A stretch of DNA of 64,000 nucleotides from a virus (lineage: Duplodnaviria > Caudoviricetes), in the IMG/VR virus record IMGVR_UViG_2595698668_000001, positions 96,001 to 160,000 of that record; one strand, given 5' to 3'. Below are positions 1 through 64,000 of the stretch, in pieces. The position numbers and the translations under genes were made by a program. Each line of letters opens with the position of its first letter. Within the stretch, counting starts at the first letter, position 1. Below the pieces are notes generated by a model. The model worked only from the letters and a program-made list of their open reading frames with translations, did not search any database and was not told the DNA's origin.

Positions 1-267
1 TGCAAATTCTCTATACATTTCAGGTTCATTATCATAAAGATAATTGGTTAACTTCATATTCACGTTACAGTTAAAGCAACCAAACCGGACATGACCCTCT
101 GATTCGTATAACCACCCACGGGTTTTACTGTAGTCAGTTTTACTATCACCACATACAGGACAGCGGAAATTATACTTTACCTCAACACCACGGGAGTGAT
201 CTGTGCACAATTCCATCCGGTAACTAAGTCTAGTTGCAAACTGTCGTTCTATATAAATTATGTTCAT
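1..267 (-). CDS. 61: DNA primase, N-terminal part (runs off window start)
   Basis: Manual translation from ATG at 267: MNIIYIERQF...FRCPVCGDSKTDYSKTRGWLY...GCFNC, the T4 gp61 zinc-binding domain; lies downstream of gp41 as in T4. Confidence 0.92.
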   Translation of the reverse strand, partial: MNIIYIERQFATRLSYRMELCTDHSRGVEVKYNFRCPVCGDSKTDYSKTRGWLYESEGHVRFGCFNCNVNMKLTNYLYDNEPEMYREFA

Positions 268-324
268 ATAAAAATCCTCTTTCAACCTATGATATCACAC
301 TCACCAAAAACAATAAAGCCCCAA

Positions 325-774
325 TTACGGGGCTTTTGCTTCAATTTTACGACGCTCTTTTTTCTTACCCATGACAGACGGGCCTTTATCTGTAACAGAA
401 CCAGATTTTACCCCAGTTGCGATATTTGTCACATTACCCCCGGAATCACCAGCGATCATCTCTTCATACAACATTTCAATTGTGTATTCTGATTGACCAT
501 ATGATTCTGTTAAAGTGTCATATCCAGCCTTCACCGCCAACGATTTAGATACCGATTCACCACCATACTTTTGAAGGTTTATTTTCAGTGATCTAATTGC
601 TGCGTGAAATGATGTATACGCCGCTTTTTCTCTCACGGTTTCCGGCTTCTTAATAAACTCACCGGCTTCGTCGATAATACCGCGTTTGTATGCTTCCCAA
701 TTACGAAATGGTTTTCTTAATAGGTCTAGCATACGGACGGAATAAATCCCGTCCATAATAGTTTTAATACTCAC
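325..774 (-). CDS. conserved T4-like hypothetical protein (gp61.1-like)
   Basis: LLRKPFRNWEAYKRGIIDEAG motif; GGAGG RBS before GTG; ACTAAATA late-type motif at 799-806. Confidence 0.6.
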   Translation of the reverse strand: MSIKTIMDGIYSVRMLDLLRKPFRNWEAYKRGIIDEAGEFIKKPETVREKAAYTSFHAAIRSLKINLQKYGGESVSKSLAVKAGYDTLTESYGQSEYTIEMLYEEMIAGDSGGNVTNIATGVKSGSVTDKGPSVMGKKKERRKIEAKAP

Positions 775-801
775 GTTAAATCCTCCTTGGTATCCTTTTA
801 T

Positions 802-2364
802 TTAGTTATCCCAAGGCGCGTCGTCTTCATGTGTTTGTTCAGCAAGGAGATCGTTGAAGTCAACTTCTGTTTTACTCATACGGCGTTTGAACATAGAACC
901 ACCCATCGGAGTAGTATCAATTTCATCAACAACTTCCGGAGTTACTTCTACAGGAACAGAAGTAATTTCATCACCACGACGAACAATAACCGCATCGTCT
1001 TGAATATCAGAACGTTCTTCCAGATCCTTCCTTTCGAATACAACAGTATATGGAGTTGTTTCGTCAAGGTCAGACCAACGCATTTTAGCTTTTTCTACAA
1101 CCATACAGAATTTATTATGGGTGTTGATATCGCCATAACGAGATTTAAGTTGCTTAAACAACTGTTGTCCCATCTGTACCAGATCTTCATCTTCTGAAAT
1201 TGCCAATACGAAGTCGCAACCATGAAGAAGTGCATAAGAATCTGCAATATCAGCTTTGTCGATCTCAAGGGAACCAGAAGACCCACGGTTGGTTTGTGCA
1301 CCAGACCAAGCAACAATTTTCTTCTCGATAGCAAGTCCACGTACTTCTTCTGAAATTGCCTTGATGAAAGAGTAAGAGTTATCAGAGAACTTCATACGGG
1401 ACGAAGCCATGATACCTAGGTAGTCTACCATGATAACATCTGGCTTGAAACCTTTTTTCATTTCAAGCTCATCCATCAGGTTTCTGATGTGGTTTACGTT
1501 TGCCCCTGATGTTGGGAACTGTTTGACATAAAGCTTACCAAGCTTTTTACCTGCAACCTTTTTGTTGAACCGGTTCATGAACTCAGATTTTTGGATAAGC
1601 CCACTATCTAGCTCGTCTAGAGTCAGATCCATTAGGTTTGCGTCGATACGCTTACCTACAGTCTCTTCTGACATCTCAAACGAGACGTACAACACGTTCA
1701 ACCCGAGTTGCATATACTCAGTTGCAAGGTGACACAGACCGATAGACTTACCAACGCCAGTACCGGCTAGAATAACGTTCAGTGTACCACGTTCAACCCC
1801 ACCCTTGGTGATCCGGTTCAGCATATGATTCAGGAAAGGGATCTTATTTGTCTTTTGGTTATATGCTTCCCAACGTTCTTCTGCGCTGTTCATATAATCA
1901 TGACCAACATCAAAAGTAAAGCCAACAGACATAGCCTTTTTCATGATCTCTTGCATTGCCCCGATATCTTTTATTTTCGGGTCTTGCTCATCCAGTGGTT
2001 TGGCGAAGTTTTCACGGATCTGGATACACTCAGATAATGCGATATCGATAGCACGTTCTTTACAGAAAGATTCTGTTTCTTCAATCAACCAGTTTTTATC
2101 TTCTGGGATTTGTTCAATTCGAGATACCAGAACTTTAGTCTGATCATACTCTACTTGACTCATATTCTGTTTGCGTTCCAGCATAACATCCAGAGCCGCA
2201 ACCGATGGGGCTTTGTTATGCTTTTTTGCATAGGTATCAATCAAGTCAAATGCAATACGATAAGGCCCCTTAGAGAAATATTCAGATTTAAGAAAAGGGT
2301 ACACCTTACCAAAATACTCGCCGTTGAAAACGAGGTTATTGATAATAATTTGTGAAATACTCAT
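802..2364 (-). CDS. 41: replicative DNA helicase gp41 with acidic C-terminal extension
   Basis: Walker A AGTGVGKS, VDYLGI, AQTNR, KSRYGD motifs; synteny; ATG at 2364 chosen from RBS spacing. Confidence 0.97.
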   Translation of the reverse strand: MSISQIIINNLVFNGEYFGKVYPFLKSEYFSKGPYRIAFDLIDTYAKKHNKAPSVAALDVMLERKQNMSQVEYDQTKVLVSRIEQIPEDKNWLIEETESFCKERAIDIALSECIQIRENFAKPLDEQDPKIKDIGAMQEIMKKAMSVGFTFDVGHDYMNSAEERWEAYNQKTNKIPFLNHMLNRITKGGVERGTLNVILAGTGVGKSIGLCHLATEYMQLGLNVLYVSFEMSEETVGKRIDANLMDLTLDELDSGLIQKSEFMNRFNKKVAGKKLGKLYVKQFPTSGANVNHIRNLMDELEMKKGFKPDVIMVDYLGIMASSRMKFSDNSYSFIKAISEEVRGLAIEKKIVAWSGAQTNRGSSGSLEIDKADIADSYALLHGCDFVLAISEDEDLVQMGQQLFKQLKSRYGDINTHNKFCMVVEKAKMRWSDLDETTPYTVVFERKDLEERSDIQDDAVIVRRGDEITSVPVEVTPEVVDEIDTTPMGGSMFKRRMSKTEVDFNDLLAEQTHEDDAPWDN

Positions 2365-2383
2365 TAAAAACACCTGTAAAAAG

Positions 2384-2429
2384 AAAAGTCGCTTACGTTA
2401 AAGATTATCCCATAACGTAAGCGACTTTT
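2384..2429. terminator. long perfect hairpin (17-bp stem, 12-nt loop), probable bidirectional terminator
   Basis: aaaagtcgcttacgtta-N12-taacgtaagcgactttt. Confidence 0.7.
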
Positions 2430-2436
2430 TAATTAT

Positions 2437-2952
2437 TTATACAACCTTTTTCTGTGAGGAAAAATGAAGAATACCGGTATCATTCAGCACGAACGGTACA
2501 TCGTCCTCGGTGATGATATGCATCCAGAACCTAGCCTTATATTTGTATTGACGAACCCGTTTTACCCGATTCACAACACCACCATCAGGAGTACAATATT
2601 GAGCTGCATATAGAGCCTGATAGGGGCTCTTGCGGTCATATAGACTCAGAACTTGATGGTTCTCTGCACACAACCAAGATTTCCCGTTAGACATATGGAT
2701 TTCCCATACGTTCGGGTTGACCGGTTCTGTGAACTCCGTATCGACCATACGTAAGATCGTTGCGTATTTACCGGTTTCTGGTCCCTTTAGAAGGATCCGG
2801 TTGCCCTGTTGAATCTCTAGAAGTTGATATAGAGTCCATGTTTGTTCCCTCATGTCCCCATAAATGTCGGGAGCGCAAAAGGTAACAAGGGTATCCTCTG
2901 GAAATCCAGTTACATCATAACAATCATTACGGTCGCAGGTTTGTTCTGTCAT
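2437..2952 (-). CDS. stand-alone degenerate Hint (intein-like) domain protein, 171 aa
   Basis: GFPEDTLV (block A-like), VWEIHMSNGKSWLCAENHQVL (block B-like), MHIITEDDVPFVLNDTGILHFS (block F/G-like); AAGGA RBS before ATG 2952. Confidence 0.65.
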   Translation of the reverse strand: MTEQTCDRNDCYDVTGFPEDTLVTFCAPDIYGDMREQTWTLYQLLEIQQGNRILLKGPETGKYATILRMVDTEFTEPVNPNVWEIHMSNGKSWLCAENHQVLSLYDRKSPYQALYAAQYCTPDGGVVNRVKRVRQYKYKARFWMHIITEDDVPFVLNDTGILHFSSQKKVV

Positions 2953-2953
2953 T

Positions 2954-3244
2954 TTATTTCCTTTTGAAAAGATCAAGAAAACGCCCAAAGAAAGATTTTT
3001 CAATCTCAACATTGGTTTGGTTATACATGGCTTGTACTGCATTTTTAACATGTGGATATAGTTCTTCCTTCATGTCTTCATGTGGGGTACTCCAATCTAA
3101 TACAACCTTTCCATCATGATACTGTATATCGTTGATAAACACAAGAAAATTCTCACTATCAATCCGGATAACCAATTCGGTTTGTACATTCTTTAATGCG
3201 TCATTGATTACATCTTTATAGGTATCTTCGTTTATTTCTTCCAT
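2954..3244 (-). CDS. 40: head vertex (portal) assembly chaperone gp40
   Basis: ELVIR...VFINDIQYHDGKVVLDWSTP...ELYPHV matches gp40 pattern; position between uvsX and gp41. Confidence 0.85.
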   Translation of the reverse strand: MEEINEDTYKDVINDALKNVQTELVIRIDSENFLVFINDIQYHDGKVVLDWSTPHEDMKEELYPHVKNAVQAMYNQTNVEIEKSFFGRFLDLFKRK

Positions 3245-3285
3245 ATATTACCTGTAAGAAATAGACCTAGTTTCCTAGGTCATTG

Positions 3286-3717
3286 TTATTTAGGGATGAT
3301 ACTAACCTTGGCATTACAAGAGGCTGCAACAGGATAAACTATTTCATCAAAATACTTTTTATTTTTGAAACCATCTAATACCAAAAGATGACTATAGGAG
3401 AACCCTTTTAGTCCTAATGGGTCTCTTACTAAGACGAAATACGATTCGTTTTCAAGTTTTATGTATTTTGAATTTGAGGCCAAAACGAATTCATCACCAA
3501 AAATATTACCCAATTCTTTTAATTGATATTTTATCTCATTGAATATAGTTCCATTCATTGGTTCCATAACAATGGTTTTTCTCCCTTGGGAATTAAAATA
3601 ACAATCATGAACAGCAGCCGAAACTGGGGTATCCTGAACTCCGATGTGAGTCAAATAAAAACCATAGTCGTTACGAAGATTAATAAACAATTCTACTATT
3701 TCTTTTGTTAAATTCAT
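3286..3717 (-). CDS. degenerate terminase large-subunit ATPase-domain-like protein, 143 aa
   Basis: Collinear similarity by eye to this window's gp17 ([78 protein letters not shown]); AGGA RBS before ATG 3717. Confidence 0.6.
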   Translation of the reverse strand: MNLTKEIVELFINLRNDYGFYLTHIGVQDTPVSAAVHDCYFNSQGRKTIVMEPMNGTIFNEIKYQLKELGNIFGDEFVLASNSKYIKLENESYFVLVRDPLGLKGFSYSHLLVLDGFKNKKYFDEIVYPVAASCNAKVSIIPK

Positions 3718-3752
3718 AATAATCCTATAATGGGGCTTTCGCCCCAATAATA

Positions 3753-4862
3753 TTAACCAAACAACTGGTCAACTTCATCAAACACTTCCTGAGATACTTC
3801 AACTGCTTTCAGTTTATAAGCGTCGGATACCGCATCCATAAAAGGCTTGTGAGAAAACATAGGTTTCCAGAATTCCAGAGAGTTGGAATCCTCTTCTGTC
3901 CATTTCTTTTCATCATCGGTGATCAGATACATCTCGCCGGTTTCAAGGTCGAGATAATTTCGCTGATAACGTGCGTTTTGTGGTTTGGTAACAAAACCAA
4001 GTTCTTGTGCAATCTTTAGCAAACCAGAGTATGTATTAATACCACCTTGGAAGGAAACTTGCAAGTCTAATTTGGATTTTTCTTTGATAGTGCGGCTCTT
4101 TTCCGCATTCATCACAAAGTTATAACCCAACAGCTCTTTACCATCTTTATCCTGTTGCTTACCAAGAATGATAACGGTGTCAGCGGAATACATCGGACCA
4201 GTACCACCAGACATAACAGTTTTGCTGTACATCTCTTGGGTTTCGTATGTGTGGTTTACAGCAATACACGGAATGTCGTTGACAGTCAGGTAAGGAGTAA
4301 CCATACGGAACAGACTCTTAATCTGCTTTGCACGGGTCATATCCTGTGCAGACTTTTCATTCTTCGCATCTTCTAGTTCTTTCTTAGAAGCAACGTTACC
4401 AATAGAGTCAATATAGATAATAACCTTATCACCACGTTTGACTGCTTCCAGTTTCTTAACGATGTCGAATTTAAGTTCTTCTACGTCAATAAACGGACAA
4501 TGTACAACCCGTTCAATATCCACACCTTGAGAAGTAAAATAATCAGGAGTAGAACCAAATTCGTTATCAAAGAAAAGACAAACTGCATCTGGATACTTAC
4601 GAAGATAAGCAGAAACCAGAACCAAACTCAAGTTAGATTTGAAGTGTTTAGATGGACCGGCAATACAAGTCAGACCCGGCTTCAAACCACCATCAAGATG
4701 ACCACTCAACATCAGGTTAATGATCGGGACACGAGTCCGGATTACATCCTTGTCGTTAAAGAAAACGCTATCGGATAGCATAGAACTCATTTTATTTGAG
4801 GAAGTACCAGACAGACGTTCCAGAAGGGCACCAGTATTAACCGTTTTTGCTTTTTTAGCCAT
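3753..4862 (-). CDS. uvsX: RecA-like recombinase UvsX
   Basis: AGPSKHFKS Walker A, IDSIGN, DMTRAK, SGGTG motifs. Confidence 0.98.
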   Translation of the reverse strand: MAKKAKTVNTGALLERLSGTSSNKMSSMLSDSVFFNDKDVIRTRVPIINLMLSGHLDGGLKPGLTCIAGPSKHFKSNLSLVLVSAYLRKYPDAVCLFFDNEFGSTPDYFTSQGVDIERVVHCPFIDVEELKFDIVKKLEAVKRGDKVIIYIDSIGNVASKKELEDAKNEKSAQDMTRAKQIKSLFRMVTPYLTVNDIPCIAVNHTYETQEMYSKTVMSGGTGPMYSADTVIILGKQQDKDGKELLGYNFVMNAEKSRTIKEKSKLDLQVSFQGGINTYSGLLKIAQELGFVTKPQNARYQRNYLDLETGEMYLITDDEKKWTEEDSNSLEFWKPMFSHKPFMDAVSDAYKLKAVEVSQEVFDEVDQLFG

Positions 4863-4894
4863 TTTAAATATTCCTATAATTTTTGATATATGAT

Positions 4895-5299
4895 TTATTT
4901 GAATTCGCGTTCTAGTTCTTTTCTAATTCTTTTATAAAGACTAAGTTTATCTTCCTTATCAGTTACAGCCATGTCTTCGGGGGTAATATTGTTTCTGGCA
5001 AGCCCAGTCGATTTAACTATCAAAGATTCCCTGAAATGTTCAAAGGAAACGTCTGTATTTTTCCCCCATTTCCGACGAAGGAAGAATACCAGTTTGATAG
5101 CATCAGAATATTCGTTAAGATAAACACATTCAAGTCTCAGGTCGTTATCCATTCCAACTTCTTCTAAAAGTGAAGAAATTATTTCGCCAATATTATTGGG
5201 ATATGGATCCAGATTATCTAGGTCATCTCTTTCGAGCATACGGCTGTGAAGTTTACTTACAACCTCATTTAAATGAGGGTGGGCGTCTTGAATTCTCAT
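4895..5299 (-). CDS. hypothetical protein
   Basis: 134-aa ORF with AAGGA RBS and upstream TGTGATATAAT extended -10. Confidence 0.7.
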   Translation of the reverse strand: MRIQDAHPHLNEVVSKLHSRMLERDDLDNLDPYPNNIGEIISSLLEEVGMDNDLRLECVYLNEYSDAIKLVFFLRRKWGKNTDVSFEHFRESLIVKSTGLARNNITPEDMAVTDKEDKLSLYKRIRKELEREFK

Positions 5300-5367
5300 T
5301 TTACTTTCCTTTCGTTGTTTAATAGGGTGATTATATCACAAACCACCCGTGGTTTTAATTTTCCAAA

Positions 5368-6543
5368 TCAACCAAACAAGTCATCCAGAGAAAAATTCGC
5401 GGGACTTTCTTGTTTCCACCCAATAGCATCACAGATATTACCAAGTGGCTTTTGGAAGTGTTTACAATACATACCAACGAAATCAATATCTTTTTCCGGA
5501 TTAATTCCGAATTCGTCTGGGATCTTATCACCGGAAGGCCAAGCAATAGTTTCGATATGATATTTATTCGGAACCTTCAACATTGCATACTGAATTTTTT
5601 CACCGGAACGGATTGGGTCAACGTAGGATACCGATTTCAACTGATCACAAATCTTGTTGTAGTTAATAGCTGCTTTAACGTGACCGGGACAACCAGATTT
5701 ATGATTGAAAAATTCGTCTGAGTTCTTTTCAATATTATTTGCGCTACTTACTTGTGCAATCTTACGATAATCCTGTTTTGGATATTCACCCTTTACCTTG
5801 TCAACGTGAGCATGGAGATTTGTTTCATTCTCAGTCAAAATGATGTCAATCGCTTTTTCAAGACATTCTGACGCAAAAGGTGGTGTACTGCTGCGGCGTG
5901 TTTCGATACCCATAATCTTGAGCTTTGGAACTACGTTACCATGAGAGTCTAGCTTTCTCTTACCTTCGTTATCCCACACAGAAAGAGCATATCGTTTCTT
6001 AGCGGTCCAGAACCCACGAGTTGCGATTACTTCACGGTCCATGAACAATTTATGATCGAAATAGTTCATGTAATCTTTCAGTTCGCGATAACATTCATCG
6101 ATATATGGCTCAATCATATTCTTTGCAAACTTATCAAGCATATCAACCCATTTAATAGGTTCGACATCCTCAATCTTAACACCTTTCTTGTCTGCCATCA
6201 TTTTAACGAAGTTTTCAACACAAACATATTGGGAGTCAGTATCACAATAGATAACGTAGTCTACGTCTTCTGTATTACACAGCTTATTGAAATATTCATT
6301 CGTTTTTCTGGCAATCCATTTAATGGATAGCTGACCACCCATCGTAATTGATTCTGCCATTCTTAGATCATAATAGCGACCCACTGGATGACCCAAAGAC
6401 CCATAAAGAGAGTTGATCAATACCTTTTTTGCTTGTTGGGTTACGTTACATACTTTCTCATATTTCCGACAGTCAGAGATGAGCTTTTTCAGCTCATCGT
6501 CTGTCATATTTTCCAATTGTTCATCGGTATAATCTAGATTCAT
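5368..6543 (-). CDS. 43B: DNA polymerase C-terminal subunit gp43B
   Basis: KKVLINSLYG (motif B), YCDTDS (motif C), KKRYAL, C-terminal clamp-binding SLDDLFG. Confidence 0.96.
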   Translation of the reverse strand: MNLDYTDEQLENMTDDELKKLISDCRKYEKVCNVTQQAKKVLINSLYGSLGHPVGRYYDLRMAESITMGGQLSIKWIARKTNEYFNKLCNTEDVDYVIYCDTDSQYVCVENFVKMMADKKGVKIEDVEPIKWVDMLDKFAKNMIEPYIDECYRELKDYMNYFDHKLFMDREVIATRGFWTAKKRYALSVWDNEGKRKLDSHGNVVPKLKIMGIETRRSSTPPFASECLEKAIDIILTENETNLHAHVDKVKGEYPKQDYRKIAQVSSANNIEKNSDEFFNHKSGCPGHVKAAINYNKICDQLKSVSYVDPIRSGEKIQYAMLKVPNKYHIETIAWPSGDKIPDEFGINPEKDIDFVGMYCKHFQKPLGNICDAIGWKQESPANFSLDDLFG

Positions 6544-8063
6544 TTATCATTCCTCTTTGCCAAGATTGCAGCAGCTCTAGTTGCAAGGGCATCAGCTTTA
6601 AACTCTTCGGTCTTGGCTTGTTTCCGTTGGACAAACACCTTCTCAACTTCAATAGGAAGGAAACCGCGTTTGTCATTTCGATAACGAACACCATTTGGGG
6701 CGACGGAATATTTACCTTCATGAGGAACATCAAACGTCTTGTTAACCAAACCCATACCTTCAATATCCGGAACCATGCGGTCTTTAACCAAGATACGAGG
6801 GAAGTCAATCTGATCAACCAAAGTCTCGGGAGAAATATTCTTACCCATGATTTCGTGTGGATAAAGCGAAGTCAAGTCAAACGACAGAAGCCATTCATAC
6901 AATCCCGGAATCGGATCCTTAACATACGCACCCGCAAACTTAGACCGTTGAGCGTGTTTGTTTTCTGGAATAATCACGTTGTTGGCAAGGAGACTGTTAT
7001 AAATGATAGCATCCCAAGTTTTCAACGGACTGAATACGTCTGGTGCGTTGATACTCGCATAATAGGACACAGACGCAATCAGGAATATCAAACTCAAGGT
7101 TTCTTCCAGTCGTTTGATAATTTCAACGTCTCGAATAGAGTAATCGATATAAGTTTGTGGATCCTTTTCAGCAAACATCAAGTAAGTTTTATAAGTCATT
7201 TCGACTTTATTTGTTTTCAGTTCTGCTTCCGCAATCGTATCTAGTTTATAGTTTGGTCGAGTGGTAAAAGTAAACTTCTTATATGCTGCCATGAAGTCAA
7301 CACAGTTTACACCTTGGATAGTGTAGGTGGTGTAATCTTCATCGTTGTCATCCTTTTGGGTGATCTCTGTAGTCTCACCAAATGGACTCAGCTTATGGAT
7401 AAATTTTTCACCAAGGACTTTTTTAATACGACCCATGATATAGGGAATATCAAAAAACTCACTATTCCACCCACTAAGATAATGTGGTGTATTCGTACAG
7501 AAAAAGTGCATGAACTTAATCAGGATTTCTTTTTCAGAACCACACAAAACATATTCCACATCATCGAGAACTTTTTTATCTAGAATAGATTTACATGCAT
7601 CCCATTCACGGATAGTCCAGATATAATATTTTTTTGATTTGGTACTATAGATCTGAATGGTATCTATTTCATACTTAGTTTCTTCTGCTTGTGGGAAAGG
7701 TCCATCAGTTGGGACTTCGATATCCAAAAACATAATATCAAGATATGTATAGTCATAATACACATTAGAACCGTAAGTATCAGAGATATATTGGAATGTG
7801 TAATTATCCATACCCAATACGTCTTTTCCCATAGACTGCATGTCTTTAAACCATTTCCTAGCTTCACCAACAGAATCTAGTTTCTTGGGCAAACAACGCT
7901 TACCGAAAATATCCCGATACGGAGTCTCAATATGATCACCAACATGACGATACATAGTTGGTTCATATCTAACCTTTCGGATCTTATCATTACCGTTATC
8001 ATCGAAATACCGGTCATAAATGGTATTTCCATCTAGCCAAACACTTGTATAAAAATTCATCAC
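6540..8063 (-). CDS. 43A: DNA polymerase N-terminal subunit gp43A (exonuclease + motif A)
   Basis: DIEV (ExoI), GWNSEFFDIPY (ExoII), YSIRDV (ExoIII), SFDLTSLYP (motif A); stop overlaps 43B start as ATGA. Confidence 0.96.
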   Translation of the reverse strand: MMNFYTSVWLDGNTIYDRYFDDNGNDKIRKVRYEPTMYRHVGDHIETPYRDIFGKRCLPKKLDSVGEARKWFKDMQSMGKDVLGMDNYTFQYISDTYGSNVYYDYTYLDIMFLDIEVPTDGPFPQAEETKYEIDTIQIYSTKSKKYYIWTIREWDACKSILDKKVLDDVEYVLCGSEKEILIKFMHFFCTNTPHYLSGWNSEFFDIPYIMGRIKKVLGEKFIHKLSPFGETTEITQKDDNDEDYTTYTIQGVNCVDFMAAYKKFTFTTRPNYKLDTIAEAELKTNKVEMTYKTYLMFAEKDPQTYIDYSIRDVEIIKRLEETLSLIFLIASVSYYASINAPDVFSPLKTWDAIIYNSLLANNVIIPENKHAQRSKFAGAYVKDPIPGLYEWLLSFDLTSLYPHEIMGKNISPETLVDQIDFPRILVKDRMVPDIEGMGLVNKTFDVPHEGKYSVAPNGVRYRNDKRGFLPIEVEKVFVQRKQAKTEEFKADALATRAAAILAKRNDK

Positions 8064-8082
8064 ATAATCCTCTTATAGATAC

Positions 8083-8102
8083 GGGGATCTTATCAGATCC
8101 CC
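8083..8102 (-). promoter_or_regulatory. hairpin upstream of gene 43A Shine-Dalgarno, probable autogenous translational operator
   Basis: GGGGATCT-GATA-AGATCCCC just 5' of AAGAGGA SD; same position as the T4 gene 43 operator hairpin. Confidence 0.6.
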
Positions 8103-8111
8103 ATAGATGGT

Positions 8112-8474
8112 TTAACTTTTCTTGAAAATATACTTACTTTTTAAAGTCCAATCTGGTTTATCTTTATGTTGGATAATGTGGAATTCATAAACTTTGGGTG
8201 GGTTGATTAGGTCTATGATAGAGCACAAACCCCAATCTTCTAAAAGAGATGTAATGTCGTCTCGACGGTCGATGTCCTCTTGGGAGATCACAACATCAAG
8301 TCCATCCCGACGTAATAGCTCTTTGAAGTGAGCAATATAATAGAAACCATGTTTTCTAACAATGTGACAACTTTGCCACAACTTTTTTTGTTCTCGGTTT
8401 GCAATACCGATACGGGTTAGGGTTTCTTGAATTGAAAGGAAGTCTGTTGCTTCCTGAATACCGATACGAATCAT
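8112..8474 (-). CDS. regA: translational repressor RegA
   Basis: DFLSIQETLTRIGIAN...LWQSCHI...YYIAHFKEL. Confidence 0.96.
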   Translation of the reverse strand: MIRIGIQEATDFLSIQETLTRIGIANREQKKLWQSCHIVRKHGFYYIAHFKELLRRDGLDVVISQEDIDRRDDITSLLEDWGLCSIIDLINPPKVYEFHIIQHKDKPDWTLKSKYIFKKS

Positions 8475-8478
8475 ATTT

Positions 8479-9057
8479 TTACCATTTCTTGACCACACCA
8501 TATAGGCGGGTTCTTTCTGTTTTATTTGGTGCAAACTTCAAAAAATCACAATCCGGGGAAGTAACAATACCCTTGTAAAGCTTCTTAATCGCTCTCAGTT
8601 GCGTTTCATCATGAAGTTCGATGAAATCCTTAGCCTTGGAATCGGATACGCTGTAGTGTCGGGCCAATAGCTTTATGATAAGGATATAATCCCAATCGTT
8701 ACTAGCTTTAGCAGCCTTCATAAAAGGTAACTGACATTTAACCACGGTATGATACAAATAATCATAATGCATTTGATCCGTGATGCAACCAGCCCACTGG
8801 TTAAGCTCGGAAGCATAACCAACCATATGTGCGTGTTGGGATATCATCATGTTTATCATGAACTGGTCGTAATCTGCAAATTCCCTGACATTTTTGTAAC
8901 CCGTTTTCTGGGTTACATTTTTAATTATCTCGAATAAGCTTTTGTCTTTATCAACCTTAAACTCGTTACAGAGTTCCTTGACTTTATCCCAATCCTTATT
9001 ATCCCATGCTAAACGGTGTTCATTTGGGGTTTCTAGCCCAAGGAAGTCTAAACTCAT
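8479..9057 (-). CDS. 62: clamp loader small subunit gp62
   Basis: NEHRLAW..., YDQFMIN, TDQMHYDYL; synteny 44-62-regA. Confidence 0.9.
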   Translation of the reverse strand: MSLDFLGLETPNEHRLAWDNKDWDKVKELCNEFKVDKDKSLFEIIKNVTQKTGYKNVREFADYDQFMINMMISQHAHMVGYASELNQWAGCITDQMHYDYLYHTVVKCQLPFMKAAKASNDWDYILIIKLLARHYSVSDSKAKDFIELHDETQLRAIKKLYKGIVTSPDCDFLKFAPNKTERTRLYGVVKKW

Positions 9058-10034
9058 TTCCAGTTAACCTCACATGCCATATCAGACAACATATCCATAA
9101 GATGAATTTCCATATTTGGTACTGTACTTGCAAATTTCTGGAATTCGGCAAGGATCTTAATCATCATACGATAAGATTGCCCGGTAACTTGGGTAGTTGC
9201 CCGCTCATAAAATGCGTTTACAAAGTTCACGTAGTCGCTAGAGAAGTTAGGAACCAGTTGACGGATTTCTTGAACTTTCTTGGCTTTAATAAGCTCGAAA
9301 AGTTTTTCCATTTCCTTTGTAGAACGATTTACGGAAGTCAGTACACCTTCGTCAATATAACCACATGCTGCATATTTGTTCATCTCTGTAATAGTGGTTC
9401 GGAAGTTTGGGAAATTCTTTTTAACCAAAGCAGCAATAGAATTTTTATCCCGAATTTCGATTCCCTCTTCTTTACAGATTGCAAAGCAGCGAACAATCAT
9501 TTCTTTCATCATACGAAGTTCGTCAGCTTTGACCAATTCTTCTGATTCTTCAACTACTTTACCAAATTCAAAAATACGGAACCGGCTACGAAGAGGATCA
9601 ATAATCTTTTCGATATTGTTACAAGTCATAATAATGGTACAGTTACCACCATATGCTTCCATCCAACTACGAAGTTCTTTCTGTACGGCTGACATATCAT
9701 CGTTATCACCTTCGTCGATGATGATAATTTTGCCACCTTTCTTACGGGTGCTGGTGCTGGCGAAGTCGGTTAGAGTAGTTCGAAGGTCATTAATCCGAAG
9801 ATTACCACCCGAAATAAACATCACATCAGCATCAACGTCATTAGCAAGTGCGAGCGCCGTAGTTGTTTTACCAGTACCGGGAGACTTAGAACAAAGGAGA
9901 AGGTGGGGGATCCGTCCAAGTTTAATCAGACCGTTAAAACGCTCAATATCGTGACGGGGTAAAATACATTCGGAGATGGATTGTGGGCGAAATTTCATTT
10001 CCATCATATGGTGGGTATTATCAACTGACAACAT
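9054..10034 (-). CDS. 44: clamp loader large subunit gp44
   Basis: KFRPQSISECILP, SPGTGKTT, IIIIDEGD, PLRSRF. Confidence 0.97.
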   Translation of the reverse strand: MLSVDNTHHMMEMKFRPQSISECILPRHDIERFNGLIKLGRIPHLLLCSKSPGTGKTTTALALANDVDADVMFISGGNLRINDLRTTLTDFASTSTRKKGGKIIIIDEGDNDDMSAVQKELRSWMEAYGGNCTIIMTCNNIEKIIDPLRSRFRIFEFGKVVEESEELVKADELRMMKEMIVRCFAICKEEGIEIRDKNSIAALVKKNFPNFRTTITEMNKYAACGYIDEGVLTSVNRSTKEMEKLFELIKAKKVQEIRQLVPNFSSDYVNFVNAFYERATTQVTGQSYRMMIKILAEFQKFASTVPNMEIHLMDMLSDMACEVNWK

Positions 10035-10046
10035 ATCTTATATTCC

Positions 10047-10319
10047 TCAATCAAATAGATGTTTATATTTATTTTCTAGTGGATCTTCGAAGTCCACATA
10101 TCCAGACCATGTATTGTTTATATATAAACAATACTCAACGACTGGTGCACAATATGTAATCTTAACGTTAGACTCATGCAATCCATAATTGTTTGCTATT
10201 AAAAGTCTAGTTTTGTTTATCTGTGCTCTCGTTTCTGGTCCTTGATGATCCCAATGGTAATCATCACAATCCCCACTATCCTCATAGTGGGAATCAATCT
10301 CTTCTAATGTCAATTTCAT
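10047..10319 (-). CDS. hypothetical protein inserted between genes 45 and 44
   Basis: 90-aa ORF filling the gap exactly, acidic N-terminus. Confidence 0.65.
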   Translation of the reverse strand: MKLTLEEIDSHYEDSGDCDDYHWDHQGPETRAQINKTRLLIANNYGLHESNVKITYCAPVVEYCLYINNTWSGYVDFEDPLENKYKHLFD

Positions 10320-10320
10320 A

Positions 10321-11013
10321 TTAAGACAAAGTAGATGCTTTGTTCATGGAAATTACATAAGTCACTTGCGGACACTTAAACTGTGCGGCACCACGGATAC
10401 ATTTTACTGATGTGTCGCCGGTAAGATAAGAAAGATGTTTCATATCAAAACGAAGGTCAAAATCACCAGCATATTCAGTTTCACCGATAACCACATCGAA
10501 CTGGTTACTTTCCTGTTCGGACACACCACCAGATTTATCGACATAAAACAGGCGAGCTACGATTTTACCATCTTCTTTGATGAACTTCAACATATTCAGT
10601 TTCAGAGTATTACCCATTGCTTGAAGACGGGAAATATCATCAGCTTTCAGATCAAACTCAATTTGAGCCGCTGGGAATACAATAGGCTTTTTCGGGTAAA
10701 CAATCAGACTTTCTTGACTCATAATCAGAGTTGCTTTAGCCCCGGATTCGTGTTTGAGATTCAGTTTCAGATCATCATCTTTGTTATCGACGGTCATTTC
10801 CATTTCACCCTTGAAGTTATTAATAACACCAAGGAGTTGATCCATCGCATAGAGACAGATTTTGTGTTCGAATGTATCTTCTACGGTTGCTTCTGCGTAG
10901 ATATTACCATCGGCGGTACGGGTGTTGATATAATTACCCGGTTGGATCAGGATAGATGGGTTGATAGAAGAAAACAATTTCAGAATTTCGATAGTGGACT
11001 TATTAATTTTCAT
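10321..11013 (-). CDS. 45: sliding clamp gp45
   Basis: MKINKSTIEILKLFSSINPSILI; size and synteny. Confidence 0.93.
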   Translation of the reverse strand: MKINKSTIEILKLFSSINPSILIQPGNYINTRTADGNIYAEATVEDTFEHKICLYAMDQLLGVINNFKGEMEMTVDNKDDDLKLNLKHESGAKATLIMSQESLIVYPKKPIVFPAAQIEFDLKADDISRLQAMGNTLKLNMLKFIKEDGKIVARLFYVDKSGGVSEQESNQFDVVIGETEYAGDFDLRFDMKHLSYLTGDTSVKCIRGAAQFKCPQVTYVISMNKASTLS

Positions 11014-11036
11014 TGAGACATTACCTTTTAATCAGA

Positions 11037-11225
11037 TTAGTATTTTTTGAAGGCATCCCAAAATTTATGGGAGCCGTTTATAATTTTAGTTAGTTCTTCT
11101 GGTGAGAACCGTTCTTCTAGATCCTGCATTGTAACAACAAGCTCTATAGGGTCATCCATGACCTTATTAGTAAGAACCCAGAAGTCCTTATATTCTGGGT
11201 ACATTTCGTGAAGATTGTAAAACAT
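11037..11225 (-). CDS. small hypothetical protein (45.2 position)
   Basis: 62-aa ORF coupled to gp46 stop. Confidence 0.6.
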   Translation of the reverse strand: MFYNLHEMYPEYKDFWVLTNKVMDDPIELVVTMQDLEERFSPEELTKIINGSHKFWDAFKKY

Positions 11226-13555
11226 TATTCTCTTTCCATTACGGTGAAACGACCTTTCTTTGTCATTTTCATATGTGAGGTAAAGCTATCATCACGGTTT
11301 TCTACTCGGTGGGAAATAATAAAGGTATTTCCTCCAATCTCATTGAGAAGACGGTTAACCGCGTATACACCTTCCGAGTCCATACCACCATCAAAGATTT
11401 CATCAAGAATCAACATGGAAATATTTGTTCCAGAAACCAACGACGCGATATATCTCCAAGTAAACAGAAGCGCGATATTGATACGGGCTTTTTCACCTTG
11501 CGAGAATGACATATAAGTAAACTCATCACGACCACGAGATTTGATAGTTTCCTCGAAAGATTCATTCAGAGAGAAAACATAATCAGCACCGGTAATACCA
11601 AGGTACTCGTTGATCTTTGAGTTAAACAGTGGGATATATTTCTTAACGATGTCACCCTTGATGGCATCATCCTTGAGCATGTCCTTAAGTATACCACAAC
11701 TAAACTTCTGATTGAAAAGTTCTTCGTTCTCTTTTGCCTTTTCAGATAGAATAGACTGAACTTCCGCCATTCTCGGAGATTCGAAAACCTTAGATTTGAG
11801 ATTGTCAATGTTATCCTTGATGAATTTAGCCATTTCGGTATTTTCAACAATAGATTTTTCTGTTGCGGCGATGGTAGATTCAATTACCGCACGTTGACGA
11901 GCAATATCCTCAACTTTCCGGTTATGTTCAGCCGTCAGATCAGTAATCTTACGGTCTTTATCGATATCAATCCGATCAAGTTGGGATTGTGTAGTACTCA
12001 GTTTGGTTTTGAGATCGATCATCTCATTTGATTTCTGAGTTTCCAAAGAAGAGATCTTTCGTTTTGTCTCACCGGAAATAGTCTCAAGACGAGTTTTTAG
12101 AACACCAATCTTTTCGCGAACACCACTATTGTGTTCTGATACCTTGCGCTGTTCCTTCAAAACCTCGTCAGAAATCGATTGGTTGAATTCCTTCTCTTCA
12201 TTAGACCACTTGGTTAAGGAAGCCGTATACTCTTCTTCTGACGCACGTACAGCCGCTTTATCCGCATCAATCAATACAGTAATCTCAGAGATTTCAGACT
12301 CTACCTTTTCTTTTTCAGATTTGGCAGATTCCAGCTCATCACGGATCTCGTCAACGTGACTATGACCATCAGAAACATCAGTACCACAAGTAGGACAAAC
12401 TCCATCAGCGAAGTTTTCAAGCGCCTTTGTTTTCTCTTTGATAATGAAATCAAGTTCGAACAAACGACTGGTCTTGACTGTTTTACGATCCCCCAGACTA
12501 ACATCAATCTTGATTCGGTTATCTTCCGGTTTTGGAACCTCAAACGATTGTGATTTCAAACCAGAGATTCGGTCGTCAAGGATCTTATCATCAATCAGAG
12601 TAGATTCCAACTCTTTGATTTCATTCAAGAAAGATGATTCATCGACAACTTCATTTTTTGCCTGTTCAATCAGTTCATCATATTTTGACTCAACACCAGA
12701 GATCTGATGTTTTGTGTTATCGATAGACAGACGGAGAACGTGACCGGAGTCAAGGTATTCCTGTTCGATACGTTTGACAATTTCATCGATATCAGACGAA
12801 TCAGGCTCAACAAGATCAACAAGGGATCCTTTCAGTTTTTCGATTTCACCTTTTGCTGAATGAATACGAGAAACCAGAGTTTTAACCTGTTCTGTTTGTT
12901 GACTAATCGCAGCTTCGTTAGACGCTTTTTGTTCTTCGATAGACTTTTCTATAGAACGATATTCATTCTCAAGACCAGTCATTTCAACTGAAACCAAATC
13001 ATAAGCTGTATTAACTTGCTTAAGCTCTACGTTGTTCAGCTTGTTCATTTGACCAAGAACAGACAATTTCAGAAGGTCTTCGACCATCGTTCTTCGTTGT
13101 TCTGGTTTCAGTTCCATAAAGGGAGTATAACCCGCAGTACCCAGAACAATCAACTGTTTAAAGCTCTCGTGGGAAACTTTTAGAATATCTTCTTCTAGGA
13201 TCCGTTGATATTCAATTGCGCTTGCTGCTTCTGGGATGGGTTCTCCATCAACAGTAACCTTAAAAATTGTGGGTTTGATACCGCGCTCGATATGAACAAC
13301 TTTACCACCGATGGTAAGCTCACCCTCGGTATGAAGGTTTTTCTTATTGATCTGGTTGATCAACTGGTCTTTCTTCAACTTACGGTATGGTTTACCGTAC
13401 ATAAGGAAAGACAGAGCTTCAATCATCGTTGATTTACCAGCACCATTAGACCCTGTAACCAAGGTCTTGGCGCTTTCATCGAGTTGTACACGAATTGGAG
13501 CCGCACCAACCGACATAATATTTTTGTAACTAATCCAATTAAACGTAATATCCAT
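11225..13555 (-). CDS. 46: Rad50-like recombination ATPase gp46 with extended coiled coil
   Basis: GSNGAGKST, central CPTC zinc hook, FSQGEKARI signature, LILDEIFD, ISH. Confidence 0.97.
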   Translation of the reverse strand: MDITFNWISYKNIMSVGAAPIRVQLDESAKTLVTGSNGAGKSTMIEALSFLMYGKPYRKLKKDQLINQINKKNLHTEGELTIGGKVVHIERGIKPTIFKVTVDGEPIPEAASAIEYQRILEEDILKVSHESFKQLIVLGTAGYTPFMELKPEQRRTMVEDLLKLSVLGQMNKLNNVELKQVNTAYDLVSVEMTGLENEYRSIEKSIEEQKASNEAAISQQTEQVKTLVSRIHSAKGEIEKLKGSLVDLVEPDSSDIDEIVKRIEQEYLDSGHVLRLSIDNTKHQISGVESKYDELIEQAKNEVVDESSFLNEIKELESTLIDDKILDDRISGLKSQSFEVPKPEDNRIKIDVSLGDRKTVKTSRLFELDFIIKEKTKALENFADGVCPTCGTDVSDGHSHVDEIRDELESAKSEKEKVESEISEITVLIDADKAAVRASEEEYTASLTKWSNEEKEFNQSISDEVLKEQRKVSEHNSGVREKIGVLKTRLETISGETKRKISSLETQKSNEMIDLKTKLSTTQSQLDRIDIDKDRKITDLTAEHNRKVEDIARQRAVIESTIAATEKSIVENTEMAKFIKDNIDNLKSKVFESPRMAEVQSILSEKAKENEELFNQKFSCGILKDMLKDDAIKGDIVKKYIPLFNSKINEYLGITGADYVFSLNESFEETIKSRGRDEFTYMSFSQGEKARINIALLFTWRYIASLVSGTNISMLILDEIFDGGMDSEGVYAVNRLLNEIGGNTFIISHRVENRDDSFTSHMKMTKKGRFTVMERE

Positions 13556-13809
13556 TAACTCATAGCCTCAATAAGTTCATTACAAATTTGTTGGATGTTA
13601 TACCGAATCATATGATCCTCTACCATATCTTTCTCGTCATATCGTCTCACGATTTGATATAGTTCTCCATCATCACCATAATATTGAATTTGGATAATAA
13701 TAACACCATCAACTACCATTACGCTGGGTGATGTATCATACCACCCAAGCCCATCATCATCTTCGTTTGCTTCTCGGAGAAAAGTACATATTCTATATAC
13801 ATCTATCAT
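13555..13809 (-). CDS. hypothetical protein
   Basis: 84-aa ORF overlapping the stop of 47 and start of 46. Confidence 0.65.
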   Translation of the reverse strand: MIDVYRICTFLREANEDDDGLGWYDTSPSVMVVDGVIIIQIQYYGDDGELYQIVRRYDEKDMVEDHMIRYNIQQICNELIEAMS

Positions 13810-14837
13810 GAGTTGTTCGCTTCTATGAAAAGACGGCTGGCGTATTTCATTGCATGTTCACGCTCTTTCTCATCAAGATCCATAGAGTTAATATATTCCT
13901 TGATTAGGATATCAATTGTCTTGACTTCAAGATCTTTTTCGTCCGCATCGTCAATAGCACCTGAAAAATCTTCCAAGTTCTTTTGAGACAATTTTTCTAC
14001 CACGGATTCAAGCGCGGTAAGAGTAGCATCTAGTTCTTTATCAGATTTATGGATTACCAGCATAACACATTTATCCGTGTACATGCTAACATCTTTTTTA
14101 TCCACATCTTCATAATTTACCTTGACATGCCACATGTTTTCGTTTGCGACGAATTCAAGTTCCTCGGTATCTGTATCGAACACATAGAAGCCCCGAACAT
14201 CATTACAATCGTTCATGGTAATCGTGTATGGGGTTCCAAGGTAATGGACGTTACCCTTTTTACTGGCGGTGTGATAATGACCGGAAAATGCAGTTTTATA
14301 CTTACTCAGGAACTCTTTATCCTCTCCATGAATGGCGGGGATACCAGAATAAAAGTCAAACCCCATCAGCTCCCAGTGACCCATAGAATATTGAGATGCA
14401 CTATTCTTGATGAACTCGCGGATCTGTTCTTTGTTTTCTTTACATTCCCAAGGGATCATATCAAACATCAGAGAACCAAGCAAAATGGTGGTTGGTTCAT
14501 TATAAATCTTGAACAGTGGATCATGACCAAAGTTTTCATGAACGGAGTTAGGCATAACCGAGTTTTTATAATGACAATCGTGGTTGCCCGGTATCACATG
14601 AATGGTATCAAATGCTTCTACAAGCATAGGTCGAATTTCTTCACGCATAAAGCGCAATGTTTCCTGAGTTACACCGCTCCGCACATCAAACCAGTCCCCG
14701 GCTTGAAGAAGTACACGGATCCCATTTTCTTTTGCATAATCACACATCTGTTTAAAAAACAGCTTCTGTGCTTTCTGGATATATGGACTGTCCTTGGCTT
14801 CTCCCAAATGGGTATCACCACACTTTATAGTCTTCAT
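13806..14837 (-). CDS. 47: Mre11-like recombination nuclease gp47
   Basis: GDTHLG, GDWFDVR, GNHD, GHWEL, SGHYH phosphoesterase motifs. Confidence 0.97.
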   Translation of the reverse strand: MKTIKCGDTHLGEAKDSPYIQKAQKLFFKQMCDYAKENGIRVLLQAGDWFDVRSGVTQETLRFMREEIRPMLVEAFDTIHVIPGNHDCHYKNSVMPNSVHENFGHDPLFKIYNEPTTILLGSLMFDMIPWECKENKEQIREFIKNSASQYSMGHWELMGFDFYSGIPAIHGEDKEFLSKYKTAFSGHYHTASKKGNVHYLGTPYTITMNDCNDVRGFYVFDTDTEELEFVANENMWHVKVNYEDVDKKDVSMYTDKCVMLVIHKSDKELDATLTALESVVEKLSQKNLEDFSGAIDDADEKDLEVKTIDILIKEYINSMDLDEKEREHAMKYASRLFIEANNS

Positions 14838-14890
14838 TTTAACCTCATAATCAAAAAGACCCACCCGGTTTGGATGGGTCTGGTGGTTCA

Positions 14891-15280
14891 TTAAGCTGCA
14901 CATACTGGGGTTGTTTTACCCTCAGACCGTGGCACTAGGTATGTTTCTTGTTCAGCTTGTTTGAAAGCATCGAACAGAATTTTATCTGTTTGTTGTTTCG
15001 AAGTCAAGTACAGAGTTTCGAGAGTTTCACGGTCCAGTCTTGGTTGCTGTGAGATAAAACGAAGTTTCTCAATGGAATAGATATAACCTTCTTTATTCGC
15101 AGTGATCAGACAGTCGCGAGCATGGGAACTAAGACGTTTGATTTCTTTTTCATGCTTCTTATAGTGTTTCTTCGCCAACTTCTCTACCATCTTTTGTTGA
15201 TATTCAGTCAGTTTTACACCAGAGTTATTTTCTTCAATAACTTCATCTACTACAGTAGACAATTCTTGTTGTTCATTCAT
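14891..15280 (-). CDS. a-gt.4-like conserved protein
   Basis: KKHEKEIKRLSSHA...YIYSIEKLR pattern; position between 55 and 47. Confidence 0.7.
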   Translation of the reverse strand: MNEQQELSTVVDEVIEENNSGVKLTEYQQKMVEKLAKKHYKKHEKEIKRLSSHARDCLITANKEGYIYSIEKLRFISQQPRLDRETLETLYLTSKQQTDKILFDAFKQAEQETYLVPRSEGKTTPVCAA

Positions 15281-15494
15281 CGAATTTATATTCCAGTTTT
15301 ATATTGTCAGTTGATTCTGTTTTAATTATACCATGAACAAGAGATGGTTTTGGATTATGTGGGTTTGTATAGTCGAAATCGATTGGAAACCCAGAACTTT
15401 TCAATTCCACCATCAGGATATATTGCATTGCTTTTATGTCGTATTCACTATATTCAAGTAAATCAAGAAGATCAATTGTCAGGTAACGTTTCAT
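15273..15494 (-). CDS. small conserved protein (a-gt.5 position)
   Basis: 73-aa ORF overlapping gp55 3' end; synteny only. Confidence 0.5.
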   Translation of the reverse strand: MKRYLTIDLLDLLEYSEYDIKAMQYILMVELKSSGFPIDFDYTNPHNPKPSLVHGIIKTESTDNIKLEYKFDE

Positions 15495-16023
15495 TGTCGT
15501 CATCCTCTTGATTTTCTTCGTAATCATATAGCCAATCAAGTTCTCCGACTTGTTCTTCTTTTTCTTTATCTGCTTTCTTTATAGATTCTTCATATTCGTT
15601 GACTTTACCAACCAAGTCAAGATAAAAATCCGGGTCTACCATTTCAGCCATATCGTCGTCGTCTGAATCATAAACACATTCAACGAAATATCGGTTTTTG
15701 GTAGCTTCCTTTTTCTTCTCTCTCTTTAGTTCGTCAAAGAATGCCCGCATTGCAATCATTGTAACATAAGCGTGGGCATTACCAAAGGACTTTTCGTCAA
15801 ATTTATGGATTTTTCTGATAAGGATCTCTTGCGCTTCGAGTACAAGGTTTTCTTTCCATATCGGGGTCATTCGTCTAAATCTATAATACTCTGTACATCC
15901 TTGTACAATATTCATTATTGCTTCGCCGAGAGAATCAGACATTTTTTTCGTTGGGTCTTCTCGGTCTTTTTTCCACTGAACTATATCAGCAATCAGTTTT
16001 TGATTATCTACGTATACAGCCAT
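15472..16023 (-). CDS. 55: late-transcription sigma factor gp55
   Basis: YVDNQKL, LGEAIMNI, KFDEK...NAHAYVTMIA...AF, acidic tail ending ELDWLY. Confidence 0.95.
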   Translation of the reverse strand: MAVYVDNQKLIADIVQWKKDREDPTKKMSDSLGEAIMNIVQGCTEYYRFRRMTPIWKENLVLEAQEILIRKIHKFDEKSFGNAHAYVTMIAMRAFFDELKREKKKEATKNRYFVECVYDSDDDDMAEMVDPDFYLDLVGKVNEYEESIKKADKEKEEQVGELDWLYDYEENQEDDDNETLPDN

Positions 16024-16075
16024 TATTACACCTCATCGTTTTATGATTTATTATAACACACAGTATGCATGTTTT

Positions 16076-17530
16076 TTATTTTGATTTACGACGGGTGGAA
16101 ATCCAATCAGAAACCAAAGCAATATCGGTTGGTTCCAAGACAGATAATTTACGTCCGATCTGCTTTTGATAATATGACAATGCGGATTGCTCTTTATTAT
16201 CAAGACCGAATATAGATTTAAAACTCTCTTTCCTAGCTCTTGGGGTAGTTTCTTTCTTTCTTGGTTTTCTTTCCTTTTCTGCGAAAATCATCAATGAACA
16301 ATCGATATTTGCATCCGGAAGATACTTATTCTTGAGATATTCTGCAACCCTCATATCAGGAACAATAAGCCTAACCGGAGACATACTTTTATTATTTCGA
16401 ATGTCGGTTCTCAAACAAAGTTGGAAAGCTGGCTCTAGATATTTCGAAACCAAGAATGCGTTTGTCAGATGGTCTACATCCAGACCCTGATTATAACTCA
16501 GAGACTTCAACAACTCCAACTGCCATGGGCTTGGGTTATAAGAGAATAACGCAACCGCAGTTGAAAAGTTCATATAGTTGTTCATCCCATGTGGGTTATA
16601 TGGGATCTTAGTCCCACCATTCAATGGACCTCTATATGAGTTTGTTGTGTATATGTAATTAACTGGACCAACCACATTATAAACAATATCCTTGACTTTG
16701 TTGTATACAGTCTCACCACCAATTTCTATATCGGACGCATATCTTGACCAATTCCCATCATACATAGGTATGATCTCGATTCGTTGAGTGTTCTTATAGT
16801 TTCTGAAATCCAAATCTGAAACCAAAGGACTTTCTACAAATTCCCAACCTGCATATTCTTTAAGAACAACCCCAGTAAACGTTTCTCGAAAATTTGCACA
16901 AGCAATCGTGATTTTTGTAAACAATTCCCATGATTGGGTACTCATATCTTCAACAAAATAAGCACAGCTATCCTTAATAATCACCGGTATGTCGGTTAAT
17001 AGTGCTTTAACCAAAGGGAATACACTATTAGACACGACGTCTAGGTTATGCATACCATCCATAGCAATTTCTTCAAGAGTCTTTCTATGCTTTTCTACGA
17101 CGGTCATACGACCATTACTAGCAATATCACAATATCTTGAAACAACGTCGATGTTTGTCTTGAATTGAACCTGACGAAGATCGACCATATCAGGAACTTC
17201 ATCTATATAAAGCTCATGACCTTCAAATAAATCAAAATGTGGGAAGTTCATTAAAGCAGAATGGGTAATAAAAATAACCCGATATTTCCCAATAGATTCC
17301 TTTATAGAATCATAAACCGATGCCCGTTTTTTAATATTATCAGTATCTAAGATGATTGCGTTATCATAACCAAGGGTCATTGTAAAGAAATCGTAAGATT
17401 GCTTAGATAGCTGACAGGAAATTGACGCAATAATGGTCGGTTTTCTACTCCGACCAACATGTTTTAGAATTGCTTTTGTTTTTCCACTACCGGGGACCGA
17501 TGTCAAAACCTCAACGTTTAGCGATCCCAT
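16076..17530 (-). CDS. P-loop NTPase / SF2-like helicase, possibly origin-binding-protein type
   Basis: PGSGKT Walker A near N-terminus, FITHSAL, LYIDEVPD Walker B, QLCLRTDIR late motif; GGAG RBS before ATG 17530. Confidence 0.7.
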   Translation of the reverse strand: MGSLNVEVLTSVPGSGKTKAILKHVGRSRKPTIIASISCQLSKQSYDFFTMTLGYDNAIILDTDNIKKRASVYDSIKESIGKYRVIFITHSALMNFPHFDLFEGHELYIDEVPDMVDLRQVQFKTNIDVVSRYCDIASNGRMTVVEKHRKTLEEIAMDGMHNLDVVSNSVFPLVKALLTDIPVIIKDSCAYFVEDMSTQSWELFTKITIACANFRETFTGVVLKEYAGWEFVESPLVSDLDFRNYKNTQRIEIIPMYDGNWSRYASDIEIGGETVYNKVKDIVYNVVGPVNYIYTTNSYRGPLNGGTKIPYNPHGMNNYMNFSTAVALFSYNPSPWQLELLKSLSYNQGLDVDHLTNAFLVSKYLEPAFQLCLRTDIRNNKSMSPVRLIVPDMRVAEYLKNKYLPDANIDCSLMIFAEKERKPRKKETTPRARKESFKSIFGLDNKEQSALSYYQKQIGRKLSVLEPTDIALVSDWISTRRKSK

Positions 17531-17786
17531 TATCAACTCCAAAAGACTCCGCGCCATATACCTCAAGAATGTATCCAACCGCAATTTCGCGTAACTTGTT
17601 CTTGTGGATATTTCCAATATGTGCAGTTTCTTTTGCCATGAAGTTAACAATAACGTCTAGGAATTTTTCAGTAACAATATTTTTATTTTCGATTCGAACT
17701 TCTACACTTTCTACAATGTGTCGCTTGCACAAGTTCTGGATACTAATATAATTTTCACGAGTCAATTTCATTTTGCTTTCCATCAT
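17511..17786 (-). CDS. hypothetical protein
   Basis: ORF overlapping both neighbours in the operon; start may be 17771. Confidence 0.55.
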   Translation of the reverse strand: MMESKMKLTRENYISIQNLCKRHIVESVEVRIENKNIVTEKFLDVIVNFMAKETAHIGNIHKNKLREIAVGYILEVYGAESFGVDNGIAKR

Positions 17787-18360
17787 GCTTATTTTTTATG
17801 TTCTTTTCAACAAGATTCCAATAACGATACCCAAGTTTCCTGAGAGACTTGTCATAGTCTTCTTGTGAAGATTTATTACCATGAAGACGTTTGGCGTCTT
17901 TAATTACTCTAAATTGATATTTTTGATTATGTCTATTGACAGTTTCTATATACATCAATCCGGCAAAGGTAGGTATTTCTTCCGGGGTTATCAATCCATA
18001 TGGAACAATATACCAGAAATAGTTGAGAAGTCTACCTTTTTCTAGTGCTTCATATTTGGTCATCTCTTCAAGGTCGGCTTTGTATCTTCTACCGTTATCT
18101 CTTTCAGGCCAAATTTCAACCATTTTCTTAGCGTCGTTCTTGAAATCGGCTCTACTGATCTTGATCTCAAACTCGTCCCGAAACCCGCTTTTCCTAAAGG
18201 CCAACAAATCAGCTTCTAGATCACTGGTGTAAAAGCAGTTTGGTACTATTAGGTCATACTTCTTCTGCATTGGGAAATATGTCCCAAAATATCCCTGTAT
18301 ATCACTTTCGGTCAGTTTCTCTTTTACTTCCCGGTCTTGTTCTTTTCTAATGATCGCCAT
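17755..18360 (-). CDS. MmcB-like PD-(D/E)XK nuclease-fold protein
   Basis: EADLL...EFEIKISRADFKND...NYFWYIVP...GL pattern. Confidence 0.7.
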   Translation of the reverse strand: MAIIRKEQDREVKEKLTESDIQGYFGTYFPMQKKYDLIVPNCFYTSDLEADLLAFRKSGFRDEFEIKISRADFKNDAKKMVEIWPERDNGRRYKADLEEMTKYEALEKGRLLNYFWYIVPYGLITPEEIPTFAGLMYIETVNRHNQKYQFRVIKDAKRLHGNKSSQEDYDKSLRKLGYRYWNLVEKNIKNKHDGKQNEIDS

Positions 18361-18628
18361 ATAAGTCCCTTAGTTGTTTCAGAGACCCAATATATCGACC
18401 ATCAACAAATATTCTAGGAAATGATGTCGGACGATACGGAAGATTTGCTCTGGTTTTTATTTCATCAAATTTTTCGATTATATAATCAAACCCCAAACTA
18501 TTATTAGATTTAGAAAGAACGGGTATGAGTTCATATTCATACCCGTTTTCGATACAAAATCTAATAGAGTCGATACAACCGGCGCATTTTGCAATATCTT
18601 CCGGAACTCCATAGATTTCAACAAACAT
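18347..18628 (-). CDS. glutaredoxin/thioredoxin (NrdC/NrdH-like)
   Basis: CAGC active site, TSFPRIFVDGRYIG. Confidence 0.9.
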   Translation of the reverse strand: MFVEIYGVPEDIAKCAGCIDSIRFCIENGYEYELIPVLSKSNNSLGFDYIIEKFDEIKTRANLPYRPTSFPRIFVDGRYIGSLKQLRDLYGDH

Positions 18629-18852
18629 TACAGTTCACCCCTCATAGCAAACCCGTTTCGCAATGCAGAATGCCAAGAGACGAGTCTAGGAATATCCTCA
18701 TTAGATGGATAGTTTTTATTCATATGGTGGATAATCAATTCCAATGTATTAAGGTCAATAAGTTTAAATTTGCGACCATAAAAGAAAGAAAACACACTGT
18801 CATATGTCAGTTTAGAGTAATTTAGGTTTGGTAGAATGATATCAGAATTCAT
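18628..18852 (-). CDS. hypothetical protein
   Basis: 74-aa ORF overlapping neighbours in operon. Confidence 0.5.
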   Translation of the reverse strand: MNSDIILPNLNYSKLTYDSVFSFFYGRKFKLIDLNTLELIIHHMNKNYPSNEDIPRLVSWHSALRNGFAMRGEL

Positions 18853-19111
18853 AATTTCTCAACTCATCAAAGCCACCAATAAGAACATCACCAATGAAAA
18901 TTTGTGGCATGGTGAAACCGGTAATTTCAAGACCAAGTGCTTTACGTCGTTCCCCGAGTTCCTTCTTATTGGAACGAGATTCCTCTGATGTACCGGTTTT
19001 TAGAATTGGTTTGAAAACATAATCAAGCTTTTTCGTATCTGCAAATTTTTTCGCTTTGATGCACGGGACACATTTGTAATTATCAGGGTCGAAACCAAAA
19101 ATGGTAATCAT
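18842..19111 (-). CDS. glutaredoxin (NrdC-like)
   Basis: CVPC active site, TMPQIFIGDVLIGGFDEL. Confidence 0.92.
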   Translation of the reverse strand: MITIFGFDPDNYKCVPCIKAKKFADTKKLDYVFKPILKTGTSEESRSNKKELGERRKALGLEITGFTMPQIFIGDVLIGGFDELRNYEF

Positions 19112-19112
19112 T

Positions 19113-19586
19113 TTATTTTTCCTTATTGAGTAGATGTATAATTTGATTAGACGAACCTCGCCATTTAAGATCTGGGTCTTTCTTATCTTCTTCAAATTTC
19201 CCATCGATTAGTACGTCTATGAACCTGATTATACCACACATGGATACATCTTTTGAGATTTCATCTTTTGTATACCCTGTCCACATCCAGATCGTTTTTT
19301 CGGGATATTTATCTTTGAACCAAGCAACGAATCTAAGAACCCCACCACGATTCTTGTGAAATAAAGGGTCTCCACCCAGCAAGGAGATGCCATCCCGCTT
19401 TATAATTGGGTCGTTCATGTCATTGTCAACTAGTTTATAAATGTCAATGTCAGACCCATTATCATAATTCCAAGTGTTTTTTGAGAAGCAACCTTTACAC
19501 ATATGGTCGCAACCAGAGAACCAAATTGAAGAACGGGTTCCAAACCCGTTCACCACATCAACCGACTTATAGTCAATAATTTTCAT
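19113..19586 (-). CDS. nrdG: anaerobic RNR activase
   Basis: DVVNGFGTR, radical SAM CDHMCKGC, WRGSSNQ. Confidence 0.97.
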   Translation of the reverse strand: MKIIDYKSVDVVNGFGTRSSIWFSGCDHMCKGCFSKNTWNYDNGSDIDIYKLVDNDMNDPIIKRDGISLLGGDPLFHKNRGGVLRFVAWFKDKYPEKTIWMWTGYTKDEISKDVSMCGIIRFIDVLIDGKFEEDKKDPDLKWRGSSNQIIHLLNKEK

Positions 19587-21412
19587 AGATGTTTTACCCT
19601 TCTGATGGATTCTTTATGTTTACCTTCGTTCAACGGACGTTTTTCTACATCACCAAGATATCCACAAACTCTACGCTTAACATCCAATTTACTACCGTCA
19701 TGGTTCCCACATGATGGACATTCATAACCCTTGGATGTAGGAACCATTTCCCCATGATAACCACAATCAAAACACTGGTCGATTGGGGTATTTGTCCCAT
19801 AATAAGGGGTATTTTGATACGCAAAATCCCAAACATCTTCGAGTGCCTTTAAGTTATTTTTCATATTTGGAAATTCGCCATATGAAATAAAACCACCTTT
19901 CGAATATGTAATGAAATCTCGTTCAAACAGGATCTTGTGGTATGGGTCTGTTTTATACTCAACGTCAAGATGGAAACTATTCGTGTAATATCCTTTTTCA
20001 TGAACCATATGAGGATATTTCGTTTCGTCGATATCAACAAAACGCTTACAAAGAGATTCTGATGGTGTTCCATATAATGAAAATGCAAACCCAGTTTCAT
20101 CTGTCCACCGGTCTGTTATATATTTCATCTTTCGAAGAATTGAAATACAAAATTCTTTCTTTTCTTCATTTCCGAAAATATGAGAATCGTCATTGAATTT
20201 CACAATTTCACTTACTTCATGCAAACCAATATATCCACAGGAAACGGAAGAACGTCCGTTTTGGAAAAGAGGATATATCTCATCATTTGCGTTTAAACGA
20301 GCTACTGCGCCATTCATATACAATATGGGGGCACACGATGCTTTAACACCTTTGAATCTCTCTATGCGCGACACAAGAGCTTTCTTCACCAATTCCATTC
20401 GTTCTTCAAGAAGGGCAAAGAACAATTTCTTATCTCCACCAACTTCTAGGGCGATCCTAGGGAGGTTCAGCGTTACAACTCCAAGATTTTGACGACCATT
20501 ATATTCATATTCACCATGCTCGTTTTTCCATGGATTTAGGTAACTTCTACATCCCATAGGGGAGACCAGTCCACCAGTAACCTTTACAACTTGATCATAG
20601 CTGATGATATCCGGATACATCCTTTTTGAGGAACACAGTAAGGCTTTCAGCTTAACATCATAGAAAGGATCAGATGGTTTAAGATTATGACCATCTTTAA
20701 GGATGAATACCAGTTTTGGAAATACAGGAGTTTCATTATCGGATCCAAGACCATCGATTCTAACTTGTAGAATTGTTTCTTGGATCAATTTGGCTTCCGG
20801 GGTATCCCCCAATCCGAAAGACAATGTGGTAAACGGGGTTTGTCCCTGTGAAGTACTTAATGAATTGATTTGATATTCCAGTGTTTGGATCGCATCATAT
20901 ACAATCTTTCTGATTTTATTTTCTACGTAGGAATGTTTGTCTGGGATTTTATAATAATCAGCTTCGTTACAAAGTTTGTCATAATCCATTTTCACATATT
21001 CAGCTAAGAGAATATCAATATCCGCGACAGTATTACCACCGTATATGTGATTAGCAACAGAGCATATGATCTGAGAAATGAGGGTAGTTGCTGTTTTAAT
21101 GTTCTTAGGTTTACTGATCTTAGCACTAGACATAGTGAACCCTTTATCGAACATATCCTTTACGTTGATCAACATACAATTAAAGAACGGTAGGAGAGGA
21201 CTATATCCAAGATCATGATAGTGGATGATACCTTCATTGTGTGCTTCCAGAACATCAACCGGAATAAATTCTTTTGCAAATTCTTTACTAACAGCAGAAG
21301 CAAGCGCATCTCTCTTCGTCACGAATATTTTCAGATCTTTATTTGCATTTTCTTTAGCCAAACCAGACGAAGAATCGTGAACAATTTCCATTACTTCTTT
21401 ATAAAGATTCAT
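19583..21412 (-). CDS. nrdD: anaerobic ribonucleoside-triphosphate reductase
   Basis: KENANKD, PMGCRS, YTNSFH, CxxC...CxxC, RRVCGYLG glycyl radical motif; no intron seen. Confidence 0.98.
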   Translation of the reverse strand: MNLYKEVMEIVHDSSSGLAKENANKDLKIFVTKRDALASAVSKEFAKEFIPVDVLEAHNEGIIHYHDLGYSPLLPFFNCMLINVKDMFDKGFTMSSAKISKPKNIKTATTLISQIICSVANHIYGGNTVADIDILLAEYVKMDYDKLCNEADYYKIPDKHSYVENKIRKIVYDAIQTLEYQINSLSTSQGQTPFTTLSFGLGDTPEAKLIQETILQVRIDGLGSDNETPVFPKLVFILKDGHNLKPSDPFYDVKLKALLCSSKRMYPDIISYDQVVKVTGGLVSPMGCRSYLNPWKNEHGEYEYNGRQNLGVVTLNLPRIALEVGGDKKLFFALLEERMELVKKALVSRIERFKGVKASCAPILYMNGAVARLNANDEIYPLFQNGRSSVSCGYIGLHEVSEIVKFNDDSHIFGNEEKKEFCISILRKMKYITDRWTDETGFAFSLYGTPSESLCKRFVDIDETKYPHMVHEKGYYTNSFHLDVEYKTDPYHKILFERDFITYSKGGFISYGEFPNMKNNLKALEDVWDFAYQNTPYYGTNTPIDQCFDCGYHGEMVPTSKGYECPSCGNHDGSKLDVKRRVCGYLGDVEKRPLNEGKHKESIRRVKHL

Positions 21413-21440
21413 TTTACATACCTTTTCTTTTAAAAACAAG

Positions 21441-21465
21441 AAAGGGAACCAATCCGGTTCCCTTT
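21441..21465. terminator. hairpin between nrdB and nrdD
   Basis: aaagggaacc-aatcc-ggttcccttt. Confidence 0.6.
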
Positions 21466-21472
21466 TATCTAT

Positions 21473-22600
21473 TTATACATCAAGAGAAGCCAGTTTCTCT
21501 TTGCTCAAGTCAGCAACAACCGCAGACAGATATTCAGACACTTCCACCTCTTGGGGGGCAACCTGAACAGATTCAGAGTTCAGCCACTTAGTTACCCATG
21601 GCAGAGGGTTCTTTCTCTTCGCATACGAACTAGGGAGACCCGCTGCCCGCATTCGGTTATCAGAAAGATACTCGATATAATCGCACAGATTTTTAGCAGT
21701 AAGACCATTAAGAGCCTTATCACCAAAAAGGTAATTAGCCCATTCTTTTTCTTGGTCTACCACATCTTCAAAAATCTTAACCGCAATCGGTTCAAGCCGT
21801 TTCGCGATTTCTACCATCTCTGGGTCGTCTTTACCGCTTTGCCAGCGATGAAGGATAGTCTGGGTTGCCTTAAGGTGTACTGCTTCGTCACGGGCGATTA
21901 GACGCATGATCTTAGCACTACCTTCCATCATCCCAGTGAATTCTGGGAAAGAGAAGTTACAGACAAAACTAACATAGAACCGAATGGCTTCAAGTGCGTT
22001 AATTGTGTGGACACACAAATACAGGGCTTCTTTAAGCTTAGTCAGTTGTAGCTTTTGCAAACCCTCATCCATATTCATGATCCGCATTGCGGTGAGCATA
22101 TCGGATTCTTTTATAACATCGTCGTAATACTTGGTAATGGACTCAGCACGTTTCATGATCTGAGGGGTTAACATAACACCATCAAAAACAACGGTTGGGT
22201 CTGTATAAACGGCACGAACGATGTGGGTATATGAATCGCTATGAAGGTTACCTTCTGTCATTGTCCAAGCGGTAATGAAGTTCTCTAGAGTAACATCACT
22301 AACGTGAGGAAGCAATACCAAATTAGGCCCTCGACCTTGGATTGAGTCGAGTAGGGATTGAACAAACAGGTTCTGAGTGAAAACATGTTTGGCATGATCA
22401 GATAATTGCTGAAACTCGATAGTATCCTTACTAAGGTCTACCTCAGTTGGTCGCCAGAACAGGCTTAATTGACGGTCCATCAACTCATAGAAAGTTCTGG
22501 TGTTCATGGTATCAAATCGTTGTACGTTTGGAGACTCACCGAAGAACATATATTGTTTTGTGTGGTCGATAATTTCTTTATTGAAAACAGTTGAACTCAT
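21473..22600 (-). CDS. nrdB: class Ia RNR small subunit
   Basis: FWRPTEVDL, LDSIQGR, EAIRFYVSF, ARDEAVH, VAPQEVE..EY. Confidence 0.98.
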   Translation of the reverse strand: MSSTVFNKEIIDHTKQYMFFGESPNVQRFDTMNTRTFYELMDRQLSLFWRPTEVDLSKDTIEFQQLSDHAKHVFTQNLFVQSLLDSIQGRGPNLVLLPHVSDVTLENFITAWTMTEGNLHSDSYTHIVRAVYTDPTVVFDGVMLTPQIMKRAESITKYYDDVIKESDMLTAMRIMNMDEGLQKLQLTKLKEALYLCVHTINALEAIRFYVSFVCNFSFPEFTGMMEGSAKIMRLIARDEAVHLKATQTILHRWQSGKDDPEMVEIAKRLEPIAVKIFEDVVDQEKEWANYLFGDKALNGLTAKNLCDYIEYLSDNRMRAAGLPSSYAKRKNPLPWVTKWLNSESVQVAPQEVEVSEYLSAVVADLSKEKLASLDV

Positions 22601-22642
22601 TTTTTAAATCCTTGAGAAAAGGGGCTTTCGCCCCTACGAAAA

Positions 22643-24895
22643 TTAAATACTGCAACCAGCACACTCAGCTTCTTTGGTTACTTCGATCCCTTCTTCACTA
22701 CCATCACGAGTATTATGATAGTAAAGGGATTTCACTCCATACTTATTAGCAAAGACAACATCACGAAGAATAACGCTAATAGGAAGCTTGTTGTCTTCAT
22801 AATTAGATGGGATATAACTAGTGTTCGCACTAATACCCTGATCGAAGAATTTTTGGATGACCGCACAGATAGACAGATAACCAGTCATCCCGCCGCGATT
22901 AACCATCTTCCACAGAGGTTCATATTCATCAGCAAGGAATTCTACATCTGGAACAACCTGATTAAACGAACCATCCTTAGAAGCTTTTACGCTCACCAGA
23001 GATCGTACAGGTTCGATACCATTAGTTGCATTTAGAAGCTGTGAACTACTCTCAGCAGGCATTTGTGCAGTCACGGTATCATTACGAAGACCATGTAGGC
23101 GGATTTGACCACGCAACCATTCCCAATCTTGTTTTAGGTCATTTGGGGTTAGGTCGTCCACATTCTTGTTATACCAATCGATTGGAAGCAAACCGTCAGC
23201 CCACTTGGTTCGGTCGTGCCATTCACTACGACCCCGCTCTTTAGCAAGTTCCATAGACGCTCGAAGCAAGGAGAACTGCATAGCCTCGATATGCTCATGT
23301 ACCAGAGCAAGGGCAGCTTTGTCGTTGTATCCAACATAATTCTTTGCCAAGAAGTATGCCAAGTTTACCACACCAACACCAAGAGCACGACGTTTTTTTG
23401 CAGCAAGAGCTTGTTTGACTGGATAATCTTGATAGTCCAACAGATTATCTAGAGAACGAACGACGATTCTTGCCAATTCGAGATAATCATCTGTTGATTC
23501 AATCATACCCAAGTTAATCGCAGATAGGGTACAGAGTGCGATTTCTTCCTGATTTGATCCCATTGCATAAGTTGGTAAGAAAATCTCTTGACATAGATTT
23601 GACATTTTGATCTTTTCTTTGTATGGGGTCTGTTTGTTCATGTTATCAACAAACAAGCAATAAATCCGACCAGTACCAGCCCGTTCTGTCGCAAATGCAG
23701 TAAACAATTCAGATGCTTTGATACGCTTTTTGCGTATGACGTGGTTCATCTCAAGTGCAGCATAACGTTTCCTGAATTTGGTATCATCTGCATCATAGAA
23801 GTCTTCATACAACCGACCGCAATCAACGTCAGGGCTGAATAGGGTGATATACCCATCATCACGCAACCTCTCTAGAAACAGCTTATTGATATGCACACTG
23901 TAATCAAGACCCCGGATCCGGGTTTCATCAGTACCCTTGTTATTCTTCAATACAAGCAGTTTCTCAACCTCCAAATGCCACATAGGGTAATTCAGAGTAG
24001 CAGAGCCGCCACGTAGAGCACCTTGCGAACAGCTCTTAACCGCAGTATGGAAGTGCTTGTAGAATGGGATTACGCCGGTATGGGTTGCTTCGCCGTTGCG
24101 AATTGGTGAACCCTCCGCACGAATAGCACCAGCATTAATACCAATACCAGCACGTTGACTGATATAACTAATAATAGATGCAGACGTATCGTTAATAGAT
24201 TTCAGAGAATCGCCGGATTCAATTTTCACACACGAACTAAATTGGCGCGTTGGGGTGCGGGCACCACCCAAAATAGGGGTTGGGATTGAAATCTTAAATA
24301 GAGAAGCCGCATTATAATAATTGATTACGTGTTGAAGTCGGTTTACTTTTTCACTCTGATGTAGAGCCATAGCAATTCCCATATAAAGGAATTGGGGGGT
24401 TTCGTACATCTCCTTAGTTACTCTATTTCGTACCAAGTACTTTTCTTTTAACTGCATTGCACCAGCATATGTAAAATTCATATCTCGGGAATGGTCAATA
24501 TGAAGATTGAGGTATTCAATATCCGCTGGTGAATATTGTTTCAGAAGGTCTTTATCATAAAATCCAAGACCAACCAGTTTAGAAATATGGTCATACAATG
24601 AAATTGGATCGAATTGTCCATATACATCCTTACGAAGGGTGTACATAGTTAAACGACCCGCTACATATTGATAATCCGGTTCTTCAACGGAAATCATATT
24701 GGTTGCGGCTTTAATAACTTGCTTTTGGATATCCTTCGTGTTCATACCATCTGTAATGGATGACATTGCAGCATCAAGAATAGCGTGTGGATCTGCCTCT
24801 GTATTCTCACATGCAAATTCTATGACTTTTAAAATCTTATCCTTGCTAAATTCTTCGGTAATACCGCTCGATTTTACAACTTTACTGATCATCAA
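22643..24895 (-). CDS. nrdA: class Ia RNR large subunit
   Basis: N-terminal ATP cone, RQFSSC, SNLCQEI, TNGIEP, KSLYY, C-terminal CAGC. Confidence 0.98.
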   Translation of the reverse strand: MMISKVVKSSGITEEFSKDKILKVIEFACENTEADPHAILDAAMSSITDGMNTKDIQKQVIKAATNMISVEEPDYQYVAGRLTMYTLRKDVYGQFDPISLYDHISKLVGLGFYDKDLLKQYSPADIEYLNLHIDHSRDMNFTYAGAMQLKEKYLVRNRVTKEMYETPQFLYMGIAMALHQSEKVNRLQHVINYYNAASLFKISIPTPILGGARTPTRQFSSCVKIESGDSLKSINDTSASIISYISQRAGIGINAGAIRAEGSPIRNGEATHTGVIPFYKHFHTAVKSCSQGALRGGSATLNYPMWHLEVEKLLVLKNNKGTDETRIRGLDYSVHINKLFLERLRDDGYITLFSPDVDCGRLYEDFYDADDTKFRKRYAALEMNHVIRKKRIKASELFTAFATERAGTGRIYCLFVDNMNKQTPYKEKIKMSNLCQEIFLPTYAMGSNQEEIALCTLSAINLGMIESTDDYLELARIVVRSLDNLLDYQDYPVKQALAAKKRRALGVGVVNLAYFLAKNYVGYNDKAALALVHEHIEAMQFSLLRASMELAKERGRSEWHDRTKWADGLLPIDWYNKNVDDLTPNDLKQDWEWLRGQIRLHGLRNDTVTAQMPAESSSQLLNATNGIEPVRSLVSVKASKDGSFNQVVPDVEFLADEYEPLWKMVNRGGMTGYLSICAVIQKFFDQGISANTSYIPSNYEDNKLPISVILRDVVFANKYGVKSLYYHNTRDGSEEGIEVTKEAECAGCSI

Positions 24896-24967
24896 TTTAT
24901 CTCTTCCTTTTGTTTTCCATTATTATACCATTTCCCTAAATACTTTTAGATATTAGAGGAAATTGAA

Positions 24968-25870
24968 ATGGAAAAAATTAACTATGGTCACTGGGTAACT
25001 GACGAGCAGTTTGACCCAAAAACGGTTCTTGGTTTTGTGTATATGATTACTTTCTCCAATGGTAAAAAATACATTGGAGCGAAACGGGTTTGGAAAAACC
25101 TAAAACGCCCACCATCCACATACAAGAGGCAGGGTAAAACAGAATTTATTGAATCTGATTGGCGCTCATATAGATCCAGTTCAAACGAAGTGGTTGAACT
25201 GGAAACCAGAGGTATAGAGATCTCAGAGATGAGGATCCTTGCCACTTATGATTCTTGGGGTAAAGTACTTCTTTTAGAATGTATGCTCCAATTCTCACTC
25301 AATGCGTTAACCTCCGATATATACCTAAACAAGCAAATTGAAGGCATGTTTACGGGGGCATGTTTTGATAAAAAGGTATACGATGACGTTGCTCGCCTCG
25401 TTGCAATTGAGCAATATGATGAGTCTATCCCACAGGTAATTGTTTACCGTGGTGGAGACAGAAGCGTTATATGTGACAAACAATCAGCAAAAGAATACAT
25501 CAAAGCTGGTTGGTCTGTTGCGTCTTTACCAGAAAAATATCATCGTAAAAGTATTCCAATGGTTCCCTATACAATCAAATGTAAGGAAACTGGGACTGAA
25601 TATACCATCAGTGATTTCAAAACTCAATACGAAGTTTCAAAAAAACTTGAATGTGTTGCAGGGGATCTTAGTCGGCTTCGTTCTGGTGAAATTCTGAACA
25701 TAGGTTCGTACACCATGAAGATTCAACGGGAACCCCAACGTTGGGTAAAAGACGGAGTTTCATACTACAGTACAGCAGAATTGAAATCCGCAAAGGTTGA
25801 CAAATCCGAGTGTGAACACTTCCCAGCAGAAGACCGGGAAGCTTATCGGATTAGATTGTCTAAGGCTTAA
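24968..25870 (+). CDS. GIY-YIG family (homing) endonuclease
   Basis: GFVYMIT...KKYIGAK, WRSYRSSS, YLNKQI; free-standing, divergent from nrdA, behind CCCTAAATA. Confidence 0.8.
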   Translation: MEKINYGHWVTDEQFDPKTVLGFVYMITFSNGKKYIGAKRVWKNLKRPPSTYKRQGKTEFIESDWRSYRSSSNEVVELETRGIEISEMRILATYDSWGKVLLLECMLQFSLNALTSDIYLNKQIEGMFTGACFDKKVYDDVARLVAIEQYDESIPQVIVYRGGDRSVICDKQSAKEYIKAGWSVASLPEKYHRKSIPMVPYTIKCKETGTEYTISDFKTQYEVSKKLECVAGDLSRLRSGEILNIGSYTMKIQREPQRWVKDGVSYYSTAELKSAKVDKSECEHFPAEDREAYRIRLSKA

Positions 25871-26050
25871 TAAAGCGATGCCAAGACAGCGAAAGCCCAC
25901 TCAACATAGAGATATGATAGAGATGGGTTTTTGTCAAAGGGGAACGGGATCAGTGGGATTGTTACTGAAAAAGTTTTACTGTTCATCAAAAATTATCCTT
26001 ATGGTTAGTTGATTACTAGATAGTACTACATCCAAAACAGAATGTAAACT

Positions 26051-26172
26051 ATAGATCTCGAACGTAGTGAGACGGCGTAGCCGCCTGTTCGCTTCGCTCA
26101 CACTTTCTAATTATAGATTTTCTATATAAATACTTATAGAGATTTTATACTTTGATTGCACTTGAAACTAAT
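26051..26172 (+). repeat. 122-bp dispersed inverted repeat, copy 1
   Basis: Reverse complement matches 51632-51753 at 119/122 positions. Confidence 0.95.
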
Positions 26173-26183
26173 CCATAGACACG

Positions 26184-26213
26184 AAAAGCCTACCCAAAAC
26201 AGGGTAGGCTTTT
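26184..26213 (-). terminator. terminator after gene 35
   Basis: aaaagcctaccc-aaaaca-gggtaggctttt. Confidence 0.8.
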
Positions 26214-26216
26214 CAT

Positions 26217-29200
26217 TTATACCTTTTTCCAATTAACTGTCTGTAGTTTTACACCTACCAGACCGATTGGTCTTATGTCAATAACTTTGTATTGACTAGA
26301 TGGCTCTAACCAGTTATCGACATCAATATCTTTCGATACGACATAGTTACCAGTTCCTATATATGCATATTTAGTTTGCAATATACCACCAATTTTTAAG
26401 GTTACTTCTAGTTGAGAATATGGTGTCACTTTTCCTTCAAACTCAATGATCATACTATGAGTTGAACCACCACTAACAATTTTAGATATCTTATCATTGT
26501 ATATATAGATATCATCCTTCAACCTACCGTTCCCGGCTACATCCCCAAGCACAGAATCCCATCCAACAACCCCTCCACCAGTTTTAAGAAGAACAGAACG
26601 TAGCTTCTTTCTGAATGTCAGAGTATTTTGAATAATATCGTTTTCTGGGATTATATATCCATTGTCAACTAAGTTATAAACTCGTGAGCTAGATACGGTA
26701 TTTGTTGATTCTATCATATCTATTTGTTTGATGATAGAGGATGAATTCCTCATACACATATCAGAAGATATCCCATCAACATGGTTATATGTTGAATTGC
26801 TAATAACAGAGTTTGTTCTGATATATAGGTTTGGAAAATTGTATTGAATGTCAATATCAAATTCCTTACCAACAGTCATACCATGGTTAATGGTAATATT
26901 GCTTATATTAGAACCCCGATTTTTGACAACAAACTGCAAAGTGGTTGACGATAAAGTGATGAATATACCATGAGTTTTATCCGTATTATCAAGGTAATAA
27001 CCACTAGAGAAATTATCACCAATGAATCTCAGTCTCCACGAATCTTTTTGTGGTAACCACGCTGGTAATATATTTAGGTAATTGTTATTTGATAGGTTTG
27101 GAACCCAAGAACTCATTGTATTCCCGATCATTTGAGGTTCTTCAAATGTATTAAAGAAATACGAAGCCCCTGCTACGTTATACCCGATGGCATCCGTTTT
27201 TGTGGAATATGCTACTAGACTTCTAACAGTCACAACATCCCCATTTCTTGCATTTGGTACACAGATATATAGACCTGAATCATGAGACGATTCTGTGTGG
27301 TTATGATAAATAACACCTTTAAATCTACCGTATGGTAAAGATTTGAGAATCTGACCGACACCAACTGTTGTACCATATACATCTTTAAGAAATAATGGTC
27401 TAGGGCAATCGATATCATATTCTATTCTATATCTTCCCTTTGCTGGTAAGTTAAGATGATATGTCATCCCACCTTCTGATACATCTTTTACAAATTTGAA
27501 TCTGTTGTTACTAACCACACTAATCGGGGAGTTCAAGTCATCCGACATTTTCCATTTAGACAGATCAACAGTATCATATACCAATACACCAGCATTATTC
27601 TGATCTTCTATACCAGTTGAGTAGTAGTTAAATCTAGATTCTTGAGTGTTTATATATGACCTAGAATCATTATCCCCGACAATATTAATGTCCCATATTT
27701 GACCATTCAAACATTCAGTTTTTGAATATCTACCACCAATATTTCTTATTACCGAACCTTTTTTCAGTTCGACAACAATACTATGTGGAATATTAGGAGT
27801 AATGGCTTCACCGTTATATGGCTTTCCGTCCAATTGAACAATAGACATATATGTGGAAGAAAAAGTCAGTACCTTCTGTCTAGATATATATAACCATCCA
27901 CCTTGAAGTTCTTGAGCGTTAGAACTTCGTCCATCCAATAGGTACATATTGAAATCTACGTTTCCAAAAATGAAATTGAATGTGGTATAACCAGATTTAT
28001 TGATCAAATATACTGGTGGAATATCAACCATCGTACCCCCATTGAAATTGAAGGTGTATTTGTTGTTTTTAACCCATGATATAGTAGGTTTCTCACTAAT
28101 TATATCTGGGTCAGTATAACAATCAACATCAAATTTAAGGTTTGTCATATTACCGGCAGATATCCAATTCACGCCATCTTTTCTAAAGAAGAACATGTGT
28201 CTAGGCTGTAGTCCCTGTGCTGATTGTCTTTCTGCAATAACCTCATATCTTTTGTTCATTTCAATACCGGTATTCAACGTAGCACCGTTATTTTCAACTA
28301 TGGTAACATAAGCCTTAGAACCGGTTTTCATTCCTGCTGGGATTAGTTGACTTCCGATGCCGCAATATAGCCAACCACCACCCGCATCCGGTGTGATATT
28401 GGAACCGGAATAATAAACACCACTAGCCGGAGAAGACCCTTTAATAAAAGGTAGTTTTTCTGATTGTGGATATTCATAATACCTTGAATTATTTGGTATC
28501 TCATAATCTTCATACTCCGAAGATATGATATACCCACTCATTTCAGATCCAACTCGAATTTCTTCAAACTCTCGTCTTGCTAAGTCTTCTATTGTTGTAC
28601 TTCCAACTAAAACCCCGTTGACATAAAACTTCATACTTGGGCTATCAATTTCCAACTTATACAAATATTCTTTATTACAAGAAATGATTTCATTCGTGGT
28701 AATCGTTTTTCCAGCATAAGTAACAATATGACCCATACCGGTAGGATGAGTCTTTGTTGTCATACCAATGAAAATAGTATCATCGGATCCAGATCCAACC
28801 CGGTTTACCGGTACGTTAGTATCTGTATAAACCATTGATATAAAATAAGAAAATTTCTTACCGACTACCAATTTAGGGTCTTTTATATATTTTCCATCAT
28901 TATAAGTGAAGTGAGGAAAACTAACATTTTCTAAATTACCATATTCAAATGCCGTAATATTTTTCTCTTTAATTCTACCTACAATATCCCCACTGGTTTC
29001 TATCGCATCTTCTGTAATAAAACCCCATTGACCAATAGAAGCAGTTCCGGATTTAACAACTACCGGTTTTTTCCTGAATACGGATACCGTGCGAACCCCA
29101 GTAGTACCAACATATTGGGATTTAACGGGCCATGACGTAGCATATACGGTTAATCTATCTATTGTGGTTGGAACAACAAAATCGTTATAAACAAAATCCC

Positions 29201-29996
29201 ACTGCCCAGACGTATCAAGAGAACTGACATATCCGGAAGTTACGGAAGTATTTCCGTTGTATCCAATATAATATAGTCTTATTGATTCACCTGCCGCAGC
29301 CGCAAGGTCGTCCCTATACGTCTCTAGAGTGAATCTGAGGGTTTCCCCCCAATTAACCACCATATCAGATATAAGGGTTTTATTCATGAATGTTTTGAAT
29401 TCCGCTGTTTTTGATTTTGCGTTTATATATTCCTGTTGGTCTGAGATGATATTGTTTCCATATCCAACAACACCAATATCATTGAACGTATCAAAAACAA
29501 CTTCTAGAGAAACATTTATAAACGAACTAACCCCAAATTGTTCTACCATAATCTTTTTGAGACCACAGTCATATATTGCAGCGTATCGGGTGTTCTGTGT
29601 GTTTGTTGATGGATTCCAATGATTTGACCAACCAATACATCCAATCTTTTTGAAATAGTTGTTGATTGATGTAGTTGTTATGTTTTCACCATGAGAGATC
29701 ATTAGAATAATCCCACTACCAATGGAATTGATCCAACCTTCAAACCGATTTACGTCAGTTTGATTCTTAAAATTAAAAACGTCTCTGATTCCAACACTAA
29801 GGTCGTTGTTTATACTGATGCACTCAAGACCGTCTATTTCGACTGGGTTGATTGAGTATCCATTGATAGACGCAATTTTATTTTGAGTGTCTGTTTTTGG
29901 GGATATCTTGATCTGATTTAATCCAGAAAAGTTCTCTGATAATTTATTAGACTTGATACCACCGTTTGAAATACTTGATATAACAAGTTCGGCCAT
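26217..29996 (-). CDS. 35: long tail fibre hinge connector gp35-like protein with large C-terminal extension
   Basis: Directly downstream of gene 34; N-terminal ~350 aa resemble gp35 (YAAIYD...KKIMVEQ, FDTFNDIGVVGYG); beta-rich extension. Confidence 0.75.
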   Translation of the reverse strand: MAELVISSISNGGIKSNKLSENFSGLNQIKISPKTDTQNKIASINGYSINPVEIDGLECISINNDLSVGIRDVFNFKNQTDVNRFEGWINSIGSGIILMISHGENITTTSINNYFKKIGCIGWSNHWNPSTNTQNTRYAAIYDCGLKKIMVEQFGVSSFINVSLEVVFDTFNDIGVVGYGNNIISDQQEYINAKSKTAEFKTFMNKTLISDMVVNWGETLRFTLETYRDDLAAAAGESIRLYYIGYNGNTSVTSGYVSSLDTSGQWDFVYNDFVVPTTIDRLTVYATSWPVKSQYVGTTGVRTVSVFRKKPVVVKSGTASIGQWGFITEDAIETSGDIVGRIKEKNITAFEYGNLENVSFPHFTYNDGKYIKDPKLVVGKKFSYFISMVYTDTNVPVNRVGSGSDDTIFIGMTTKTHPTGMGHIVTYAGKTITTNEIISCNKEYLYKLEIDSPSMKFYVNGVLVGSTTIEDLARREFEEIRVGSEMSGYIISSEYEDYEIPNNSRYYEYPQSEKLPFIKGSSPASGVYYSGSNITPDAGGGWLYCGIGSQLIPAGMKTGSKAYVTIVENNGATLNTGIEMNKRYEVIAERQSAQGLQPRHMFFFRKDGVNWISAGNMTNLKFDVDCYTDPDIISEKPTISWVKNNKYTFNFNGGTMVDIPPVYLINKSGYTTFNFIFGNVDFNMYLLDGRSSNAQELQGGWLYISRQKVLTFSSTYMSIVQLDGKPYNGEAITPNIPHSIVVELKKGSVIRNIGGRYSKTECLNGQIWDINIVGDNDSRSYINTQESRFNYYSTGIEDQNNAGVLVYDTVDLSKWKMSDDLNSPISVVSNNRFKFVKDVSEGGMTYHLNLPAKGRYRIEYDIDCPRPLFLKDVYGTTVGVGQILKSLPYGRFKGVIYHNHTESSHDSGLYICVPNARNGDVVTVRSLVAYSTKTDAIGYNVAGASYFFNTFEEPQMIGNTMSSWVPNLSNNNYLNILPAWLPQKDSWRLRFIGDNFSSGYYLDNTDKTHGIFITLSSTTLQFVVKNRGSNISNITINHGMTVGKEFDIDIQYNFPNLYIRTNSVISNSTYNHVDGISSDMCMRNSSSIIKQIDMIESTNTVSSSRVYNLVDNGYIIPENDIIQNTLTFRKKLRSVLLKTGGGVVGWDSVLGDVAGNGRLKDDIYIYNDKISKIVSGGSTHSMIIEFEGKVTPYSQLEVTLKIGGILQTKYAYIGTGNYVVSKDIDVDNWLEPSSQYKVIDIRPIGLVGVKLQTVNWKKV

Positions 29997-30012
29997 TATA
30001 TTGCCCCTATGA

Positions 30013-30037
30013 AAAAGCCACCCCGTAGGATGGCTTT
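30013..30037 (-). terminator. GCCATCC-TACG-GGGTGGC hairpin terminator between genes 34 and 35
   Basis: Stem-loop plus T tract; same hairpin recurs at 51241. Confidence 0.7.
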
Positions 30038-30043
30038 GTTTTA

Positions 30044-33000
30044 TTAACTGATCCAAACAAAGTCAACAGACTTGGTAGTTGGGTTTGCTCTTATTTCTAA
30101 GAATTCCCCGTTACCAACTGCTATCCTAAGTTTATTTACGGTTGTTGTTCCATTCAGGTTAGAATCACCATTTACGGTTAGTGCTTTCACCGAATTGATG
30201 ATAAGCTCACCTGTCATGGTATCACCGCCCTTAAACACACGAGAACCAGATGTAGTATTCATATCGTCTATCACGGAATCCAGATAGTCTTTACGAATTG
30301 CATCATCAGGGTCAATCGGTAATGCACTTCCTATCTTAACTTGAGCATTTACCTTTAAGTCACCATTTGATTCAAACGATGATGTATTGGATGGCGAAGA
30401 TAGACCGTTAGGGCGAATTTGTAATCCACCAAGAGAACCAATATTCAAACTCTCGTTTGAGTTTATGGTTATCCCACTCTTAGAAGTATTACCCATCCAT
30501 ATGTTTTGAACACCACTGTTCTTAAAATATGTAGTATTAACAAAAGTTTTGCTTCCGGTAATAGTTTCTGCGAAGTTACCCGGTCCACGAACATATCTTT
30601 CTTCTGCATAAGCAAAACGAACAAGGTGATTTCCTGACGTTGGGTTCTGTCCGCCGTTTTGAACTTGGTTGGTGAATATTGCGTTACCATCACGTTCGAC
30701 AGTAAAGATCCTATAGTATCTACTGTTTTCGTCCATTGCGTTAAGGATTAATGGACCATCAATCGTGTTTACACCAAGATCCAAAAACGCATTGCTACCC
30801 TGACGTTTCCACTGGATCATGGATACATGAGATGTAGTCGATGTTTCGTTGAGGTAGAAATAAGGTCTAATCTTCTCAATAGACGGATTTGCAGTAAACG
30901 TCATTTCACCGGTTATTGTTTGTGCAATAGTACGACGAACCCAATCAGTTGAAGGTATACGGTTTCCACCAACCTCCATTGCACTGGCACTTACAGCCAC
31001 CGCTTTTAGTGGTAGGAAATTGGCTAATGCTGTATTCAAACCTCTTGGGGAAACCAATACATCCCCGTGTGCATAACCGGTTAATGCTCTTGTAGAACCA
31101 AGAATATCATTACCTTCAAACACAGAGTTGGCGGAGTTGTTGTTTGACAATATCGCAGTAATACCAACACCATATCTGGTATCCGTCATTCTATATCCTG
31201 CACTATTTCTAGAGCTGGTCAGAGCGGTTAACGGGGTTAGATATTTTGTGTTGTTAGTACCGGTATCAACCTCAGATTGAGTTGCAATTTGCGACAAACC
31301 AGTTTGGGTTGTAGTTGCCAACCTAGCACTCAGTTTCTTTGGAGTTACGATAATTTCGTCATTTGCGGTTCCGGTCATATCGTTTACTTCGATCTGAGTT
31401 GCAATTCTCGCAGTACCTCGTTGTGACTCAGTAGGAATAACGATATTAAAAGATTGACCTTCCCAGATGTTACCAACTGTTCTAAGTCCTGCTGTATCAA
31501 ATACAGTCAGTCTTTCTCTAGCCAACCAATTACCAAATGTTTTTGGAGTAACAAACCATTTGTCATGTAATGTCCCTGCATCTACTTCCGCTTGTGTTGC
31601 GGTTTCGGACAAACCCCAACGGGCTTCCGTTGCAGTTCTGCTTACAAGTCCTTTTATGCTAACGTGTACGTTGTCACCAGCCGGTGGGGTGTTGCTAAGT
31701 ACTTCTGCGGCGGTTGCAGCCCTTGACAACCCGGTTAGTGATGCTGTAGCCTGACGTCCTTCTAGGGTGGTCGCTGTTACTACTAACGCACCAGTTGCGG
31801 TGTCAGCAGTACCTGTGTTAACCTCCCCTTGGTTGGCAATGTACACCATACCTTGTGAAAACTCAGTTGCATTTTTCTCAAATAGAGTTTTCGGAGTGAT
31901 TACCTTGCTATGATCGTTATAATCATAAACACCTGTACCCGGAGTTGTTCTTGTGGTAGGCTTAGTTCCATTAGCTGAGACAAGAGCCGATAAACCAGTC
32001 ATAGACTCGGTGGCAACTCTACCGTTTAGGGTAGATGGTGTGATTGCAACTTGAGCCCAGTTTTCACCAGAACCGGATTGTGCGTTTGCTTGACTCTGTG
32101 TCGCTACCTTCAACAACCCACGCATTGTTGTTGTAGATAGACGGTCGTTTAACAGGAACGGGCTTATTGCCACCCCAGACCATGCTTCATCGGATAGGTT
32201 TCCACTAACTGCCTTGGATTCGCCATTAGATGCATATCGGGTGATACCACGACGGACGGTACTTGCCGTTTTATTAGCCAATGTTTCTGCGGTAACAAAA
32301 TCCTCACAATCTGGGTTTTGACCGGTGGTGATCTCTTCTTTGTTCTTGTTTACAGATGCTTGAGAAGCAATAGCAGCCATACCATAAAATTCTGGTACAT
32401 TGCGGTCTACCCGATACGGAATCTCCGACATAGTAACAACAGACCAAACGTCTTTACCAGAACCCAGAGCATTTGTGAAGTACACAAATTCCCACTGTTC
32501 CCCCCGGTTTTGGATATCAAATGACTGAGTTTTTACGGTCTTTGATTCCATATTAGCGAGAAAATCACGATACGAGCTGATCCGTGGATTCATCAACGTA
32601 TTTCCATCCGGAACAAAGAAATCATTTGTGCTGGTTGCGTCGATGTTTAAAGTTAAAGTAGAACCCCTTTTCATGTATCGTGTGTCTATAAAGAAGCTAT
32701 CACCTCTTGCAGCATCGCGGGGGAATGTAATGTTGACAGTCGAGGGTGTTTCAGTATAAACTACTAGTCGGTCGTTTGGTTGACCCAAGTATGTAGATGT
32801 TTTAACGCTTTTCCAACGACTATAGCTATCAGAATCAAAAACTCGCCATGCGTTGAGGGTTGAATCAAAGACAAACATACCCCAATCAGTAGAATCGAAA
32901 ACAACCGTTTTCATTGGGGTCGATCCGTATTCAACTATGATGTTGTGGCTACTACCCGGATGAACGTTTACGGTTGTCTTTGTTACTGGGTTATTACCAT

Positions 33001-33736
33001 CAAGGTCATATGTGGTAATGGTATCACCGTTTCTGGCGAATTTTGGTAGTTGGATCTTAATTCCACCTGCATATCTGGTTTCTCTCATCAACTGATCGCC
33101 AACAATGGATTTATAATATCCACCTGCTGGGTATGACTTGTTGCTAATAAATGATTTGTTTACATCACCAGCGTATTCAGTTTGAACAAACCATTCACTA
33201 CCATTCAAAATGAAGTAGTTGGATGAATTTTTGGCGGTAATTTTATAAGAAGCCAAACCGGAAATAGTTCTTCCATTACCAGAAACATCTATGGTATAAT
33301 CGTGAAGATTAGAACCATTATCTCTGATAACAATAACGTCCCCATTAAGGGCATTAGTTGGTAGGGTAAATGTTACGTCACTACTTATGGTCTGTGCCAA
33401 GATGTGATCGCCAGCAGAAAGATTTGTCAACGCTGGTGCATTAGTCGTAACCAGCTTCCAACTTGGGTCTGTACGTACTGGTTTCCATTTTACCGGGTTG
33501 AATGCCTCTGGTGAGGTTATATCAACTTGACTTAGGTATATGCGGTTATCATAGATAACAGCAAAGTTTTTGTCGTATGTTCTAGTTGCGTCATATAGTT
33601 GGATTGTGTTTTCTTGTACAAAGAAATCGACACTCACACCATCCATCTTTGAGTTAATATCGGGATATCCGACGTTAACTATTTTTTGACCTGCGGCATC
33701 TAAGCCGTCGGTAACGCGAAACGGAATTGAAGACAT
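30044..33736 (-). CDS. 34: long tail fibre proximal subunit gp34
   Basis: FRVTDGLDAAGQKIVNV start, RTDPSW, repeated ATQxEVxxG...VTPKTL units; divergent from rnh. Confidence 0.95.
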   Translation of the reverse strand: MSSIPFRVTDGLDAAGQKIVNVGYPDINSKMDGVSVDFFVQENTIQLYDATRTYDKNFAVIYDNRIYLSQVDITSPEAFNPVKWKPVRTDPSWKLVTTNAPALTNLSAGDHILAQTISSDVTFTLPTNALNGDVIVIRDNGSNLHDYTIDVSGNGRTISGLASYKITAKNSSNYFILNGSEWFVQTEYAGDVNKSFISNKSYPAGGYYKSIVGDQLMRETRYAGGIKIQLPKFARNGDTITTYDLDGNNPVTKTTVNVHPGSSHNIIVEYGSTPMKTVVFDSTDWGMFVFDSTLNAWRVFDSDSYSRWKSVKTSTYLGQPNDRLVVYTETPSTVNITFPRDAARGDSFFIDTRYMKRGSTLTLNIDATSTNDFFVPDGNTLMNPRISSYRDFLANMESKTVKTQSFDIQNRGEQWEFVYFTNALGSGKDVWSVVTMSEIPYRVDRNVPEFYGMAAIASQASVNKNKEEITTGQNPDCEDFVTAETLANKTASTVRRGITRYASNGESKAVSGNLSDEAWSGVAISPFLLNDRLSTTTMRGLLKVATQSQANAQSGSGENWAQVAITPSTLNGRVATESMTGLSALVSANGTKPTTRTTPGTGVYDYNDHSKVITPKTLFEKNATEFSQGMVYIANQGEVNTGTADTATGALVVTATTLEGRQATASLTGLSRAATAAEVLSNTPPAGDNVHVSIKGLVSRTATEARWGLSETATQAEVDAGTLHDKWFVTPKTFGNWLARERLTVFDTAGLRTVGNIWEGQSFNIVIPTESQRGTARIATQIEVNDMTGTANDEIIVTPKKLSARLATTTQTGLSQIATQSEVDTGTNNTKYLTPLTALTSSRNSAGYRMTDTRYGVGITAILSNNNSANSVFEGNDILGSTRALTGYAHGDVLVSPRGLNTALANFLPLKAVAVSASAMEVGGNRIPSTDWVRRTIAQTITGEMTFTANPSIEKIRPYFYLNETSTTSHVSMIQWKRQGSNAFLDLGVNTIDGPLILNAMDENSRYYRIFTVERDGNAIFTNQVQNGGQNPTSGNHLVRFAYAEERYVRGPGNFAETITGSKTFVNTTYFKNSGVQNIWMGNTSKSGITINSNESLNIGSLGGLQIRPNGLSSPSNTSSFESNGDLKVNAQVKIGSALPIDPDDAIRKDYLDSVIDDMNTTSGSRVFKGGDTMTGELIINSVKALTVNGDSNLNGTTTVNKLRIAVGNGEFLEIRANPTTKSVDFVWIS

Positions 33737-33794
33737 TTACAAGATCCTCTTGTGTTAGAATTAGTTATCATATATTATTTAGGGAGATTAACAG

Positions 33795-34730
33795 ATGTCA
33801 TTATTTGACAATCCAGATCTTGGGCTAACTGGCGAACCCAATATTCAACTAATAGATTATAGCCAAATAGTAATTTCAAATTTGATGTTTTACTTCAAAC
33901 CGGAAGATATCATCACTCCAAAAATCATTCGTAATATCATCATCGATGCATTGCGTTCTCATGTTTTGAAAAACAAAAATGATTATCCAAATATCATTAT
34001 TGCAATAGATTCCGTTGATGGATATTGGCGACGGGATGTAGCGCCGTATTATAAAAAGAGTCGGATCGCCAAAAAAGAAGAAAGTGGTTACGATTGGAAA
34101 GCTATTGGTGAAGCAATGACCGAAGTTCGGAAAGAAATTGCGCAATACCTTCCGTATAAGACTATTTATGTTCCGGGTGCAGAAGCAGATGATATTTTTG
34201 GTGTTTTGATAAAATACTTCAAAGAGAAAGACCCAGATGTTAAGATACACATAACGTCAGCAGATGGAGACTTTACCCAGCTTCAAAAGTGGAAAGGTGT
34301 TCGTCAATGGAACCCAATGCATAAGAAATGGGTTAAACCTGAACATGGTAGCGCCCAACGGGATCTCCTTTATAAAATTGTAAAGGGTGATACCAAGGAC
34401 TCCATCGCAAATATCTACTCTCCGTCTGACCTTATTTATAAAAATAGTCTTCTGGAAAAAGAAGACCGAGTGAGACAGAAATCAATTCGAAAAGAATTGC
34501 TGGCAAGTGTATTTACTGCCAAGGAACCAAAATCGCTTTTTGAAGGTGATGTATTGGAAAGATTTGAAGAAAATGAAAAATTAATTGATTTTAACTTCAT
34601 CCCCGATGATATTTCTGCTAAAATACTCACAGAATATCATTCTTTCAAAGTTCCAGCTCGTGGTAAAATCACAAATTACTTTATCTCTTCTGGTATGTCA
34701 GAAATGATCGGAAAAGAATCTGAATTTTAA
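33795..34730 (+). CDS. rnh: RNase H / 5'-3' exonuclease
   Basis: LIDYSQI, YWRR..YYKKSR, EADD, SADGDFTQL, KGDTKD. Confidence 0.97.
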   Translation: MSLFDNPDLGLTGEPNIQLIDYSQIVISNLMFYFKPEDIITPKIIRNIIIDALRSHVLKNKNDYPNIIIAIDSVDGYWRRDVAPYYKKSRIAKKEESGYDWKAIGEAMTEVRKEIAQYLPYKTIYVPGAEADDIFGVLIKYFKEKDPDVKIHITSADGDFTQLQKWKGVRQWNPMHKKWVKPEHGSAQRDLLYKIVKGDTKDSIANIYSPSDLIYKNSLLEKEDRVRQKSIRKELLASVFTAKEPKSLFEGDVLERFEENEKLIDFNFIPDDISAKILTEYHSFKVPARGKITNYFISSGMSEMIGKESEF

Positions 34731-34745
34731 TTGAGGAAATATAAT

Positions 34746-35069
34746 ATGGCTCGTGAAGCAAAAGAAAAACCTATTTTTAATATCCATTCTTCTAAGCAAG
34801 AACTTATTCAACTAGTAAAAACTTGCTATGAACATCACACCAAGATCTCTATCGAGAAGGAAGGTATCAAAGCCGCTAAAGATGCAGCAAAGGCGATGGG
34901 TGTGGATGGTAAGCGTTTCAATAAGGTTCTGAAAATGTATCTTGATCAGAACCGTGACGAAGTAGAACAAGAAAACGAAGAAGCAATCGACCTCTTTGAT
35001 ACTCTGTTTGTTAATGGTATGAAACAACAATCCCACGACTTTGATGATGAAGTTGAGGAAGATGAATAA
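34746..35069 (+). CDS. dsbA: dsDNA-binding protein DsbA
   Basis: GVDGKRFNKVLKMY; synteny rnh-dsbA-33. Confidence 0.88.
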   Translation: MAREAKEKPIFNIHSSKQELIQLVKTCYEHHTKISIEKEGIKAAKDAAKAMGVDGKRFNKVLKMYLDQNRDEVEQENEEAIDLFDTLFVNGMKQQSHDFDDEVEEDE

Positions 35070-35308
35070 TGGCTACAGAAAACGATAAGATTGAATTCTC
35101 TAAGAGAGTTGAAGAACTAGCAGAGGCTCAAGGTTTGAGCCTGCTTACCGCCTGCTTTGAAGTGGCTGACGAACAATCGGTGGAAGAGGATCAGATCCAT
35201 TCACATATCCACCCTGTTTTAAAAGAGAAAATTCGAATGGAAGCTATCAGTAACCGAGTACTTCGAGTTGAACAAGAAAATAACTTGGACTTTCTATTTA
35301 ACCAATGA
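35069..35308 (+). CDS. 33: late transcription co-activator gp33
   Basis: LKEKIRMEAI...LR...NNLDFLF. Confidence 0.9.
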   Translation: MATENDKIEFSKRVEELAEAQGLSLLTACFEVADEQSVEEDQIHSHIHPVLKEKIRMEAISNRVLRVEQENNLDFLFNQ

Positions 35309-35970
35309 TTAAACTAATTCTCCCTCCAAAACCAATGATTACGATTGATGGGAGAAGCTGTTATCGCCTTTATAGGTCTTTAAAGACCCAATTTTCGAAC
35401 CCTAAATATCAGGTGGTTAAAGGTGGTGATTGGAAACTCCTAAATACATCGGAAGCAACCTATAATAAAATGGCTCGAAAGCACATTTACGAAAGGTTGG
35501 CGAAGAAATATAATCTGGGTACTCTCTGTGGTATAATGATCACGAATCTGTGTTCTAATCCGGATATGTGGGGTGGTGAATTCGGTGGTGAAGACGCCCA
35601 CGATCATTACTTAAAAACTACCGGTAAATATGAGAGAATGAGTATAGTCTTTAAGAAAGAAATTCAAGACTTACTCAGGAAATCAAAATCAAAAGGTGTA
35701 TCGTTCCGTGATATGATACTACCGACTGATGGTCAACCTTGGTTATTTAAATACGTCCAACAAGACGTTATTAGTTATGAAACGATGTTGCTTTTGGATT
35801 CATTATTCAATTTCATTGATTCGTATGATAAATTAAACGACCATGTTTGGCAGAACGGTTATTCTAGCCGTATCAAAGCTTATCGTAGCTTAGTTAAAAT
35901 AGATAAAGAAAAAGTAAGAAAACATTTCAAAAAAATAATCGAAGATTACAAAGAACTAAACAATATCTAA
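35305..35970 (+). CDS. 59: helicase loader gp59
   Basis: MIKLILPP...IDGRSCYRLY, ISYETMLLLDS, RIKAY. Confidence 0.92.
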   Translation: MIKLILPPKPMITIDGRSCYRLYRSLKTQFSNPKYQVVKGGDWKLLNTSEATYNKMARKHIYERLAKKYNLGTLCGIMITNLCSNPDMWGGEFGGEDAHDHYLKTTGKYERMSIVFKKEIQDLLRKSKSKGVSFRDMILPTDGQPWLFKYVQQDVISYETMLLLDSLFNFIDSYDKLNDHVWQNGYSSRIKAYRSLVKIDKEKVRKHFKKIIEDYKELNNI

Positions 35971-35994
35971 AAATAATCCAAAGGAAAATAAAAT

Positions 35995-36966
35995 ATGTCT
36001 ACTGCATTTGTTCGTCGTAAAAAAGACCCGTCCGCCCTGCAAGCTCAACTGGAAGCTGTATCTAACAAAGGTGGTTTCCAACAAGACCTGACTGAATGGA
36101 AACTGACTGTTGATAAGAAAACCAAAGAAGGCTCCGCTATCATTCGTTTCCTGCAACCTAGTGATCTGGAAGGTATGGAAGATTGGCCCACCATCGTGAC
36201 CATCTCTAACCACTTTGTAGAGCGCGGTGGTAAGTACTACGTAGAAAACTGTACCGGTGGTACTCACAAGAATTACGACGGCTGCCCTGTGTGTCAATGG
36301 CGTAATGCTCAAGGTTGGGACTGGTCTAGCGAAGCTGATAAGAAAGCTGCTCGTGAAACTGGAACCAGTATCAATACCAACTACTGGGCTAACATCATGG
36401 TCATCAAAGACCCGGCTAACCCAGATAATGAAGGTAAAGTATTCAAATACCGTTTTGGTGTTACCATCCTGAAAATGATTCAAGCCGCTGCCGCTGGTGA
36501 TGAGGAAATGGGTGAAGCCAAGATTACCGTTACTGATCTGGACGAAGGCGCTAACTTCCTGCTCCGTTCTACCAAGAAGAACGAAAAGAATGGTACTCTG
36601 GAAACTTCCAAGTTCCAGCCGGTTGGTCCTCTTCCGGGTATTGAAAAGCCGGAAGTTCAGAAGGCAATTCTGGAAGGTATGCAGGATCTGCGTAAGATTG
36701 TAGCTGCTGACCAATTCAAGCCCTATGATGAACTCAAGAAGAAGTTTGATACTATTATGGGTGTTCGTGGTTCTACTGCTTCTGCAAAGAAAGCTGATCA
36801 AGAACTCGATTCATTCGAAGCAGATATGAAAAACTTCGAAGCAAGCACCACTTCCAAACAGGAAGTAAAGAAAGATGATACCGACGAACTGGCTAAAGCT
36901 GTGTCAGAAAGTGTAGGTTCCTCTGATGGTGATGACGACCTAGACGCTCTGTTGGCTGGTCTGTAA
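35995..36966 (+). CDS. 32: single-stranded DNA-binding protein gp32
   Basis: AIIRFL, H...ENC...CPVC Zn ligands, YWANI.VIKDP, acidic tail DDDLDALLAGL. Confidence 0.98.
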   Translation: MSTAFVRRKKDPSALQAQLEAVSNKGGFQQDLTEWKLTVDKKTKEGSAIIRFLQPSDLEGMEDWPTIVTISNHFVERGGKYYVENCTGGTHKNYDGCPVCQWRNAQGWDWSSEADKKAARETGTSINTNYWANIMVIKDPANPDNEGKVFKYRFGVTILKMIQAAAAGDEEMGEAKITVTDLDEGANFLLRSTKKNEKNGTLETSKFQPVGPLPGIEKPEVQKAILEGMQDLRKIVAADQFKPYDELKKKFDTIMGVRGSTASAKKADQELDSFEADMKNFEASTTSKQEVKKDDTDELAKAVSESVGSSDGDDDLDALLAGL

Positions 36967-36972
36967 GAATTC

Positions 36973-36999
36973 AAAAAGAGACCTTCGGGTCTCTTTTTT
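36973..36999 (+). terminator. cUUCGg terminator after gene 32
   Basis: aaagagacc-ttcg-ggtctcttttt. Confidence 0.9.
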
Positions 37000-37000
37000 A

Positions 37001-37031
37001 GTTTACAACGTATGAAATTTTGTGATAGAAT
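37001..37031 (+). promoter_or_regulatory. T4-type early promoter
   Basis: GTTTACA -35 and TGTGATAGAAT extended -10. Confidence 0.65.
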
Positions 37032-37055
37032 GATTTAAAACATAATGAGGTGAAA

Positions 37056-37658
37056 ATGAAAAGTGCATTTCTAACAGACATTGATGGTGTATGTGTTTCA
37101 TGGCAAAGTAATCTACCGTTCTTTGCGGCTGAACATAACCTACCGACTGACGTAATTATCGAGATGATGATGGACGAGAAGTTTAGACCGATGAGCGAGA
37201 TTTTTAATTGCTCCCCTGCATTTGGTGAACAACTTCTCAGGAAATACAATGAAAGTAAGTGGATTCGTGGTCTCAAACCTTATAACGATGCACTGAAATT
37301 CATCAATGAAAATAAAGATGAATTCGATTTCATTGGTATTACTGCTTTGGGAACTAAGTTCGAAGTTGCTGCAAACCGGATGTCGAACCTGAACGTATTA
37401 TTTCCCGGTGCGTTTCGTGAAGTTCTGATCTGTGATCATAACGAAAGTAAAGAGAAACTGTTTGAAGAGGCATTTCAACACTATGGAAATCGGATAGTAA
37501 CTTACGTGGATGATCTACCTCATCACTGTGATATGGCTCGTAAGGTGCTAAATGACCGTTGTGGACTCAATATCCCAGTTTATGAAATGAACCGCCGTAA
37601 TAGCGACAAATCCGAATTCGTAGTTAACGATTTCAGTCAACTAGTAGGTAAAATTTAA
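37056..37658 (+). CDS. HAD-superfamily protein (T4 30.2-like)
   Basis: LTDIDGVCVSWQSNLPFF, NLNVLFPGAF, YVDDL. Confidence 0.85.
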   Translation: MKSAFLTDIDGVCVSWQSNLPFFAAEHNLPTDVIIEMMMDEKFRPMSEIFNCSPAFGEQLLRKYNESKWIRGLKPYNDALKFINENKDEFDFIGITALGTKFEVAANRMSNLNVLFPGAFREVLICDHNESKEKLFEEAFQHYGNRIVTYVDDLPHHCDMARKVLNDRCGLNIPVYEMNRRNSDKSEFVVNDFSQLVGKI

Positions 37659-38119
37659 TGCAATATGAAGTAATTTGTGATGAAACAAATAATCCGATGT
37701 TAAATATTCAGTCTCCTGTTCCAACCTATTCTGTACCTCGCAGGGGGTACGTTTTTGTGCATCGTGGGATCTCTGGTATCTATGCTGGTATTCAGCTTGC
37801 ACATGCACTCGCACGACTTGTACATGACCAATACGCAAATACTGATATGATTGAGTGGATCCAAAACCACGAAACGCTGGTTGCTCTTGATGGTGGTAAT
37901 TCCGATAATATGAACCAGATTATGGGAATTTTGTATGGGGCAGATAATGTATTTTCGGCGTTTGAAGAACCCGATATGAACAATATGGTTACTGCAATTG
38001 CATATGTTCCATCTGAGGATGAAATGTTGGATATCGAATTCTATAAAAATAACAAGGAATTGATCCCTACAAATCCAGTAATCGATCTCCTTATTAAAAC
38101 TCGCACTCACAAAGGTTAA
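37658..38119 (+). CDS. PTH2-like peptidyl-tRNA hydrolase-fold protein
   Basis: YVFV...GIQLAHA...WIQNHETLVAL...FEEPDMNNMVTAIA. Confidence 0.65.
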   Translation: MQYEVICDETNNPMLNIQSPVPTYSVPRRGYVFVHRGISGIYAGIQLAHALARLVHDQYANTDMIEWIQNHETLVALDGGNSDNMNQIMGILYGADNVFSAFEEPDMNNMVTAIAYVPSEDEMLDIEFYKNNKELIPTNPVIDLLIKTRTHKG

Positions 38120-38122
38120 TAT

Positions 38123-39676
38123 ATGATTCTTGATATTCTGAACGAAATTAATACAGCCCGTGGTAGCGCAAAGCTGGAAGTTTTGAAATCACATGTAGAC
38201 AACGAACTTCTCTCCCGCGTATGTCTGATGACATACAGTAAGCAGATTACCTTTGGTATCAGCAAAAAGACATTCCCAGTCGTGTCGTCCCATACAGGGG
38301 AATGTAGTCTTGAAAAAGCTCTAACTTTCATGATGGAAAAATTTGCAACTCGGGTCTTTACTGGTGGAGATGCAATCAGTAGACTTTCCGAAATTCTCAG
38401 TCAATTGTCTGAATCGGATTCGGAAGTAGTTAAAAGGATCATGTTTGGTGATCTGGATGTCGGTATTAACGTATCCACTATCAATAAGGTATGGAAAGGT
38501 CTGGTTAAAGAACAACCTCAAATGTTGAGTAGCCCGGAAGATCAAAAACTAATTGATAAAATCCTCAAATTGGGTAATGCGTATGCAGAACTTAAGGCGG
38601 ACGGGGCTCGTGGATTTGGTGATGTGACCGGATTATCCACTGATGATGGTGTACATTTCTTTACCCGTAGCTCAAACGAATATTTGGGTCTTAATCGCAT
38701 TATGAGAGCGATTGATAAGATGCAATGCATTGGGTGGGTGTTGGACGGGGAATTCGTTGTACGCGCATCTGATGAGCCAGAAATCGATGTTATGGCATCC
38801 CTCATGGGTGATGTTGAAGAAGTTGAACTATCGAAAAGTAAAAAATACGATAAAACTGTGTTTGACCGTGAATCTGGTAATGGGATCATGAACACCTCCC
38901 TTAAAAACAGTATCACTCCGGAAGACTCAGAACGTGTGGTTTATCAGGTATGGGATATTGTACCCCGTGATGTGTATTATGGTTTGGTTCCATGTCCCCC
39001 AGAATTGACCCAACAGAAACGACGTCAAATTTTGATTGACTTCTTGTCTAAGTTGGATGATGATTGTATCCAGATCATTGAGTCTACCCCCGTAAAAACT
39101 CTTGCCGATGTACGCCGCGTGTATCAGGGTTATGTACAAGATGGATATGAAGGTATCATTCTTAAACACGGTGATTCTTTGTGGGAAAATAAGCGTAGTA
39201 AACTGTTTGTTAAGTTCAAGGAAAAATACCCGTTTGACCTTCGAATCATTGAGGTTTATCCTCATGACAAAGACCCTAACAAGGTTGGTGGATTTGTCAT
39301 GGTTTCCGAATGTGGTACTATCAAGACAAACGGCGGTAGTGGTCTTACTGATACAACACACAAGAAGTCATATAGTTCGGTTGACATTTTTAACCATCCA
39401 GAACTAGAACGATTTGAAGATAAGGGTGGTCAATTTATCGAAATCTATATCCCGTTGGAAGAACGTGGGGAACTAGACAGAGAAAAATTGATGCAGATGT
39501 ACCGCGATGGGGAACTTGATGATATGATTGTTGAGTGTGAAGTTAACGCACCAACCACATCAAAAACTCGGAAAGCTGGTGACCCAGAGTATAGTTTCTT
39601 CTTGCCTATCATCAAGAAACTGAGATGGGATAAGAATACCGCAAACCGCTACGAAGATGTTTTTGTTATCAGTTGA
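38123..39676 (+). CDS. 30: ATP-dependent DNA ligase
   Basis: ELKADGAR, LDGEF, WDIV, EGIILK, WENKRSK..KFK, FLPI. Confidence 0.97.
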   Translation: MILDILNEINTARGSAKLEVLKSHVDNELLSRVCLMTYSKQITFGISKKTFPVVSSHTGECSLEKALTFMMEKFATRVFTGGDAISRLSEILSQLSESDSEVVKRIMFGDLDVGINVSTINKVWKGLVKEQPQMLSSPEDQKLIDKILKLGNAYAELKADGARGFGDVTGLSTDDGVHFFTRSSNEYLGLNRIMRAIDKMQCIGWVLDGEFVVRASDEPEIDVMASLMGDVEEVELSKSKKYDKTVFDRESGNGIMNTSLKNSITPEDSERVVYQVWDIVPRDVYYGLVPCPPELTQQKRRQILIDFLSKLDDDCIQIIESTPVKTLADVRRVYQGYVQDGYEGIILKHGDSLWENKRSKLFVKFKEKYPFDLRIIEVYPHDKDPNKVGGFVMVSECGTIKTNGGSGLTDTTHKKSYSSVDIFNHPELERFEDKGGQFIEIYIPLEERGELDREKLMQMYRDGELDDMIVECEVNAPTTSKTRKAGDPEYSFFLPIIKKLRWDKNTANRYEDVFVIS

Positions 39677-39701
39677 CAAAAATGTACAGGGGGAGTAAAA
39701 T
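39673..39701 (+). promoter_or_regulatory. sigma70-type promoter
   Basis: TTGACA-N17-TAAAAT. Confidence 0.7.
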
Positions 39702-39730
39702 CCCCCATACAATCAAAAGAGGAATACATT

Positions 39731-39907
39731 ATGAAAGGTTATATCTCATACATGGGTAAAGTTGTTGATGTAGAGCTTGACGAAAATGGTAACATCGATT
39801 TTGAATCTATGGGGATCCCAATCGTCGGGGTTGTACCGACTGCGTTTAACCAAAACACGTTTGTTGATGCATACGGTAATGTCCTTCATTTCAACGTACA
39901 TCGGTAA
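39731..39907 (+). CDS. small hypothetical protein (58 aa, not in ORF track)
   Basis: GAGG RBS, MKGYISYMGKVVDVELDENG..., downstream of promoter at 39673. Confidence 0.65.
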   Translation: MKGYISYMGKVVDVELDENGNIDFESMGIPIVGVVPTAFNQNTFVDAYGNVLHFNVHR

Positions 39908-39915
39908 GGGATTTT

Positions 39916-40536
39916 ATGACTCGCAAATTTAAATTCAAAGACGAAGAATCATTTAACAATTTCATCAATAAACATCTTTATATGAAAGGGGTTTTGTTCT
40001 GGTTCAGAGAATTTGAAGTCGATTATGACGAGGACTTTGGTGGGATCTATAATATCCAAGACGTTTTTGGTGATTGGCATACCACCCAGTTTGGTTCGCC
40101 TTTTTTCTGGTATGGTGATATTAAATCGTCCCTTATCGAAATTTATGATTGTGAATATCGCAATAAGTATGGTATGACCAGAGAAGAATACTGGGATGAG
40201 GTAATGCGCCGTCGTCAACCAGAATGGTGTGAGCTGGACCGTCTTAACATGATCGGGTCTCATTTCTTCCATGAAGATGAATACAAAGACACATATTATG
40301 ATGGTAAAATGTCTGTATTCCTTAGTGAGGCAAAAAGACCTTATGGGAACAAAGATATTCAACAGTCTATCGCCTATACTTTGGGGTGGGATTGGGGTCG
40401 TGAACTTTGTTACGATATGAAGGGGTTGCCAGATAATGTAAAAGAAGCAGCTACACAATTACATGAAAAATTGATAGCACAAGTTAGAGAGAAGGAAAAT
40501 AATGAGGAACGAGAACGAAATCACACTAACAAATAG
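39916..40536 (+). CDS. hypothetical protein
   Basis: 206-aa ORF with AAGGG RBS. Confidence 0.7.
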   Translation: MTRKFKFKDEESFNNFINKHLYMKGVLFWFREFEVDYDEDFGGIYNIQDVFGDWHTTQFGSPFFWYGDIKSSLIEIYDCEYRNKYGMTREEYWDEVMRRRQPEWCELDRLNMIGSHFFHEDEYKDTYYDGKMSVFLSEAKRPYGNKDIQQSIAYTLGWDWGRELCYDMKGLPDNVKEAATQLHEKLIAQVREKENNEERERNHTNK

Positions 40537-41806
40537 TCAACAAATGGCGGTGGATGCGGTTCAATCTGGGACTGGTCATATTACGATATCCGGTCCCCCC
40601 GGTAGTGGTAAAACATTCTTGGTAAAATATATTATCAAAATGCTTGGTGACGAATTGGGTACAGTTCTTGCTGCCCCCACACACCAAGCTAAAATCGTTC
40701 TAACCGAGATGTCAGGTATTGAGGCTTGTACAATCCATAGCTTAATGAAAATCCACCCAGAAACACTCGAAGACATTCAGATCTTTGACCAAAGTAAAAT
40801 GCCAGACCTTAGCACGGTTCGATATCTCATTATCGAAGAAGCGTCTATGCATTCAAAAGCCCTGTTTAATATTACGATGAAATCTATTCCTCCGACTTGT
40901 CGTATTATTGCCATAGGAGATAAAGACCAGATCCAACCAGTAGATCACGCACCGGGCGAATTGAGTCCGTATTTCACAGATAGTAGATTTACTCAAATCC
41001 GAATGACTGATATTATGCGTCAATCTCTGGATAACCCGATTATTCAGGTAGCGACAACTATTAGGGAAGGTGGATGGATCTATCAGAACTGGAACAAAGA
41101 GAAAAAGTCTGGTGTGTATAAAGTAAAAAGTATCACAGACCTGATCAACTCATATCTCCGAGTTGTGAAAACTCCGGAAGACCTAACCAAATACAGGTTC
41201 TTGGCATTTACAAACAAGGTAGTTGATAAAGTCAACTCGATTGTTCGTAAACACGTATATAAAACAGACCTACCATTCATCGAAGGTGAGAAGCTTGTTT
41301 TACAAGAGCCGGTTATGGTTGAATACGACGATGATACGATAGAGACAATCTTCACTAATGGTGAGGTAGTAACTGTCGATGAAATTGAAGTGTCAGATAT
41401 GAACATTCGTATTGATGGCTCCCCAGCATTTTCTATTTCCGTTGCCAAGCTTAAGGTAACATCAGATTTTTCTGGTGTGACCCATGACATAATGTCTGTA
41501 TATGGTGAAGACTCAAAAGCTGAGTTTAATTACCAACTCAGTGAAGCGGCGGCTGTTATAAAACAAATGCAACGTGGACAAACTAAGGCAGCATGGGCTT
41601 CGTTCTGGGATGCTAAAAAGACATTTACAGAAACAAAATCTCTTGGTGCATGTACCATTCATAAAAGCCAAGGATCTACTGTAAAGGGTGTCTGGCTTGG
41701 GTTGCATGATATCAGTTACGCTGATACCGACCTACAACAACAACTTGTTTATGTTGGTGTGACTCGCCCCACGGATTTCTGTTTGTACTTCGATGGCTCT
41801 AAATAA
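40502..41806 (+). CDS. dda: SF1B DNA helicase Dda
   Basis: GPPGSGKT, APTHQAK, TIHS, GDKDQI, TIHKSQGST, YVGVTR. Confidence 0.96.
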   Translation: MRNENEITLTNSQQMAVDAVQSGTGHITISGPPGSGKTFLVKYIIKMLGDELGTVLAAPTHQAKIVLTEMSGIEACTIHSLMKIHPETLEDIQIFDQSKMPDLSTVRYLIIEEASMHSKALFNITMKSIPPTCRIIAIGDKDQIQPVDHAPGELSPYFTDSRFTQIRMTDIMRQSLDNPIIQVATTIREGGWIYQNWNKEKKSGVYKVKSITDLINSYLRVVKTPEDLTKYRFLAFTNKVVDKVNSIVRKHVYKTDLPFIEGEKLVLQEPVMVEYDDDTIETIFTNGEVVTVDEIEVSDMNIRIDGSPAFSISVAKLKVTSDFSGVTHDIMSVYGEDSKAEFNYQLSEAAAVIKQMQRGQTKAAWASFWDAKKTFTETKSLGACTIHKSQGSTVKGVWLGLHDISYADTDLQQQLVYVGVTRPTDFCLYFDGSK

Positions 41807-41841
41807 AGGAAAGGGGGAGTACCCCCTTACTTGAAAGGAAT

Positions 41842-42021
41842 ATGAAAATGAAATGTATCATTTGTAAACAAAAAATTGAATCTCATCAAACCACTGTAGA
41901 TACTCCCCATGGTACTCTCCATTATCAAGGATGTTATGCATACTACAAAGATCAATTTGAAAACTCTAAACTGAACGAATCGGATTTGAGTTCTAAAATT
42001 GAAGAGGTGCAAATGCTGTAA
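41842..42021 (+). CDS. UvsY.-2-like small zinc-binding protein (59 aa, not in ORF track)
   Basis: MKMKCIICKQKI...VDTPHGTLHYQGCY...EEVQML, directly upstream of uvsY. Confidence 0.8.
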   Translation: MKMKCIICKQKIESHQTTVDTPHGTLHYQGCYAYYKDQFENSKLNESDLSSKIEEVQML

Positions 42022-42437
42022 TGGATTACTCATTGGAAAGCTTACAAGCCGAATTGGAAAAAGACCTTATTATCGACCGTGGTAATATTCAAAATTCCGC
42101 TATGGACAATCCAGTAATCTATGGGAAATGGATCCGGTATAAAGCAGACTTAAGCCGTCAGCGTATTGGTATTCATTCTTCGCATGTTGTTATCCTGAAA
42201 GATAGTCTAATGCACAATACTGGGCGTGGTGATGATATATGCGAGTTTGATTTTAGTGCAACTGAATTAAAAACTATCATCCCAGCGGACGATAACGTTC
42301 TTTTGTCATCCAAAAAACTGGATTATCTTGATCTTATGATTAAGTTTTGTGACGGTGCAATCGAATCTATCAGACAACGTGGGTTTAGCATTCGAGCGAT
42401 TGTTGACCACCAAGCCCTTATGGTTGGTGTAAAGTAA
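42021..42437 (+). CDS. uvsY: recombination mediator UvsY
   Basis: LEKDLIID, NPVIYGKWIRY, IRQRGFSIR. Confidence 0.93.
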   Translation: MDYSLESLQAELEKDLIIDRGNIQNSAMDNPVIYGKWIRYKADLSRQRIGIHSSHVVILKDSLMHNTGRGDDICEFDFSATELKTIIPADDNVLLSSKKLDYLDLMIKFCDGAIESIRQRGFSIRAIVDHQALMVGVK

Positions 42438-42440
42438 AGT

Positions 42441-42476
42441 AAAATCCCAAGTGAATCAATCACTTGGGATTTTTTG
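42441..42476 (+). terminator. terminator after uvsY
   Basis: aaaatcccaagtga-atcaa-tcacttgggatttttt. Confidence 0.8.
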
Positions 42477-42572
42477 TATTTATTTTTCAAAAATCGCTTG
42501 CACCAAAATCCAGTTCTGGTAATATTACTCATGTCGGGACGGGTTGTCCCTCTTCTGAAAAGGAAATGAACC

Positions 42573-42800
42573 ATGACTATGACCGCTCAAGTTTTCTTCA
42601 CCACTCGTTCTGCTGCTCGTGTCGCTTCCTTCGGTAAAATGACCGACAACGGTAAAGATTCTGCAAATCGTTGGGCTCGTTCTGTAGAGGTTACCCCTTC
42701 TCAGAAAAAAGAGACTATGACCCTCACCCGAACTGGTCGTCGTGGACCTTCCACCCAGACTACCGTGGTTGTTAAGAAAATGAAAACCATGGTTCGCTAA
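42573..42800 (+). CDS. small basic early protein
   Basis: AAGGA RBS, upstream TTGCAC/TGGTAATAT promoter-like sequence, biased codon usage. Confidence 0.7.
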   Translation: MTMTAQVFFTTRSAARVASFGKMTDNGKDSANRWARSVEVTPSQKKETMTLTRTGRRGPSTQTTVVVKKMKTMVR

Positions 42801-42811
42801 GGAGAGATAAA

Positions 42812-43168
42812 ATGAATCACTACAACAATGAAGTTTTGAAAAATGGTGAATTTGGTAAAGTTATGGAGATCCGTGAACTGACTAACGAGGTTCGAAAAGA
42901 ACTTAATTGTCTTGTTCTAGAACACTCACGGGGAAAGAACCGCCAAAACTGCATCTTGACTCTCCTTTATGATGTAGACCCAGATCTCGCCCACATGTTT
43001 TCCGCGTCACGTTATGTTCGGGTTGGTGGGACGATCTATCAAAAAGAAAAATGTAGCGTTGGTTTCATTTCTCAGTTGGTCTATGAAACTCTGCGTGATT
43101 ATGAAAAATTCCTGATGAAACCAACAGGCTACGACCCACTGTTCGTTAAAAACAAAAAGCCCGCATAA
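42812..43168 (+). CDS. hypothetical protein
   Basis: AGGAG RBS, 118 aa, ends in bidirectional hairpin. Confidence 0.75.
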   Translation: MNHYNNEVLKNGEFGKVMEIRELTNEVRKELNCLVLEHSRGKNRQNCILTLLYDVDPDLAHMFSASRYVRVGGTIYQKEKCSVGFISQLVYETLRDYEKFLMKPTGYDPLFVKNKKPA

Positions 43169-43183
43169 AGCGGGCTTTAAAAA

Positions 43184-43465
43184 TCAAAAGTCTTCTACTT
43201 CCTCACCACCTTCCTCTTGTTTAAAGGCTTCACGGCGACCATCGATTGCATCCCGGATCTGAATATCATCAGTATCCGAAATAGCAACGGATTTTATTCG
43301 ACTTTTATAATAACGTTCTAGTTCGTCAAGTCCTTTGGGTGTCATTGCTGACATAATTTTACCCAAAAACTTTTCGATACTTACAGCAGGTTTGTCATCA
43401 CCACCATCGGTGTTTTTTTCTTCTACCTCTTCTTGAAGGCGAAGATAATCAGCAAAATATATCAT
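43184..43465 (-). CDS. uvsW.1: UvsW.1 protein
   Basis: SIEKFLGKIMSAMTPKGLDELERYY..R...SDTDDIQIRDAIDGRR. Confidence 0.9.
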   Translation of the reverse strand: MIYFADYLRLQEEVEEKNTDGGDDKPAVSIEKFLGKIMSAMTPKGLDELERYYKSRIKSVAISDTDDIQIRDAIDGRREAFKQEEGGEEVEDF

Positions 43466-43466
43466 T

Positions 43467-44390
43467 TTATACCTCTTGAATAATTGATAATACTCTTGGT
43501 AAGTCTCTTTCATATATAGTCTCTGTATTACCAGAGTACAACCAATCAGACACACCAGAAAATTGTTGTTTTATTTTTTGTTCTATATTGAAAGGTACGT
43601 TTCCATCGTCATATAACCGTTTAAACACGTTTTCGGATATTTCCATATCTACACCACGTATATGTTCGGATGACCTTTCGTCGGGGTCTCTATTTGTTAT
43701 CCCATATTTGTATATAACAGGGAGACGTTCTGCTTTGTATTTATACACATAAAACCAACCAGATTTTGATTTGTCATATCCGCCGTGACTAGAACACCCA
43801 GAACACCTATAACCATTTATAAAATTGTTGGCAGTAGAACTATTTATTCCATGATCAGGGCAAATATATTCGAATCTCGATTTTTGGTTTTTATAGCCTT
43901 CTGGAAATCCTAAAAATTCATACCCAGAATCATCACATAAAGACTTAATGTGTGATGATATCTCTTTTAATGTCTTCCTTTTATTTTTACTACACGAAGG
44001 GCATCCAGTTTCTTTATTTACAAAATTTACATAAAATGATTTTTGTGTTCCATGATGTTTACATTCAAATACAACAGAACGCATATCATTTAACTCATAA
44101 TCAGAAAATTCTATAAATTTATATCCAGATTTTTCGCATCTTCGTTTTATTAAAATTTCGTGCTGTTCTTTTGTTAAATGCTTCTTTTTAGAGCACCCAC
44201 AATTGAAATTACCATTCTCCAAATTATATTTTGTTGTAGAGAACGGGTGTGGGTATAACTCTTTATCTTCCGAGCATATCGAACAAGTATATTCGAAATG
44301 GGTTCTTCCCAATTTTTTAATTTTATTAATTACAACAATTTTACCACCACGGTCGGTGGTAAAATTGGAACCTACGAAATCACATATCAA
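43467..44390 (-). CDS. putative homing endonuclease with Cys/His zinc-ribbon repeats and C-terminal GIY-YIG-like domain
   Basis: CSIC, CKHHG...GCPSC, CPDHG...CSGC repeats; WFYVY...YKYGITNR...E; lower GC; inserted between uvsW and uvsW.1; TTG start overlaps uvsW stop. Confidence 0.75.
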   Translation of the reverse strand: MICDFVGSNFTTDRGGKIVVINKIKKLGRTHFEYTCSICSEDKELYPHPFSTTKYNLENGNFNCGCSKKKHLTKEQHEILIKRRCEKSGYKFIEFSDYELNDMRSVVFECKHHGTQKSFYVNFVNKETGCPSCSKNKRKTLKEISSHIKSLCDDSGYEFLGFPEGYKNQKSRFEYICPDHGINSSTANNFINGYRCSGCSSHGGYDKSKSGWFYVYKYKAERLPVIYKYGITNRDPDERSSEHIRGVDMEISENVFKRLYDDGNVPFNIEQKIKQQFSGVSDWLYSGNTETIYERDLPRVLSIIQEV

Positions 44391-45892
44391 AGCAAAATCT
44401 CCTTGATCTGATAATCAAACATCTCACTTGCATATCTTTCGATACGAAGCATTGCATGTTTGTAAGCATAATTTTTATGTGCATATTTAACCGAGCCCGG
44501 TTTTGAATTTTTGGTCTCGATACATAGGTTATCTACAATATCCCATAGAGTGGCTATAGTCTTCTCACCATGCTTTCGAAGAACCCGACCAATACTCTGT
44601 AACGTGGTAACCTTAGATTTAAATGGGGAAGCGAATATAACGTGAAATAGCTTTTTGATAGAAATACCGGTTGAGAATATACCGATAGAAGCAACGATGA
44701 TCATTCCATCGCTACCTTCTGCAATTTTCTTAAGCTGATCCCGTTCCTCTACGTTAGTATCACCATTAGCAAAGAATACATTATCGTGCTTTTTGCTAAG
44801 GGCCTCATAAAGTTTCTTCCCATGTTCCTTATGCCTAAACAATATCAAGGTATTCTCTTTCTTCTCTTTGGCTAATTTTAAAGCCAAACGACACACAAAA
44901 GCATTTCTCTTTGTATGTTCCTCGATATATTTAATCTCTTGTTGATATTCTATTCCTTTAGTTAATACACAATCTTGTTTAGGATACCGCAAGAACAGGT
45001 TATTTATTTTAAGATCTGTTACTTGACCCTCTTCCATAAGTTGTTTAGTACTAACCGGCTTGAATACATCCCCAAACAAACCAACATACGACATAATATT
45101 ACATTTACCATCTTTCAAAGAACCACTCATACCCCATTTAAACGGGCACTCAGAGAGGTTTGTGATGATATTCTTAATCTCACTACCTACGTTGTGACAC
45201 TCATCAATCAAAAGAGCCCCAAATTGACGAAACCAATGAACAGGTTGTTTTGATGCACTTTGCCATGTACTAACGAATACTGGTGCTGGGTGATCTTTTG
45301 TTTTGCCAGCCATAATACCATGAGAAAATTCCCGTCTCATAAACTGGTAATCCGCGAAATCGTCCATCATCTGAGTAACAAGGGAGGTTGTTGGAACGAT
45401 CAGCAATATTTTCCCATCATAATTAGTCATATACCAGTAGCAAATAAGAGCTGCTATTAGGGATTTACCGGCAGATGTAGGAAGGTTTAAGATACCCCGG
45501 TTATTCTGAATTGCGTAATAAACCGCATCAGCCTGATACCAGTGAGCGGTAATCTTATTTCCCCCAGAATATATATCAATATCCGCCAACCATTTGTCAA
45601 ACTCTTCTCTAGATGTGAAATGGCTAATAGGGGTGAAGTCTTCTTCTTTTTCAAATTCGTATTCGTTTCTAGCGCAATATTTCTCAAGGTTATTGACCAG
45701 ACCATAAGGGAATTTCCCATCCGGTTGTAGGAGACGGATCCGACCATCCCAACCGCTATATTTAAACTTAGGATTAAATCTAGCGCCACCTTCCGTCTCA
45801 AATGAATAATACTCTCTCAACTCCATGAAGATGTCACGTTCACACTCAATAATCGCATTACTATAGTCGTTGAATTTAACTGATACTTTCAT
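44387..45892 (-). CDS. uvsW: SF2 helicase UvsW
   Basis: WDGRIRL, LPTSAGKS, VPTTSLV, DECH, QSIGRVLR. Confidence 0.97.
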   Translation of the reverse strand: MKVSVKFNDYSNAIIECERDIFMELREYYSFETEGGARFNPKFKYSGWDGRIRLLQPDGKFPYGLVNNLEKYCARNEYEFEKEEDFTPISHFTSREEFDKWLADIDIYSGGNKITAHWYQADAVYYAIQNNRGILNLPTSAGKSLIAALICYWYMTNYDGKILLIVPTTSLVTQMMDDFADYQFMRREFSHGIMAGKTKDHPAPVFVSTWQSASKQPVHWFRQFGALLIDECHNVGSEIKNIITNLSECPFKWGMSGSLKDGKCNIMSYVGLFGDVFKPVSTKQLMEEGQVTDLKINNLFLRYPKQDCVLTKGIEYQQEIKYIEEHTKRNAFVCRLALKLAKEKKENTLILFRHKEHGKKLYEALSKKHDNVFFANGDTNVEERDQLKKIAEGSDGMIIVASIGIFSTGISIKKLFHVIFASPFKSKVTTLQSIGRVLRKHGEKTIATLWDIVDNLCIETKNSKPGSVKYAHKNYAYKHAMLRIERYASEMFDYQIKEILL

Positions 45893-45992
45893 CTCATCTC
45901 TCTTTAAATTTTTCACATATATAATTTATTTAGGGTAACACTAAATAAATGCGAGGGAATACCATTTCCTCATGACGTAGGGAGAAAATAAA

Positions 45993-46355
45993 ATGCTTAT
46001 AAATAGTAAGCTGTTTAAAGACACCCTACCCGTCCTAACCGTTATTGTGGCGATTTGGGCCTCTATATTTTCATATAATGAATTTATAGCGGATTCCCGC
46101 CAAGTAGCTTTTAAAGAGCAAATCACTTCCCACATGGACAAATCTATAGATAACCTAAGAACGGAGATTAAATCTCTCCCAAATAAGGATTCTGTAGAAA
46201 CTGCTCAACTGCGGGCAATGCTTTATAGCAAGGATCTTATCGATGAGGTTAATAGGGGGAACCGAGTTGAATTGGAGAGACTTGAGAAGCGGATCAGTGA
46301 AATGGAAAACGCCAGAGTTGAGAAGAAAACTCAAACAAAACGCGAGGACGGTTAA
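45993..46355 (+). CDS. membrane-anchored coiled-coil protein
   Basis: N-terminal hydrophobic segment LPVLTVIVAIWASIFSY then charged helical domain; ACTAAATA upstream. Confidence 0.65.
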   Translation: MLINSKLFKDTLPVLTVIVAIWASIFSYNEFIADSRQVAFKEQITSHMDKSIDNLRTEIKSLPNKDSVETAQLRAMLYSKDLIDEVNRGNRVELERLEKRISEMENARVEKKTQTKREDG

Positions 46356-46477
46356 GTTGTCTAACGTGGGTCATGATGCAATTTGCTCATGGCCTTTTTT
46401 CTTTTTAAAAAGGGGTTGACTCATGAAACTTATGTGTAGTATTATCTATCTCGTTGAGACACGAAAGAGGAATTACA

Positions 46478-46960
46478 ATGCTGAATGATCCTTATGAGTT
46501 GTTTTTTGATATGGATGGGGTGATGGCGGACTGGTGTCGTGCATTCGATGCTCGTTTTGGTGCGGGTGCGGCGGAACAGTTTGATAGCCTGAACAAAGAA
46601 GAGAAGAACCTTATCAAAGAAGAACTGGCAAATGGTAATTTCTATCGTCATCTTCCGGTGATGGAAAAGGGGGTTTCTCTGGTTATTGAGATGGTTCGTC
46701 AGGGTCGCAAGGTAAGTATTTTGACTAGCGTCGGTCGTCAAAACCCAGAAAACGTAGTTCGCCAGAAGAAAGGTTGGATCTCTTATGTATATCCCGCTGA
46801 TGTTGCTGCGGTTCTGTTAGAAAACTTCCATTATACCCTGTGTAGCGAAGACAAAGCCGCGTTTGCTCGTCCGAACGTTTGTCTGGTTGATGACCGTGCT
46901 AAGAGTCGCATCCCGTTCATCGCTGCTGGTGGTGTTGCTGTTGATATCGCTGACCTTTAA
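46478..46960 (+). CDS. HAD-family 5'(3')-deoxyribonucleotidase-like protein
   Basis: FFDMDGVMADW, ILTS, KKGW, LVDDR. Confidence 0.85.
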   Translation: MLNDPYELFFDMDGVMADWCRAFDARFGAGAAEQFDSLNKEEKNLIKEELANGNFYRHLPVMEKGVSLVIEMVRQGRKVSILTSVGRQNPENVVRQKKGWISYVYPADVAAVLLENFHYTLCSEDKAAFARPNVCLVDDRAKSRIPFIAAGGVAVDIADL

Positions 46961-46972
46961 GAGGAATTGATT

Positions 46973-47287
46973 ATGTTGGTAGAAAGTTTGTCTGTTGGTG
47001 TTGTTTGTCTTGGTCTGGCATATGGTCTTGACAAGTTTTTGGGAACTGGTATCTTTTCTTGGAAAGAGAAAACCCCATCAAAATTGATGCGATCTAACTC
47101 AGATCAAGATTCAGTAATGAGGAACCAACACAACCAAAAAGGTATGATCGCCAAAAATGTGTTTGGTAAATTTTATGGTGGAAAGCATAAAGCTAGGGTA
47201 AACTATGTCGAGAAAGAACTTTGTGTTCCACACCCGGTAATTGTTAACTTTATGAACAACCTTTATAAAGAAAGGAAACAAAAATGA
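46973..47287 (+). CDS. hypothetical protein with N-terminal hydrophobic segment
   Basis: GAGG RBS; ORF in operon. Confidence 0.6.
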   Translation: MLVESLSVGVVCLGLAYGLDKFLGTGIFSWKEKTPSKLMRSNSDQDSVMRNQHNQKGMIAKNVFGKFYGGKHKARVNYVEKELCVPHPVIVNFMNNLYKERKQK

Positions 47288-47607
47288 GTAATGAAGAATT
47301 GCAAGTAGAATATCCAAACATTTATTTTTCGAAGTACAGTACAGGGTCTTATTGGCGAAAAGGGGCTGGTGGAAGGGATGCAGAAGCACTACCACGAAAC
47401 AAACCACTTGAGTTTCTTAACGAACAGTGCGGTTTGGTAAATGTAGGTGTTCGATATTTTGTATGTACTTGTTGTGGTACTGCACAAGACGAAGACCAAC
47501 TGGTGGGTAATGTGTTTGCGGGGAAATATTGCAAAACCTGCTATGACAAAGAGCCACAAATTCGCAAATCTATTGCCGAAAGCAAAAAACCCGGTTTTTA
47601 TGACTAA
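47284..47607 (+). CDS. hypothetical zinc-finger protein
   Basis: CTCC...CKTC. Confidence 0.65.
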   Translation: MSNEELQVEYPNIYFSKYSTGSYWRKGAGGRDAEALPRNKPLEFLNEQCGLVNVGVRYFVCTCCGTAQDEDQLVGNVFAGKYCKTCYDKEPQIRKSIAESKKPGFYD

Positions 47608-47622
47608 ATAAAAGGAAATAAT

Positions 47623-48624
47623 ATGATTTTTGTAAAATATAACTCTCTTGAGAACCACTATCGTCAAAACGTCATCGACTCTTTTACAACTTCCGGATAT
47701 ACTGCAAAGGGTGTTGAATGGGTTGCAATGGAAAAGATTCATGGTACGAATTTTCAACTTGCTGTAAATGATGAACATGTACAGGCGGGTCGTCGAACTG
47801 ATCTTATTGGTGATTTTGACCAGTTTTATGAAGCAGACCTGATTGTAAAGAAATATCATGACAATGCACGAAAAGTATACGACTTTGTTAAACAAAAACA
47901 CCCAGAAGTTGATCAAGTAACAATCTTCGGGGAATATGCCGGTAATCTTACTACTGGTAAAATGATTCAAAAGGAAGTAGAATATGGAGATCAAGACTTT
48001 TATGTGTTTGATATCTTCATTTTCTCTGGTGAAACTGGAATGTACCTCTCCCACGATTTCGTGATGGAGTCCATCAGAGGAATCTTCAAACATGCCCCGG
48101 TTATCTACCGTGGGGATTTCGATGGTGTGACAAAACTCCCGAACGACTTCCAATCCGTTGTTATCCCAAACAACAAAGAAGGAAAATTCGGTCTGGTGGT
48201 AGGAACTGATAACATTGCGGAGGGGTTTGTTGCGAAGACAGTAGACCCACATTATACCCGTCAAGGTCGGACTATTTTCAAATCTAAAAACTCCAAGTTT
48301 ACCGAGAAAGGGAAATCTGACAAACCGGTAAAGGTAAAAGAGCCTCTGGGTGAATCTGATCTTGCTATGGTCCATGAGATCGCAGAATATATCAACGTAA
48401 ATCGTCTTAAAAACGTCCTAAGTAAGATCGGGATCCCTACCACTAAAGAGTTTGGTAAGGTTTCTGGTAACCTCTCGAAAGACGCAATCGAAGATTTCAC
48501 GAAGGATACCAACAAAAACCTACGAGATGCAGAACGACCTTCTGATGTGGGTAAAGCAGTGAACAACCTAGCAGGGGAACTTGTTCGGGAACACTGGATG
48601 AATATCCTTGATGGAAATTTCTAA
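47623..48624 (+). CDS. rnlB: RNA ligase 2
   Basis: MIFVKYNSLENHY, EKIHGTNF, GEYAG, FDI, AEGFV, KSKNSKFTEK. Confidence 0.97.
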   Translation: MIFVKYNSLENHYRQNVIDSFTTSGYTAKGVEWVAMEKIHGTNFQLAVNDEHVQAGRRTDLIGDFDQFYEADLIVKKYHDNARKVYDFVKQKHPEVDQVTIFGEYAGNLTTGKMIQKEVEYGDQDFYVFDIFIFSGETGMYLSHDFVMESIRGIFKHAPVIYRGDFDGVTKLPNDFQSVVIPNNKEGKFGLVVGTDNIAEGFVAKTVDPHYTRQGRTIFKSKNSKFTEKGKSDKPVKVKEPLGESDLAMVHEIAEYINVNRLKNVLSKIGIPTTKEFGKVSGNLSKDAIEDFTKDTNKNLRDAERPSDVGKAVNNLAGELVREHWMNILDGNF

Positions 48625-48707
48625 AAATAAATGAAAAAAGGCTTGCCAACGGGTAAGCCTTTTTGATATCTTATACATATCGAAACAAGAGACAGAAAGG
48701 ACGAATC

Positions 48708-49343
48708 ATGAACAACGAAAAATTCAATGAAATTATGGAAAACGTAGTTGGTATGGTAGAAGCCGGTTTTGTTTCTAAGGCCGGTCAGAAACGCGCCCTG
48801 AACGAATGCACAAAAATGATGGATCTGGTGCGAGCCGAATTTTCTTCCTTCTATCTGGACTCCATTAGTATCGAACAGCGTAATATGGATCTTCCGGAAC
48901 ACGAAGCGGCGGTAGACCTTTATTATGCACATCCAAACACCGCAACTTTTGCCAAATATCTGGTAAAAGCAGAAAAAGCAATGCCTTGGATGGATAAAGC
49001 TCTGTGTGAAGAATTGGTTTCTATGGGTGAACAGGTTGTTGCTATGATTGCAACAGTTAAAAACGCCCCCATCAACCAACCAGAACCGAAAGTTAGCGAG
49101 AAAGAAGCAGTCATCAAGAAAAACATCATGGAAATCATGGAACTTCGGGGTGAACAGTTCAACCGGTGTCTTCGTTTGGATGAGATGTTTGGTCGGATGA
49201 TGGTAACCGCTAACGTTCACCTTGTTCGTGGACACAAAGGTACTGTGTTTGTTCGCGCCTTCTACTACGTTTGTGGTCACCTGACCCCTCTGAACGTAAT
49301 CATTGCTGCAATGGAAGAAGCAGCAAAAAAAGAAACCAAATAA
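48708..49343 (+). CDS. hypothetical early protein
   Basis: AAGGA RBS before ATG 48708; TTGCCA/TGATATCTT promoter-like sequence upstream. Confidence 0.7.
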   Translation: MNNEKFNEIMENVVGMVEAGFVSKAGQKRALNECTKMMDLVRAEFSSFYLDSISIEQRNMDLPEHEAAVDLYYAHPNTATFAKYLVKAEKAMPWMDKALCEELVSMGEQVVAMIATVKNAPINQPEPKVSEKEAVIKKNIMEIMELRGEQFNRCLRLDEMFGRMMVTANVHLVRGHKGTVFVRAFYYVCGHLTPLNVIIAAMEEAAKKETK

Positions 49344-49364
49344 CTTTAAATTGAGGAATGAAAA

Positions 49365-50084
49365 ATGAAAAAGCGGTTTGTTAGTTTTGCTATCTTAGGT
49401 GCGATGTGCGCTATTAGTGCGGTACAGGTTAATGCCGCATCTTTTGATTGTGAGAAAGCATCAAGCAAAATAGAACGAACTATTTGTACAGACGAACGTT
49501 TGAGTGAATCAGACGAGAAACTAAATTCTGTTTATAAAGAAGTTCGAAAAATTAACCCGGCGATTATTGAAGGTCAGCGGGATTGGGTCAAACGTCGTAA
49601 TAAAGCATCTTCAATCGAAGAACTCGACCAACTTCATGAAACACGGATCCAAGAACTTGAATCCATGCTTAAACCAATCATCGAACAAGATGATGAAAGT
49701 GTATTCACTCGTTCCGAACAACCAAAAATCAAGAAAGTGTCTGTTGTTGAAAATAAAAACGTAGTGAAAGACATTAAATATTATATCGATGAAGTACAGC
49801 GCACTGGTGGAATGACTAATAAGGATGGATTCTTTTCCGCAAAAGAAGTGGGTAAGGGTTATCCTAGTTGGTTAAAAGGTTGTGGGATGGTTGTGGGTGA
49901 AGCACACGGTACAAAATATTTCATTAGTGACGCCAAGAAATATGGTCAATTTGATATCTATATCCAGAATGAATTGAGCTTTAAAACTGTCGCGGCTAAT
50001 ATCATGATTAAAAATATGGTAGATTCCGTAAAAGGCGATCTAGGTCTTGTTAAAATTATGTGTGATTCCGGAGAATTATATTAA
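49365..50084 (+). CDS. secreted protein with LprI-like (lysozyme inhibitor, DUF1311-type) N-terminal domain
   Basis: Signal peptide ending VNA, then ASFDCEKASSKIERTIC...LNSVY...QRDWVKRRN. Confidence 0.75.
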   Translation: MKKRFVSFAILGAMCAISAVQVNAASFDCEKASSKIERTICTDERLSESDEKLNSVYKEVRKINPAIIEGQRDWVKRRNKASSIEELDQLHETRIQELESMLKPIIEQDDESVFTRSEQPKIKKVSVVENKNVVKDIKYYIDEVQRTGGMTNKDGFFSAKEVGKGYPSWLKGCGMVVGEAHGTKYFISDAKKYGQFDIYIQNELSFKTVAANIMIKNMVDSVKGDLGLVKIMCDSGELY

Positions 50085-50350
50085 TGAACCTCAAAGCTCG
50101 TGAATTGATGATAGAGCTATTCAATAACGGGATCGAGTGTAGGTTGGTATCTTCATCCACAAGCTCTTATATCGACGTACAGGGGCATATGGTGAGGGTT
50201 TCAGATCACGGAGGTCATTCTAAGTTCAAAGGAACTCAGATCCGAAAAGACCATGGCTATAAAAAGACCAAATATGGTATGATCTTTGGGTATAACGAGA
50301 TTGGAATGGCAGTAAAATATCTCAAATCCCTAAATACATTAACAAACTAA
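50084..50350 (+). CDS. hypothetical protein
   Basis: 88 aa, SSYI...VRVSDH motif. Confidence 0.65.
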   Translation: MNLKARELMIELFNNGIECRLVSSSTSSYIDVQGHMVRVSDHGGHSKFKGTQIRKDHGYKKTKYGMIFGYNEIGMAVKYLKSLNTLTN

Positions 50351-50362
50351 GAGGAATGCGAA

Positions 50363-51235
50363 ATGGCATTGAATTATGTAGAAGAACCAGTAGAAAAAGA
50401 AACTAAACCAAAAAAGTCTACTGCGAAAAAACAAAAAGAACTTGACCTTGGGGTAATCAACGAAATTGTTGATGCTAATACCGCACCAGAAGCAAAGGCT
50501 AAAATTCAAGCATATGCTAAAGAGTGTGGATTTAAAATTAGCAAGTCTAATACTTCTGTTGACGATATGATCGTCAAACTCCTTGAAATGGCGGACGCCA
50601 AAGAGAATGAAAAACTGGATCTTGCACCAGAACCAAAAGAAAAAACCCCTTTTATTGAACCTGTTGTAGTCGATGATGAATTCGACGTTGTAGATGAGGT
50701 TATTGAACTTGGTGTGGTTGAATCAATCAAAATTGATGATGGGGTAGTTAATATAAATACTCCAAACGATGTGAAAATTGAATTCACTCCACCAAAACCA
50801 CTAGAATATGTTGATGCTTCTGGGTTTAAAACTCTAGACGAATTAATTGAAGATGAAAAGACGTTTGTTAAAGAAAAAATGAAATCTGAAATTGAGGAAC
50901 CAAAGGATGATTGGTCTCCAATTGCAGGACCAGAGCGCGGTTTAATCCCATCGTTAAAGAATAATCAAAACCAATATACCAGAGAACCAGATTTGACCTA
51001 TGGTTTCAAACCAAAAGTAAATCTAATTGGTGCAGTTGGAAACCAATACCTTAATTGCCCATATTGGATTCTTGATTGGATTCTTGAGAAGGGGCCGACT
51101 TGGAAGAGTATTATTGATACTCATGAACGTGAACCGGATAAAGCACTTCTGAAAACAGTTCTTTATTACATCCAGATTAATGGCAGCGTGACATTGCGAG
51201 AAAGTCGAAATTCTCGTTTCCATACCATTTACTAA
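50363..51235 (+). CDS. inh: inhibitor of prohead protease Inh
   Basis: C-terminal LIG...YLNCPYWILDWI...YYIQINGSVTLRESRNSRF; late promoter upstream. Confidence 0.88.
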   Translation: MALNYVEEPVEKETKPKKSTAKKQKELDLGVINEIVDANTAPEAKAKIQAYAKECGFKISKSNTSVDDMIVKLLEMADAKENEKLDLAPEPKEKTPFIEPVVVDDEFDVVDEVIELGVVESIKIDDGVVNINTPNDVKIEFTPPKPLEYVDASGFKTLDELIEDEKTFVKEKMKSEIEEPKDDWSPIAGPERGLIPSLKNNQNQYTREPDLTYGFKPKVNLIGAVGNQYLNCPYWILDWILEKGPTWKSIIDTHEREPDKALLKTVLYYIQINGSVTLRESRNSRFHTIY

Positions 51236-51240
51236 TATCT

Positions 51241-51266
51241 AGCCATCCTACGGGGTGGCTTTTTTG
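51241..51266 (+). terminator. terminator after inh
   Basis: agccatcc-tacg-gggtggct-tttttt. Confidence 0.85.
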
Positions 51267-51316
51267 TATCCCTAAATACTAATTGACCATTTTGGTCAAT
51301 ATAATAAGGGTGTTTA

Positions 51317-51538
51317 ATGGAATACAATTTCATCGAAGTTAATGAAAATATTTTTGTTCTTACTGGATATTTCGGATCTTATAATTTGATTGAGAGATGG
51401 AAAAGACTTGAAGAAGATGACCATTTAATGATCGTGAAGATAAAGGAATATTTGGAGAGGGGAAATATTGTGGTTGTACATGATGTACAAGAAGATTTAT
51501 TCGTTAAGCTAGATGGAGATAAATTTTACGTTTTTTGA
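51317..51538 (+). CDS. small late hypothetical protein
   Basis: CCCTAAATA at 51270, AAGGG RBS, terminator at about 51585. Confidence 0.65.
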   Translation: MEYNFIEVNENIFVLTGYFGSYNLIERWKRLEEDDHLMIVKIKEYLERGNIVVVHDVQEDLFVKLDGDKFYVF

Positions 51539-51631
51539 TTTCGTATTGTATCAGACACTACGAATGTTTTTAACTTTTATACTTAGGTGATCTCTCGATC
51601 ACCTTTTTTGTATCTTTTATATACAAAAATA

Positions 51632-51753
51632 ATTAGTTTCACTTGCAATCAAAGTATAAAATCTCTATAAGTATTTATATAGAAGATCTATAATTAGAAA
51701 GTGTGAGCGAAGCGAACAGGCGGCTACGCCGTCTCACTACGTTCGAGATCTAT
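51632..51753 (-). repeat. 122-bp dispersed inverted repeat, copy 2
   Basis: Reverse complement of 26051-26172 with 3 mismatches. Confidence 0.95.
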
Positions 51754-51791
51754 TTATTTATAATGCTATTTAGGTGTGTTAAAATACTATC

Positions 51792-52352
51792 ATGAAAAGG
51801 AAAATTGTAACTCTTATAGGAACCAGATATCCTAATGAAGAGTATAAACAGTTGATGATAAGAATTGGAAAAGCTTTTTCGGATCGTGGTTATGGTGCTA
51901 GGTCTGGTGGTGCCATTGGTTCTGATACACTTTTCCTAACCGAATATGACCCAACATTAACCATTGTATATCGTCCTGATGATAGACCCGGTTGTGTTAA
52001 TGTCAAAAACCATGAAAACTATTATGAATTTGAATTGCTTGCTTCCCGTGTTCATGGGTCTGGAGTTGGCTGGGAATTTATGCCAATCGGTCACCAAGAA
52101 TTACACGCTCGGAACGTTCCTCAAGTTATGGGATTAAACCTCAAGTCTTATTCTGACTTAGTTGTATTTTGTGCAGAGGAATCGATACATGGTACTGTAT
52201 CTGGTGGAACTGCTACTGCGGTTAAAATAGCAAGAAGCCTAAATATACCTACCCTAAACATTATGAACCCAGTTCAAAGATCAAAACTTTGTAAATGGTT
52301 GGGTATTGATGATATACCAGTATTAGAAAAGGTTGACATTTTCAATCTCTAA
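51792..52352 (+). CDS. DprA/SMF-like SLOG Rossmann-fold protein
   Basis: LIGTR, RSGGAIGSD, HARNVPQVMG, GGTATAVKIA...IPTLN. Confidence 0.8.
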   Translation: MKRKIVTLIGTRYPNEEYKQLMIRIGKAFSDRGYGARSGGAIGSDTLFLTEYDPTLTIVYRPDDRPGCVNVKNHENYYEFELLASRVHGSGVGWEFMPIGHQELHARNVPQVMGLNLKSYSDLVVFCAEESIHGTVSGGTATAVKIARSLNIPTLNIMNPVQRSKLCKWLGIDDIPVLEKVDIFNL

Positions 52353-52390
52353 ATATTGTTGTGGAATAATAACAATAAACGAGGTTGAAA

Positions 52391-52735
52391 ATGAAAAGCT
52401 CACCACGTAAGATCGCCAGAACTGCGCATGATGCGATTCGACGGTTTAATTTAATACTAGGCGACACCGATACATTGTGGAAAGAAGAACCCGAAAAGGT
52501 TAAACGGGTCTGGACTAAACATGTAACATATATAATCGACCACCCTGATTCTGATGCTCGAACTGTTCATGAGCTTTGGAGAAATTATAAAGAGGGAGAA
52601 GGTTGGATATTTGGTGAAGATAAATCTAGAGACGAGAAAACCCATCCATGTTTGACATCTTACGATGAACTACATGAAATAGAAAAGATGAAATATTATA
52701 TTTTCATCGAAACTGTTCTTGAGCAATCAAAATAA
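52391..52735 (+). CDS. RyR-domain protein
   Basis: HELW...EGWIFGEDKSRDEKTHPCLTSYDEL...EK, the ryanodine receptor repeat signature. Confidence 0.8.
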   Translation: MKSSPRKIARTAHDAIRRFNLILGDTDTLWKEEPEKVKRVWTKHVTYIIDHPDSDARTVHELWRNYKEGEGWIFGEDKSRDEKTHPCLTSYDELHEIEKMKYYIFIETVLEQSK

Positions 52736-52770
52736 AAAAGCCCCGACCTAAAAAGGTTGGGGCTTTCTTT
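52736..52770. terminator. bidirectional terminator between RyR gene and gene 24
   Basis: aaagccccgacct-aaaa-aggttggggcttt. Confidence 0.75.
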
Positions 52771-52813
52771 TATCCAGAATAAAGCTTCTACGTCTTTTTA
52801 TCTGGAAAATTAA

Positions 52814-54043
52814 TTATGCGTAATCTTTCATTTCAACCATACACATACGAGCCAATTGAGACTTGTTGGCAGCACCTACCCAATCTTCCCCATCATATAC
52901 CTTAGCAGGGTTGGATTCAATTTTTCTGAAATCCGGGCTAGTAGATAGAGCATATCTTGAGATAATACCAACCACTGGTTGTAGCGCATCTGGATCGGCA
53001 GCAACCATAAAAGTGCCTGCTTCATCTTCTTCAATATATGGACTGTAATAAACAGCACTTACTGTATCAACACCTTCATCAAATTTAGCCTTAACACCAA
53101 CCAGCATATAATGGACTGGGGTTTTTGAATCAACAACCAATTTCATTTTAGTACCGATAATTCGGTGTTGATCGTCAACTAATCCAGACGTTTGAATAAG
53201 TGCGGCCACATGAGCAGAAGCAAGAATATAAGTCGGTTTGAATGTGGTATCCAAAGTAATTTGAGCAGCCATACGACACGCACGAGCAACAAGATCACGA
53301 CCAGCAAAATATTCAGTGGTTGCTACATTGTACGGAGTTGCTTTAACCTCTTTAGATGCAACGGTCACCAGCTTCATGATAATATCGCTGTTAATCTCTT
53401 CTGCAATGGCAACAGACAATAGATCTTCTACTGCTGCATCACCATCCATATTCATACCACCCATATCTTGAAGAAGTTCAAGAGTGATGTTAGATTTTAG
53501 TTTGCGACTACGAACAACGGATTTCCATTTGTTCATTACATATCTGGTTTTTTGGATTTCTTTATCTTCTTGGGTGTTCGGTACAATAGCATCAACAACA
53601 AGACGAAGGTTACCAGTAAAGACATTCTCAAAAAGAGAATTCAAATCGCCGGAATAATCACCATCATTGATAACTTGGAACACATAACCTTCACTGGCAA
53701 AATATGCTTTTGATACCATACCAGCACTACCAGCGGGTAATGCAGAAACGGCTGCCATATCAAATTCACCACCATAATTACGGTTATCAAGGTTAATATC
53801 CCGATGACTTTGATTGTCTTCGCTAATATACTCGTAACGTACACCAAATACGTTTGCTACTGGGTCTGTAGTTGGTTGAACACCAGCAAGCTCATCATAA
53901 ATTTTATTAAATGTTTTGCGAGTTAGTGAAACTAAAGAAGGGCGACCAGTTACGATATCACCACTACTAGATTCAACCAACCGCCCGGACATACCAGACT
54001 CTTTAATTAGGTCTTGTATTTTTTTGGAGACTACTTTAGCCAT
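52814..54043 (-). CDS. 24: capsid vertex protein gp24
   Basis: GRPSLVSLT, QPT..PVA, RSRKLK, EEINSDII, YYSPY, SRYAL; downstream of gene 23. Confidence 0.93.
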   Translation of the reverse strand: MAKVVSKKIQDLIKESGMSGRLVESSSGDIVTGRPSLVSLTRKTFNKIYDELAGVQPTTDPVANVFGVRYEYISEDNQSHRDINLDNRNYGGEFDMAAVSALPAGSAGMVSKAYFASEGYVFQVINDGDYSGDLNSLFENVFTGNLRLVVDAIVPNTQEDKEIQKTRYVMNKWKSVVRSRKLKSNITLELLQDMGGMNMDGDAAVEDLLSVAIAEEINSDIIMKLVTVASKEVKATPYNVATTEYFAGRDLVARACRMAAQITLDTTFKPTYILASAHVAALIQTSGLVDDQHRIIGTKMKLVVDSKTPVHYMLVGVKAKFDEGVDTVSAVYYSPYIEEDEAGTFMVAADPDALQPVVGIISRYALSTSPDFRKIESNPAKVYDGEDWVGAANKSQLARMCMVEMKDYA

Positions 54044-54136
54044 TTTTAAGATTCCTCTTTTTCTTTTATTTAGGGCTCATTCATTGGTTGACTGTATGAA
54101 CTCTATCTAGTATTATTTAGACCAGTAAGAAAAACG

Positions 54137-54160
54137 AAAAGGGAACCCGAAGGTTCCCTT
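54137..54160 (-). terminator. cUUCGg terminator after gene 23
   Basis: aagggaacc-ttcg-ggttcccttttc on minus strand. Confidence 0.9.
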
Positions 54161-54176
54161 ATTTTTGGATTTGCTA

Positions 54177-55859
54177 TTAGGCACCCAGAACACGTACACG
54201 ACGGTAGAAGGAGTTCTTACCGAAGATTGCAGCACCCGGCATACCGGAAGTGATCTTGGAGAAGCCTTTGTTCTTGGAACCGTCAGCGAACGGGTGCAGT
54301 TTAACACCGTAACGGGTCTTGAAGCCAAGAATGGTAGCGAAGGACTTAGGATCCACACCACGCAGCGGGCTCAACGGGATGTATGGGCAGTAGTACAGAC
54401 CTGCATCCAGTTCGGAGCTACCCTTGAAGCCTACAGTGAAGTAATCTTCAACAGCGTACTGGTCGATGAAGACACGATACTTACCAGCCAGAACACCAGC
54501 GAACTGAGATACAGAGGTATCAGTGTTCAGCTTGGTAGTACCAGCAGCAGCCGGAGAAACCATCTGGTCGGTGGAACCGAGCATTACAGCAACGTTACGG
54601 GAACAGATTACGAAGTTACCGTTACCACGACCGGTTTGACGACCGATTTCAGCAGCTTCCTTATCGATTTGGGTAACCAGAGCCTTGGCGCTCTCACCTT
54701 GCCAACGAGCACCGCGAACGTCGTTCGGGTCTGCAAAGTTAAAGACACCAGCTTGTCCGCCATGTTGGTTAGTCCAACCAGTCTTACCGATTTGGGCGGT
54801 AGCGTTGATCCACAGGATCATTTCGCGGTTGATTTCCAGCATGATTTCGTTAGCCAGAATGCTGGACAGTTCGCTATCTGCATCCAGACCGTGAACGTTA
54901 CGCAGATCCTGAGCCAGTTCGATGGAGTACTGAGCTTTCAGTTGACGAGCCTTAGCTTCAACTACTTGCTTATCAATACGGAAACTCATTTCAGGCCACG
55001 GGTTATTGCTGGAACCATTAAAGTTCTCTTGCAGTTCCGCCATGGAGGTAGCCATACCTTCACCGATTTCAACCGCGATCTTGTCGTGGATCAGTTTCAG
55101 GTAACCAGCGGTTTTAACGTCAGCAGCAGTACCAGCAGTATAAGCGGTAACGAACTGAACAACCTTAGTACCGGAGTTGGAATAAGCGTCTACTTCTTCA
55201 TCCAGTTGGAAGCGAGCCAGATCACCGATTGCATAGGTTCCGTCTTTATCAAAAGCAGGAATCAGCGGAGCAGTGGCACCACGACCAGAGAAGCTGGAAT
55301 CAGGTGCATATTGCGGGTGGAAAGCTTCGCGAGCTTGAGCATCCAAAGCATCAGTACCATAGATGGCACGGAGGGTGAATACTTGACCAGCAGAAGAGGT
55401 CATCGGCTGAACACCACAGATATCAAAGGCAATCAGGTTGCTGATAGCACGACGAGCCAGACCCATAACAGCCGGACCGACGTTGGTGATGTTACCGGAA
55501 GCTTCACCAGAGGCGATCTTGATAGCATCATAACCGTGGTCACCGACGATGTTAGCTTCGGTCAGCATGGTTTCCATCTCTTCGCCGGACAGTTCGCGAC
55601 CTTCTGCCAGAGCAGCGGCTTGAGCTTCGTTCAGCATCTTTTTGGCTTCTGCCAGTTGAGCTTTACGACCTTGTACGTCAACCATGGAATCGATTACGGT
55701 TTGGTCGGTATATGCAGCACCGTCGTTACTCTTGATGTCTTCATATTGGTTTTCCATCAGACGAGCGACGATATCCTTGCGCTTCATGGTAGCAATTTCC
55801 GGCATACCTTCTTTTTCAAGCAGCGGTTTCCACTTAGCGATAATAGCGGTCTTAGACAT
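54177..55859 (-). CDS. 23: major capsid protein gp23
   Basis: KWKPLLE, GDHGY, IAFDICGVQPM, ARQLKAQYSIELAQDLR, GFKTRYG. Confidence 0.99.
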   Translation of the reverse strand: MSKTAIIAKWKPLLEKEGMPEIATMKRKDIVARLMENQYEDIKSNDGAAYTDQTVIDSMVDVQGRKAQLAEAKKMLNEAQAAALAEGRELSGEEMETMLTEANIVGDHGYDAIKIASGEASGNITNVGPAVMGLARRAISNLIAFDICGVQPMTSSAGQVFTLRAIYGTDALDAQAREAFHPQYAPDSSFSGRGATAPLIPAFDKDGTYAIGDLARFQLDEEVDAYSNSGTKVVQFVTAYTAGTAADVKTAGYLKLIHDKIAVEIGEGMATSMAELQENFNGSSNNPWPEMSFRIDKQVVEAKARQLKAQYSIELAQDLRNVHGLDADSELSSILANEIMLEINREMILWINATAQIGKTGWTNQHGGQAGVFNFADPNDVRGARWQGESAKALVTQIDKEAAEIGRQTGRGNGNFVICSRNVAVMLGSTDQMVSPAAAGTTKLNTDTSVSQFAGVLAGKYRVFIDQYAVEDYFTVGFKGSSELDAGLYYCPYIPLSPLRGVDPKSFATILGFKTRYGVKLHPFADGSKNKGFSKITSGMPGAAIFGKNSFYRRVRVLGA

Positions 55860-55931
55860 TTTTGTTTTCCTTTTTGGATTTGAAATTTAATTTTCGGGGA
55901 GAAGAACCATTTCTTCTTTCCCTTACAAATA

Positions 55932-55940
55932 TATTTAGGG
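55932..55940 (-). promoter_or_regulatory. late promoter CCCTAAATA upstream of gene 23 (representative of 11 copies)
   Basis: Identical 9-mer found correctly oriented upstream of genes 19, 20, 22, 23, 24, 34, 40, uvsW, inh and others. Confidence 0.85.
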
Positions 55941-55983
55941 GAGTTATTTCAGTTATTTTTATAACTCCCCGTTAAACAGAAAA

Positions 55984-56817
55984 TTACCAGCGCATGAACT
56001 CTTGTACAGACTCATCGATTTTTGATTTGGGTTCTGGCTTTTTATCTTTCTTATCTTTTTCGCCTTTCTCACCCTTTTCATCTTTGTCGTCTTTCTTATC
56101 TTCGTCATCATTGAAGTTAAGATTTTCGTTTAGAGGTTTCTGATTAGATTCTTGCTCTTTCTTCTGAGAAACCATTTCAACCAGAGCACTTACACGAGTA
56201 CCGAATTGTTCAGCAGAACCAAACGAAATTCCCTCACAAAGAGTTTTAACTTGTTCTTGTTGAACCATAGTCAGCTCTTTAATAGACTCAGCGATAACAG
56301 CTTCACGTTCTTTAGCTTGAATACTTTCGGTCAGAGCAGAGTTTTTACTAACCAGATCGTTAATCATGCTTTGGGCTTCTTCCAGCTCGGCAGCTTGTTC
56401 GGCAACGATATCAACTGCATCCTCTGGAACAACAACGTGATGAGAAACAAATAGTTCTTTCATACCAGCAAGCAGACTTTCAGCAAGTTGGGCTTGGATA
56501 CCAGTTTCAATAGCTACTTTGTTATCTTCCATAAAGCTTTCTGCTAGATGTTCGAAATAGCTATCCATGGTTTTAATCAGTTCTGCATTCTTTGCTTCGG
56601 CGGCTTCTTGAACCAGTTCATCGGATTTAGCGGCTAGGGCTTCGATGTGCGATTCTGCGAGCTGTACGGCTTCCTCACGCAGTTTGGTTTGAAATACTTG
56701 GGTCAGTGCGTCAACGACACCCTCGCTCAAATTGAGCCCTTGCAGAGCGCCAGAAATGGCATCTGCTTGTACAGTGATATTTTTAGATTCACTGAGCAGT
56801 TGGTCTTTAATAGACAT
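55984..56817 (-). CDS. 22: prohead core scaffold protein gp22
   Basis: QLLSESKNI, LAESHIE, NKVAI, KELFVSHHVVVPEDAVDIVAE. Confidence 0.95.
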   Translation of the reverse strand: MSIKDQLLSESKNITVQADAISGALQGLNLSEGVVDALTQVFQTKLREEAVQLAESHIEALAAKSDELVQEAAEAKNAELIKTMDSYFEHLAESFMEDNKVAIETGIQAQLAESLLAGMKELFVSHHVVVPEDAVDIVAEQAAELEEAQSMINDLVSKNSALTESIQAKEREAVIAESIKELTMVQQEQVKTLCEGISFGSAEQFGTRVSALVEMVSQKKEQESNQKPLNENLNFNDDEDKKDDKDEKGEKGEKDKKDKKPEPKSKIDESVQEFMRW

Positions 56818-56838
56818 TGGTTTTTCCTTATTTGAAAG

Positions 56839-57564
56839 TTAACTTTTCAATGCTTCGATTAATTTGAGAATCTTTGCATCGTCTGTATTATTTAGGGTAG
56901 ATTTTTGATCGGTTTTTGATTCGTTAACTCGGTATGCGTTTGTATACGCATTAGGTGCGCTTGGTCCCCAAACAACATCCACCCCAACAGTTAAACGATA
57001 ACCTTCTTGAACTTCATTTAAACCGCGTGAATTGCGCTTCAAAGAACCAAGACCACGAGAACTAACACCCGGAATCCAACCAGCTCTAATAAGAGCAGCG
57101 ACCTTATCACCTTCCGCGTGGTCCCCTTCTACAATACGAGCACGACCATAAACGTCGTTACCTTTCCACCAGAGCTTTTCGATGACCAAAGCTGATTTTG
57201 ATGGGTCTGGATAAGAACGATCACCGGGGTGATTTAGTTCACCAAGAGATTGTTTGGACTCTACCTGATCTTTAACGTATCTTTCGACGGCTTTTTCCAT
57301 TACCCGTTTTGGATAAATACGACCATTACCATTAGGAACTTCCGCTTGGAGGAAAATACCCTCGATATAAAGATTACCAGTACCTTTGTCATCCACTGAT
57401 TCAATCAGGTAATATTCTTTATTGGGAACCCCAGATTCATTTTTCTCGGTTAGATTGTTATCAGTCCTATATTCGGTGCTCCAATGCTCAATTAAAAGCA
57501 TATTTTTTGAAGGTTCACCGTTATCTCTACCTTCCCAGTTTTCGACTAGAATATTTTCATACAT
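56839..57564 (-). CDS. 21: prohead protease gp21
   Basis: YIEGIFLQAE..NGNGRIYP, GELNHP, GVSSRGLGS, DVVWGPSAP. Confidence 0.97.
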   Translation of the reverse strand: MYENILVENWEGRDNGEPSKNMLLIEHWSTEYRTDNNLTEKNESGVPNKEYYLIESVDDKGTGNLYIEGIFLQAEVPNGNGRIYPKRVMEKAVERYVKDQVESKQSLGELNHPGDRSYPDPSKSALVIEKLWWKGNDVYGRARIVEGDHAEGDKVAALIRAGWIPGVSSRGLGSLKRNSRGLNEVQEGYRLTVGVDVVWGPSAPNAYTNAYRVNESKTDQKSTLNNTDDAKILKLIEALKS

Positions 57565-57566
57565 GA

Positions 57567-58043
57567 TTAGAGCCCCATCGAATGGCGCTTGCGCATAGCC
57601 TTTTTATATTTCTTATTAGCTCGAATCTGAATAGACGGGTTAGCTCTTTTGGTCTTAACCGCATGTCTAGCAATTTGACGACGCTGTGACTTACTCAATC
57701 CAGTTGTTTGTGACGCTCTACGTCTACGGGTTTCACGATCATGGATACGGGTAACAGTACCAGCCGCGTTTACACGTTTTACAAGAACTTCATCAAGTTC
57801 CTCAGACTCTTCCAAAATACTTAGAATAGCTAGTGCTTCAATCGCATTTTCAGAAATCATATTTTCTGCAATTGTCAAAGAATCTTCTTCACCAAATACA
57901 GATTTAAGGTGTTGTGCTTTTTCGGGAGCAGTCGATTCGACGCATTCAGCGATTAACGAAAGGAGTACGTCGTACTCCAAATCGGTTTCAAGAATGCGAG
58001 AACCTTTTACTCCCCATTTGGAAATTACTTCTTGTTTTTCCAT
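57567..58043 (-). CDS. 68: prohead core protein gp68
   Basis: TTGLSKSQRRQIARHAVKTKRANPS. Confidence 0.93.
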   Translation of the reverse strand: MEKQEVISKWGVKGSRILETDLEYDVLLSLIAECVESTAPEKAQHLKSVFGEEDSLTIAENMISENAIEALAILSILEESEELDEVLVKRVNAAGTVTRIHDRETRRRRASQTTGLSKSQRRQIARHAVKTKRANPSIQIRANKKYKKAMRKRHSMGL

Positions 58044-58072
58044 TTTTATTTTCCTTATGGGGTTGTTAAAAA

Positions 58073-58228
58073 TTATTCTTGTTCGTCTTCGAAGGGGGCT
58101 AAGGATGCTCCCATCTGAACCCGCATATCATGAGTTTTAGCGGCAATACGTGAAAACATTTCAGTTTCGAATGCACCTTTAGCGGCAATAAGATCGCCAG
58201 CTCGTGCTGCATTAATAAATTCTTCCAT
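58073..58228 (-). CDS. 67: prohead core protein gp67 (51 aa, not in ORF track)
   Basis: MEEFINAARAGDLIAAKGAFETEM...; between genes 20 and 68. Confidence 0.85.
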   Translation of the reverse strand: MEEFINAARAGDLIAAKGAFETEMFSRIAAKTHDMRVQMGASLAPFEDEQE

Positions 58229-58253
58229 CACTCTATACCTTTATTTAGTGTTG

Positions 58254-59831
58254 TTAAAAATCAGCGAGACCATCTTCTGGATTTGGTGGATTGAGAATTT
58301 CGGATTTCATTTCTTCCTCAATCTTCTTCGCCTCTTCTTCAATTTGTTTATCTGTCATTTTCATTATGTCTTTCATAATTGTGTTATGAGACATATATTT
58401 CCCGACGATATTATTTTGAATGAGACTACTTACCACATCTATTCTACGTTGAAGAATCTCAATATCTTTAAGTTCTTCATAATAAGAATCTTTGGCATAT
58501 ACAATCTTGATGTTATTCTTTTCTTCGTCCCATTCTTCCTGACTCATAATACCTTTTAGAATAAGGTTTGTAACGAGTGGGTCATAGAAAATTGGGTCAA
58601 ATTGGCGCTGCATACCGCGAACCAATTTAGCAAACAACAGCTCATCACGAGATATTTCCCCACCATTCGAGAATGTAACACCACCAGATTCCATTGGGAG
58701 GCGACTAAGAGGCAATTTCATTGCTTCATAAACTTTACGGTTGAACCAACGAACGTCGTCCATTTCACCAATAGACTGGGCACCCGGAAGAGTAGAAATC
58801 TCAGTGGAAGCCTTACCATCTCGACGCATCAACCAGAAATCTTCTGTCATGCTTAGGTTATTGGCTGCTGTTTTAACCTTACCCGTCGAACTGTCATAGA
58901 TAACTCGGTTTTTAAAGCCTTGCATGACTTTGTTTACGTGTTCGGTTGCTTTTTTAGGTTGCATATTACCAACGTCAATATAAAAAATACGACGCTCTGG
59001 TGCGCGTGATACGCGATATATAACCAACGCATCTTCTAACATCTTCAAAATGTTAGCTGGCTTTATTGCAGCATGTAGATGCCCTATAATAGACCTACCA
59101 TCACAAGATACTTTACCACTGTGAGCATAAACCATCGCATCGCGGGGGATAACGATATGGTTTGTATTGGCTTGGTTTATATTATAAGTTGAACATTCAG
59201 TACCTGAATAAGTAAAATATTCCCGATGACCTTTATAAATGCTATTACCACCTTCAACCTCTTTAAAGTTTTCTCTGTGATAATATACGGCTCGGGGGTC
59301 TAACAACCGAAGTTCTTTAATACCTTCTTTTTGGTGTTTCGGGTCGATCATTTTATGGAAATAGATTCGACTATCGACATACCAACGGCGATATAATCTC
59401 TTACCTTCTTTTTCGAAGTTCAAAAGAGACAATATTTCTTCAAATTCTTCTTGAACCCGGTCTTTAATGGATTTATTCCATTTAGTTGCATCCAGATCCA
59501 ATGAAACAGTATTCTTTTCGTCTTCTTGAACAATTGCATCATTTACGATTTCATCAATCGCATTATCAACTTCATGATAATTTGTTAGAGCGCGATATTG
59601 ATCTATAAGTTGACGAGTTGAATTAATTTTTTGTTCAGTACCATATGCATAAGCTTGATATGCACGACTAGGAGCTGATGTATCGGTCCTATCAATAGAA
59701 TTAGCACCATCAGGATTGTCTGGTGCGGAGAAACTATCAATCCCCGATTTGAGTTCTATATCTAGTTCCTTATCGTCGTCTTTCGCCCACGGACGAAGAA
59801 AACTTGGAACAGTAAAACGACCATTGAACAT
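58254..59831 (-). CDS. 20: portal protein gp20
   Basis: RRWYVDSRIYFHK, LEDALVIYRVSRAPERRIFYIDVG, EDFWLMRRDG. Confidence 0.98.
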   Translation of the reverse strand: MFNGRFTVPSFLRPWAKDDDKELDIELKSGIDSFSAPDNPDGANSIDRTDTSAPSRAYQAYAYGTEQKINSTRQLIDQYRALTNYHEVDNAIDEIVNDAIVQEDEKNTVSLDLDATKWNKSIKDRVQEEFEEILSLLNFEKEGKRLYRRWYVDSRIYFHKMIDPKHQKEGIKELRLLDPRAVYYHRENFKEVEGGNSIYKGHREYFTYSGTECSTYNINQANTNHIVIPRDAMVYAHSGKVSCDGRSIIGHLHAAIKPANILKMLEDALVIYRVSRAPERRIFYIDVGNMQPKKATEHVNKVMQGFKNRVIYDSSTGKVKTAANNLSMTEDFWLMRRDGKASTEISTLPGAQSIGEMDDVRWFNRKVYEAMKLPLSRLPMESGGVTFSNGGEISRDELLFAKLVRGMQRQFDPIFYDPLVTNLILKGIMSQEEWDEEKNNIKIVYAKDSYYEELKDIEILQRRIDVVSSLIQNNIVGKYMSHNTIMKDIMKMTDKQIEEEAKKIEEEMKSEILNPPNPEDGLADF

Positions 59832-59912
59832 ATGAGTAATCCTTTTATTTTATCTATATTTATTTAGGGCAATAAAATTAAAAGGATATGGGGTATTTCT
59901 ACCCCAATCATT

Positions 59913-60401
59913 TTATTCCCACCAGTCCAAAGCCATAATAACTTCAAACATTTCAACCTCAGACCCAGTATCCCAGTCCAAAGCAAGTTCGGAAATTTGG
60001 GTAGGCCAAGTACCATAAACTGTATAAGAACGAGTACGCTTACCAGTACGGTCGAGTTGATGTACGGTTGCTTCCTTCTTATATACGGTTGGAACTTCAC
60101 CATTGATATTACGACCAAGGGATTGAGCTATATTTTGCCACTCAATAAATTGTTGACGTGTGTTGTGTTCGGTGTCATTATAGACTGTGAGTGTCCAGTC
60201 ATCGAATGTACGGTCACCAGCCAGTTTGAGCTTTTTATTCTGATAACCCAGAATTACGGGTTCTACAGTTGCACCCGGCATAGAAGCAGCTTTACATTTG
60301 AATGAAAAGTCTTGCCCCATGAAAGGAATTTCAATCTCAAACAGGTTAGGGCGAGCCAGATCACCGTTAGAAAACGCACGGCTTACATCAGTAAGATCCA
60401 T
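59913..60401 (-). CDS. 19: tail tube protein gp19
   Basis: ARPNLFEIEIP, AGDRTFDDWT, WPTQISE..LDW. Confidence 0.97.
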   Translation of the reverse strand: MDLTDVSRAFSNGDLARPNLFEIEIPFMGQDFSFKCKAASMPGATVEPVILGYQNKKLKLAGDRTFDDWTLTVYNDTEHNTRQQFIEWQNIAQSLGRNINGEVPTVYKKEATVHQLDRTGKRTRSYTVYGTWPTQISELALDWDTGSEVEMFEVIMALDWWE

Positions 60402-60468
60402 TTTAAACCTCTTTGTATTCTTTAATTATTTAGGGTGGTTAAAATGGGGGATATTATCCCCCACTCTA

Positions 60469-62505
60469 TTAGTTTTGTGGACCAACCAACTCATCGAAGT
60501 TAGCGGAAGTTCCCACAGCGGAGAAGTTCAGGCTAACATAGTTGATAGACCGTGCTGGTTTGATTAGAATAGTTGCAACAAACTCGTTACGGTCAATAAC
60601 CGCCGGGGTGTTGTTTGTCTCATCACACACGACGCGGAAATCATAGATACCACCAAGAGACTTGATAGAATCTAGGTAGGAATTGACCTCGCTGCGGAAA
60701 GAGTTACGAGTAAACGCATCGTTATTCTCAAACAGCTTATATTTCGCGCTTTCAGAGATAGACTTCTTCAACAGGTTGAACAAACGACGGACGTTGATCC
60801 GGTCGAATGGGGTTGGTTGAAGACTCATAGTCTTATCACCATACAGAATGAAACCTTGACCGGGGAATCCAACTACTGGGTTCATACTGTTTTGATACAG
60901 CTCATCACGATGCGCTTGACGAGTCTCGATAGCCAGCTTACGAACGTCTAGGATCTGCCCACGGTTAAACCCAGCCGGAGACATCCATGGTTGGGCTACT
61001 GTGTCTGTACGAGCACACAAGCCAGCCATATCAGCAGACAGCGGGATCCAACGGTTGGTGTCGTTGTATTTGTCGTATTGCAGCTTGTAGTTTGCAGATG
61101 TAGAACTATAGGTGGTTCCTATGTTCATGTTATCATCAACCACAACACCCGAATCGGTAACACCACGACGCCATTCAACCATCTTCTTAACAGCAGTTGC
61201 TACGGGTAGGTTTACCATGTATTCGCGGGGTGGGCTGATCCAACCAAGGCAATCCTGACGCTCATCACAGATAGCAGCAACGGATTTCTGTACAGTTGAA
61301 GCAATTTCTACCCCTTCACCAGCACAAGAACCGGCAATAAACAGGTTTACATCTACGTGCTCACGGTCAGAGAACATATCCCAGCCTTCAATCCAATCAC
61401 CGGCAGACGCAGTTGAGTTACCACTATTACCACCACCAAATGTAAGGATTCCAGAATACTCGGTAGGCCACGACTCAGCAACACCTTGGATAAAGGTGGA
61501 ATATCCGTTAATGAAGAATTCATCAACATAGATGCTGGAACCGTATATATCACGGTCATTCTCTTTTACTGACAGAATACGAGATTCAACAGCAGAACCA
61601 CCAACAAAAACAATCATCGCGAACTGGTCTTTTGTTTGTGGACCATATTCCAAATAAGAGCTTGGGGTGATATTACCAAAACTCAAGCCGCTTGGGAAAG
61701 TTTTCAGGTTTACTGTATTAACAGAAGAAATCTTACCATCTACACCAAACTTGTAATAATCTTTGTACGCAATAAATGCGACTTGGATATTATCACCAGT
61801 CAGACCGGCGTAACGAGAAGCAACAACAGGAATACCATAGGATTCGCACATATCGATGTATGTTTCGGTCGTTTCGTCTCTACGAAGCAGGGATTCACGG
61901 GAATATTCATCATTACGAATATAAATCTTACTATCTTGACGAATACCGTTCAGTACAGCCGTTGCGGATTGACCACTACCGGGACCACCAGAGGTGAATT
62001 GGATCTGCCACCCATTTTGAAGGGCTGGATAGTCGTTAAGTTCTTTTGCCTTTTTAACTACTTCGGCAGTAGAGAATCTAACGAAGGTGATACCACCAAC
62101 GGAGTTAAGTGCGGAAACTTTACCAGTAGTGATAGTTGCACCATTCTGGAGAATTTTAACATCGTCACCAATACGATAATCCACACCCGGAGATGTAATT
62201 GTATAATCAATTGTTTCAAAAAACGGACTAGAGTTACGTGCAGTATCTTCATCAAGAATACGGACGGTACGAAGATCGTTACCATATTTCAGGAAGTTGA
62301 TCGCACTGAGAACGCTATCAGCAGTTTGATTATCAGGACGACCGAAACGGTCGATAAGGTCGGTCTCAGAAACTAGTTGAGAAATTTGATATGCAGGCCC
62401 CCACTGGAATTTACCAGCCAGAGCCGCCCGTCCAGTAGATGAACGGGCAATAGTAGTTTGCATATTATTCTCTTTAGATTCTACACCCGGAGAAAGTAAT
62501 GCCAT
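60469..62505 (-). CDS. 18: tail sheath protein gp18
   Basis: LLSPGVESKE, GKFQWGP, WMSPAG.NRG, FDRINVRRLF, KPARSINY. Confidence 0.98.
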   Translation of the reverse strand: MALLSPGVESKENNMQTTIARSSTGRAALAGKFQWGPAYQISQLVSETDLIDRFGRPDNQTADSVLSAINFLKYGNDLRTVRILDEDTARNSSPFFETIDYTITSPGVDYRIGDDVKILQNGATITTGKVSALNSVGGITFVRFSTAEVVKKAKELNDYPALQNGWQIQFTSGGPGSGQSATAVLNGIRQDSKIYIRNDEYSRESLLRRDETTETYIDMCESYGIPVVASRYAGLTGDNIQVAFIAYKDYYKFGVDGKISSVNTVNLKTFPSGLSFGNITPSSYLEYGPQTKDQFAMIVFVGGSAVESRILSVKENDRDIYGSSIYVDEFFINGYSTFIQGVAESWPTEYSGILTFGGGNSGNSTASAGDWIEGWDMFSDREHVDVNLFIAGSCAGEGVEIASTVQKSVAAICDERQDCLGWISPPREYMVNLPVATAVKKMVEWRRGVTDSGVVVDDNMNIGTTYSSTSANYKLQYDKYNDTNRWIPLSADMAGLCARTDTVAQPWMSPAGFNRGQILDVRKLAIETRQAHRDELYQNSMNPVVGFPGQGFILYGDKTMSLQPTPFDRINVRRLFNLLKKSISESAKYKLFENNDAFTRNSFRSEVNSYLDSIKSLGGIYDFRVVCDETNNTPAVIDRNEFVATILIKPARSINYVSLNFSAVGTSANFDELVGPQN

Positions 62506-62517
62506 TTTATTTTCCTT

Positions 62518-64000
<1,483 letters not shown>

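Follow-up and report, generated by a model that had tools for sequence, protein, structure and literature searches.

A free-standing Hint-fold protein, apparently devoid of splicing chemistry, is retained between genes 40 and 41 in T4-like Aeromonas phages

Between genes 40 and 41 of a T4-like Aeromonas phage lies a small ORF whose product appears to have kept the fold of an intein and to have lost its splicing chemistry, and which seems to be held in this slot by purifying selection in two genera of the subfamily Emmerichvirinae. Our confidence is high that a free-standing Hint protein, incapable of splicing and kept by selection, is encoded here. We also consider it rather likely that a Hint horseshoe of the mini-intein type has here been exapted as an ordinary stand-alone phage protein, non-catalytic and co-expressed with gp40, while its action as a non-enzymatic binding module is put forward tentatively. 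Inteins are usually viewed as selfish elements that either go on splicing or decay, and to our knowledge very few are clearly documented to have become ordinary genes, with yeast HO as the textbook example. The present protein would be a bare Hint domain which lost its chemistry and not its fold, and which has long been kept in one position, with an assembly gene on one side and the replicative helicase on the other.

The ORF is flanked by gene 40 directly upstream and gene 41 downstream, all on the same strand of the window (the whole 64,000-nucleotide stretch of DNA that was analysed). The source phage is a T4-like Aeromonas phage of the genus Ceceduovirus (CC2-like) in the Emmerichvirinae, and the first 6 kb of the window share 95-97% DNA identity with AS-sw, AS-yj, P19 and others. 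BFVD contains the same protein, with 100% identity, as an 'uncharacterized protein' of Aeromonas phage CC2, and the ORF is present as a single copy in its own genome. The features of the locus are as follows.

2437..2952, minus strand: stand-alone ORF with a predicted Hint fold (apparently a dead mini-intein), 171 aa plus stop, family phrog_16672
2954..3244, minus strand: gene 40, head vertex assembly chaperone (PF11113, E 1e-17; phrog_999)
802..2373, minus strand: gene 41, replicative helicase, without intein (PF03796; phrog_19)
2378..2429, minus strand: terminator-like element separating the Hint ORF from gene 41, a 17-bp hairpin with a trailing U-run
3264..3281, minus strand: short hairpin 5' of gene 40, from a terminator-like scan
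2884..2907, minus strand: block A equivalent, residues 16-23 (GFPEDTLV), Gly16 corresponding to intein position 1
2644..2709, minus strand: block B equivalent, residues 82-103, His99 kept and Ala96 at the Thr position
2458..2529, minus strand: equivalent of blocks F and G, residues 142-165, His163 kept, Phe164 in place of the terminal Asn and Ser165 as +1
2538..2643, minus strand: basic segment between blocks B and F, approximately residues 104-141, net charge +7 by charge computation

A preliminary description of this DNA, made from the letters alone, had recognised the ordered blocks of a mini-intein in this ORF, and both the minus-strand ORF and every motif quoted for it are real: GFPEDTLV lies at residues 16-23, GPETGK at 57-62, VWEIHMSNGKSWLCAENHQVL at 82-102, VNRVKRV at 127-133 and MHIITEDDVPFVLNDTGILHFSS at 144-166. 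It was also right that neither an extein nor an endonuclease is attached, the Hint domain being bordered only by a 15-aa leader and a 7-aa tail within an ORF that has its own start and stop. Overall the protein is acidic, with a pI of 5.5.

In order to place the fold we combined sequence, profile and structure comparisons. Pfam returned no family at E<=1 for the protein (P0001) and none at E<=0.01 for its relatives P0005-P0007, the curated Hint-clan models (PF14890, PF07591, PF01079 and others) gave no above-threshold sequence match, and NCBIfam and PADLOC gave no meaningful match to the protein. The sole PF14890 signal in the genome of phage 65 falls inside the homologue there, at a sub-threshold E of 0.026 (11.6 bits against a cut-off of 35.8), and the best sequence matches of the family profile in the PDB were to gp41-1 and to DnaE intein block B, at E 0.09-0.34 and so not significant alone. 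Comparison of profiles was more telling. With hhalign an alignment of 8 family members matched the multi-intein protein P0012 with 48% identity over 23 residues of intein block B (E 7.7e-6, probability 84%), and a global hhalign comparison with four mini-inteins, cut from P0011 and P0012, aligned query residues 16-165 with intein residues 1-140 over 133 columns (P 5e-6, probability 70%). A plain MAFFT alignment likewise set blocks A, B, F and G in register with those of inteins.

AlphaFold2, run on the 8-sequence alignment, produced a nearly all-beta model with a mean pLDDT of 88.7 and a pTM of 0.83. Searching the PDB with this model by Foldseek gave 30 matches at E<=1e-3, reaching down to 1.8e-5, and all the matches listed were intein or BIL domains. 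In many rows of the structure alignments (VIA-align) model residues 16..165 run against chain residues 1..end, which independently confirms Gly16 as position 1 and Ser165 as +1. The separate model held in the ESM Atlas has TM scores of 0.67-0.74 to the intein parts of dCTP deaminase, a T4-like portal, GyrB and others. Since the curated Pfam models give no above-threshold match, homology rests on the profile-profile comparison (P 5e-6) together with the fold. The likeness to mini-inteins is well beyond chance, and over residues 16-164 the ORF is predicted to form an intein-like Hint beta-horseshoe, in agreement with the assignment first proposed from the sequence.

Intein block numbering and the role of each catalytic residue are standard background, and read against them the family has lost five of seven catalytic positions in all 8 members while retaining both signature histidines. 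At A:1, usually Cys or Ser, all 8 members have Gly. The usual Thr of B:7 is replaced by A, A, C, C, C, C, P and S, the usual Asp of F:4 by H in two members and N in six, never by Cys, and at F:13 the usual His is not found in any of the 8. The terminal Asn expected at G:7 is represented by F, F, V, Y, V, G, G and A. The two histidines, at B:10 and G:6, are present in 8/8, and the +1 residue, usually Cys, Ser or Thr, is Ser in six members, Pro in one and Ala in one. The replacement of Cys/Ser by Gly, that of the block-B Thr by Ala next to a kept His, and the missing terminal Asn had all been seen at the outset and hold on this closer comparison, the terminal position being occupied by Phe in the present protein. 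Since the position-1 nucleophile, the class-3 Cys and the cyclising Asn are all absent, no known route of splicing or cleavage is open, and judging from its residues the protein should be incapable of splicing or self-cleavage by any known intein chemistry. The catalytic roles of intein residues are in part described in PMC8616854. Eight columns are invariant in 8/8 members (M1, G16, G32, E73, H99, G124, T148 and H163), and G16, H99 and H163 would align with residues that come together in the active site of inteins.

The family is conserved in related phages and appears to be narrow. A tblastn search of 50,697 phage records found it in 18, all Aeromonas phages of the Emmerichvirinae and spread over two genera. 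Identity was 100% in 11 records, 61.8% in Aswh_1 and ZPAH1, and 32.2% in phage 65 (two accessions), 65.2 and avDM6. The reading frame is intact in 17 of the 18, and the apparent 40-codon insertion in the 18th is caused by a stretch of N in an unverified assembly record. The position between genes 40 and 41 is the same in the six annotated relatives compared (phage 65, Aswh_1, avDM6, P19, Assk and AS-sw), and on one phage-65-like contig from the metagenome scans gene 41 directly follows the homologue. No family member was found outside the Emmerichvirinae by tblastn with P0001, P0006 and P0007, a scan of IMG/VR brought nothing beyond two known phages, and a contig scan of 185,579 bacterial and archaeal genomes revealed no relative.

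Protein searches on a larger scale gave a similar picture. The protein is matched over its full length (1-171 of 171) by phrog_16672, a family of unknown function, at E 2.1e-104, and the same family also matches P0006 (E 3.7e-24) and P0007 (E 1.3e-9). A word-based search of 5.8 billion proteins yielded 4 matches, and 6 when a profile was used. When 1.84 billion representatives of all lengths were searched exhaustively with an HMMER profile, 9 matches were obtained at E<=1e-3, four of which are family members of 163-174 aa (P0001, P0005, P0006 and P0007). Two others are the multi-intein proteins P0011 and P0012, weakly matched at intein block B, and the matches to the remaining three, long beta proteins rich in repeats, consist of 5-11 short stretches each and were taken as spurious. 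A close relative of P0006 is carried on a contig of 223,167 bases.

Within the genus the sequence is under purifying selection. Against five Ceceduovirus loci the ORF has 8-11 synonymous and 0 non-synonymous codon differences, a figure to be read with the shared ancestry of these comparisons, which are not independent of one another. In the same five comparisons gene 41 has 48-71 synonymous and 3-26 non-synonymous differences, and uvsX 39-44 synonymous differences and 1 non-synonymous. Between the two genera synonymous sites are saturated and protein identity falls to about 63% (Aswh_1) and about 34% (phage 65), compared with 83-86% for gp41, 86-90% for uvsX and 54-57% for gp40. Family members at 21-29% identity nevertheless retain the same length and blocks. 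As no non-synonymous change is seen within the genus and yet divergence between genera is strong, the pattern points to an accessory gene that is selected and at the same time fast-evolving.

The start of the ORF lies next to the end of gene 40. Its ATG is 1 nt from the gene 40 stop codon and is preceded by AGGA, in keeping with the earlier claim that the ORF follows gene 40 with its own RBS, and the two genes are separated by three bases in phage 65 and avDM6 and by one in Aswh_1. On the 3' side the hairpin at 2378..2429 has a dG of -25.4 kcal/mol and a z of -5.9, with 0 of 200 shuffles folding as well, and phage 65, Aswh_1 and avDM6 have a GC-rich hairpin with a U-run of different sequence at the same place 3' of the ORF. 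Together with the hairpin at 3264..3281 it brackets the pair, which has the appearance of a two-gene unit. The apparent translational coupling of its start to gene 40, and the hairpins on either side of the pair, make it probable that the protein is made together with gp40. Translational coupling is however common in compact T4-like genomes and the link to gp40 is therefore weak. The preliminary description had also placed the gene downstream of a late motif, and CCCTAAATA is indeed present at 3287-3295(-); it shares bases with the stop codon of the ORF upstream and presumably differs from the canonical T4 late motif, which makes this a weaker point than had been supposed. With 9 copies in the window where 5.5 would be expected, the motif TATAAATA is not enriched, and its copy at 2434-2441 overlaps the stop of the Hint ORF itself.

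We then compared the contents of this slot across other phages. Gene 40 directly precedes gene 41 in a Vibrio phage, a 2OG-Fe(II) oxygenase stands directly before gene 41 in a cyanophage, and in Aeromonas phage avDM2 (Biquartavirus) an ORF resembling a NUMOD3 homing endonuclease lies between genes 40 and 41. As these contents differ from one another and from those of the Emmerichvirinae, the 40-41 junction is variable and is visited by mobile DNA. Local HMMs, which are weak profiles, found no free-standing Hint gene among 1014 ORFs at 80 T4-like gp41 loci from IMG/VR, their only Hint signal (1/80 loci) coming from a true split intein, both halves of which lie in the uvsX of locus L069. Pfam models, which miss the present family too, gave no other Hint signal in 80 upstream ORFs from 64 loci. 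As far as such weak screens can see, the gene appears specific to the Emmerichvirinae.

With regard to its origin, the preliminary description held that an intein had left its host gene, and here our searches gave no backing. No fused or longer relative of the protein turned up among the 1.84 billion representatives searched exhaustively with HMMER, whose weak block-B matches were to unrelated multi-intein proteins, and no donor intein was found. All solved inteins are 8-19% identical to the protein and tie within about 1 Z unit, so that a donor intein is not resolvable among them. The statement that gp41, gp17, gp43 and the nrd genes carry no intein is correct, and a search of the complete genome of 231,743 bases with PF14890 gave 0 matches at E<=1. 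The same model revealed no true intein in the five relatives that carry the family (six family-bearing genomes with our own), nor in three other T4-like phages.

By fold and block order the protein would stand closest to the class-1 mini-inteins, such as NrdJ-1, gp41-1, Npu/Ssp DnaE and Ssp DnaB (PDB 8ubs, 6qaz, 4kl5 and 1mi8), although judged by its residues it fails nearly every functional criterion of an intein that was tested. It has the same A, B, F, G order, shares the block-B His and the penultimate His, and its Hint domain of 149 residues (Gly16-Phe164) is of mini-intein size. Unlike them, it is not set into a host protein and carries an insert of approximately 10 residues after block A, and it lacks the Cys or Ser of position 1, the Thr of block B, both the Asp and the His of block F and the terminal Asn; identity to solved inteins is the 8-19% noted above. 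BIL and Hog domains have a Cys at position 1, cleave or transfer, and are parts of larger proteins. Compared with these (PDB 2lwy, 6tmm/6y75, 1at0 and 6tyy) our protein differs in having Gly at position 1 and in standing alone; for a BIL2 domain C1 and H69 are described in PMC8616854. It also differs from split inteins, since a single ORF holds all four blocks, whereas the uvsX intein of L069 shows the true split layout.

Conceptually the protein comes nearest to yeast HO, a domesticated intein with a free-standing, non-splicing, intein-derived gene kept for a host function. HO retains a LAGLIDADG endonuclease domain and adds a zinc-finger domain, whereas the phage protein is a bare Hint domain without nuclease. 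Comparable stand-alone proteins of Hint size do exist among viruses. Four BFVD proteins of 144-172 aa, one of them named 'Hint module', are among the best 50 matches with TM scores (by target) of 0.55-0.66, and the ESM Atlas holds virus clusters of 128-171 aa with Hint families, alike in fold and size. Neither set has a detectable sequence relationship to the present family. In the literature on stand-alone, orphan or domesticated inteins and Hint proteins in phages, covered outside subscription journals, we found no description of such proteins or of this family. For public annotation, where the protein is 'uncharacterised', has no Pfam family and falls into a PHROG of unknown function, the assignment to the Hint fold is new, and it offers a concrete experimental starting point in a cultivable phage-host pair.

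The protein probably now does a different job than splicing. In the account that we favour it would be produced jointly with gp40 and would serve as a non-enzymatic binding module, and its likeliest binding surface would be the former extein-junction cleft, because three of the eight invariant residues (Gly16, His99 and His163) align there. Candidate partners may be gp40 and the head-initiation machinery, or alternatively proteins of the replisome. Should the protein bind a defined partner, a small, stable and non-splicing Hint scaffold would be of interest to protein engineers. An adaptor would be consistent with the fast divergence between genera, and an accessory gene that is loosely constrained or driven by conflict would be equally so.

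Several other explanations have to be set against a binding module. The missing Pfam match and the narrow family, with only 4 members among 1.84 billion representatives, might suggest an intein remnant in decay and without function, or an ORF that arose by chance. This is contradicted by the evidence and we regard it as exceedingly improbable: all five comparisons show 0 non-synonymous against 8-11 synonymous differences, the frame is intact and syntenic in two genera saturated at synonymous sites, relatives at 21-29% identity share length and blocks, and the fold is confidently predicted (pLDDT 88.7). It is accordingly not the strain-specific decaying remnant against which the preliminary description had cautioned. 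A nucleic-acid-binding accessory protein, in which the basic insert between blocks B and F acts as a DNA or RNA recognition region, is unlikely, though it has points in its favour. Hint domains of intein endonucleases (PI-SceI, HO) help to bind DNA, the gene lies within a replication and recombination cluster (43, uvsX, 41, 61), segment 104-141 has a net charge of +7 in a protein of pI 5.5, and R129, R132, K137 and K139 are invariant among the six closest members. The invariance of these four residues is however lost when two distant members are included, the protein as a whole is acidic, and no nucleic-acid-binding family was matched in Pfam or NCBIfam. The basic stretch may moreover be inherited, since opposite local charges of the N- and C-parts are general in split inteins according to PMC11923092, which also places at this position the endonuclease insertion or the split site of inteins. 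Retained or new chemistry at the active site, with the His pair, perhaps together with Glu73 or Thr148, binding metal or acting in trans on a bond of another protein, strikes us as quite unlikely. His99 and His163 are invariant in 8/8 members though the nucleophiles are gone, as are Glu73 and Thr148, but both histidines are presumably also structural in the Hint fold, and no hydrolase family was matched in Pfam, NCBIfam or PADLOC. It also counts against such chemistry that all Hint enzymes known to us depend on a nucleophile at position 1 or on a C-terminal Asn/Gln. Zinc binding at the intein active-site His is nevertheless documented in PMC8616854, and the kept His pair could reflect residual chemistry or metal binding instead of plain binding.

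A decoy or inhibitor of Hint-dependent processing had been suggested in the preliminary description, and as stated this is unsupported, the phage's own genome and the five family-bearing relatives lacking a true intein and hence an internal target. The idea can be turned outwards, as a dead Hint protein that disturbs the splicing of inteins of the host or of rival phages during co-infection. Such a role would agree with the fast divergence of the protein between genera, as conflict genes often show, and with the mobile endonuclease genes that occupy the 40-41 slot in other Aeromonas phages, and a possible outside target exists in the natural split intein in the PolB genes of other T4-like phages of A. 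salmonicida, reported in PMC11923092. We nonetheless judge it distinctly improbable: a complete, closed fold would make a poor trap for intein fragments, for which a free half should be needed, and at 11-14% identity the protein is no closer to the Aes123 intein than to other inteins. Very improbable too is the more specific reading of a weapon of phage against phage, which in co-infections of A. salmonicida would disturb the assembly or trans-splicing of the rivals' Aes123-type PolB1 split intein, perhaps through domain swapping or strand exchange with the intein halves of the rival. If it held, the carrier would be favoured, its own split polymerase being independent of splicing.

A link between the Hint protein and this split gp43 was considered separately and rejected, as there is no Hint signal elsewhere in the genome. 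It is also counted against by a Biquartavirus that has a 43B-sized polymerase ORF (1176 nt) without the Hint family. A third point is that the two products 43A and 43B sum to 898 aa, and unsplit T4 gp43 is 898 aa long.

Homing-endonuclease-like ORFs of the NUMOD3 or HNH type are found a short way upstream of gene 41 in other Aeromonas T4-like phages, which gives this region the appearance of a site where mobile DNA tends to insert. The features from loci of other T4-like phages are:

L014 (Aeromonas phage avDM2), 1758-2501: homing-endonuclease-like ORF (NUMOD3 or HNH), between genes 40 and 41
L017, 1243-1995: homing-endonuclease-like ORF (NUMOD3 or HNH), upstream of gene 40
L069 (uncultured T4-like phage contig), 940-2707: uvsX in two ORFs with a split intein
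L003 (Aeromonas phage AsSzw2), 1501-2133: Hint-gene homologue with an apparent 40-codon insertion

In the uncultured contig the first uvsX ORF ends with the N half of the split intein, the second starts with the C half and the short gap separating them contains a 75-aa antisense ORF, which is a 'fractured gene' layout. The insertion in the AsSzw2 homologue was rejected as a real variant: the assembly is unverified, and its bases are ambiguous throughout the inserted segment.

The features in the window itself are:

802..2373, (-): gp41
2434..2441, (-): perfect TATAAATA overlapping the Hint ORF stop codon
3286..3747, (-): 153-aa ORF, phrog_20104, conserved, function unassigned
4895..5299, (-): 134-aa ORF, conserved, function unassigned
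5368..8063, (-): gp43 DNA polymerase, as two ORFs
5368..6543, (-): 43B, 391 aa
6540..8063, (-): 43A, 507 aa

The TATAAATA motif immediately precedes a terminator-like hairpin followed by gene 41. The window as a whole shows no enrichment of the motif (9 occurrences observed versus 5.5 expected), so this copy may be due to chance. The window gp41 carries approximately 80 extra C-terminal residues relative to that of other T4-like phages, and outside the Emmerichvirinae tblastn alignments span just ~83% of the protein. This extension occurs in the same lineage as the Hint gene, a co-occurrence that, coming from one lineage only, has no statistical weight.

Within gp43 the stop of one ORF and the start of the other overlap by 4 bases, an intein signal is absent from both 43A and 43B, and the polymerase of phage 65 is likewise annotated as two ORFs ('split polB'). 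In tblastn the C-terminal 19 residues of 43A aligned to no phage, closest relatives included, for which low-complexity masking is a possible explanation.

Both conserved ORFs lie within the replication cluster. Pfam returned no match for the 134-aa ORF, and for the 153-aa ORF nothing beyond a sub-threshold DUF6945 (E 0.057). In P19 and AS-sw the interval from uvsX to gene 40 is annotated as two shorter ORFs.

Follow-up and report, generated by a model that had tools for sequence, protein, structure and literature searches.

A probable stand-alone and catalytically dead paralogue of the ATPase core of the large terminase gp17 beside uvsX in T4-like Aeromonas phages

T4-like phages pack their genomes with the large terminase gp17, and here we describe a small protein, ORF143, which we regard with high confidence as a stand-alone paralogue of subdomain I of the gp17 ATPase, one that is catalytically dead. 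The gene was read in a stretch of 64,000 nucleotides (hereafter the window) from a T4-like Aeromonas phage of the Emmerichvirinae, where an earlier note, drawn by eye from the letters, had placed a degenerate terminase ATPase copy of 143 aa; the ORF boundaries and the strand agree with that placement. Profile comparisons, an independent alignment, the pattern of kept and lost motifs and a second family of similarly truncated proteins in Acinetobacter phages together make up the evidence, which we present below before weighing what such a protein might do.

Results

Genomic setting of ORF143

ORF143 is encoded on the minus strand, from an ATG at 3715-3717 to a stop codon at 3286-3288, with an AGGA Shine-Dalgarno sequence at 3723-3726, 5 nt ahead of the ATG (Table 1). 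The gene order on this strand is gene 43 (in two pieces), ORF134, uvsX, ORF143, gene 40, ORF171 and gene 41, and the distance from ORF143 to gene 17 is about 59 kb by coordinates, which bears out the earlier statement that the gene sits beside uvsX and far from the terminase gene. A GGGGC-GAAA-GCCCC hairpin occupies 3732-3745 within the spacer that separates uvsX from ORF143. Pattern scans found neither a promoter-like site in this 35-nt spacer nor the late-promoter motif TATAAATA upstream of ORF143, and for these two reasons uvsX and ORF143 probably share a transcript. Since ORF143 lies outside the terminase operon, 35 nt behind uvsX and with no TATAAATA upstream, it is probably made earlier than gp17, through early or middle co-expression with uvsX.

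Existing protein families place ORF143 without naming a function for it. The HMM of phrog_20104, annotated as unknown function, covers the protein almost end to end (E 2e-84, residues 3-142 against profile positions 1-141 of 141), and Pfam returned no family, the best match being DUF6945 at E 0.072, below its cut-off.

Table 1. Positions of ORF143, its neighbours, its motif codons and the matching part of gene 17 in the window
Feature	Position	Strand	Remarks
ORF143 (phrog_20104), 143 aa	3286..3717	minus	probable pseudo-ATPase; homologue of the ATPase core of the large terminase gp17
Spacer from uvsX stop to ORF143 start, 35 nt	3718..3752	minus	read from the sequence
Terminator-like hairpin, then TATTTCTT	3264..3281	minus	directly after the ORF143 stop, ahead of gene 40
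uvsX recombinase	3753..4862	minus	upstream neighbour of ORF143
Gene 40, head vertex assembly chaperone (PF11113)	2954..3244	minus	downstream neighbour of ORF143
ORF171	2437..2952	minus	
Gene 41	802..2373	minus	
Codons K104-G105	3406..3411	minus	aligned to gp17 'VRG' (T4 R245) and to the P74-26 R139 trans-arginine-finger position
Codons L114-D115	3373..3378	minus	columns of the gp17 Walker B Asp and catalytic Glu; DE pair lost
Codons G26-V27-Q28	3634..3642	minus	MAFFT column match to Walker A G-K-T; low-confidence placement
Part of gene 17 (gp17 residues 199-309, P0010) aligning with ORF143 36-141	63511..63843	minus	hhalign

Homology to the gp17 ATPase

Methods that start from single sequences did not connect ORF143 with gp17: BLASTP between the two was not significant and did not recover the by-eye register, and the Smith-Waterman score of ORF143 against the gp17 ATPase segment was matched by 179 of 1000 shuffles, which is likewise not significant. 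The Pfam terminase models, including PF03237 (Terminase_6N), gave no match to ORF143 at E up to 10. Profile-to-profile comparison was significant. With a six-sequence alignment of the ORF143 family (A1) and an alignment of 17 gp17 sequences (A2), hhalign reported a probability of 85% and an E of 6.2e-6, pairing ORF143 residues 36-135 with gp17 199-301. The end of the window cuts gene 17; the full-length gp17 of this phage (P0010) has 639 aa. The addition of three GenBank orthologues, which brought the ORF143 family to nine members, gave E 2.3e-6, and a diverse terminase-core profile, for which 30 IMG/VR sequences with identities as low as 39% were used, matched the ORF143 family at a probability of 96.7% and E 3.3e-10 over 104 columns (36-141 on 199-309). 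As the Pfam HMMs are silent where hhalign is significant, the terminase similarity of ORF143 is detectable only profile to profile.

Several controls bear on this result. None of 200 column shuffles reached the real score of A1 against A2 (45.7, as against a shuffled maximum of 23.8), none of 150 did so in the comparison with the diverse profile (65.8, as against 22.1), and reversed-profile controls scored 12-17 in both shuffle experiments. A profile made from only the five distant members of the ORF143 family matched the terminase core at E 4.6e-10. The window has 112 stop-to-stop frames with a length of 100 aa or more; when these were ranked, the gp17 fragment came out first (score 40.9 over 98 columns), the runner-up scoring 26.7 over 17 columns, and a long, high-scoring match was seen in gp17 alone. 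A MAFFT run, independent of hhalign, returned the same register, with seven columns (G26, F41, E61, N82, N90, G105 and P129) invariant across 36 sequences. The four pairs of segments that the earlier note had matched by eye between ORF143 and gp17 are therefore real and collinear. In the same MAFFT alignment ORF143 shares 18% identity with its own gp17 and 21-23% with distant terminases; as identity to its own gp17 is not above that to distant ones, the copy is old and not the product of a recent duplication.

Searches by embedding and structure were less informative. The nearest named clusters in the ESM Atlas included GpA_ATPase, Terminase_6N and TerL_ATPase, at 0.85, which we treat as a lead only, and whether the query was the protein or the family profile, sequence searches of the PDB returned chance-level matches only (PapC usher, Rrp43 and a sialyltransferase, at E 0.3-1.8). 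AF2 run on the six-sequence family alignment only gave a poor model (pLDDT 51.6), which was left out of the fold search; run on a hybrid alignment that included terminase cores, it gave a model with pLDDT 85.2, whose matches to gp17 are not independent evidence. The BFVD model of a 138-aa protein (48% identity, taken as an orthologue) matched the ORF143 model with TM 0.83/0.86.

Motifs kept and lost

By MAFFT and by greedy hhalign, ORF143 residues 4-21 fall on gp17 128-145, the 'WTxEM..EW..CRDD..YF' helix; about 40 residues are then missing, where gp17 has the adenine-binding motif and the P-loop strand. Taken by itself the N-terminal match is not significant, as 51 of 200 shuffles reach its score; its placement is supported by the Acinetobacter sister family described below, which aligns from residue 3. 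Of the terminase fold, ORF143 appears to keep the N-terminal 'TxE..E.(F/W)..R.D' helix, the post-P-loop helix, strand 2 and helix 2, then the 'NGS' hairpin and the K/R-G loop, and finally the Walker B strand together with helix 3 and strand 4.

The catalytic residues have gone. G26, which is invariant, stands on the Walker A glycine, the lysine and threonine of that motif are lost (a lysine is found there in 0 of the 9 members), and GK[TS] does not occur anywhere in the ORF143 protein. L114 occupies the column of the Walker B aspartate, and a single aspartate, D115, stands in the column of the catalytic glutamate. The coupling motif was not found in ORF143, whose C-terminus reads ...VSIIPK where terminases have ...I(L/T)T(S/T)TPNG; the ORF stops at residue 143, and motif C, subdomain II and the RNase H-like nuclease domain are missing. 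Motif columns and ORF end thus bear out what had been read by eye, namely that the Walker A GKT, the Walker B DE pair and the nuclease domain are all missing. A protein so lacking in Walker motifs should be incapable of canonical ATP binding or hydrolysis and, judging from its sequence, would have to act by binding.

[quoted passage not shown] A basic residue (K or R) followed by an invariant glycine occupies the K104-G105 position in 9/9 family members, and in the terminase of phage P74-26 the K104 column holds R in 4zni and A in 4znj (an entry titled R139A), corresponding to R245 in T4 numbering. R139 of the P74-26 terminase is described as the trans-arginine finger in excerpts from PMC5727402. 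From this column match, K104 may be a candidate for a finger role in ORF143 itself.

Distribution, conservation and selection

Relatives of ORF143 were found in 15 phage records, all of them Aeromonas, the nearest being AS-zj, AS-sw and AS-yj (98.6% protein identity), and among metagenomic proteins, with two relatives at 46% (P0006) and 33% identity (P0007). A phmmer search at E up to 1e-3 gave five matches, comprising a near-query protein (99% identity), two relatives and two repeat proteins, the last two judged spurious; the search of IMG/VR yielded 2 loci and that of metagenome contigs 0. Searches found no homologue in T4 and most T4-like phages. The range of ORF143 is one phage subfamily plus metagenomic relatives.

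The order uvsX, ORF143, gene 40, ORF171-homologue and gene 41 is the same in 7/7 loci, the window included, and three of the seven (65.2, P19 and G2) have an extra ORF ahead of ORF143. A split ATPase completed by this upstream ORF was considered and rejected, as GK[TS] is not present in the ORF of 65.2 or of P19. At the DNA level the ORF143 frame is intact in the window and in five of the seven relatives' loci read. The Assk record is unverified, and the copy in it is broken by nothing but runs of N; that of phage 65 (GU459069 / NC_015251) is frameshifted, its sister 65.2 being intact.

Across related phages, dN/dS of ORF143 in the four unsaturated pairs is 0.22, 0.26, 0.21 and 0.23, a range of 0.21-0.26 that is significantly below 1, with a synonymous excess at Fisher p 1e-4 to 8e-8 (from approximate site counts). 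The neighbouring genes have dN/dS of 0-0.055 in the same four pairs, in which dN of ORF143 is 10-30 times higher than theirs; between the window and P19, dN of ORF143 is 0.082, as against 0-0.003 for uvsX, gene 40, ORF171 and gene 41. ORF143 is under purifying selection, yet it changes faster than its neighbours. Among 9 sequences 22 residues are invariant, and within the clade 25 sites vary, of which 11 fall in residues 91-120, around the K/R-G loop, and one in residues 1-30.

A family of similar proteins between genes 16 and 17 of Acinetobacter phages

The BFVD search also matched, with TM 0.64, a 140-aa protein of Acinetobacter phage AbTZA1 (AZU98653), which a profile search of the genome maps directly between gene 16 and gene 17. 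With this protein tblastn found 64 records, 63 of them named Acinetobacter, and in 33 of the best 40 of these 64 records the match overlaps the annotated small-terminase gene. The family overlaps or abuts genes 16 and 17 in 6/6 loci inspected, and the copy in Acj9 (Acj9p176) carries the GenBank note 'similar to gp17'. BLAST and phmmer searches that start from ORF143 do not find this family.

Compared with the terminase core, the Acinetobacter family (140-152 aa) gives E 1.8e-15 with an explicit 39-column deletion, placed as in ORF143; it is without Walker A and without the DE pair, and it has K/R-G in 6/6 members. Compared with the ORF143 family, it gives E 1.5e-5 at a probability of 79% over 108 columns (3-114 against 2-113) without large gaps, a score reached by 0 of 100 shuffles, and the single AbTZA1 protein matches the A1 profile at E 2.2e-4. 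The two families are alike in size and in that the gp17 N-terminal helix is joined directly to the post-P-loop helix. They differ in setting, the Acinetobacter family lying inside the terminase operon whereas ORF143 lies between uvsX and gene 40; the Acinetobacter family is closer to gp17 than ORF143 is; and the C-terminal thirds of the two do not align. From these alignments it is likely, but not certain, that ORF143 and the Acinetobacter proteins form one superfamily of truncated 'mini-gp17' proteins; the shared deletion of about 40 residues could have arisen by convergent loss in both families. The link to this 64-record Acinetobacter family inside the terminase operon further suggests that T4-like packaging modules recurrently carry mini-gp17 proteins as an accessory that has been overlooked.

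In the genome of the window, a different ORF, up to 112 aa long, stands between genes 16 and 17. It looked terminase-like by eye ('PRGSF...') and was rejected as such, hhalign giving E 0.05-0.46, which is not significant.

Discussion

We tentatively favour an explanation in which ORF143 docks on terminase as a non-hydrolysing cap or regulator. Docking would use the inter-subunit 'donor' face, which ORF143 would have retained and on which K104-G105 would lie; the partner would presumably be gp17 or the vs.8-like ATPase that the same genome encodes (see below), and the docked protein would cap or regulate terminase oligomerisation or ATPase activity around head assembly. The position of the Acinetobacter family in the 16-17 operon and that of ORF143 beside gene 40 point to head assembly and packaging, and in our analysis a role in modulating packaging or head assembly, which the earlier note had mentioned as its alternative, appears to gain support from the occurrence of the same truncated architecture between genes 16 and 17 in 6/6 Acinetobacter loci. 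Against a packaging factor speak the location of ORF143 outside the terminase operon and its probable synthesis before gp17, and its fast evolution and narrow range are traits to be expected of a host-conflict gene more than of a core factor in packaging.

The earlier note proposed a decoy for terminase-sensing immunity. ORF143 would then mimic the terminase ATPase fold and engage host terminase sensors (Avs1-3 or Upx), either as a non-activating sponge or inhibitor or as an anti-defence protein that some sensors learned to detect, and we hold this to be rather unlikely. The gene is fast-evolving and lineage-restricted, it is probably expressed with uvsX, before the late genes, the sites that vary within the clade cluster around the K/R-G loop, and excerpts from the literature provide a precedent for sensor binding by small terminase-like proteins. 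Yet the small terminase-like proteins tested in the excerpted parts of PMC11564622 and PMC13601566, Ksap2 and vs.8, all activate Avs2 and none blocks it; EcAvs2 uses terminase-bound ATP, according to excerpts from PMC13601566, and ORF143 has no P-loop; the anti-Avs proteins found in literature excerpts, the ORF55 ligase and the Rossmann-like ORF83, are not terminase mimics; and for the Acinetobacter family, which abuts or overlaps genes 16 and 17, the argument that the protein is made before gp17 is lost. A partner that has nothing to do with terminase or terminase sensing is also conceivable but, in our judgement, doubtful: ORF143 would be a binding module for which the terminase fold is a reused scaffold, directed, for example, at a protein that the uvsX-41 cluster encodes for recombination or replication, or at gene 40 and the portal assembly pathway. 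Its invariable place between uvsX and gene 40 (7/7 loci) would fit such a partner, as would the conservation of the N-terminal 30 residues and the G26-D29-P31 loop, which are the most conserved part of the protein (1 of 30 sites varies within the clade) in a region that has no significant terminase match by itself. Gene order in T4-like phages is, however, a weak guide to function, and the residues retained are typical of terminases (NGS, K/R-G and the proline that starts helix 3).

That ORF143 is a functionless, decaying relic of a partial gene 17 duplication we consider very unlikely. All catalytic motifs are lost, the phage 65 copy is frameshifted and the gene is missing from T4 and most T4-like phages, as one would expect of a relic, but selection keeps dN/dS significantly below 1, the window and most of the relatives' loci have an intact frame, and the low identity to the phage's own gp17 indicates an old copy that has been retained.

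Docking on terminase and engagement of sensors might also be joined in one 'half-site' reading, which we put forward as decidedly speculative and improbable. The superfamily would keep the face that donates the trans finger and lose the face that accepts the nucleotide, and its members could both cap gp17 and occupy sensors (Avs2/3, Upx) untriggered. Capping of a gp17 subunit would control when the packaging motor fires, and the terminase fold would be shown to the sensors without bound ATP, hence their being occupied but not triggered. If true, this would be the first decoy that acts against bacterial pattern-recognition immunity by structural mimicry. Stand-alone terminase-ATPase paralogues such as vs.8 are already known, and the Acinetobacter ORF has been annotated but not studied. 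The main texts of the literature searched contained no description of the ORF143 family or its motif pattern, nor of a link between this family and the Acinetobacter one. The search for a terminase pseudo-ATPase found no paper, and in the texts read on large terminase, Avs and decoy the word 'decoy' referred to target-decoy filtering in mass spectrometry.

The T4 vs.8 family is one of the closest known systems. According to excerpts from PMC13601566, T4 vs.8 is a gp17 ATPase homologue that keeps Walker A and Walker B and is toxic with EcAvs2, and EcAvs2 recognition involves terminase-bound ATP and a bridging ATP; the excerpted Discussion of that paper raises an anti-defence role as one possibility. 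Like ORF143, the vs.8 proteins are small, stand-alone gp17-ATPase paralogues of T4-like phages with an R/K-G loop ahead of the Walker B strand. Unlike ORF143, which has neither motif, vs.8 keeps Walker A (GRQSGKT) and Walker B (IIDEP), G-R-Q-S-G-K and I-I-x-E-P being invariant in the family alignment, and the vs.8 family matches gp17 in hhalign at E 3.8e-4. The ORF143 and vs.8 families did not match each other significantly (hhalign E 0.16 over 13 columns), nor did ORF143 match the single T4 vs.8 protein (E 0.36 with the A1 profile, 2.9 with BLASTP). Outside the window, the same genome carries a separate vs.8-like gene of 184 aa with GRQTGKT and IIIDEP. The E of 0.16 and this separate, Walker-intact gene rule out ORF143 as the vs.8 orthologue, and ORF143 is thus an additional, third terminase-ATPase-like gene in the genome. 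Supplementary Figs 15-16 of PMC13601566 (the vs.8 alignment and a 1240-sequence tree) may hold relatives of both families.

Excerpts from PMC11564622 describe Ksap2 (Bas60_220) as a small protein whose fold weakly resembles that of a terminase ATPase and which binds KpAvs2 and activates it. Compared by description only, Ksap2 resembles ORF143 in being a small phage protein of unknown function, confined to one phage subfamily and reminiscent of a terminase ATPase; it differs in its known binding and activation of KpAvs2. The terminase-ATPase look-alikes vs.8 and Ksap2 are thus ligands of bacterial pattern-recognition receptors, and ORF143 would be a naturally ATP-blind version of them. A single phage thereby offers a three-way comparison between an active motor (gp17), a Walker-intact paralogue (vs.8-like) and a probably dead paralogue (ORF143), which can be used to ask what features the Avs or Upx sensors need and whether such paralogues regulate packaging. 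Set against N-subdomain I of the T4 gp17 ATPase itself (PDB 2O0H and 3CPE; Pfam Terminase_6N), which is Walker-complete and lies within a full-length terminase, ORF143 is missing the roughly 40 residues before the P-loop and stands as a separate gene far from gene 17.

Terminase-ATPase-like genes of the phage

The genome of the window phage encodes three terminase-ATPase-like genes, namely the large terminase gp17, its catalytically dead homologue ORF143, and a vs.8-like gene outside the window whose 184-aa product retains both an intact Walker A (GRQTGKT) and an intact Walker B (IIIDEP) motif, as well as the C-terminus ...GMQ of the vs.8 family.

Among related T4-type large terminases, several reach 700-780 aa or give match spans that are overlong by about 0.7-1 kb, and a LAGLIDADG Pfam domain is found in one of them. 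Gene 17 of these relatives appears to carry intein or homing-endonuclease insertions.

ORF143 and its neighborhood in relatives

In phages 65.2, P19 and G2, uvsX and the ORF143 orthologue are separated by an extra ORF, which overlaps or abuts the ORF143 start; no P-loop motif was found in its translations from 65.2 and P19. The window phage lacks an extra ORF at this position. The ORF143 copy of phage 65 carries a frameshift after about residue 59, reflecting either a sequencing error or real inactivation; the 65.2 copy is intact.

Elsewhere in the uvsX-41 cluster, ORF171 is kept in all relatives, without a single nonsynonymous difference between close ones; a Pfam search with ORF171 gave no match at E up to 1. 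The cluster contains only one copy of the T4-type late-promoter motif TATAAATA, and gene 41 begins about 60 nt downstream of it. Two mutually overlapping ORFs, of 507 aa and 391 aa, make up the DNA polymerase gene 43, and relatives are annotated with the same split.

Location of the features (window positions, or stretches of phage DNA designated L; P, proteins)
Feature	Location	Strand	Remarks
vs.8-like gene	L008:1477-2031, about G000:C1:202244-202798	+	own genome
Long terminases	P0046, P0048, P0050; L080, L083, L086, L087		protein length or match span
Extra ORF, 110-118 aa	L001:2148-2504, L010:2665-2997, L011:2665-2997		65.2, P19, G2
Phage 65 copy of ORF143	L006, match 3001-3427		IMG/VR copy of GU459069
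ORF171	window 2437-2952	-	between genes 40 and 41; phrog_16672
Late-promoter motif	window 2434-2441	-	3' end of ORF171
Gene 43, two ORFs	window 5368-6543 and 6540-8063	-	split gene
Own-genome ORF in 16-17 gap, up to 112 aa	L009:2689-3027	-	overlaps end of gene 16
Acinetobacter gp17-like ORF	L094:1432-1854 = MK278860.1 115138-115560	-	further copies: L097-L101

The interval between genes 16 and 17

When compared by single-sequence hhalign, the ORF that fills the 16-17 gap in the phage's own genome did not significantly match the terminase core, ORF143, the Acinetobacter family or vs.8. In Acinetobacter T4-like phages (64 records), this interval holds a catalytically dead gp17-like ORF of 140-152 aa, which is annotated as 'similar to gp17' in Acj9, while several further records call it a 'putative DNA packaging protein'.

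Follow-up and report, generated by a model that had tools for sequence, protein, structure and literature searches.

The window analysed here, 64,000 nt long (positions 96,001 to 160,000 of IMG/VR virus record IMGVR_UViG_2595698668_000001), carries one intergenic sequence twice in inverted orientation, at 26051..26172 (copy 1) and 51632..51753 (copy 2). An inverted-repeat search of the window confirmed that the two stretches are reverse complements at 119 of 122 positions, the arms of 122 nt each being 98% complementary and separated by 25,459 nt. Since the second-longest inverted pair in the window has only 39 nt at 85%, a chance origin of the longer pair is excluded. Each copy consists of a conserved L box of ~21 nt, an AT-rich imperfect palindrome (P) of ~42-50 bp and a GC-rich imperfect hairpin (S), and the order L to P to S reads on the minus strand in copy 1 and on the plus strand in copy 2.

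Copy 1 is bordered on its L side by gp35, the long-tail-fiber proximal connector (26217..30056, minus strand), which ends 44 nt away, and on its S side by a 39-aa ORF preceded by a Shine-Dalgarno sequence (25867..25986, minus strand; phrog_33162, E 1.3e-31), which is annotated in phage 65, ZPAH1 and AS-zj and is convergent with the gene of a SegE-type GIY-YIG homing endonuclease (24968..25870, plus strand). Between gp35 and copy 1, 15 nt from the latter, a perfect 9-bp hairpin with T-rich tails on both strands (26187..26210) was read from the sequence, unflagged by the consensus terminator scan, and is probably the gp35 terminator. Copy 2 is preceded by a 73-aa ORF and a terminator-like hairpin with a T run (51585..51604, plus strand) that ends 28 nt before the copy, and is followed on its S side, 45 nt after the element, by a DprA-like gene of 186 aa (51792..52352, plus strand). 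The sequence-only reading had placed both copies between genes and next to terminators, with unrelated flanks, and had named gp35, a GIY-YIG endonuclease and nrdA as the neighbours of copy 1; all of this agrees with the annotation and with the aligned copies.

Copies in the genome and in relatives

What had been described as a pair proved to be part of a larger set when further copies were searched for in the genome and in relatives. A profile search with filters off found exactly six loci in the 231.7-kb genome, with no next candidate below E 4, and we refer to them as s32, s81, s122 (copy 1), s147 (copy 2), s189 and s219. Matches were also found in 18 phage records, all of them Aeromonas phage 65-like and with 4-6 places each. 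The inverted pair thus belongs to a set of six copies of a short, control-like intergenic element that the Aeromonas phage 65-type relatives of T4 share. All six copies are intergenic, and a gene with a Shine-Dalgarno sequence comes next on the S side at four of them (s32, s122, s147 and s219) and at the other two (s81 and s189) on the L side.

Five relatives (phage 65, ZPAH1, AS-zj, avDM6 and AS-sw) were examined site by site, with sites assigned by BLAST of the flanks. The six flank-defined sites are shared, all of them being occupied in phage 65, ZPAH1 and AS-zj and five each in avDM6 and AS-sw. Because the copies stand at the same sites in these relatives, with all six sites orthologous in both genera, the recent movement that had been suggested is not supported. 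Neither were marks of a transposable element or MITE seen: the ends of the element are unrelated, flanking duplications are not consistent, terminal inverted repeats are absent, and the five relatives hold no new insertion sites. Individual copies are dispensable, since s122, s147 and s81 have suffered deletion in close relatives, all three being truncated in AS-zj and s122 being absent in AS-sw.

The mean identity of paralogues within a genome is 0.84 in the genome studied here and 0.81 in phage 65, whereas between these two genomes copies at the same site share 0.70 and copies at different sites 0.69, the flanks being ~71-73% alike between the two genera. Paralogues within a genome are thus more alike than same-site orthologues between genera, indicating concerted evolution. 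One identical S is common to s81, s122, s147 and s189 in our genome and to s32, s122 and s189 in ZPAH1, so that the subsets of homogenised copies differ between genomes. The earlier suggestion of gene conversion or strong selection was therefore well founded, and the copies appear to be kept alike by copy-to-copy correction, not by recent movement.

Only at s81 does the presence or absence of an ORFan coincide with the element: a 76-aa ORF abutting its L end is present in our genome and in avDM6 and absent from phage 65, AS-zj and AS-sw. A second such case was considered at s219 and rejected, the difference lying ~540 nt from the element and not abutting it, and the neighbourhoods of s147 and s32 are not alignable between genera. 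A search of IMG/VR returned 10 loci, seven from phage 65 and AS-zj and three environmental, one of which is a true relative; the ORFs beside this environmental variant have no PHROG match. A metagenome scan gave 17 loci, four of them extending past the searched word. We found no description of the element in print, and term searches of two papers on this phage group, the P19 paper and Petrov 2010, brought up no mention of such a repeat.

Module anatomy and promoter-like signals

Column conservation was counted over 28 copies. The L box (51633..51653, plus strand, in copy 2; 26152..26172, minus strand, read from the sequence of copy 1) has 16 columns invariant in all 28 copies and four that vary freely. 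The palindrome P spans 51649..51698 in copy 2, where arms of 21 nt are 71% complementary and separated by 8 nt, and 26110..26151, again from sequence, in copy 1. Hairpin S (51704..51745, plus strand, in copy 2; 26059..26103, minus strand, from sequence and folding in copy 1) has an outer stem of 6 bp and an apical stem of 4 bp, with internal loops. The three mismatches between the window copies fall in columns variable throughout the family, two at free L-box positions and one in the palindrome. At some sites a sub-module is turned round or present twice: S is inverted at s219, and also at s147 of ZPAH1; s122 of ZPAH1 has the order L-P-L'; and s189 of phage 65 has two convergent L-P units.

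The nested model of S leaves 95.5% of 221 cells paired, as against 28.7-43.9% when the partners are slid. Compensatory changes occur in the apical stem, two of whose four pairs change on both sides, and in the six pairs of the outer stem none of 93 cells is unpaired despite 13 one-sided changes. A crossing, pseudoknot-type pairing comes close to this fit (95.0%) but leaves cells unpaired at places where the nested outer stem leaves none; the fit prefers neither. Folding energies range from -17.6 to -20.7 kcal/mol with or without short flanks. Since S folds with equal stability on the other strand (10 of 22 S modules fold better on the L-P-S strand, mean difference -0.2 kcal/mol), folding does not reveal which strand is transcribed. 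In terminator and promoter scans of the window copies, S was not followed by a canonical T run.

Two -10-like hexamers in P face outward. The leftward one (TATAnT; 51653..51658, minus strand, in copy 2; 26146-26151, plus strand, in copy 1) has five positions invariant in 28/28 copies and a free fifth position (G10, T10, C6, A2, read on the L-P-S strand), and the rightward one (TATAAT; 51689..51694, plus strand, in copy 2; 26110-26115, minus strand, in copy 1) retains TAnnnT in 28/28. A sigma-70 consensus scan placed no promoter inside either window copy, and gave site-specific promoter-like matches just past the S end that might by themselves drive the genes downstream. No -35 could be recognised for either hexamer; the sole -35-like pairing, found by eye in our genome, is TTGCAA-N17-TATAAG, which is without the key last T, and its counterpart in phage 65 is better (GTGCAA-N16-TATAAT). 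The promoter consensus of the PeSL of phage nt-1 is not enriched in the genome, with 25 matches compared to 16-33 in shuffles. From the sequence we infer that the element acts as a promoter.

The palindrome centre is of two types, one in our genome, the AS phages and ZPAH1 and the other in phage 65 and avDM6. In the first type an octamer (51672..51679, minus strand, in copy 2; 26125-26132, plus strand, from the sequence of copy 1) matches the T4 late-promoter consensus word. A late-promoter reading was rejected, and the word is not used here as evidence, because it is absent from the phage 65/avDM6 type and because the genome has 20 such octamers where its base composition, with both strands counted, predicts ~34.

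Comparison with PeSL cassettes and rival explanations

According to two published accounts, PeSL cassettes, known from RB49/phi1, T4/PST and KVP40/nt-1, join a sigma-70-type early promoter with -35 and -10 hexamers ~17 nt apart (TTGACA/TATAAT, with lineage variants TTTACW/TAYWAT and TTGYVH/TAWWAT) to a stable adjacent stem-loop, lie in intergenic regions directly upstream of a small ORF with Shine-Dalgarno sequence and start codon, and are linked to ORFan insertions, deletions or replacements between close relatives (PMC2839356; PMC4122927). The same accounts describe copies that number in the dozens (52 in phi1, 51 in RB49), resemble each other loosely and cluster in hyperplastic regions, as well as promoter and attenuator activity in reporters and mini-circles formed via recombination between copies; neither mentions phage 65 (PMC2839356; PMC4122927). 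Our element resembles these cassettes as an intergenic composite of an AT-rich promoter-like part and a stable stem-loop, repeated in a T4-type genome, placed beside small ORFs and at least one ORFan indel, and a plausible substrate of homologous recombination. It differs in having six copies rather than ~50, which are 82-99% alike over ~115 nt and not a loose motif, in lacking a clear -35/N17/-10 arrangement, its promoter-like part being a palindrome with two outward hexamers, in the extra conserved L box, in the orientation of two of the six copies, which point against the local gene direction, and in sites fixed across two genera. The likening to PeSL in the sequence-only reading is thus partly supported, by the promoter-like module with its stem-loop and by the one abutting ORFan difference; copy number and similarity pattern do not fit it, and no canonical -35/-10 promoter was found.

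With moderate confidence, we regard the element as a PeSL-like portable cassette of bidirectional promoter and hairpin that is also a substrate of homologous recombination. Transcription by host RNA polymerase, perhaps in a form altered by phage factors, would start at the hexamers of P in either direction, leftward from within the L box and rightward from 2-4 nt before S, which would then cap the 5' end of the rightward transcripts, a role that we infer for the hairpin. Since the six copies share at least 100 nt of near-identical sequence, phage homologous recombination could correct them against each other by gene conversion, and might occasionally invert or double sub-modules and exchange neighbouring small genes. 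Paired -10 hexamers have a parallel in the symmetric bidirectional promoters of bacteria, which reportedly carry two of them on opposite strands; the likeness lies in opposite-strand hexamers within one AT-rich symmetric segment, the difference in that the putative ones studied here are 28-30 bp apart and do not overlap. On this PeSL-like reading, the recombination-prone regulatory cassettes of T4-type phages would extend to the phage 65 lineage, and in an unusually clean form: the few copies, high identity and fixed sites make gene conversion, module inversion and neighbour-gene exchange traceable copy by copy. If both outward hexamers are active, the element would be a compact natural bidirectional promoter and a handle on the transcription programme of T4 relatives in which no MotA DNA-binding domain was detected.

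An unlikely alternative is that a single phage-encoded, lineage-specific DNA-binding factor uses the six palindromes as operators and governs a small regulon. Its binding sites would be the palindrome centre and a conserved 15-nt word on the 5' side of the hairpin, and the type switch would reflect co-evolution with the factor. This proposal overlaps with the promoter cassette but puts the function in protein binding and not in a self-sufficient promoter. The centre is identical among all copies within one genome and of two types between lineages, while the hairpin loops of phage 65 vary from site to site, so that the centre appears constrained beyond recent conversion. Two uncultured contigs hold the 15-nt word without change but placed and oriented differently with respect to L-P, an enhancer-like behaviour, and the 16 invariant L-box columns lie outside any hexamer. 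AsiA is encoded (genome positions 215646-215873), and the MotA DNA-binding domain (MotCF) was not detected in the genome by a search run without a positive control. Against operators, type-specific identity can also arise by conversion sweeps, no candidate factor was identified, and the unrelated neighbours of the six sites (ORFans, the DprA-like gene and baseplate gp26) suggest no obvious common regulon. We hold it somewhat less probable still that the palindrome is recognised by a factor replacing MotA in this AsiA-positive lineage, in which case the cassettes would be -35-independent bidirectional middle-mode promoters, the centre type would have switched with the factor, and the 15-nt hairpin word would be an orientation-independent auxiliary site.

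A selfish or neutral palindromic repeat, regenerated by gene conversion and with no role in expression, seems to us a doubtful reading of the element. The truncation or loss of single copies without loss of viability, the mixed orientation to genes (4 vs 2) and the tolerated internal inversions and duplications would suit such a repeat, but six sites kept across two genera with flanks so diverged, a pattern of invariant and free columns that fits -10 hexamers, a stem kept by compensatory changes, and the lack of terminal inverted repeats, target duplications and new insertion sites in the five relatives speak against it. Bacterial REP/BIME sequences are likewise short, GC-rich, imperfect intergenic hairpins found in both orientations and homogenised within a genome. 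The present hairpin differs from them in being joined to an AT-rich palindrome and an L box, in numbering six copies in a virus, and in that no associated transposase was seen.

Paired replication origins had also been proposed, for which we found no evidence, and six origins now appear very unlikely. The AT-rich palindrome would unwind, with the flanking boxes binding an initiator or the element's transcript priming synthesis as at oriF and oriG of T4. T4 has five origins, a number close to six, and its oriF (uvsY) and oriG (34) consist of a middle promoter and a downstream unwinding element. On the T4 map, oriG lies beside gene 34 and oriE beside baseplate genes, which loosely resembles s122 by the 34/35 block and s189 by baseplate genes. 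The promoter-like element and AT-rich context are further likenesses to oriF and oriG, but there is no Mot-box-like word (TGCTT near -30) upstream of either hexamer, where a T4-type origin promoter needs one, and a GC-rich hairpin takes the place of the unwinding element downstream of the rightward hexamer; moreover, the T4 origins are not known to share a repeat of this kind or to repeat one another in sequence. Least probable of all is a small RNA consisting of S transcribed from the rightward hexamer: S covaries, s189 has a second strong hairpin within ~15 nt after S and s81 no ORF following on that strand, but no Rfam 15 family reaches even E 0.2 in the 18.7 kb of the six loci (four weak matches, E 0.24-0.75, none on the element), no consistent terminator follows S, the next start codon at s32 lies 16 nt past S, S is found either way round with respect to P, and its folding has no strand bias.

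Assembly and inversion isomers

An assembly artefact is an unlikely source of the repeat, since contigs of runs X2 and X3 enter it from one or both flanks of copy 1 and the same junctions are present in 18/18 deposited relatives. Contigs of runs X1, X2, X3 and X16 placed on 25301-27000 stop inside the repeat, none spanning the element; their loose ends at copy 1 match sequence flanking other copies, and none of the four runs has a reported joint. Run X1 may be the source of the sequence. Recombination between the window copies had been expected to invert the intervening segment, and comparison of breakpoints among relatives revealed no fixed inversion: both junctions are collinear in 18/18 records, as are order and strand of every site found in the five relatives examined. 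For genome assembly, a repeat of 115 nt that occurs six times and in either orientation poses a practical hazard, and one deposited relative has a chimeric-looking junction exactly at the repeat.

Six dispersed copies of one intergenic element

The inverted repeat proposed in the sequence-only reading, with arms at 26051-26172 (copy 1, minus strand) and 51632-51753 (copy 2, plus strand), was confirmed: the arms are complementary at 119 of 122 positions (98%) with 25,459 nt between them, and because no other inverted pair in the whole 64-kb window is longer than 39 nt (at 85%), chance could be excluded. As had been claimed, both arms are intergenic, the sequence beside them fails to align, and terminator-like hairpins adjoin both. 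A consensus scan placed a terminator-like hairpin at 51585-51604, ahead of copy 2, while a perfect 9-bp hairpin with T-rich tails was read directly from the sequence at 26187-26210, 15 nt from copy 1. The latter is GC-rich and T-tailed on both strands, and the terminator scan was silent there though its stated rule is apparently satisfied. Copy 1 indeed neighbours the gp35 tail-fiber connector, a SegE-type GIY-YIG endonuclease and nrdA, and copy 2 lies among inh, a 73-aa ORF, a DprA-like gene and gp24. The reported synteny break at copy 1 also held, and gene order differs from that of T4 at at least three sites (gp35/segE-nrdA, inh/gp24 and gp54-like/gp26).

The two arms are part of a six-member family. 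The whole virus record (231,743 bp, of which the window is bases 96001-160000) carries copies at sites s32, s81, s122 (copy 1), s147 (copy 2), s189 and s219, named by genome position, so that they are not a pair. The suggestion of paired replication origins was not supported. Searching the genome and relatives for more copies, as had been proposed, thus gave six in the genome and matches in 18 phage records. Over the whole record, a six-copy profile run with all filters off recovered these loci (E 2e-40 to 8e-22), and nothing else scored below E 4. The 18 matching records, out of 50,697 phage records, contain 4-6 places each and are all phage 65 group Aeromonas phages of the genera Ceceduovirus and Ishigurovirus according to their taxonomy lines. 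One of three environmental loci in IMG/VR was a true relative, and 4 of 17 loci in a metagenome collection ran past the searched word.

A second small repeat family was also seen, consisting of near-identical terminator hairpins at window positions 30012-30050 and 51226-51264 (39 nt, 85% between these two) and at genome positions 189824-189850, beside s189. One comes after gp35's neighbour, one after inh and one after the gp54-like gene, and for two of them an element is no more than a few hundred bases away.

Anatomy, promoter potential and relation to PeSLs

Alignment of the copies is best with copy 1 in minus-strand and copy 2 in plus-strand orientation, and each then shows three parts: a box (L), an AT-rich imperfect palindrome (P) and a GC-rich imperfect hairpin (S). 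Column conservation was assessed on 28 usable copies from six genomes, six of 34 being dropped as truncated, N-rich or rearranged. The L box, of about 21 nt, has 16 columns without any variation and four that are free to vary. P has 21-nt arms, 71% complementary and 8 nt apart, in copy 2, and 15-nt arms, 87% complementary, at s147 of phage 65. Its ends carry two outward-facing -10-type hexamers, 28-30 bp apart; the rightward one is conserved as TAnnnT in 28/28 copies, and the leftward one (TATAnT, other strand) has five positions invariant in 28/28 with any of the four bases at its fifth. S begins 9-10 nt past the rightward hexamer.

Pairing within S was examined in 17 same-orientation copies, 16 of them distinct. 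As a nested hairpin, 95.5% of 221 cells were paired, compared to 28.7-43.9% with slid partners, and none of 500 shuffles attained the observed pairing, these being related sequences with the structure derived from one of them. The apical stem showed both-sided changes in two of its four pairs, and in the six outer pairs none of 93 cells was unpaired despite 13 one-sided changes. A crossing pairing nearly equalled the nested one (95.0% vs 95.5%). Folding both strands revealed no strand preference of S (10 of 22 hairpin modules, mean difference -0.2 kcal/mol).

Two observations speak for a promoter: the conservation pattern of the -10-type hexamers, and genes with ribosome-binding sites that begin shortly past the element. 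Four of these genes lie beyond S, namely a 130-aa ORF at s32 (16 nt away), a 39-aa ORF at s122, the DprA-like gene at s147 (45 nt) and an 82-aa ORF at s219, and two lie beyond L, a 76-aa ORF at s81 (12 nt) and the baseplate gene gp26 at s189 (73 nt). Against a promoter, a consensus scan detected no sigma-70 promoter within the two window copies, and both outward hexamers lack a -35, so any promoter activity, which we infer, would have to be -35-independent. The sole -35-like combination is TTGCAA, 17 nt and TATAAG, in which the final T is missing here; phage 65 has a perfect -10 at that place. Since site-specific sigma-70-like matches occur immediately beyond S in each window copy, at 26020-26048 (minus) and 51757-51785 (plus), and one of them has a T4-early-like -35, separate promoters may serve the downstream genes. 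Also against a promoter, a word matching the T4 late-promoter consensus is present in the palindrome centre of the type found in this genome and absent from that of phage 65 and avDM6. The genome has a gene for an AsiA homologue (78.5 bits) at 215646-215873, about 4 kb from s219, and a family search run without a positive control did not detect the MotA C-terminal DNA-binding domain in the genome. Outside the window, promoter-like sites at genome 6753, 7247, 17346, 34112 and 138498 combine TTGCAT, a spacer and an extended -10 (TGG before TATTAT or TAATAT), two of them being identical over 28 nt. They are unlike the six-copy element and may be the ordinary early promoters of this phage.

The closest described elements, as far as the available text of the two papers goes, are the promoter-early stem-loop cassettes (PeSLs) of RB49/phi1, T4/PST and KVP40/nt-1, which likewise join a promoter-like part to a stem-loop and are repeated in intergenic DNA of T4-type phages (PMC2839356; PMC4122927); adjoining small ORFs and probable recombination at the repeat are further likenesses to what is described there. 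In contrast to PeSLs so described, the element has six copies rather than about fifty, and these are nearly identical along 115 nt. Its core is a palindrome that bears two outward hexamers but lacks a clear -35, a further conserved box (L) is present, orientation relative to genes is mixed, and the sites are fixed across two genera. No enrichment of the nt-1-type PeSL consensus was found in this genome, another point against a promoter. The comparison to PeSLs as regulatory cassettes stood in part: a putative promoter combined with a stem-loop is present, but we do not class the element as a PeSL because the profile search of the whole record yielded six copies and not the many loose ones that mark PeSLs in the text available. 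It may best be described as working like a PeSL without being one. Phage 65 is unmentioned in either PeSL paper (PMC2839356; PMC4122927), our full-text literature searches returned no description of this repeat, and a term search of the main texts of the P19 and Petrov 2010 papers gave no mention of it.

Fixed sites, concerted evolution and module rearrangement

Every copy was retrieved from five relatives (Aeromonas phages 65, avDM6, ZPAH1, AS-zj and AS-sw) and assigned to a site by matching its 1.2-kb flanks to this genome with BLAST. Each of the six sites is occupied by a copy or remnant in phage 65, ZPAH1 and AS-zj. Five are occupied in avDM6, whose s189 copy was not found at E 0.01, and five in AS-sw, where s122 is deleted. 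Cyclic order and strand match this genome in all five. Since the six sites are shared by both genera, the elements were in place before the two genera split, and the recent movement once offered to explain the identity of the window copies is rejected.

The alternative offered with it, gene conversion, is supported by the identities among 29 full-length copies, 5 of the 34 having been dropped. Within-genome paralogues average 0.84 here and 0.81 for phage 65, versus 0.70 for same-site copies of the two phages; different sites gave 0.69 between them, and their coding flanks are about 71-73% identical. One hairpin is common to s81, s122, s147 and s189 here, and another to s32, s122 and s189 in ZPAH1. 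Such homogenised subsets, differing by genome, are the outcome that would be expected of repeated gene conversion among dispersed copies. The main rival to a promoter cassette would be a lineage-specific cognate factor that binds the palindrome centre. At every site of phage 65 and avDM6 this centre is constant, and it differs from that of this genome, AS-zj, AS-sw and ZPAH1, although the loops of the hairpin vary by site in those two phages; this suggests a lineage-specific constraint beyond conversion, for example such a factor.

Both the modules and the neighbouring sequence are plastic (REARRANGEMENT). S runs opposite to L-P at s219 in this genome, AS-zj, AS-sw and ZPAH1, and also at s147 in ZPAH1, whose s122 has the order L-P-L'. 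At s189 phage 65 has two convergent L-P units (positions 1450-1870 of the retrieved stretch L041), about 70 nt apart with two other short GC hairpins between, a doublet absent from this genome, and at s81 of AS-zj exactly the palindrome is missing, between short direct repeats. The L end of s81 adjoins the 76-aa ORFan (phrog_38638; genome 80769-81012, outside the window; 3769-4012 of stretch L047), which is present in this genome and avDM6, whereas phage 65, AS-zj and AS-sw have about 30 nt in its place; as this split cuts across genus, both alleles occur in both genera. A second neighbouring-gene difference, at s219, was rejected as it lies about 540 nt from the element. Uncultured contigs (L058, 240-395; L067, 130-330) contain a more distant form with L and P still recognisable, which retains the hairpin's 15-nt 5' word without change but has it upstream, downstream or as an inverted repeat around L-P: in one contig L-P lies within a 28-bp perfect inverted repeat built from this word, and in a second the word is upstream of L. 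Another retrieved stretch, L060, has no ORF of at least 70 aa between 1063 and 2338, the ~1.3 kb containing the element.

Inversion between copies

Phage T4 recombination requires only about 50 bp of homology. The flip of the segment between the window copies that had been predicted was looked for as a fixed inversion among relatives, and no deposited genome supports it: the two window junctions are contiguous, carry the same strand label and lie 22.6-26 kb apart, thus collinear, in 18/18 records (15 distinct phages, three present twice). Nor was an inversion between any pair of sites found in the five relatives examined in full.

Public-run contigs holding the phage break inside the repeat. 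The AS-sw record ('partial genome') opens with a second, inverted copy of about 6.3 kb (L044, 1-6389; L024) that corresponds to 141.3-147.7 kb of this genome; at an element the sequence passes into the s32 flank, giving an inversion-type junction between s147 and s32. Real inversion-type recombinant molecules could have produced this junction. Because the record has these 6.3 kb at their usual location as well and lacks about 8 kb (32.2-40.1 kb), we favour a probable misjoin at the repeat. The AS-sw and AS-zj records also have scattered single Ns inside elements and at deletion junctions (L029, L036, L026, L016 and L021), and these Ns may represent consensus ambiguity from reads of several copies.

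Follow-up and report, generated by a model that had tools for sequence, protein, structure and literature searches.

The genome examined here, that of a 231.7-kb Aeromonas T4-like phage, carries a short repeat that bears on the choice of replication start sites in T4-type phages: does it open the DNA duplex for replication, drive the expression of the genes beside it, or do neither? The window (the whole stretch of DNA that was analyzed, 64,000 nucleotides) holds one copy of this cassette on the plus strand (copy A, 51632..51753; genome 147632-147753) and one on the minus strand (copy B, 26051..26172). The two form an inverted pair of 122 nt with 98% complementarity, and a direct-repeat search of the window found nothing because the pair is inverted. 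Each copy joins an A+T-rich part, the AT module (51632..51699, plus strand, ∼66 nt, in copy A and ∼26105-26172 in copy B), to a G+C-rich part, the GC module (51701..51747, plus strand, ∼45 nt, and ∼26057-26103). The initial annotation had read promoter hexamers, an AT-rich tract, and triloop hairpins in both copies, and all of these motifs were recovered in their places, including GTGCAA instead of TTGCAA in copy B. The titles and abstract openings of papers found in a literature search on these phages contain no description of the repeat.

Profile searches with nhmmer found exactly six cassettes in the genome. The AT-module profile matched them with E values from 1.9e-19 (copy A) to 7.8e-15, and its next match, at an E value of 0.0022, was the reverse strand of one of the same copies. 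The GC-module profile, run over the whole genome, led to the same six places (2.6e-12 for copy A), and neither profile found a solitary AT or GC module. The six lie at 32.1, 81.1, 122.1, 147.7, 189.9, and 219.9 kb. Beyond this genome, the two-part anatomy of a promoter-like AT tract and GC hairpins is kept in 50 copies from nine phage genomes.

Phages of the genera Ceceduovirus and Ishigurovirus carry the cassette at these six loci as well. When phage G0 is compared with phage 65 at locus III (genome 81 kb), the alignment coincides with the cassette (1499-1613, 84%) and the DNA to its left and right cannot be aligned; the cassettes as a whole are conserved islands within diverged intergenic DNA. 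Paralogues within one genome are 93 to 96% identical, orthologues between clades are 79 to 83% identical, and non-orthologues are 80 to 83% identical; by this measure, the copies undergo concerted evolution. Among relatives, the modules are shuffled, inverted, and found on either side of each other, and AT modules are duplicated face to face in phages 65 and Aswh_1. Insertions and deletions adjoin the cassette: at the left edge of the cassette at locus III, this phage and avDM6 have a 76-amino-acid open reading frame (ORF) that AS-sw and phage 65 lack, and the right edge carries 0.5 to 1 kb of extra DNA in phage 65 and avDM6.

Wider searches placed the cassette outside this lineage as well. 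A 16-kb viral contig with HK97-type head genes, unrelated to the phage, carries the AT module in a noncoding region of 1.4 kb from which the gene blocks on either side diverge. The module is bordered there by the left arm of the GC module plus a hairpin, in inverted copies. Besides this contig, the search of viral contigs yielded two fragments at contig ends that have a related inverted GAGCGAAGCGA pair. In metagenomes, the AT pattern occurred at at least 117 loci, and among the matches listed, the AT-module profile accepted 2, which are phage-65-like. A search with the two-arm GC pattern returned 23 matches scattered over unrelated bacteria and archaea and none in Aeromonas, and identity of the cassette with a host repeat is not supported. 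A search of T4 returned no similar element (best E value, 0.144).

Shuffled modules, adjoining indels, and inverted GC arms that surround the AT module of an unrelated phage like terminal repeats are what a selfish or passively spreading repeat without a function of its own would leave behind, whether it resembled a miniature transposon (MITE) or a recombination scar of the promoter-early stem-loop (PeSL) kind. Such a repeat should not, however, be fixed at about six copies at the same six loci in two genera, with no solitary modules in this genome, no target-site duplications seen at the cassette edges, and strong conservation in the midst of diverged DNA. The partial copies found in four records, which have stretches of N or of a single base, resemble assembly errors, and we regard passive spread as very unlikely. 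Among the matching sequencing runs, 24 were listed, of which the RNA-labeled ones hold small shares. The four runs that were aligned consist of contigs only; the contigs of one stop inside the element, and loose contig ends at the element match the flanks of other copies. The repeat thus breaks short-read assemblies of these phages, which matters for their annotation toward aquaculture phage therapy.

The AT module has partial dyad symmetry, its reverse strand matching profile positions 19 to 68 in nhmmer, and contains two outward-facing -10-like hexamers. The promoter proposed in the initial annotation, a rightward sigma-70-like pair that we read directly from the sequence (P1, 51643..51671, plus strand), consists in copy A of TTGCAA (51643-51648), a 17-nt spacer, and TATAAG (51666-51671). 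The hexamers are present and conserved: TATAAG is paired with TTGCAA, GTGCAA, or ATGAAA at -35, and the equivalent in the phage-65 clade is GTGCAA-N16-TATAAT. The -10 hexamer nevertheless lacks the final T, and P1 was not called by a sigma-70 scan of the region because its last -10 base is G; the -35 hexamer matches the consensus at only three to four of six positions. A second rightward -10-like hexamer, TATAAT (P2, 51689..51694, plus strand), has no -35 hexamer and ends ∼8 nt before the GC module, and it is kept in 27 of 28 unique AT-module rows. The leftward hexamer, TATACT on the minus strand (51653..51658), points away from the GC module; in its general form, TATA[C/G/A/T]T, the A at position 2 and the T at position 6 are found in all 28 unique rows. 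The alignment also contains an invariant AATCAA core, which we take to resemble the IHF consensus.

The early promoters of this phage are of a clear TTGAC(A/T)-N17 type, unlike the cassette, with TTGACA, TTGACT, or TTGACG in 27 of 52 early-promoter candidates. As for a middle-mode reading of the cassette, AsiA is present in the phage, and a domain search for MotA found none. The initial annotation had also pointed to a late-promoter-like octamer on the other strand. This motif, TATAAATA, is present at 51672..51679 on the minus strand, reading TATTTATA on the plus strand, and at 26125-26132 in copy B, and 6 of its 20 occurrences in the genome fall inside the six cassettes. It is not a conserved feature, being absent from the cassettes of the phage-65 clade and from the unrelated contig, and a conserved late promoter on that strand is not supported. 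The late genes of the phage use another octamer, as had been noted: CCCTAAATA occurs 24 times in the genome and precedes gp23 and gp24.

The surroundings of the copies bear on a role in expression. An intrinsic terminator of the upstream gene (51585..51612, plus strand), called by the scan as an 8-pair stem followed by a T run, sits 20 nt before copy A and outside the repeat. Just upstream of copy B, the hairpin GCCTACCC...GGGTAGGC with a T run (26188..26209, minus strand) ends the tail-fiber gene; it was read directly and was not called by the terminator scan. The two terminators are unrelated in sequence. Downstream of copy A lies a co-oriented gene (51792..52352, plus strand) that is DprA-like in the records of relatives and has no Pfam match. 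Copy B precedes the co-oriented nrdA-nrdB-nrdD genes, the nearest of which is nrdA (22643..24895, minus strand, named from the phage 65 annotation), and an inserted homing-endonuclease gene separates the two. A link between the cassette and homing endonucleases was rejected, since the SegE-like gene beside copy B is single copy. The inh and gene 26 homologues adjoin two of the six cassettes.

The main alternative to the reading preferred below is that the cassettes serve expression only, as six special promoters, possibly bidirectional and possibly activator dependent, each with a structured 5' leader and without any role in replication. The GC palindrome would then be an RNA stem-loop that stabilizes or processes the transcript, and phage recombination would homogenize the copies in the manner of PeSLs. 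Four of the six copies (A, B, E, and F) face the next gene, in copies C and D a gene lies on the leftward -10 side instead, and copies A and B come directly after terminators. The GC module abuts a Shine-Dalgarno sequence at locus V and, in Aswh_1 and ZPAH1, a ribosome binding site at an additional, seventh locus; the small-ORF indels abut both cassette ends at locus III, as they do in PeSLs (PMC2839356, PMC4122927). Against this stand hexamers that are poorer than the ordinary early promoters of the phage, and the GC module supplied further evidence on both sides.

The GC module is an imperfect palindrome: GTGAG-CGAAG-CGAAC forms its left arm, CTCAC-TAC-GTTCG forms its right arm, and the central hairpin stands between them. 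The central hairpin, CGGC-TAC-GCCG (51721..51731), reads CGGC-GTA-GCCG on the minus strand and so contains GCGTAGC, a GCGNAGC mini-hairpin. The left arm holds the mini-hairpin GC-GAA-GC (GCGAAGC; 51707..51713, plus strand), with C-G changed to U-A in 8 of 22 rows, and the right arm holds AC-GTA-GT (51736..51742, minus strand; ACTACGT on the plus strand), with A-U changed to G-C in 3 of 22 rows and C-G changed to U-A in 1 of 22. Across the variants there are 17 distinct central hairpins with six stem cores, all complementary, and they include, on either strand, GCGTAGC, CCGAAGG, CCGGAGG, GCGAAGC, and GCGCAGC; the left-arm mini-hairpin occurs as GC-GAA-GC, GC-GTA-GC, GT-GAA-AC, and TC-GTA-GA. 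The initial annotation had named the lack of compensatory changes in the stems of homologues as one of the findings that would speak against it. Such changes were found, with both sides altered in two of the four pairs of the central stem and in three of the four pairs of the two mini-hairpins.

The interleaved pairings from which a pseudoknot had been proposed exist as well, GTGAG (51703-07) with CTCAC (51733-37) and CGAAC (51713-17) with GTTCG (51741-45), and 90.9% of the cells in these helices pair. The pseudoknot shows no covariation of its own, however, with none of its 10 pairs changing on both sides, and some variants carry the interleaved blocks in nested order. As for the alternative folds that had been suggested in its place, a nested hairpin or a set of three small hairpins accounts for this complementarity as well. 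Where only one side of a pair in the arms has changed, G-U pairing is preserved, as would be expected if the palindrome were a leader that acts as RNA. Single sequences folded no better than their shuffles (z scores of -1.46 for RNA and -0.37 and -0.53 for DNA), and the case for structure therefore rests on the comparison between copies.

Three observations favor DNA over RNA as the form in which the element acts. Among the 15 distinct central triloops, 12 fit GNA when either strand may be read (GNA or TNC), and these are split six and six relative to the promoter strand; the binomial P value for this count (4.6e-9) overstates the case because the variants counted are related. The remaining 3 triloops (AAA and TTT) and two tetraloops are exceptions to the motif. 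Second, the orthologous dprA-like locus of Aswh_1 and ZPAH1 carries the GC module in exact inversion, so that the module occurs in both orientations at one locus, and copy F has it inverted as well. Third, RNA folding was better on the sense strand in 9 of 22 rows and on the antisense strand in 12, with 1 tie, which gives no preference for the sense strand. This agrees with the initial annotation, which had leaned on the stability of such hairpins as DNA, and all three observations argue against a leader that works only in the transcript, as does the weak RNAalifold consensus (-1.4 kcal/mol, 9 pairs).

The same results bear on a small structured RNA gene, be it a regulatory RNA, a ribozyme, or a mimic of a CRISPR repeat, transcribed from the AT module. 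The promoter-like module directly upstream and the covarying stems would suit such a gene, and a terminator hairpin does follow the GC module at the 189.9-kb locus in this phage, Aswh_1, and ZPAH1. The other five loci are without one, the module is inverted behind the same promoter, and the loops vary freely (11 distinct). No Rfam family matches the element at E values up to 10 beyond chance snoRNA-like hits: the best match (E value of 0.41, 22.5 bits against a gathering score of 70) falls outside it, at 51777-51862, and the only one inside is U7 (16.6 bits, E value of 0.69, gathering score of 34). A tRNA and tmRNA scan found none. The discrete structured RNA that the initial annotation had offered as its second option is highly improbable. 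A small ORF beginning MSEANRRLRRLTTFEIY... across the GC module was also rejected, its frame being lost in copy E through a 2-nt difference and its continuation differing at each locus.

In nearest-neighbor duplex stability, the six AT modules rank 0, 2, 3, 16, 17, and 72 of 231,693 50-bp windows, and the 10 least stable distinct regions of this size include all six cassettes. The least stable window of copy A starts at genome position 147651 (dG of -49.5, rank 16 of 231,693). In relatives, the least stable window lies inside the element in 17 of 17 3-kb loci. As a control, T4 oriF reached only the top 1.9% of T4 windows, the least stable windows of T4 lying elsewhere. An unstable helix thus does not mark origins in particular, and this control counts in favor of promoters without a replication role.

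The gaps between cassettes on the circular map are 25.6 to 49.0 kb. A standard deviation this small has a P value of 0.0012 against random points and of 0.0008 to 0.0013 when real intergenic sites are drawn, with the qualifications that the test is post hoc, having been conceived after the positions were seen, and that it counts as one lineage because the relatives are syntenic. Even spacing is left unexplained by an expression-only role. GC skew turns at gene strand switches and not at the elements. The "promoter plus unwinding element" of the initial annotation fits the cassette, given the very low duplex stability of the AT tract relative to the rest of the genome and the even spacing of the six copies. 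We consider it a distinct possibility, somewhat short of one we would adopt, that the cassettes are devoted to expression alone.

Even spacing would also suit a protein-binding or structure-specific DNA site that has neither promoter nor origin function and organizes the chromosome at regular intervals. Its AT dyad would bind an architectural protein of the host or phage, and its cruciform-prone palindrome would be a target for recombination, junction cutting, a topoisomerase, or clamp loading. The reverse-strand self-matches and face-to-face duplicates of the AT module, its invariant core, and concerted evolution, which would follow from a need for every site to suit a single binding protein, are in keeping with such a site. 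No candidate protein was found for it, however: the phage and the unrelated contig have only lysozyme and a GIY-YIG endonuclease in common, and no shared trans factor was found in the 16 kb of that contig. The outward -10 hexamers and the gene contexts would, moreover, be coincidence, and this explanation is unlikely.

The reading we prefer, tentatively and at less than even confidence, is that the cassette acts as DNA whose duplex is opened by transcription, in the way of T4 oriF and oriG, and that it is also a local promoter. It draws on the six copies with paired modules, their synteny and concerted evolution, the instability of the helix, the even spacing, the strand-neutral GNA loops, and the occurrence of the AT module in an unrelated phage, and the local promoter role draws on the position of copies A and B after terminators and before co-oriented genes and on the Shine-Dalgarno sequence that the GC module abuts at locus V. 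Counted against it are the weak promoter signals, the failure to find MotA, and the fact that T4 origins share no motif, as well as the T4 oriF control, the GC skew, the post hoc nature of the spacing test, and the missing single-sequence fold signal.

We infer a sequence of transcription start in the cassette, hairpin extrusion, R-loop formation, and priming. RNA polymerase would start in the AT module, the dyad-symmetric promoter-like tract that is easiest to melt, moving rightward from TTGCAA-N17-TATAAG and/or from the invariant TATAAT before the GC module, or leftward from the mirror -10. Opening of the AT tract could then let the adjacent imperfect palindrome leave the duplex, with GNA-capped mini-hairpins forming on the displaced strand. 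In what we judge the most likely use, the transcript would stay annealed as an R-loop and prime leading-strand synthesis, as in T4 oriF and oriG, while the hairpins would keep the opposite strand open so that helicase and primase can load. A gene that the cassette faces would receive its transcript and leader from this promoter too.

That the six cassettes are in fact the replication origins or primosome-loading sites of this T4-like phage group is possible but doubtful. As origins, they would owe their uniformity to gene conversion or to a recognition factor common to all of them, and unrelated phages that infect one host could exchange them. The six cassettes, homologous and evenly spaced, form a set of candidates that is defined by sequence and can be tested directly. 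They bring together a promoter-like tract, DNA that melts more readily than any other in the genome, and mini-hairpins of a type known elsewhere from priming sites. If they are origins, T4-type phages would have in them a first origin family defined by sequence, the known origins having no motif in common. If they are only promoters, they would define a small and unusually conserved regulon whose dyad-symmetric control region is common to an unrelated phage, and they would extend the idea of recombining regulatory cassettes, known from PeSLs, to a different architecture.

Among known systems, the R-loop origins T4 oriF (ori uvsY) and oriG (ori 34) are each ∼100 bp long and combine a promoter with an A+T-rich unwinding element; the account cited gives the T4 origins no shared sequence motif and describes only two of them as understood (PMC3016281). 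The cassette is like them in its length of 100 to 120 bp, in joining a promoter-type -10 to A+T-rich, easily melted DNA, and in occupying several sites per genome. A+T-rich DNA of the kind expected of an unwinding element, next to promoter-like hexamers, is found in the cassette, although the oriF control indicates that it is not origin specific. As oriF is the uvsY promoter, so the cassette is a candidate for doubling as the promoter of the adjacent gene, and oriF lies 0.5 to 3.3 kb from inh and gene 26, which is only a weak positional hint. The six cassettes differ from the T4 origins in being homologous repeats, and the T4 origins, as described there, have MotA-dependent promoters and no adjoining palindrome.

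PeSLs are mobile regulatory cassettes of T4-type phages, described as a near-consensus sigma-70 promoter with a terminator stem-loop upstream and as present in dozens of copies clustered in hyperplastic regions (Arbiol 2010, Comeau 2014; PMC2839356, PMC4122927). Like them, the cassette is a short composite of promoter and stem-loop in intergenic DNA, repeated in a T4-type genome and kept similar by recombination, and small-ORF insertions and deletions abut it at locus III in close relatives. Unlike PeSLs, it has weak hexamers and no upstream terminator within the repeat, its repeated hairpin standing downstream of the AT module in five of six copies and lacking a T run, and it occurs in exactly six evenly dispersed copies that are syntenic across genera. 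A MITE would not be expected at the same six loci in two genera without target-site duplications, and a MITE-like arrangement of inverted GC arms around the AT module is found only in the unrelated contig.

The hairpins have their closest parallel in the GCGNAGC mini-hairpins, which are reported to be far more stable as DNA than as RNA and to occur at the priming sites of G4, St-1, and alpha3, in ssiA, and in the hairpin promoters of N4 (PMC13037366). Like GCGNAGC and GCGNNAGC, the cassette has C-GNA-G triloops on GC stems of 2 to 7 bp, with G-C closing pairs in the 12 GNA cases among the distinct central triloops, and the CCGAAGG of cassette variants equals the loop sequence reported for ssiA (PMC13037366). 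Those elements either work in genomes that are single stranded or depend on a dedicated polymerase or primase, whereas the genome of the cassette is double stranded and its hairpins must therefore first be extruded.

The repeat is a real, conserved, and nonrandom element. Its inverted pair in the window (26051-26172 and 51632-51753; 122 nt, 98% complementary) carries every motif named in the initial annotation at the expected position, and the cassette family comprises exactly six copies in the 231,743-bp virus record, of which the window is bases 96001-160000. Copies A (genome 147.7 kb; window 51632-51753) and C (81.1 kb) lie on the plus strand and copies B (122.1 kb; window 26051-26172), D (189.9 kb), E (32.1 kb), and F (219.9 kb) on the minus strand. 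A profile of the AT-rich half (AT module) retrieved all six with E values of 1.9e-19 to 7.8e-15, the next matches, from E 0.0022, being only the reverse strands of the copies themselves; a profile of the GC-rich half (GC module) returned the same six sites and no solitary GC module in the genome.

Sequence searches with the element and its flanks matched 95 places in 18 records (best, 95% identity over 241 nt), the resemblance being to T4-like phages of Aeromonas from the genera Ceceduovirus and Ishigurovirus. The six loci are shared by both genera, and phage 65 keeps the same circular order. The cassette is an island of similarity: at locus III, the 81-kb site of copy C, phage 65 aligns with this phage over exactly positions 1499-1613, with a small ORF present or absent at the left edge and 0.5 to 1 kb of extra DNA at the right edge. 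With such conservation, a repeat devoid of function appears very improbable. In a count from which the anchor pattern excluded this genome's copies D and F, AT-module paralogues of the same genome are 93 to 96% identical, while orthologues between clades are 79 to 83% and nonorthologous pairs 80 to 83% identical, a pattern of concerted evolution.

The family is narrow. The AT pattern had at least 117 metagenome matches, and among the matches listed, two pass the profile, both phage-65-like. The GC pattern was also considered as a host repeat and found no support as one, with 23 scattered chance matches in unrelated bacteria and archaea and none in Aeromonas. Partial copies in four records (AS-zj, AS-sw, Aszh-1, and AsSzw2; loci L013-L066) have chimeric flanks and stretches of N or of long A/T homopolymers and were treated as assembly faults. 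An independent assembly is likewise broken at the repeat, contigs of sequencing run X6 stopping inside the element, so that short-read assembly of these phages seems to fail at the repeat.

One unrelated 16.4-kb viral contig (G001), with genes for an HK97-type protease, portal, terminase, and Ant-like regulator, has the AT module in a 1.4-kb noncoding stretch between divergent gene blocks, where inverted copies of GTGAGCGAAGCGAAC plus a CATGC-GAA-GCATG hairpin flank it. In the same noncoding region, AATGACACTAT is directly repeated three times and the palindromic TTCCGAAYAATATTCGATTT occurs twice (L081 1296-1340 and 1945-2080); these motifs look like iterons or operators. A related arrangement was seen at two viral contig ends (L087 74-125 and L088 183-235), where GTGAGCGAAGCGAAC and its near-complement CTCGCTTCGCTCG lie on either side of a 25-nt AT-rich spacer and are followed by a GATTCC-TTCG-GGAATC hairpin.

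Comparison of 50 copies from nine genomes, oriented on the AT half, shows that the two modules are separable. The GC module can face either way with respect to the AT module. At the orthologous dprA-like locus of Aswh_1 and ZPAH1 it is found as the exact reverse complement, in copy F it is inverted, and in one case it sits on the opposite side of the AT module. The ∼66-nt AT module is nearly invariant among copies of one genome and bears TTGCAA-N17-TATAAG, with GTGCAA, TTGTAA, TTGAAA, or ATGAAA as first-hexamer variants and N16 plus TATAAT in the phage-65 clade. A second hexamer, TATAAT, lies ∼8 nt ahead of the GC module in 27 of 28 unique AT-module rows, and all 28 have an outward-facing mirror hexamer, TATA[C/G/A/T]T, on the opposite strand at the left end. 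The module has partial dyad symmetry, its own profile also matching the reverse strand, and face-to-face duplicates occur in phage 65, Aswh_1, and ZPAH1. On the other strand, TATAAATA is present in this phage's copies and absent from the phage-65 clade, and a conserved late promoter there does not hold. The late promoters of this phage are CCCTAAATA, not T4's TATAAATA, with 24 copies over both strands of the genome, including those preceding gp24 and gp23 (window 54067 and 55932, both minus strand).

Copies A, B, E, and F are oriented toward the next gene, while copies C and D are directed away from their neighbors; in those two, it is the leftward hexamer that points at a gene. Copy A has a terminator behind it and, ahead, a gene annotated as DprA-like in relatives (window 51792-52352, plus strand; no Pfam match), which is followed by a RyR domain gene (52385-52735, plus strand; PF02026, E 1.5e-10). 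Copy B has the tail-fiber gene hairpin behind it and nrdA-nrdB-nrdD ahead, with a SegE-type GIY-YIG homing endonuclease gene (window 24968-25870, plus strand; PF19835, E 3.1e-30) inserted between the copy and nrdA on the opposite strand. This gene is single copy, has CCCTAAATA 26 nt ahead of its start (genome 120934), and is found at the corresponding place in phage 65 too. A second repeat, the terminator-like hairpin AAAAAGCCACCCCGTAGGATGGCTTT, is found at at least three loci (window 30012-30050 and 51226-51264, whose arms are 85% complementary, and beside copy D at genome ∼189.83 kb). Downstream of copy F, outside the window, the GC module is succeeded by a long hairpin, CTAGAATCAATTCC...GGAATTGATTCTAG (genome 219.74-219.80 kb), which is similar in Aswh_1, avDM6, and phage 65. 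GAATTGAT is over-represented, with 32 occurrences in the genome versus ∼12 expected. The phage encodes AsiA, and a domain search found no MotA domain in it. TATAAG lacks the conserved last T, TATAAT lacks a -35 element, and the ordinary early promoters of this phage are of a clear TTGAC(A/T)-N17 type, unlike the element; these features count against a plain promoter.

In nearest-neighbor duplex stability, the AT modules rank 0, 2, 3, 16, 17, and 72 (lowest first) among 231,693 50-bp windows and, when distinct regions are ordered from the least stable, make up 6 of the first 7 with 30-bp windows and 6 of the first 10 with 50- or 70-bp windows. The least stable window falls inside the element at 17 of 17 loci of relatives, and the element window is the second least stable of the unrelated contig. 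Such low stability is what an unwinding element would show, but it does not single out origins: in phage T4, profiled as a control, annotated oriF is only in the top 1.9% of windows and is not the site of the least stable ones. The six copies are separated by 25.6 to 49.0 kb on the circular map, a standard deviation this small having a probability of 0.0012 for random points and 0.0008 to 0.0013 for six sites drawn from real intergenic regions, in a post hoc test conceived once the positions were known and for which syntenic relatives are no independent replicates. GC-skew turns in the genome coincide with gene-strand switches and not with the elements. An architectural or recombination site is an unlikely reading of the cassette.

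The ∼45-nt GC module consists of a left arm (GTGAG-mini-hairpin-CGAAC), a central GC hairpin, and a right arm (CTCAC-mini-hairpin-GTTCG). Folded singly, it is no better than shuffled sequences (z of -1.46 as RNA and -0.37 and -0.53 as DNA), and cross-copy comparison is more telling. On an alignment of 22 distinct GC modules, a nested long hairpin, the pseudoknot named in the initial annotation, and three small hairpins pair 89.6%, 90.9%, and 91.5% of cells, respectively, compared to 19 to 47% for slid controls. Covariation had been named as a test, and base pairs in which both partners change are found only in the central stem (two of four) and the two 2-bp mini-hairpins (three of four). In the helices that join arm to arm in the nested and pseudoknot drawings, every change is one-sided. 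The order of the 5-mers is nested in some variants and interleaved in others, and the RNAalifold consensus is nested and weak (-1.4 kcal/mol). The central hairpin has 17 distinct versions, one from the unrelated contig, with six stem cores, all complementary (CGGC, CGCC, CGC, CCC, CGCG, and CATGC). GNA or its complement TNC occupies 12 of 15 triloops, six per strand relative to the promoter, against a chance rate of 1 in 8; because the variants are related, the nominal P of 4.6e-9 is an underestimate. RNA folding energy favors the sense strand in 9 modules and the antisense strand in 12, with one tie, and therefore no sense-strand preference. According to parts of a 2026 review (PMC13037366), GCGNAGC mini-hairpins have an extraordinary stability in DNA that is much reduced in RNA, and they occur at priming sites of phages G4, St-1, and alpha3, in ssiA, and in N4 hairpin promoters; the ssiA loop sequence it gives, CCGAAGG, is that of copy E. 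Taken together, the stem comparison, GNA on both strands, the lack of sense preference, and this literature favor, without proving, a hairpin or cruciform at the level of DNA rather than a functional RNA. The structural, DNA-level reading of the module is thereby strengthened, and the alternative of a small-RNA gene does not hold, being the least probable of the explanations considered.

The interpretation in the initial annotation is thus supported in part. An expression-only cassette akin to the promoter-early stem-loop (PeSL) is possible and ranks a close second, although the cassette fails three of the four testable features that define PeSLs in the portions of the literature used (PMC2839356 and PMC4122927). 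Ranked first, and still tentatively, is a transcription-coupled duplex-opening site whose displaced strand would carry DNA mini-hairpins and which would also serve as a promoter for the adjacent genes. Such a site would be of the same kind as T4 oriF and oriG, each described in part of the source (PMC3016281) as a promoter plus an unwinding element.
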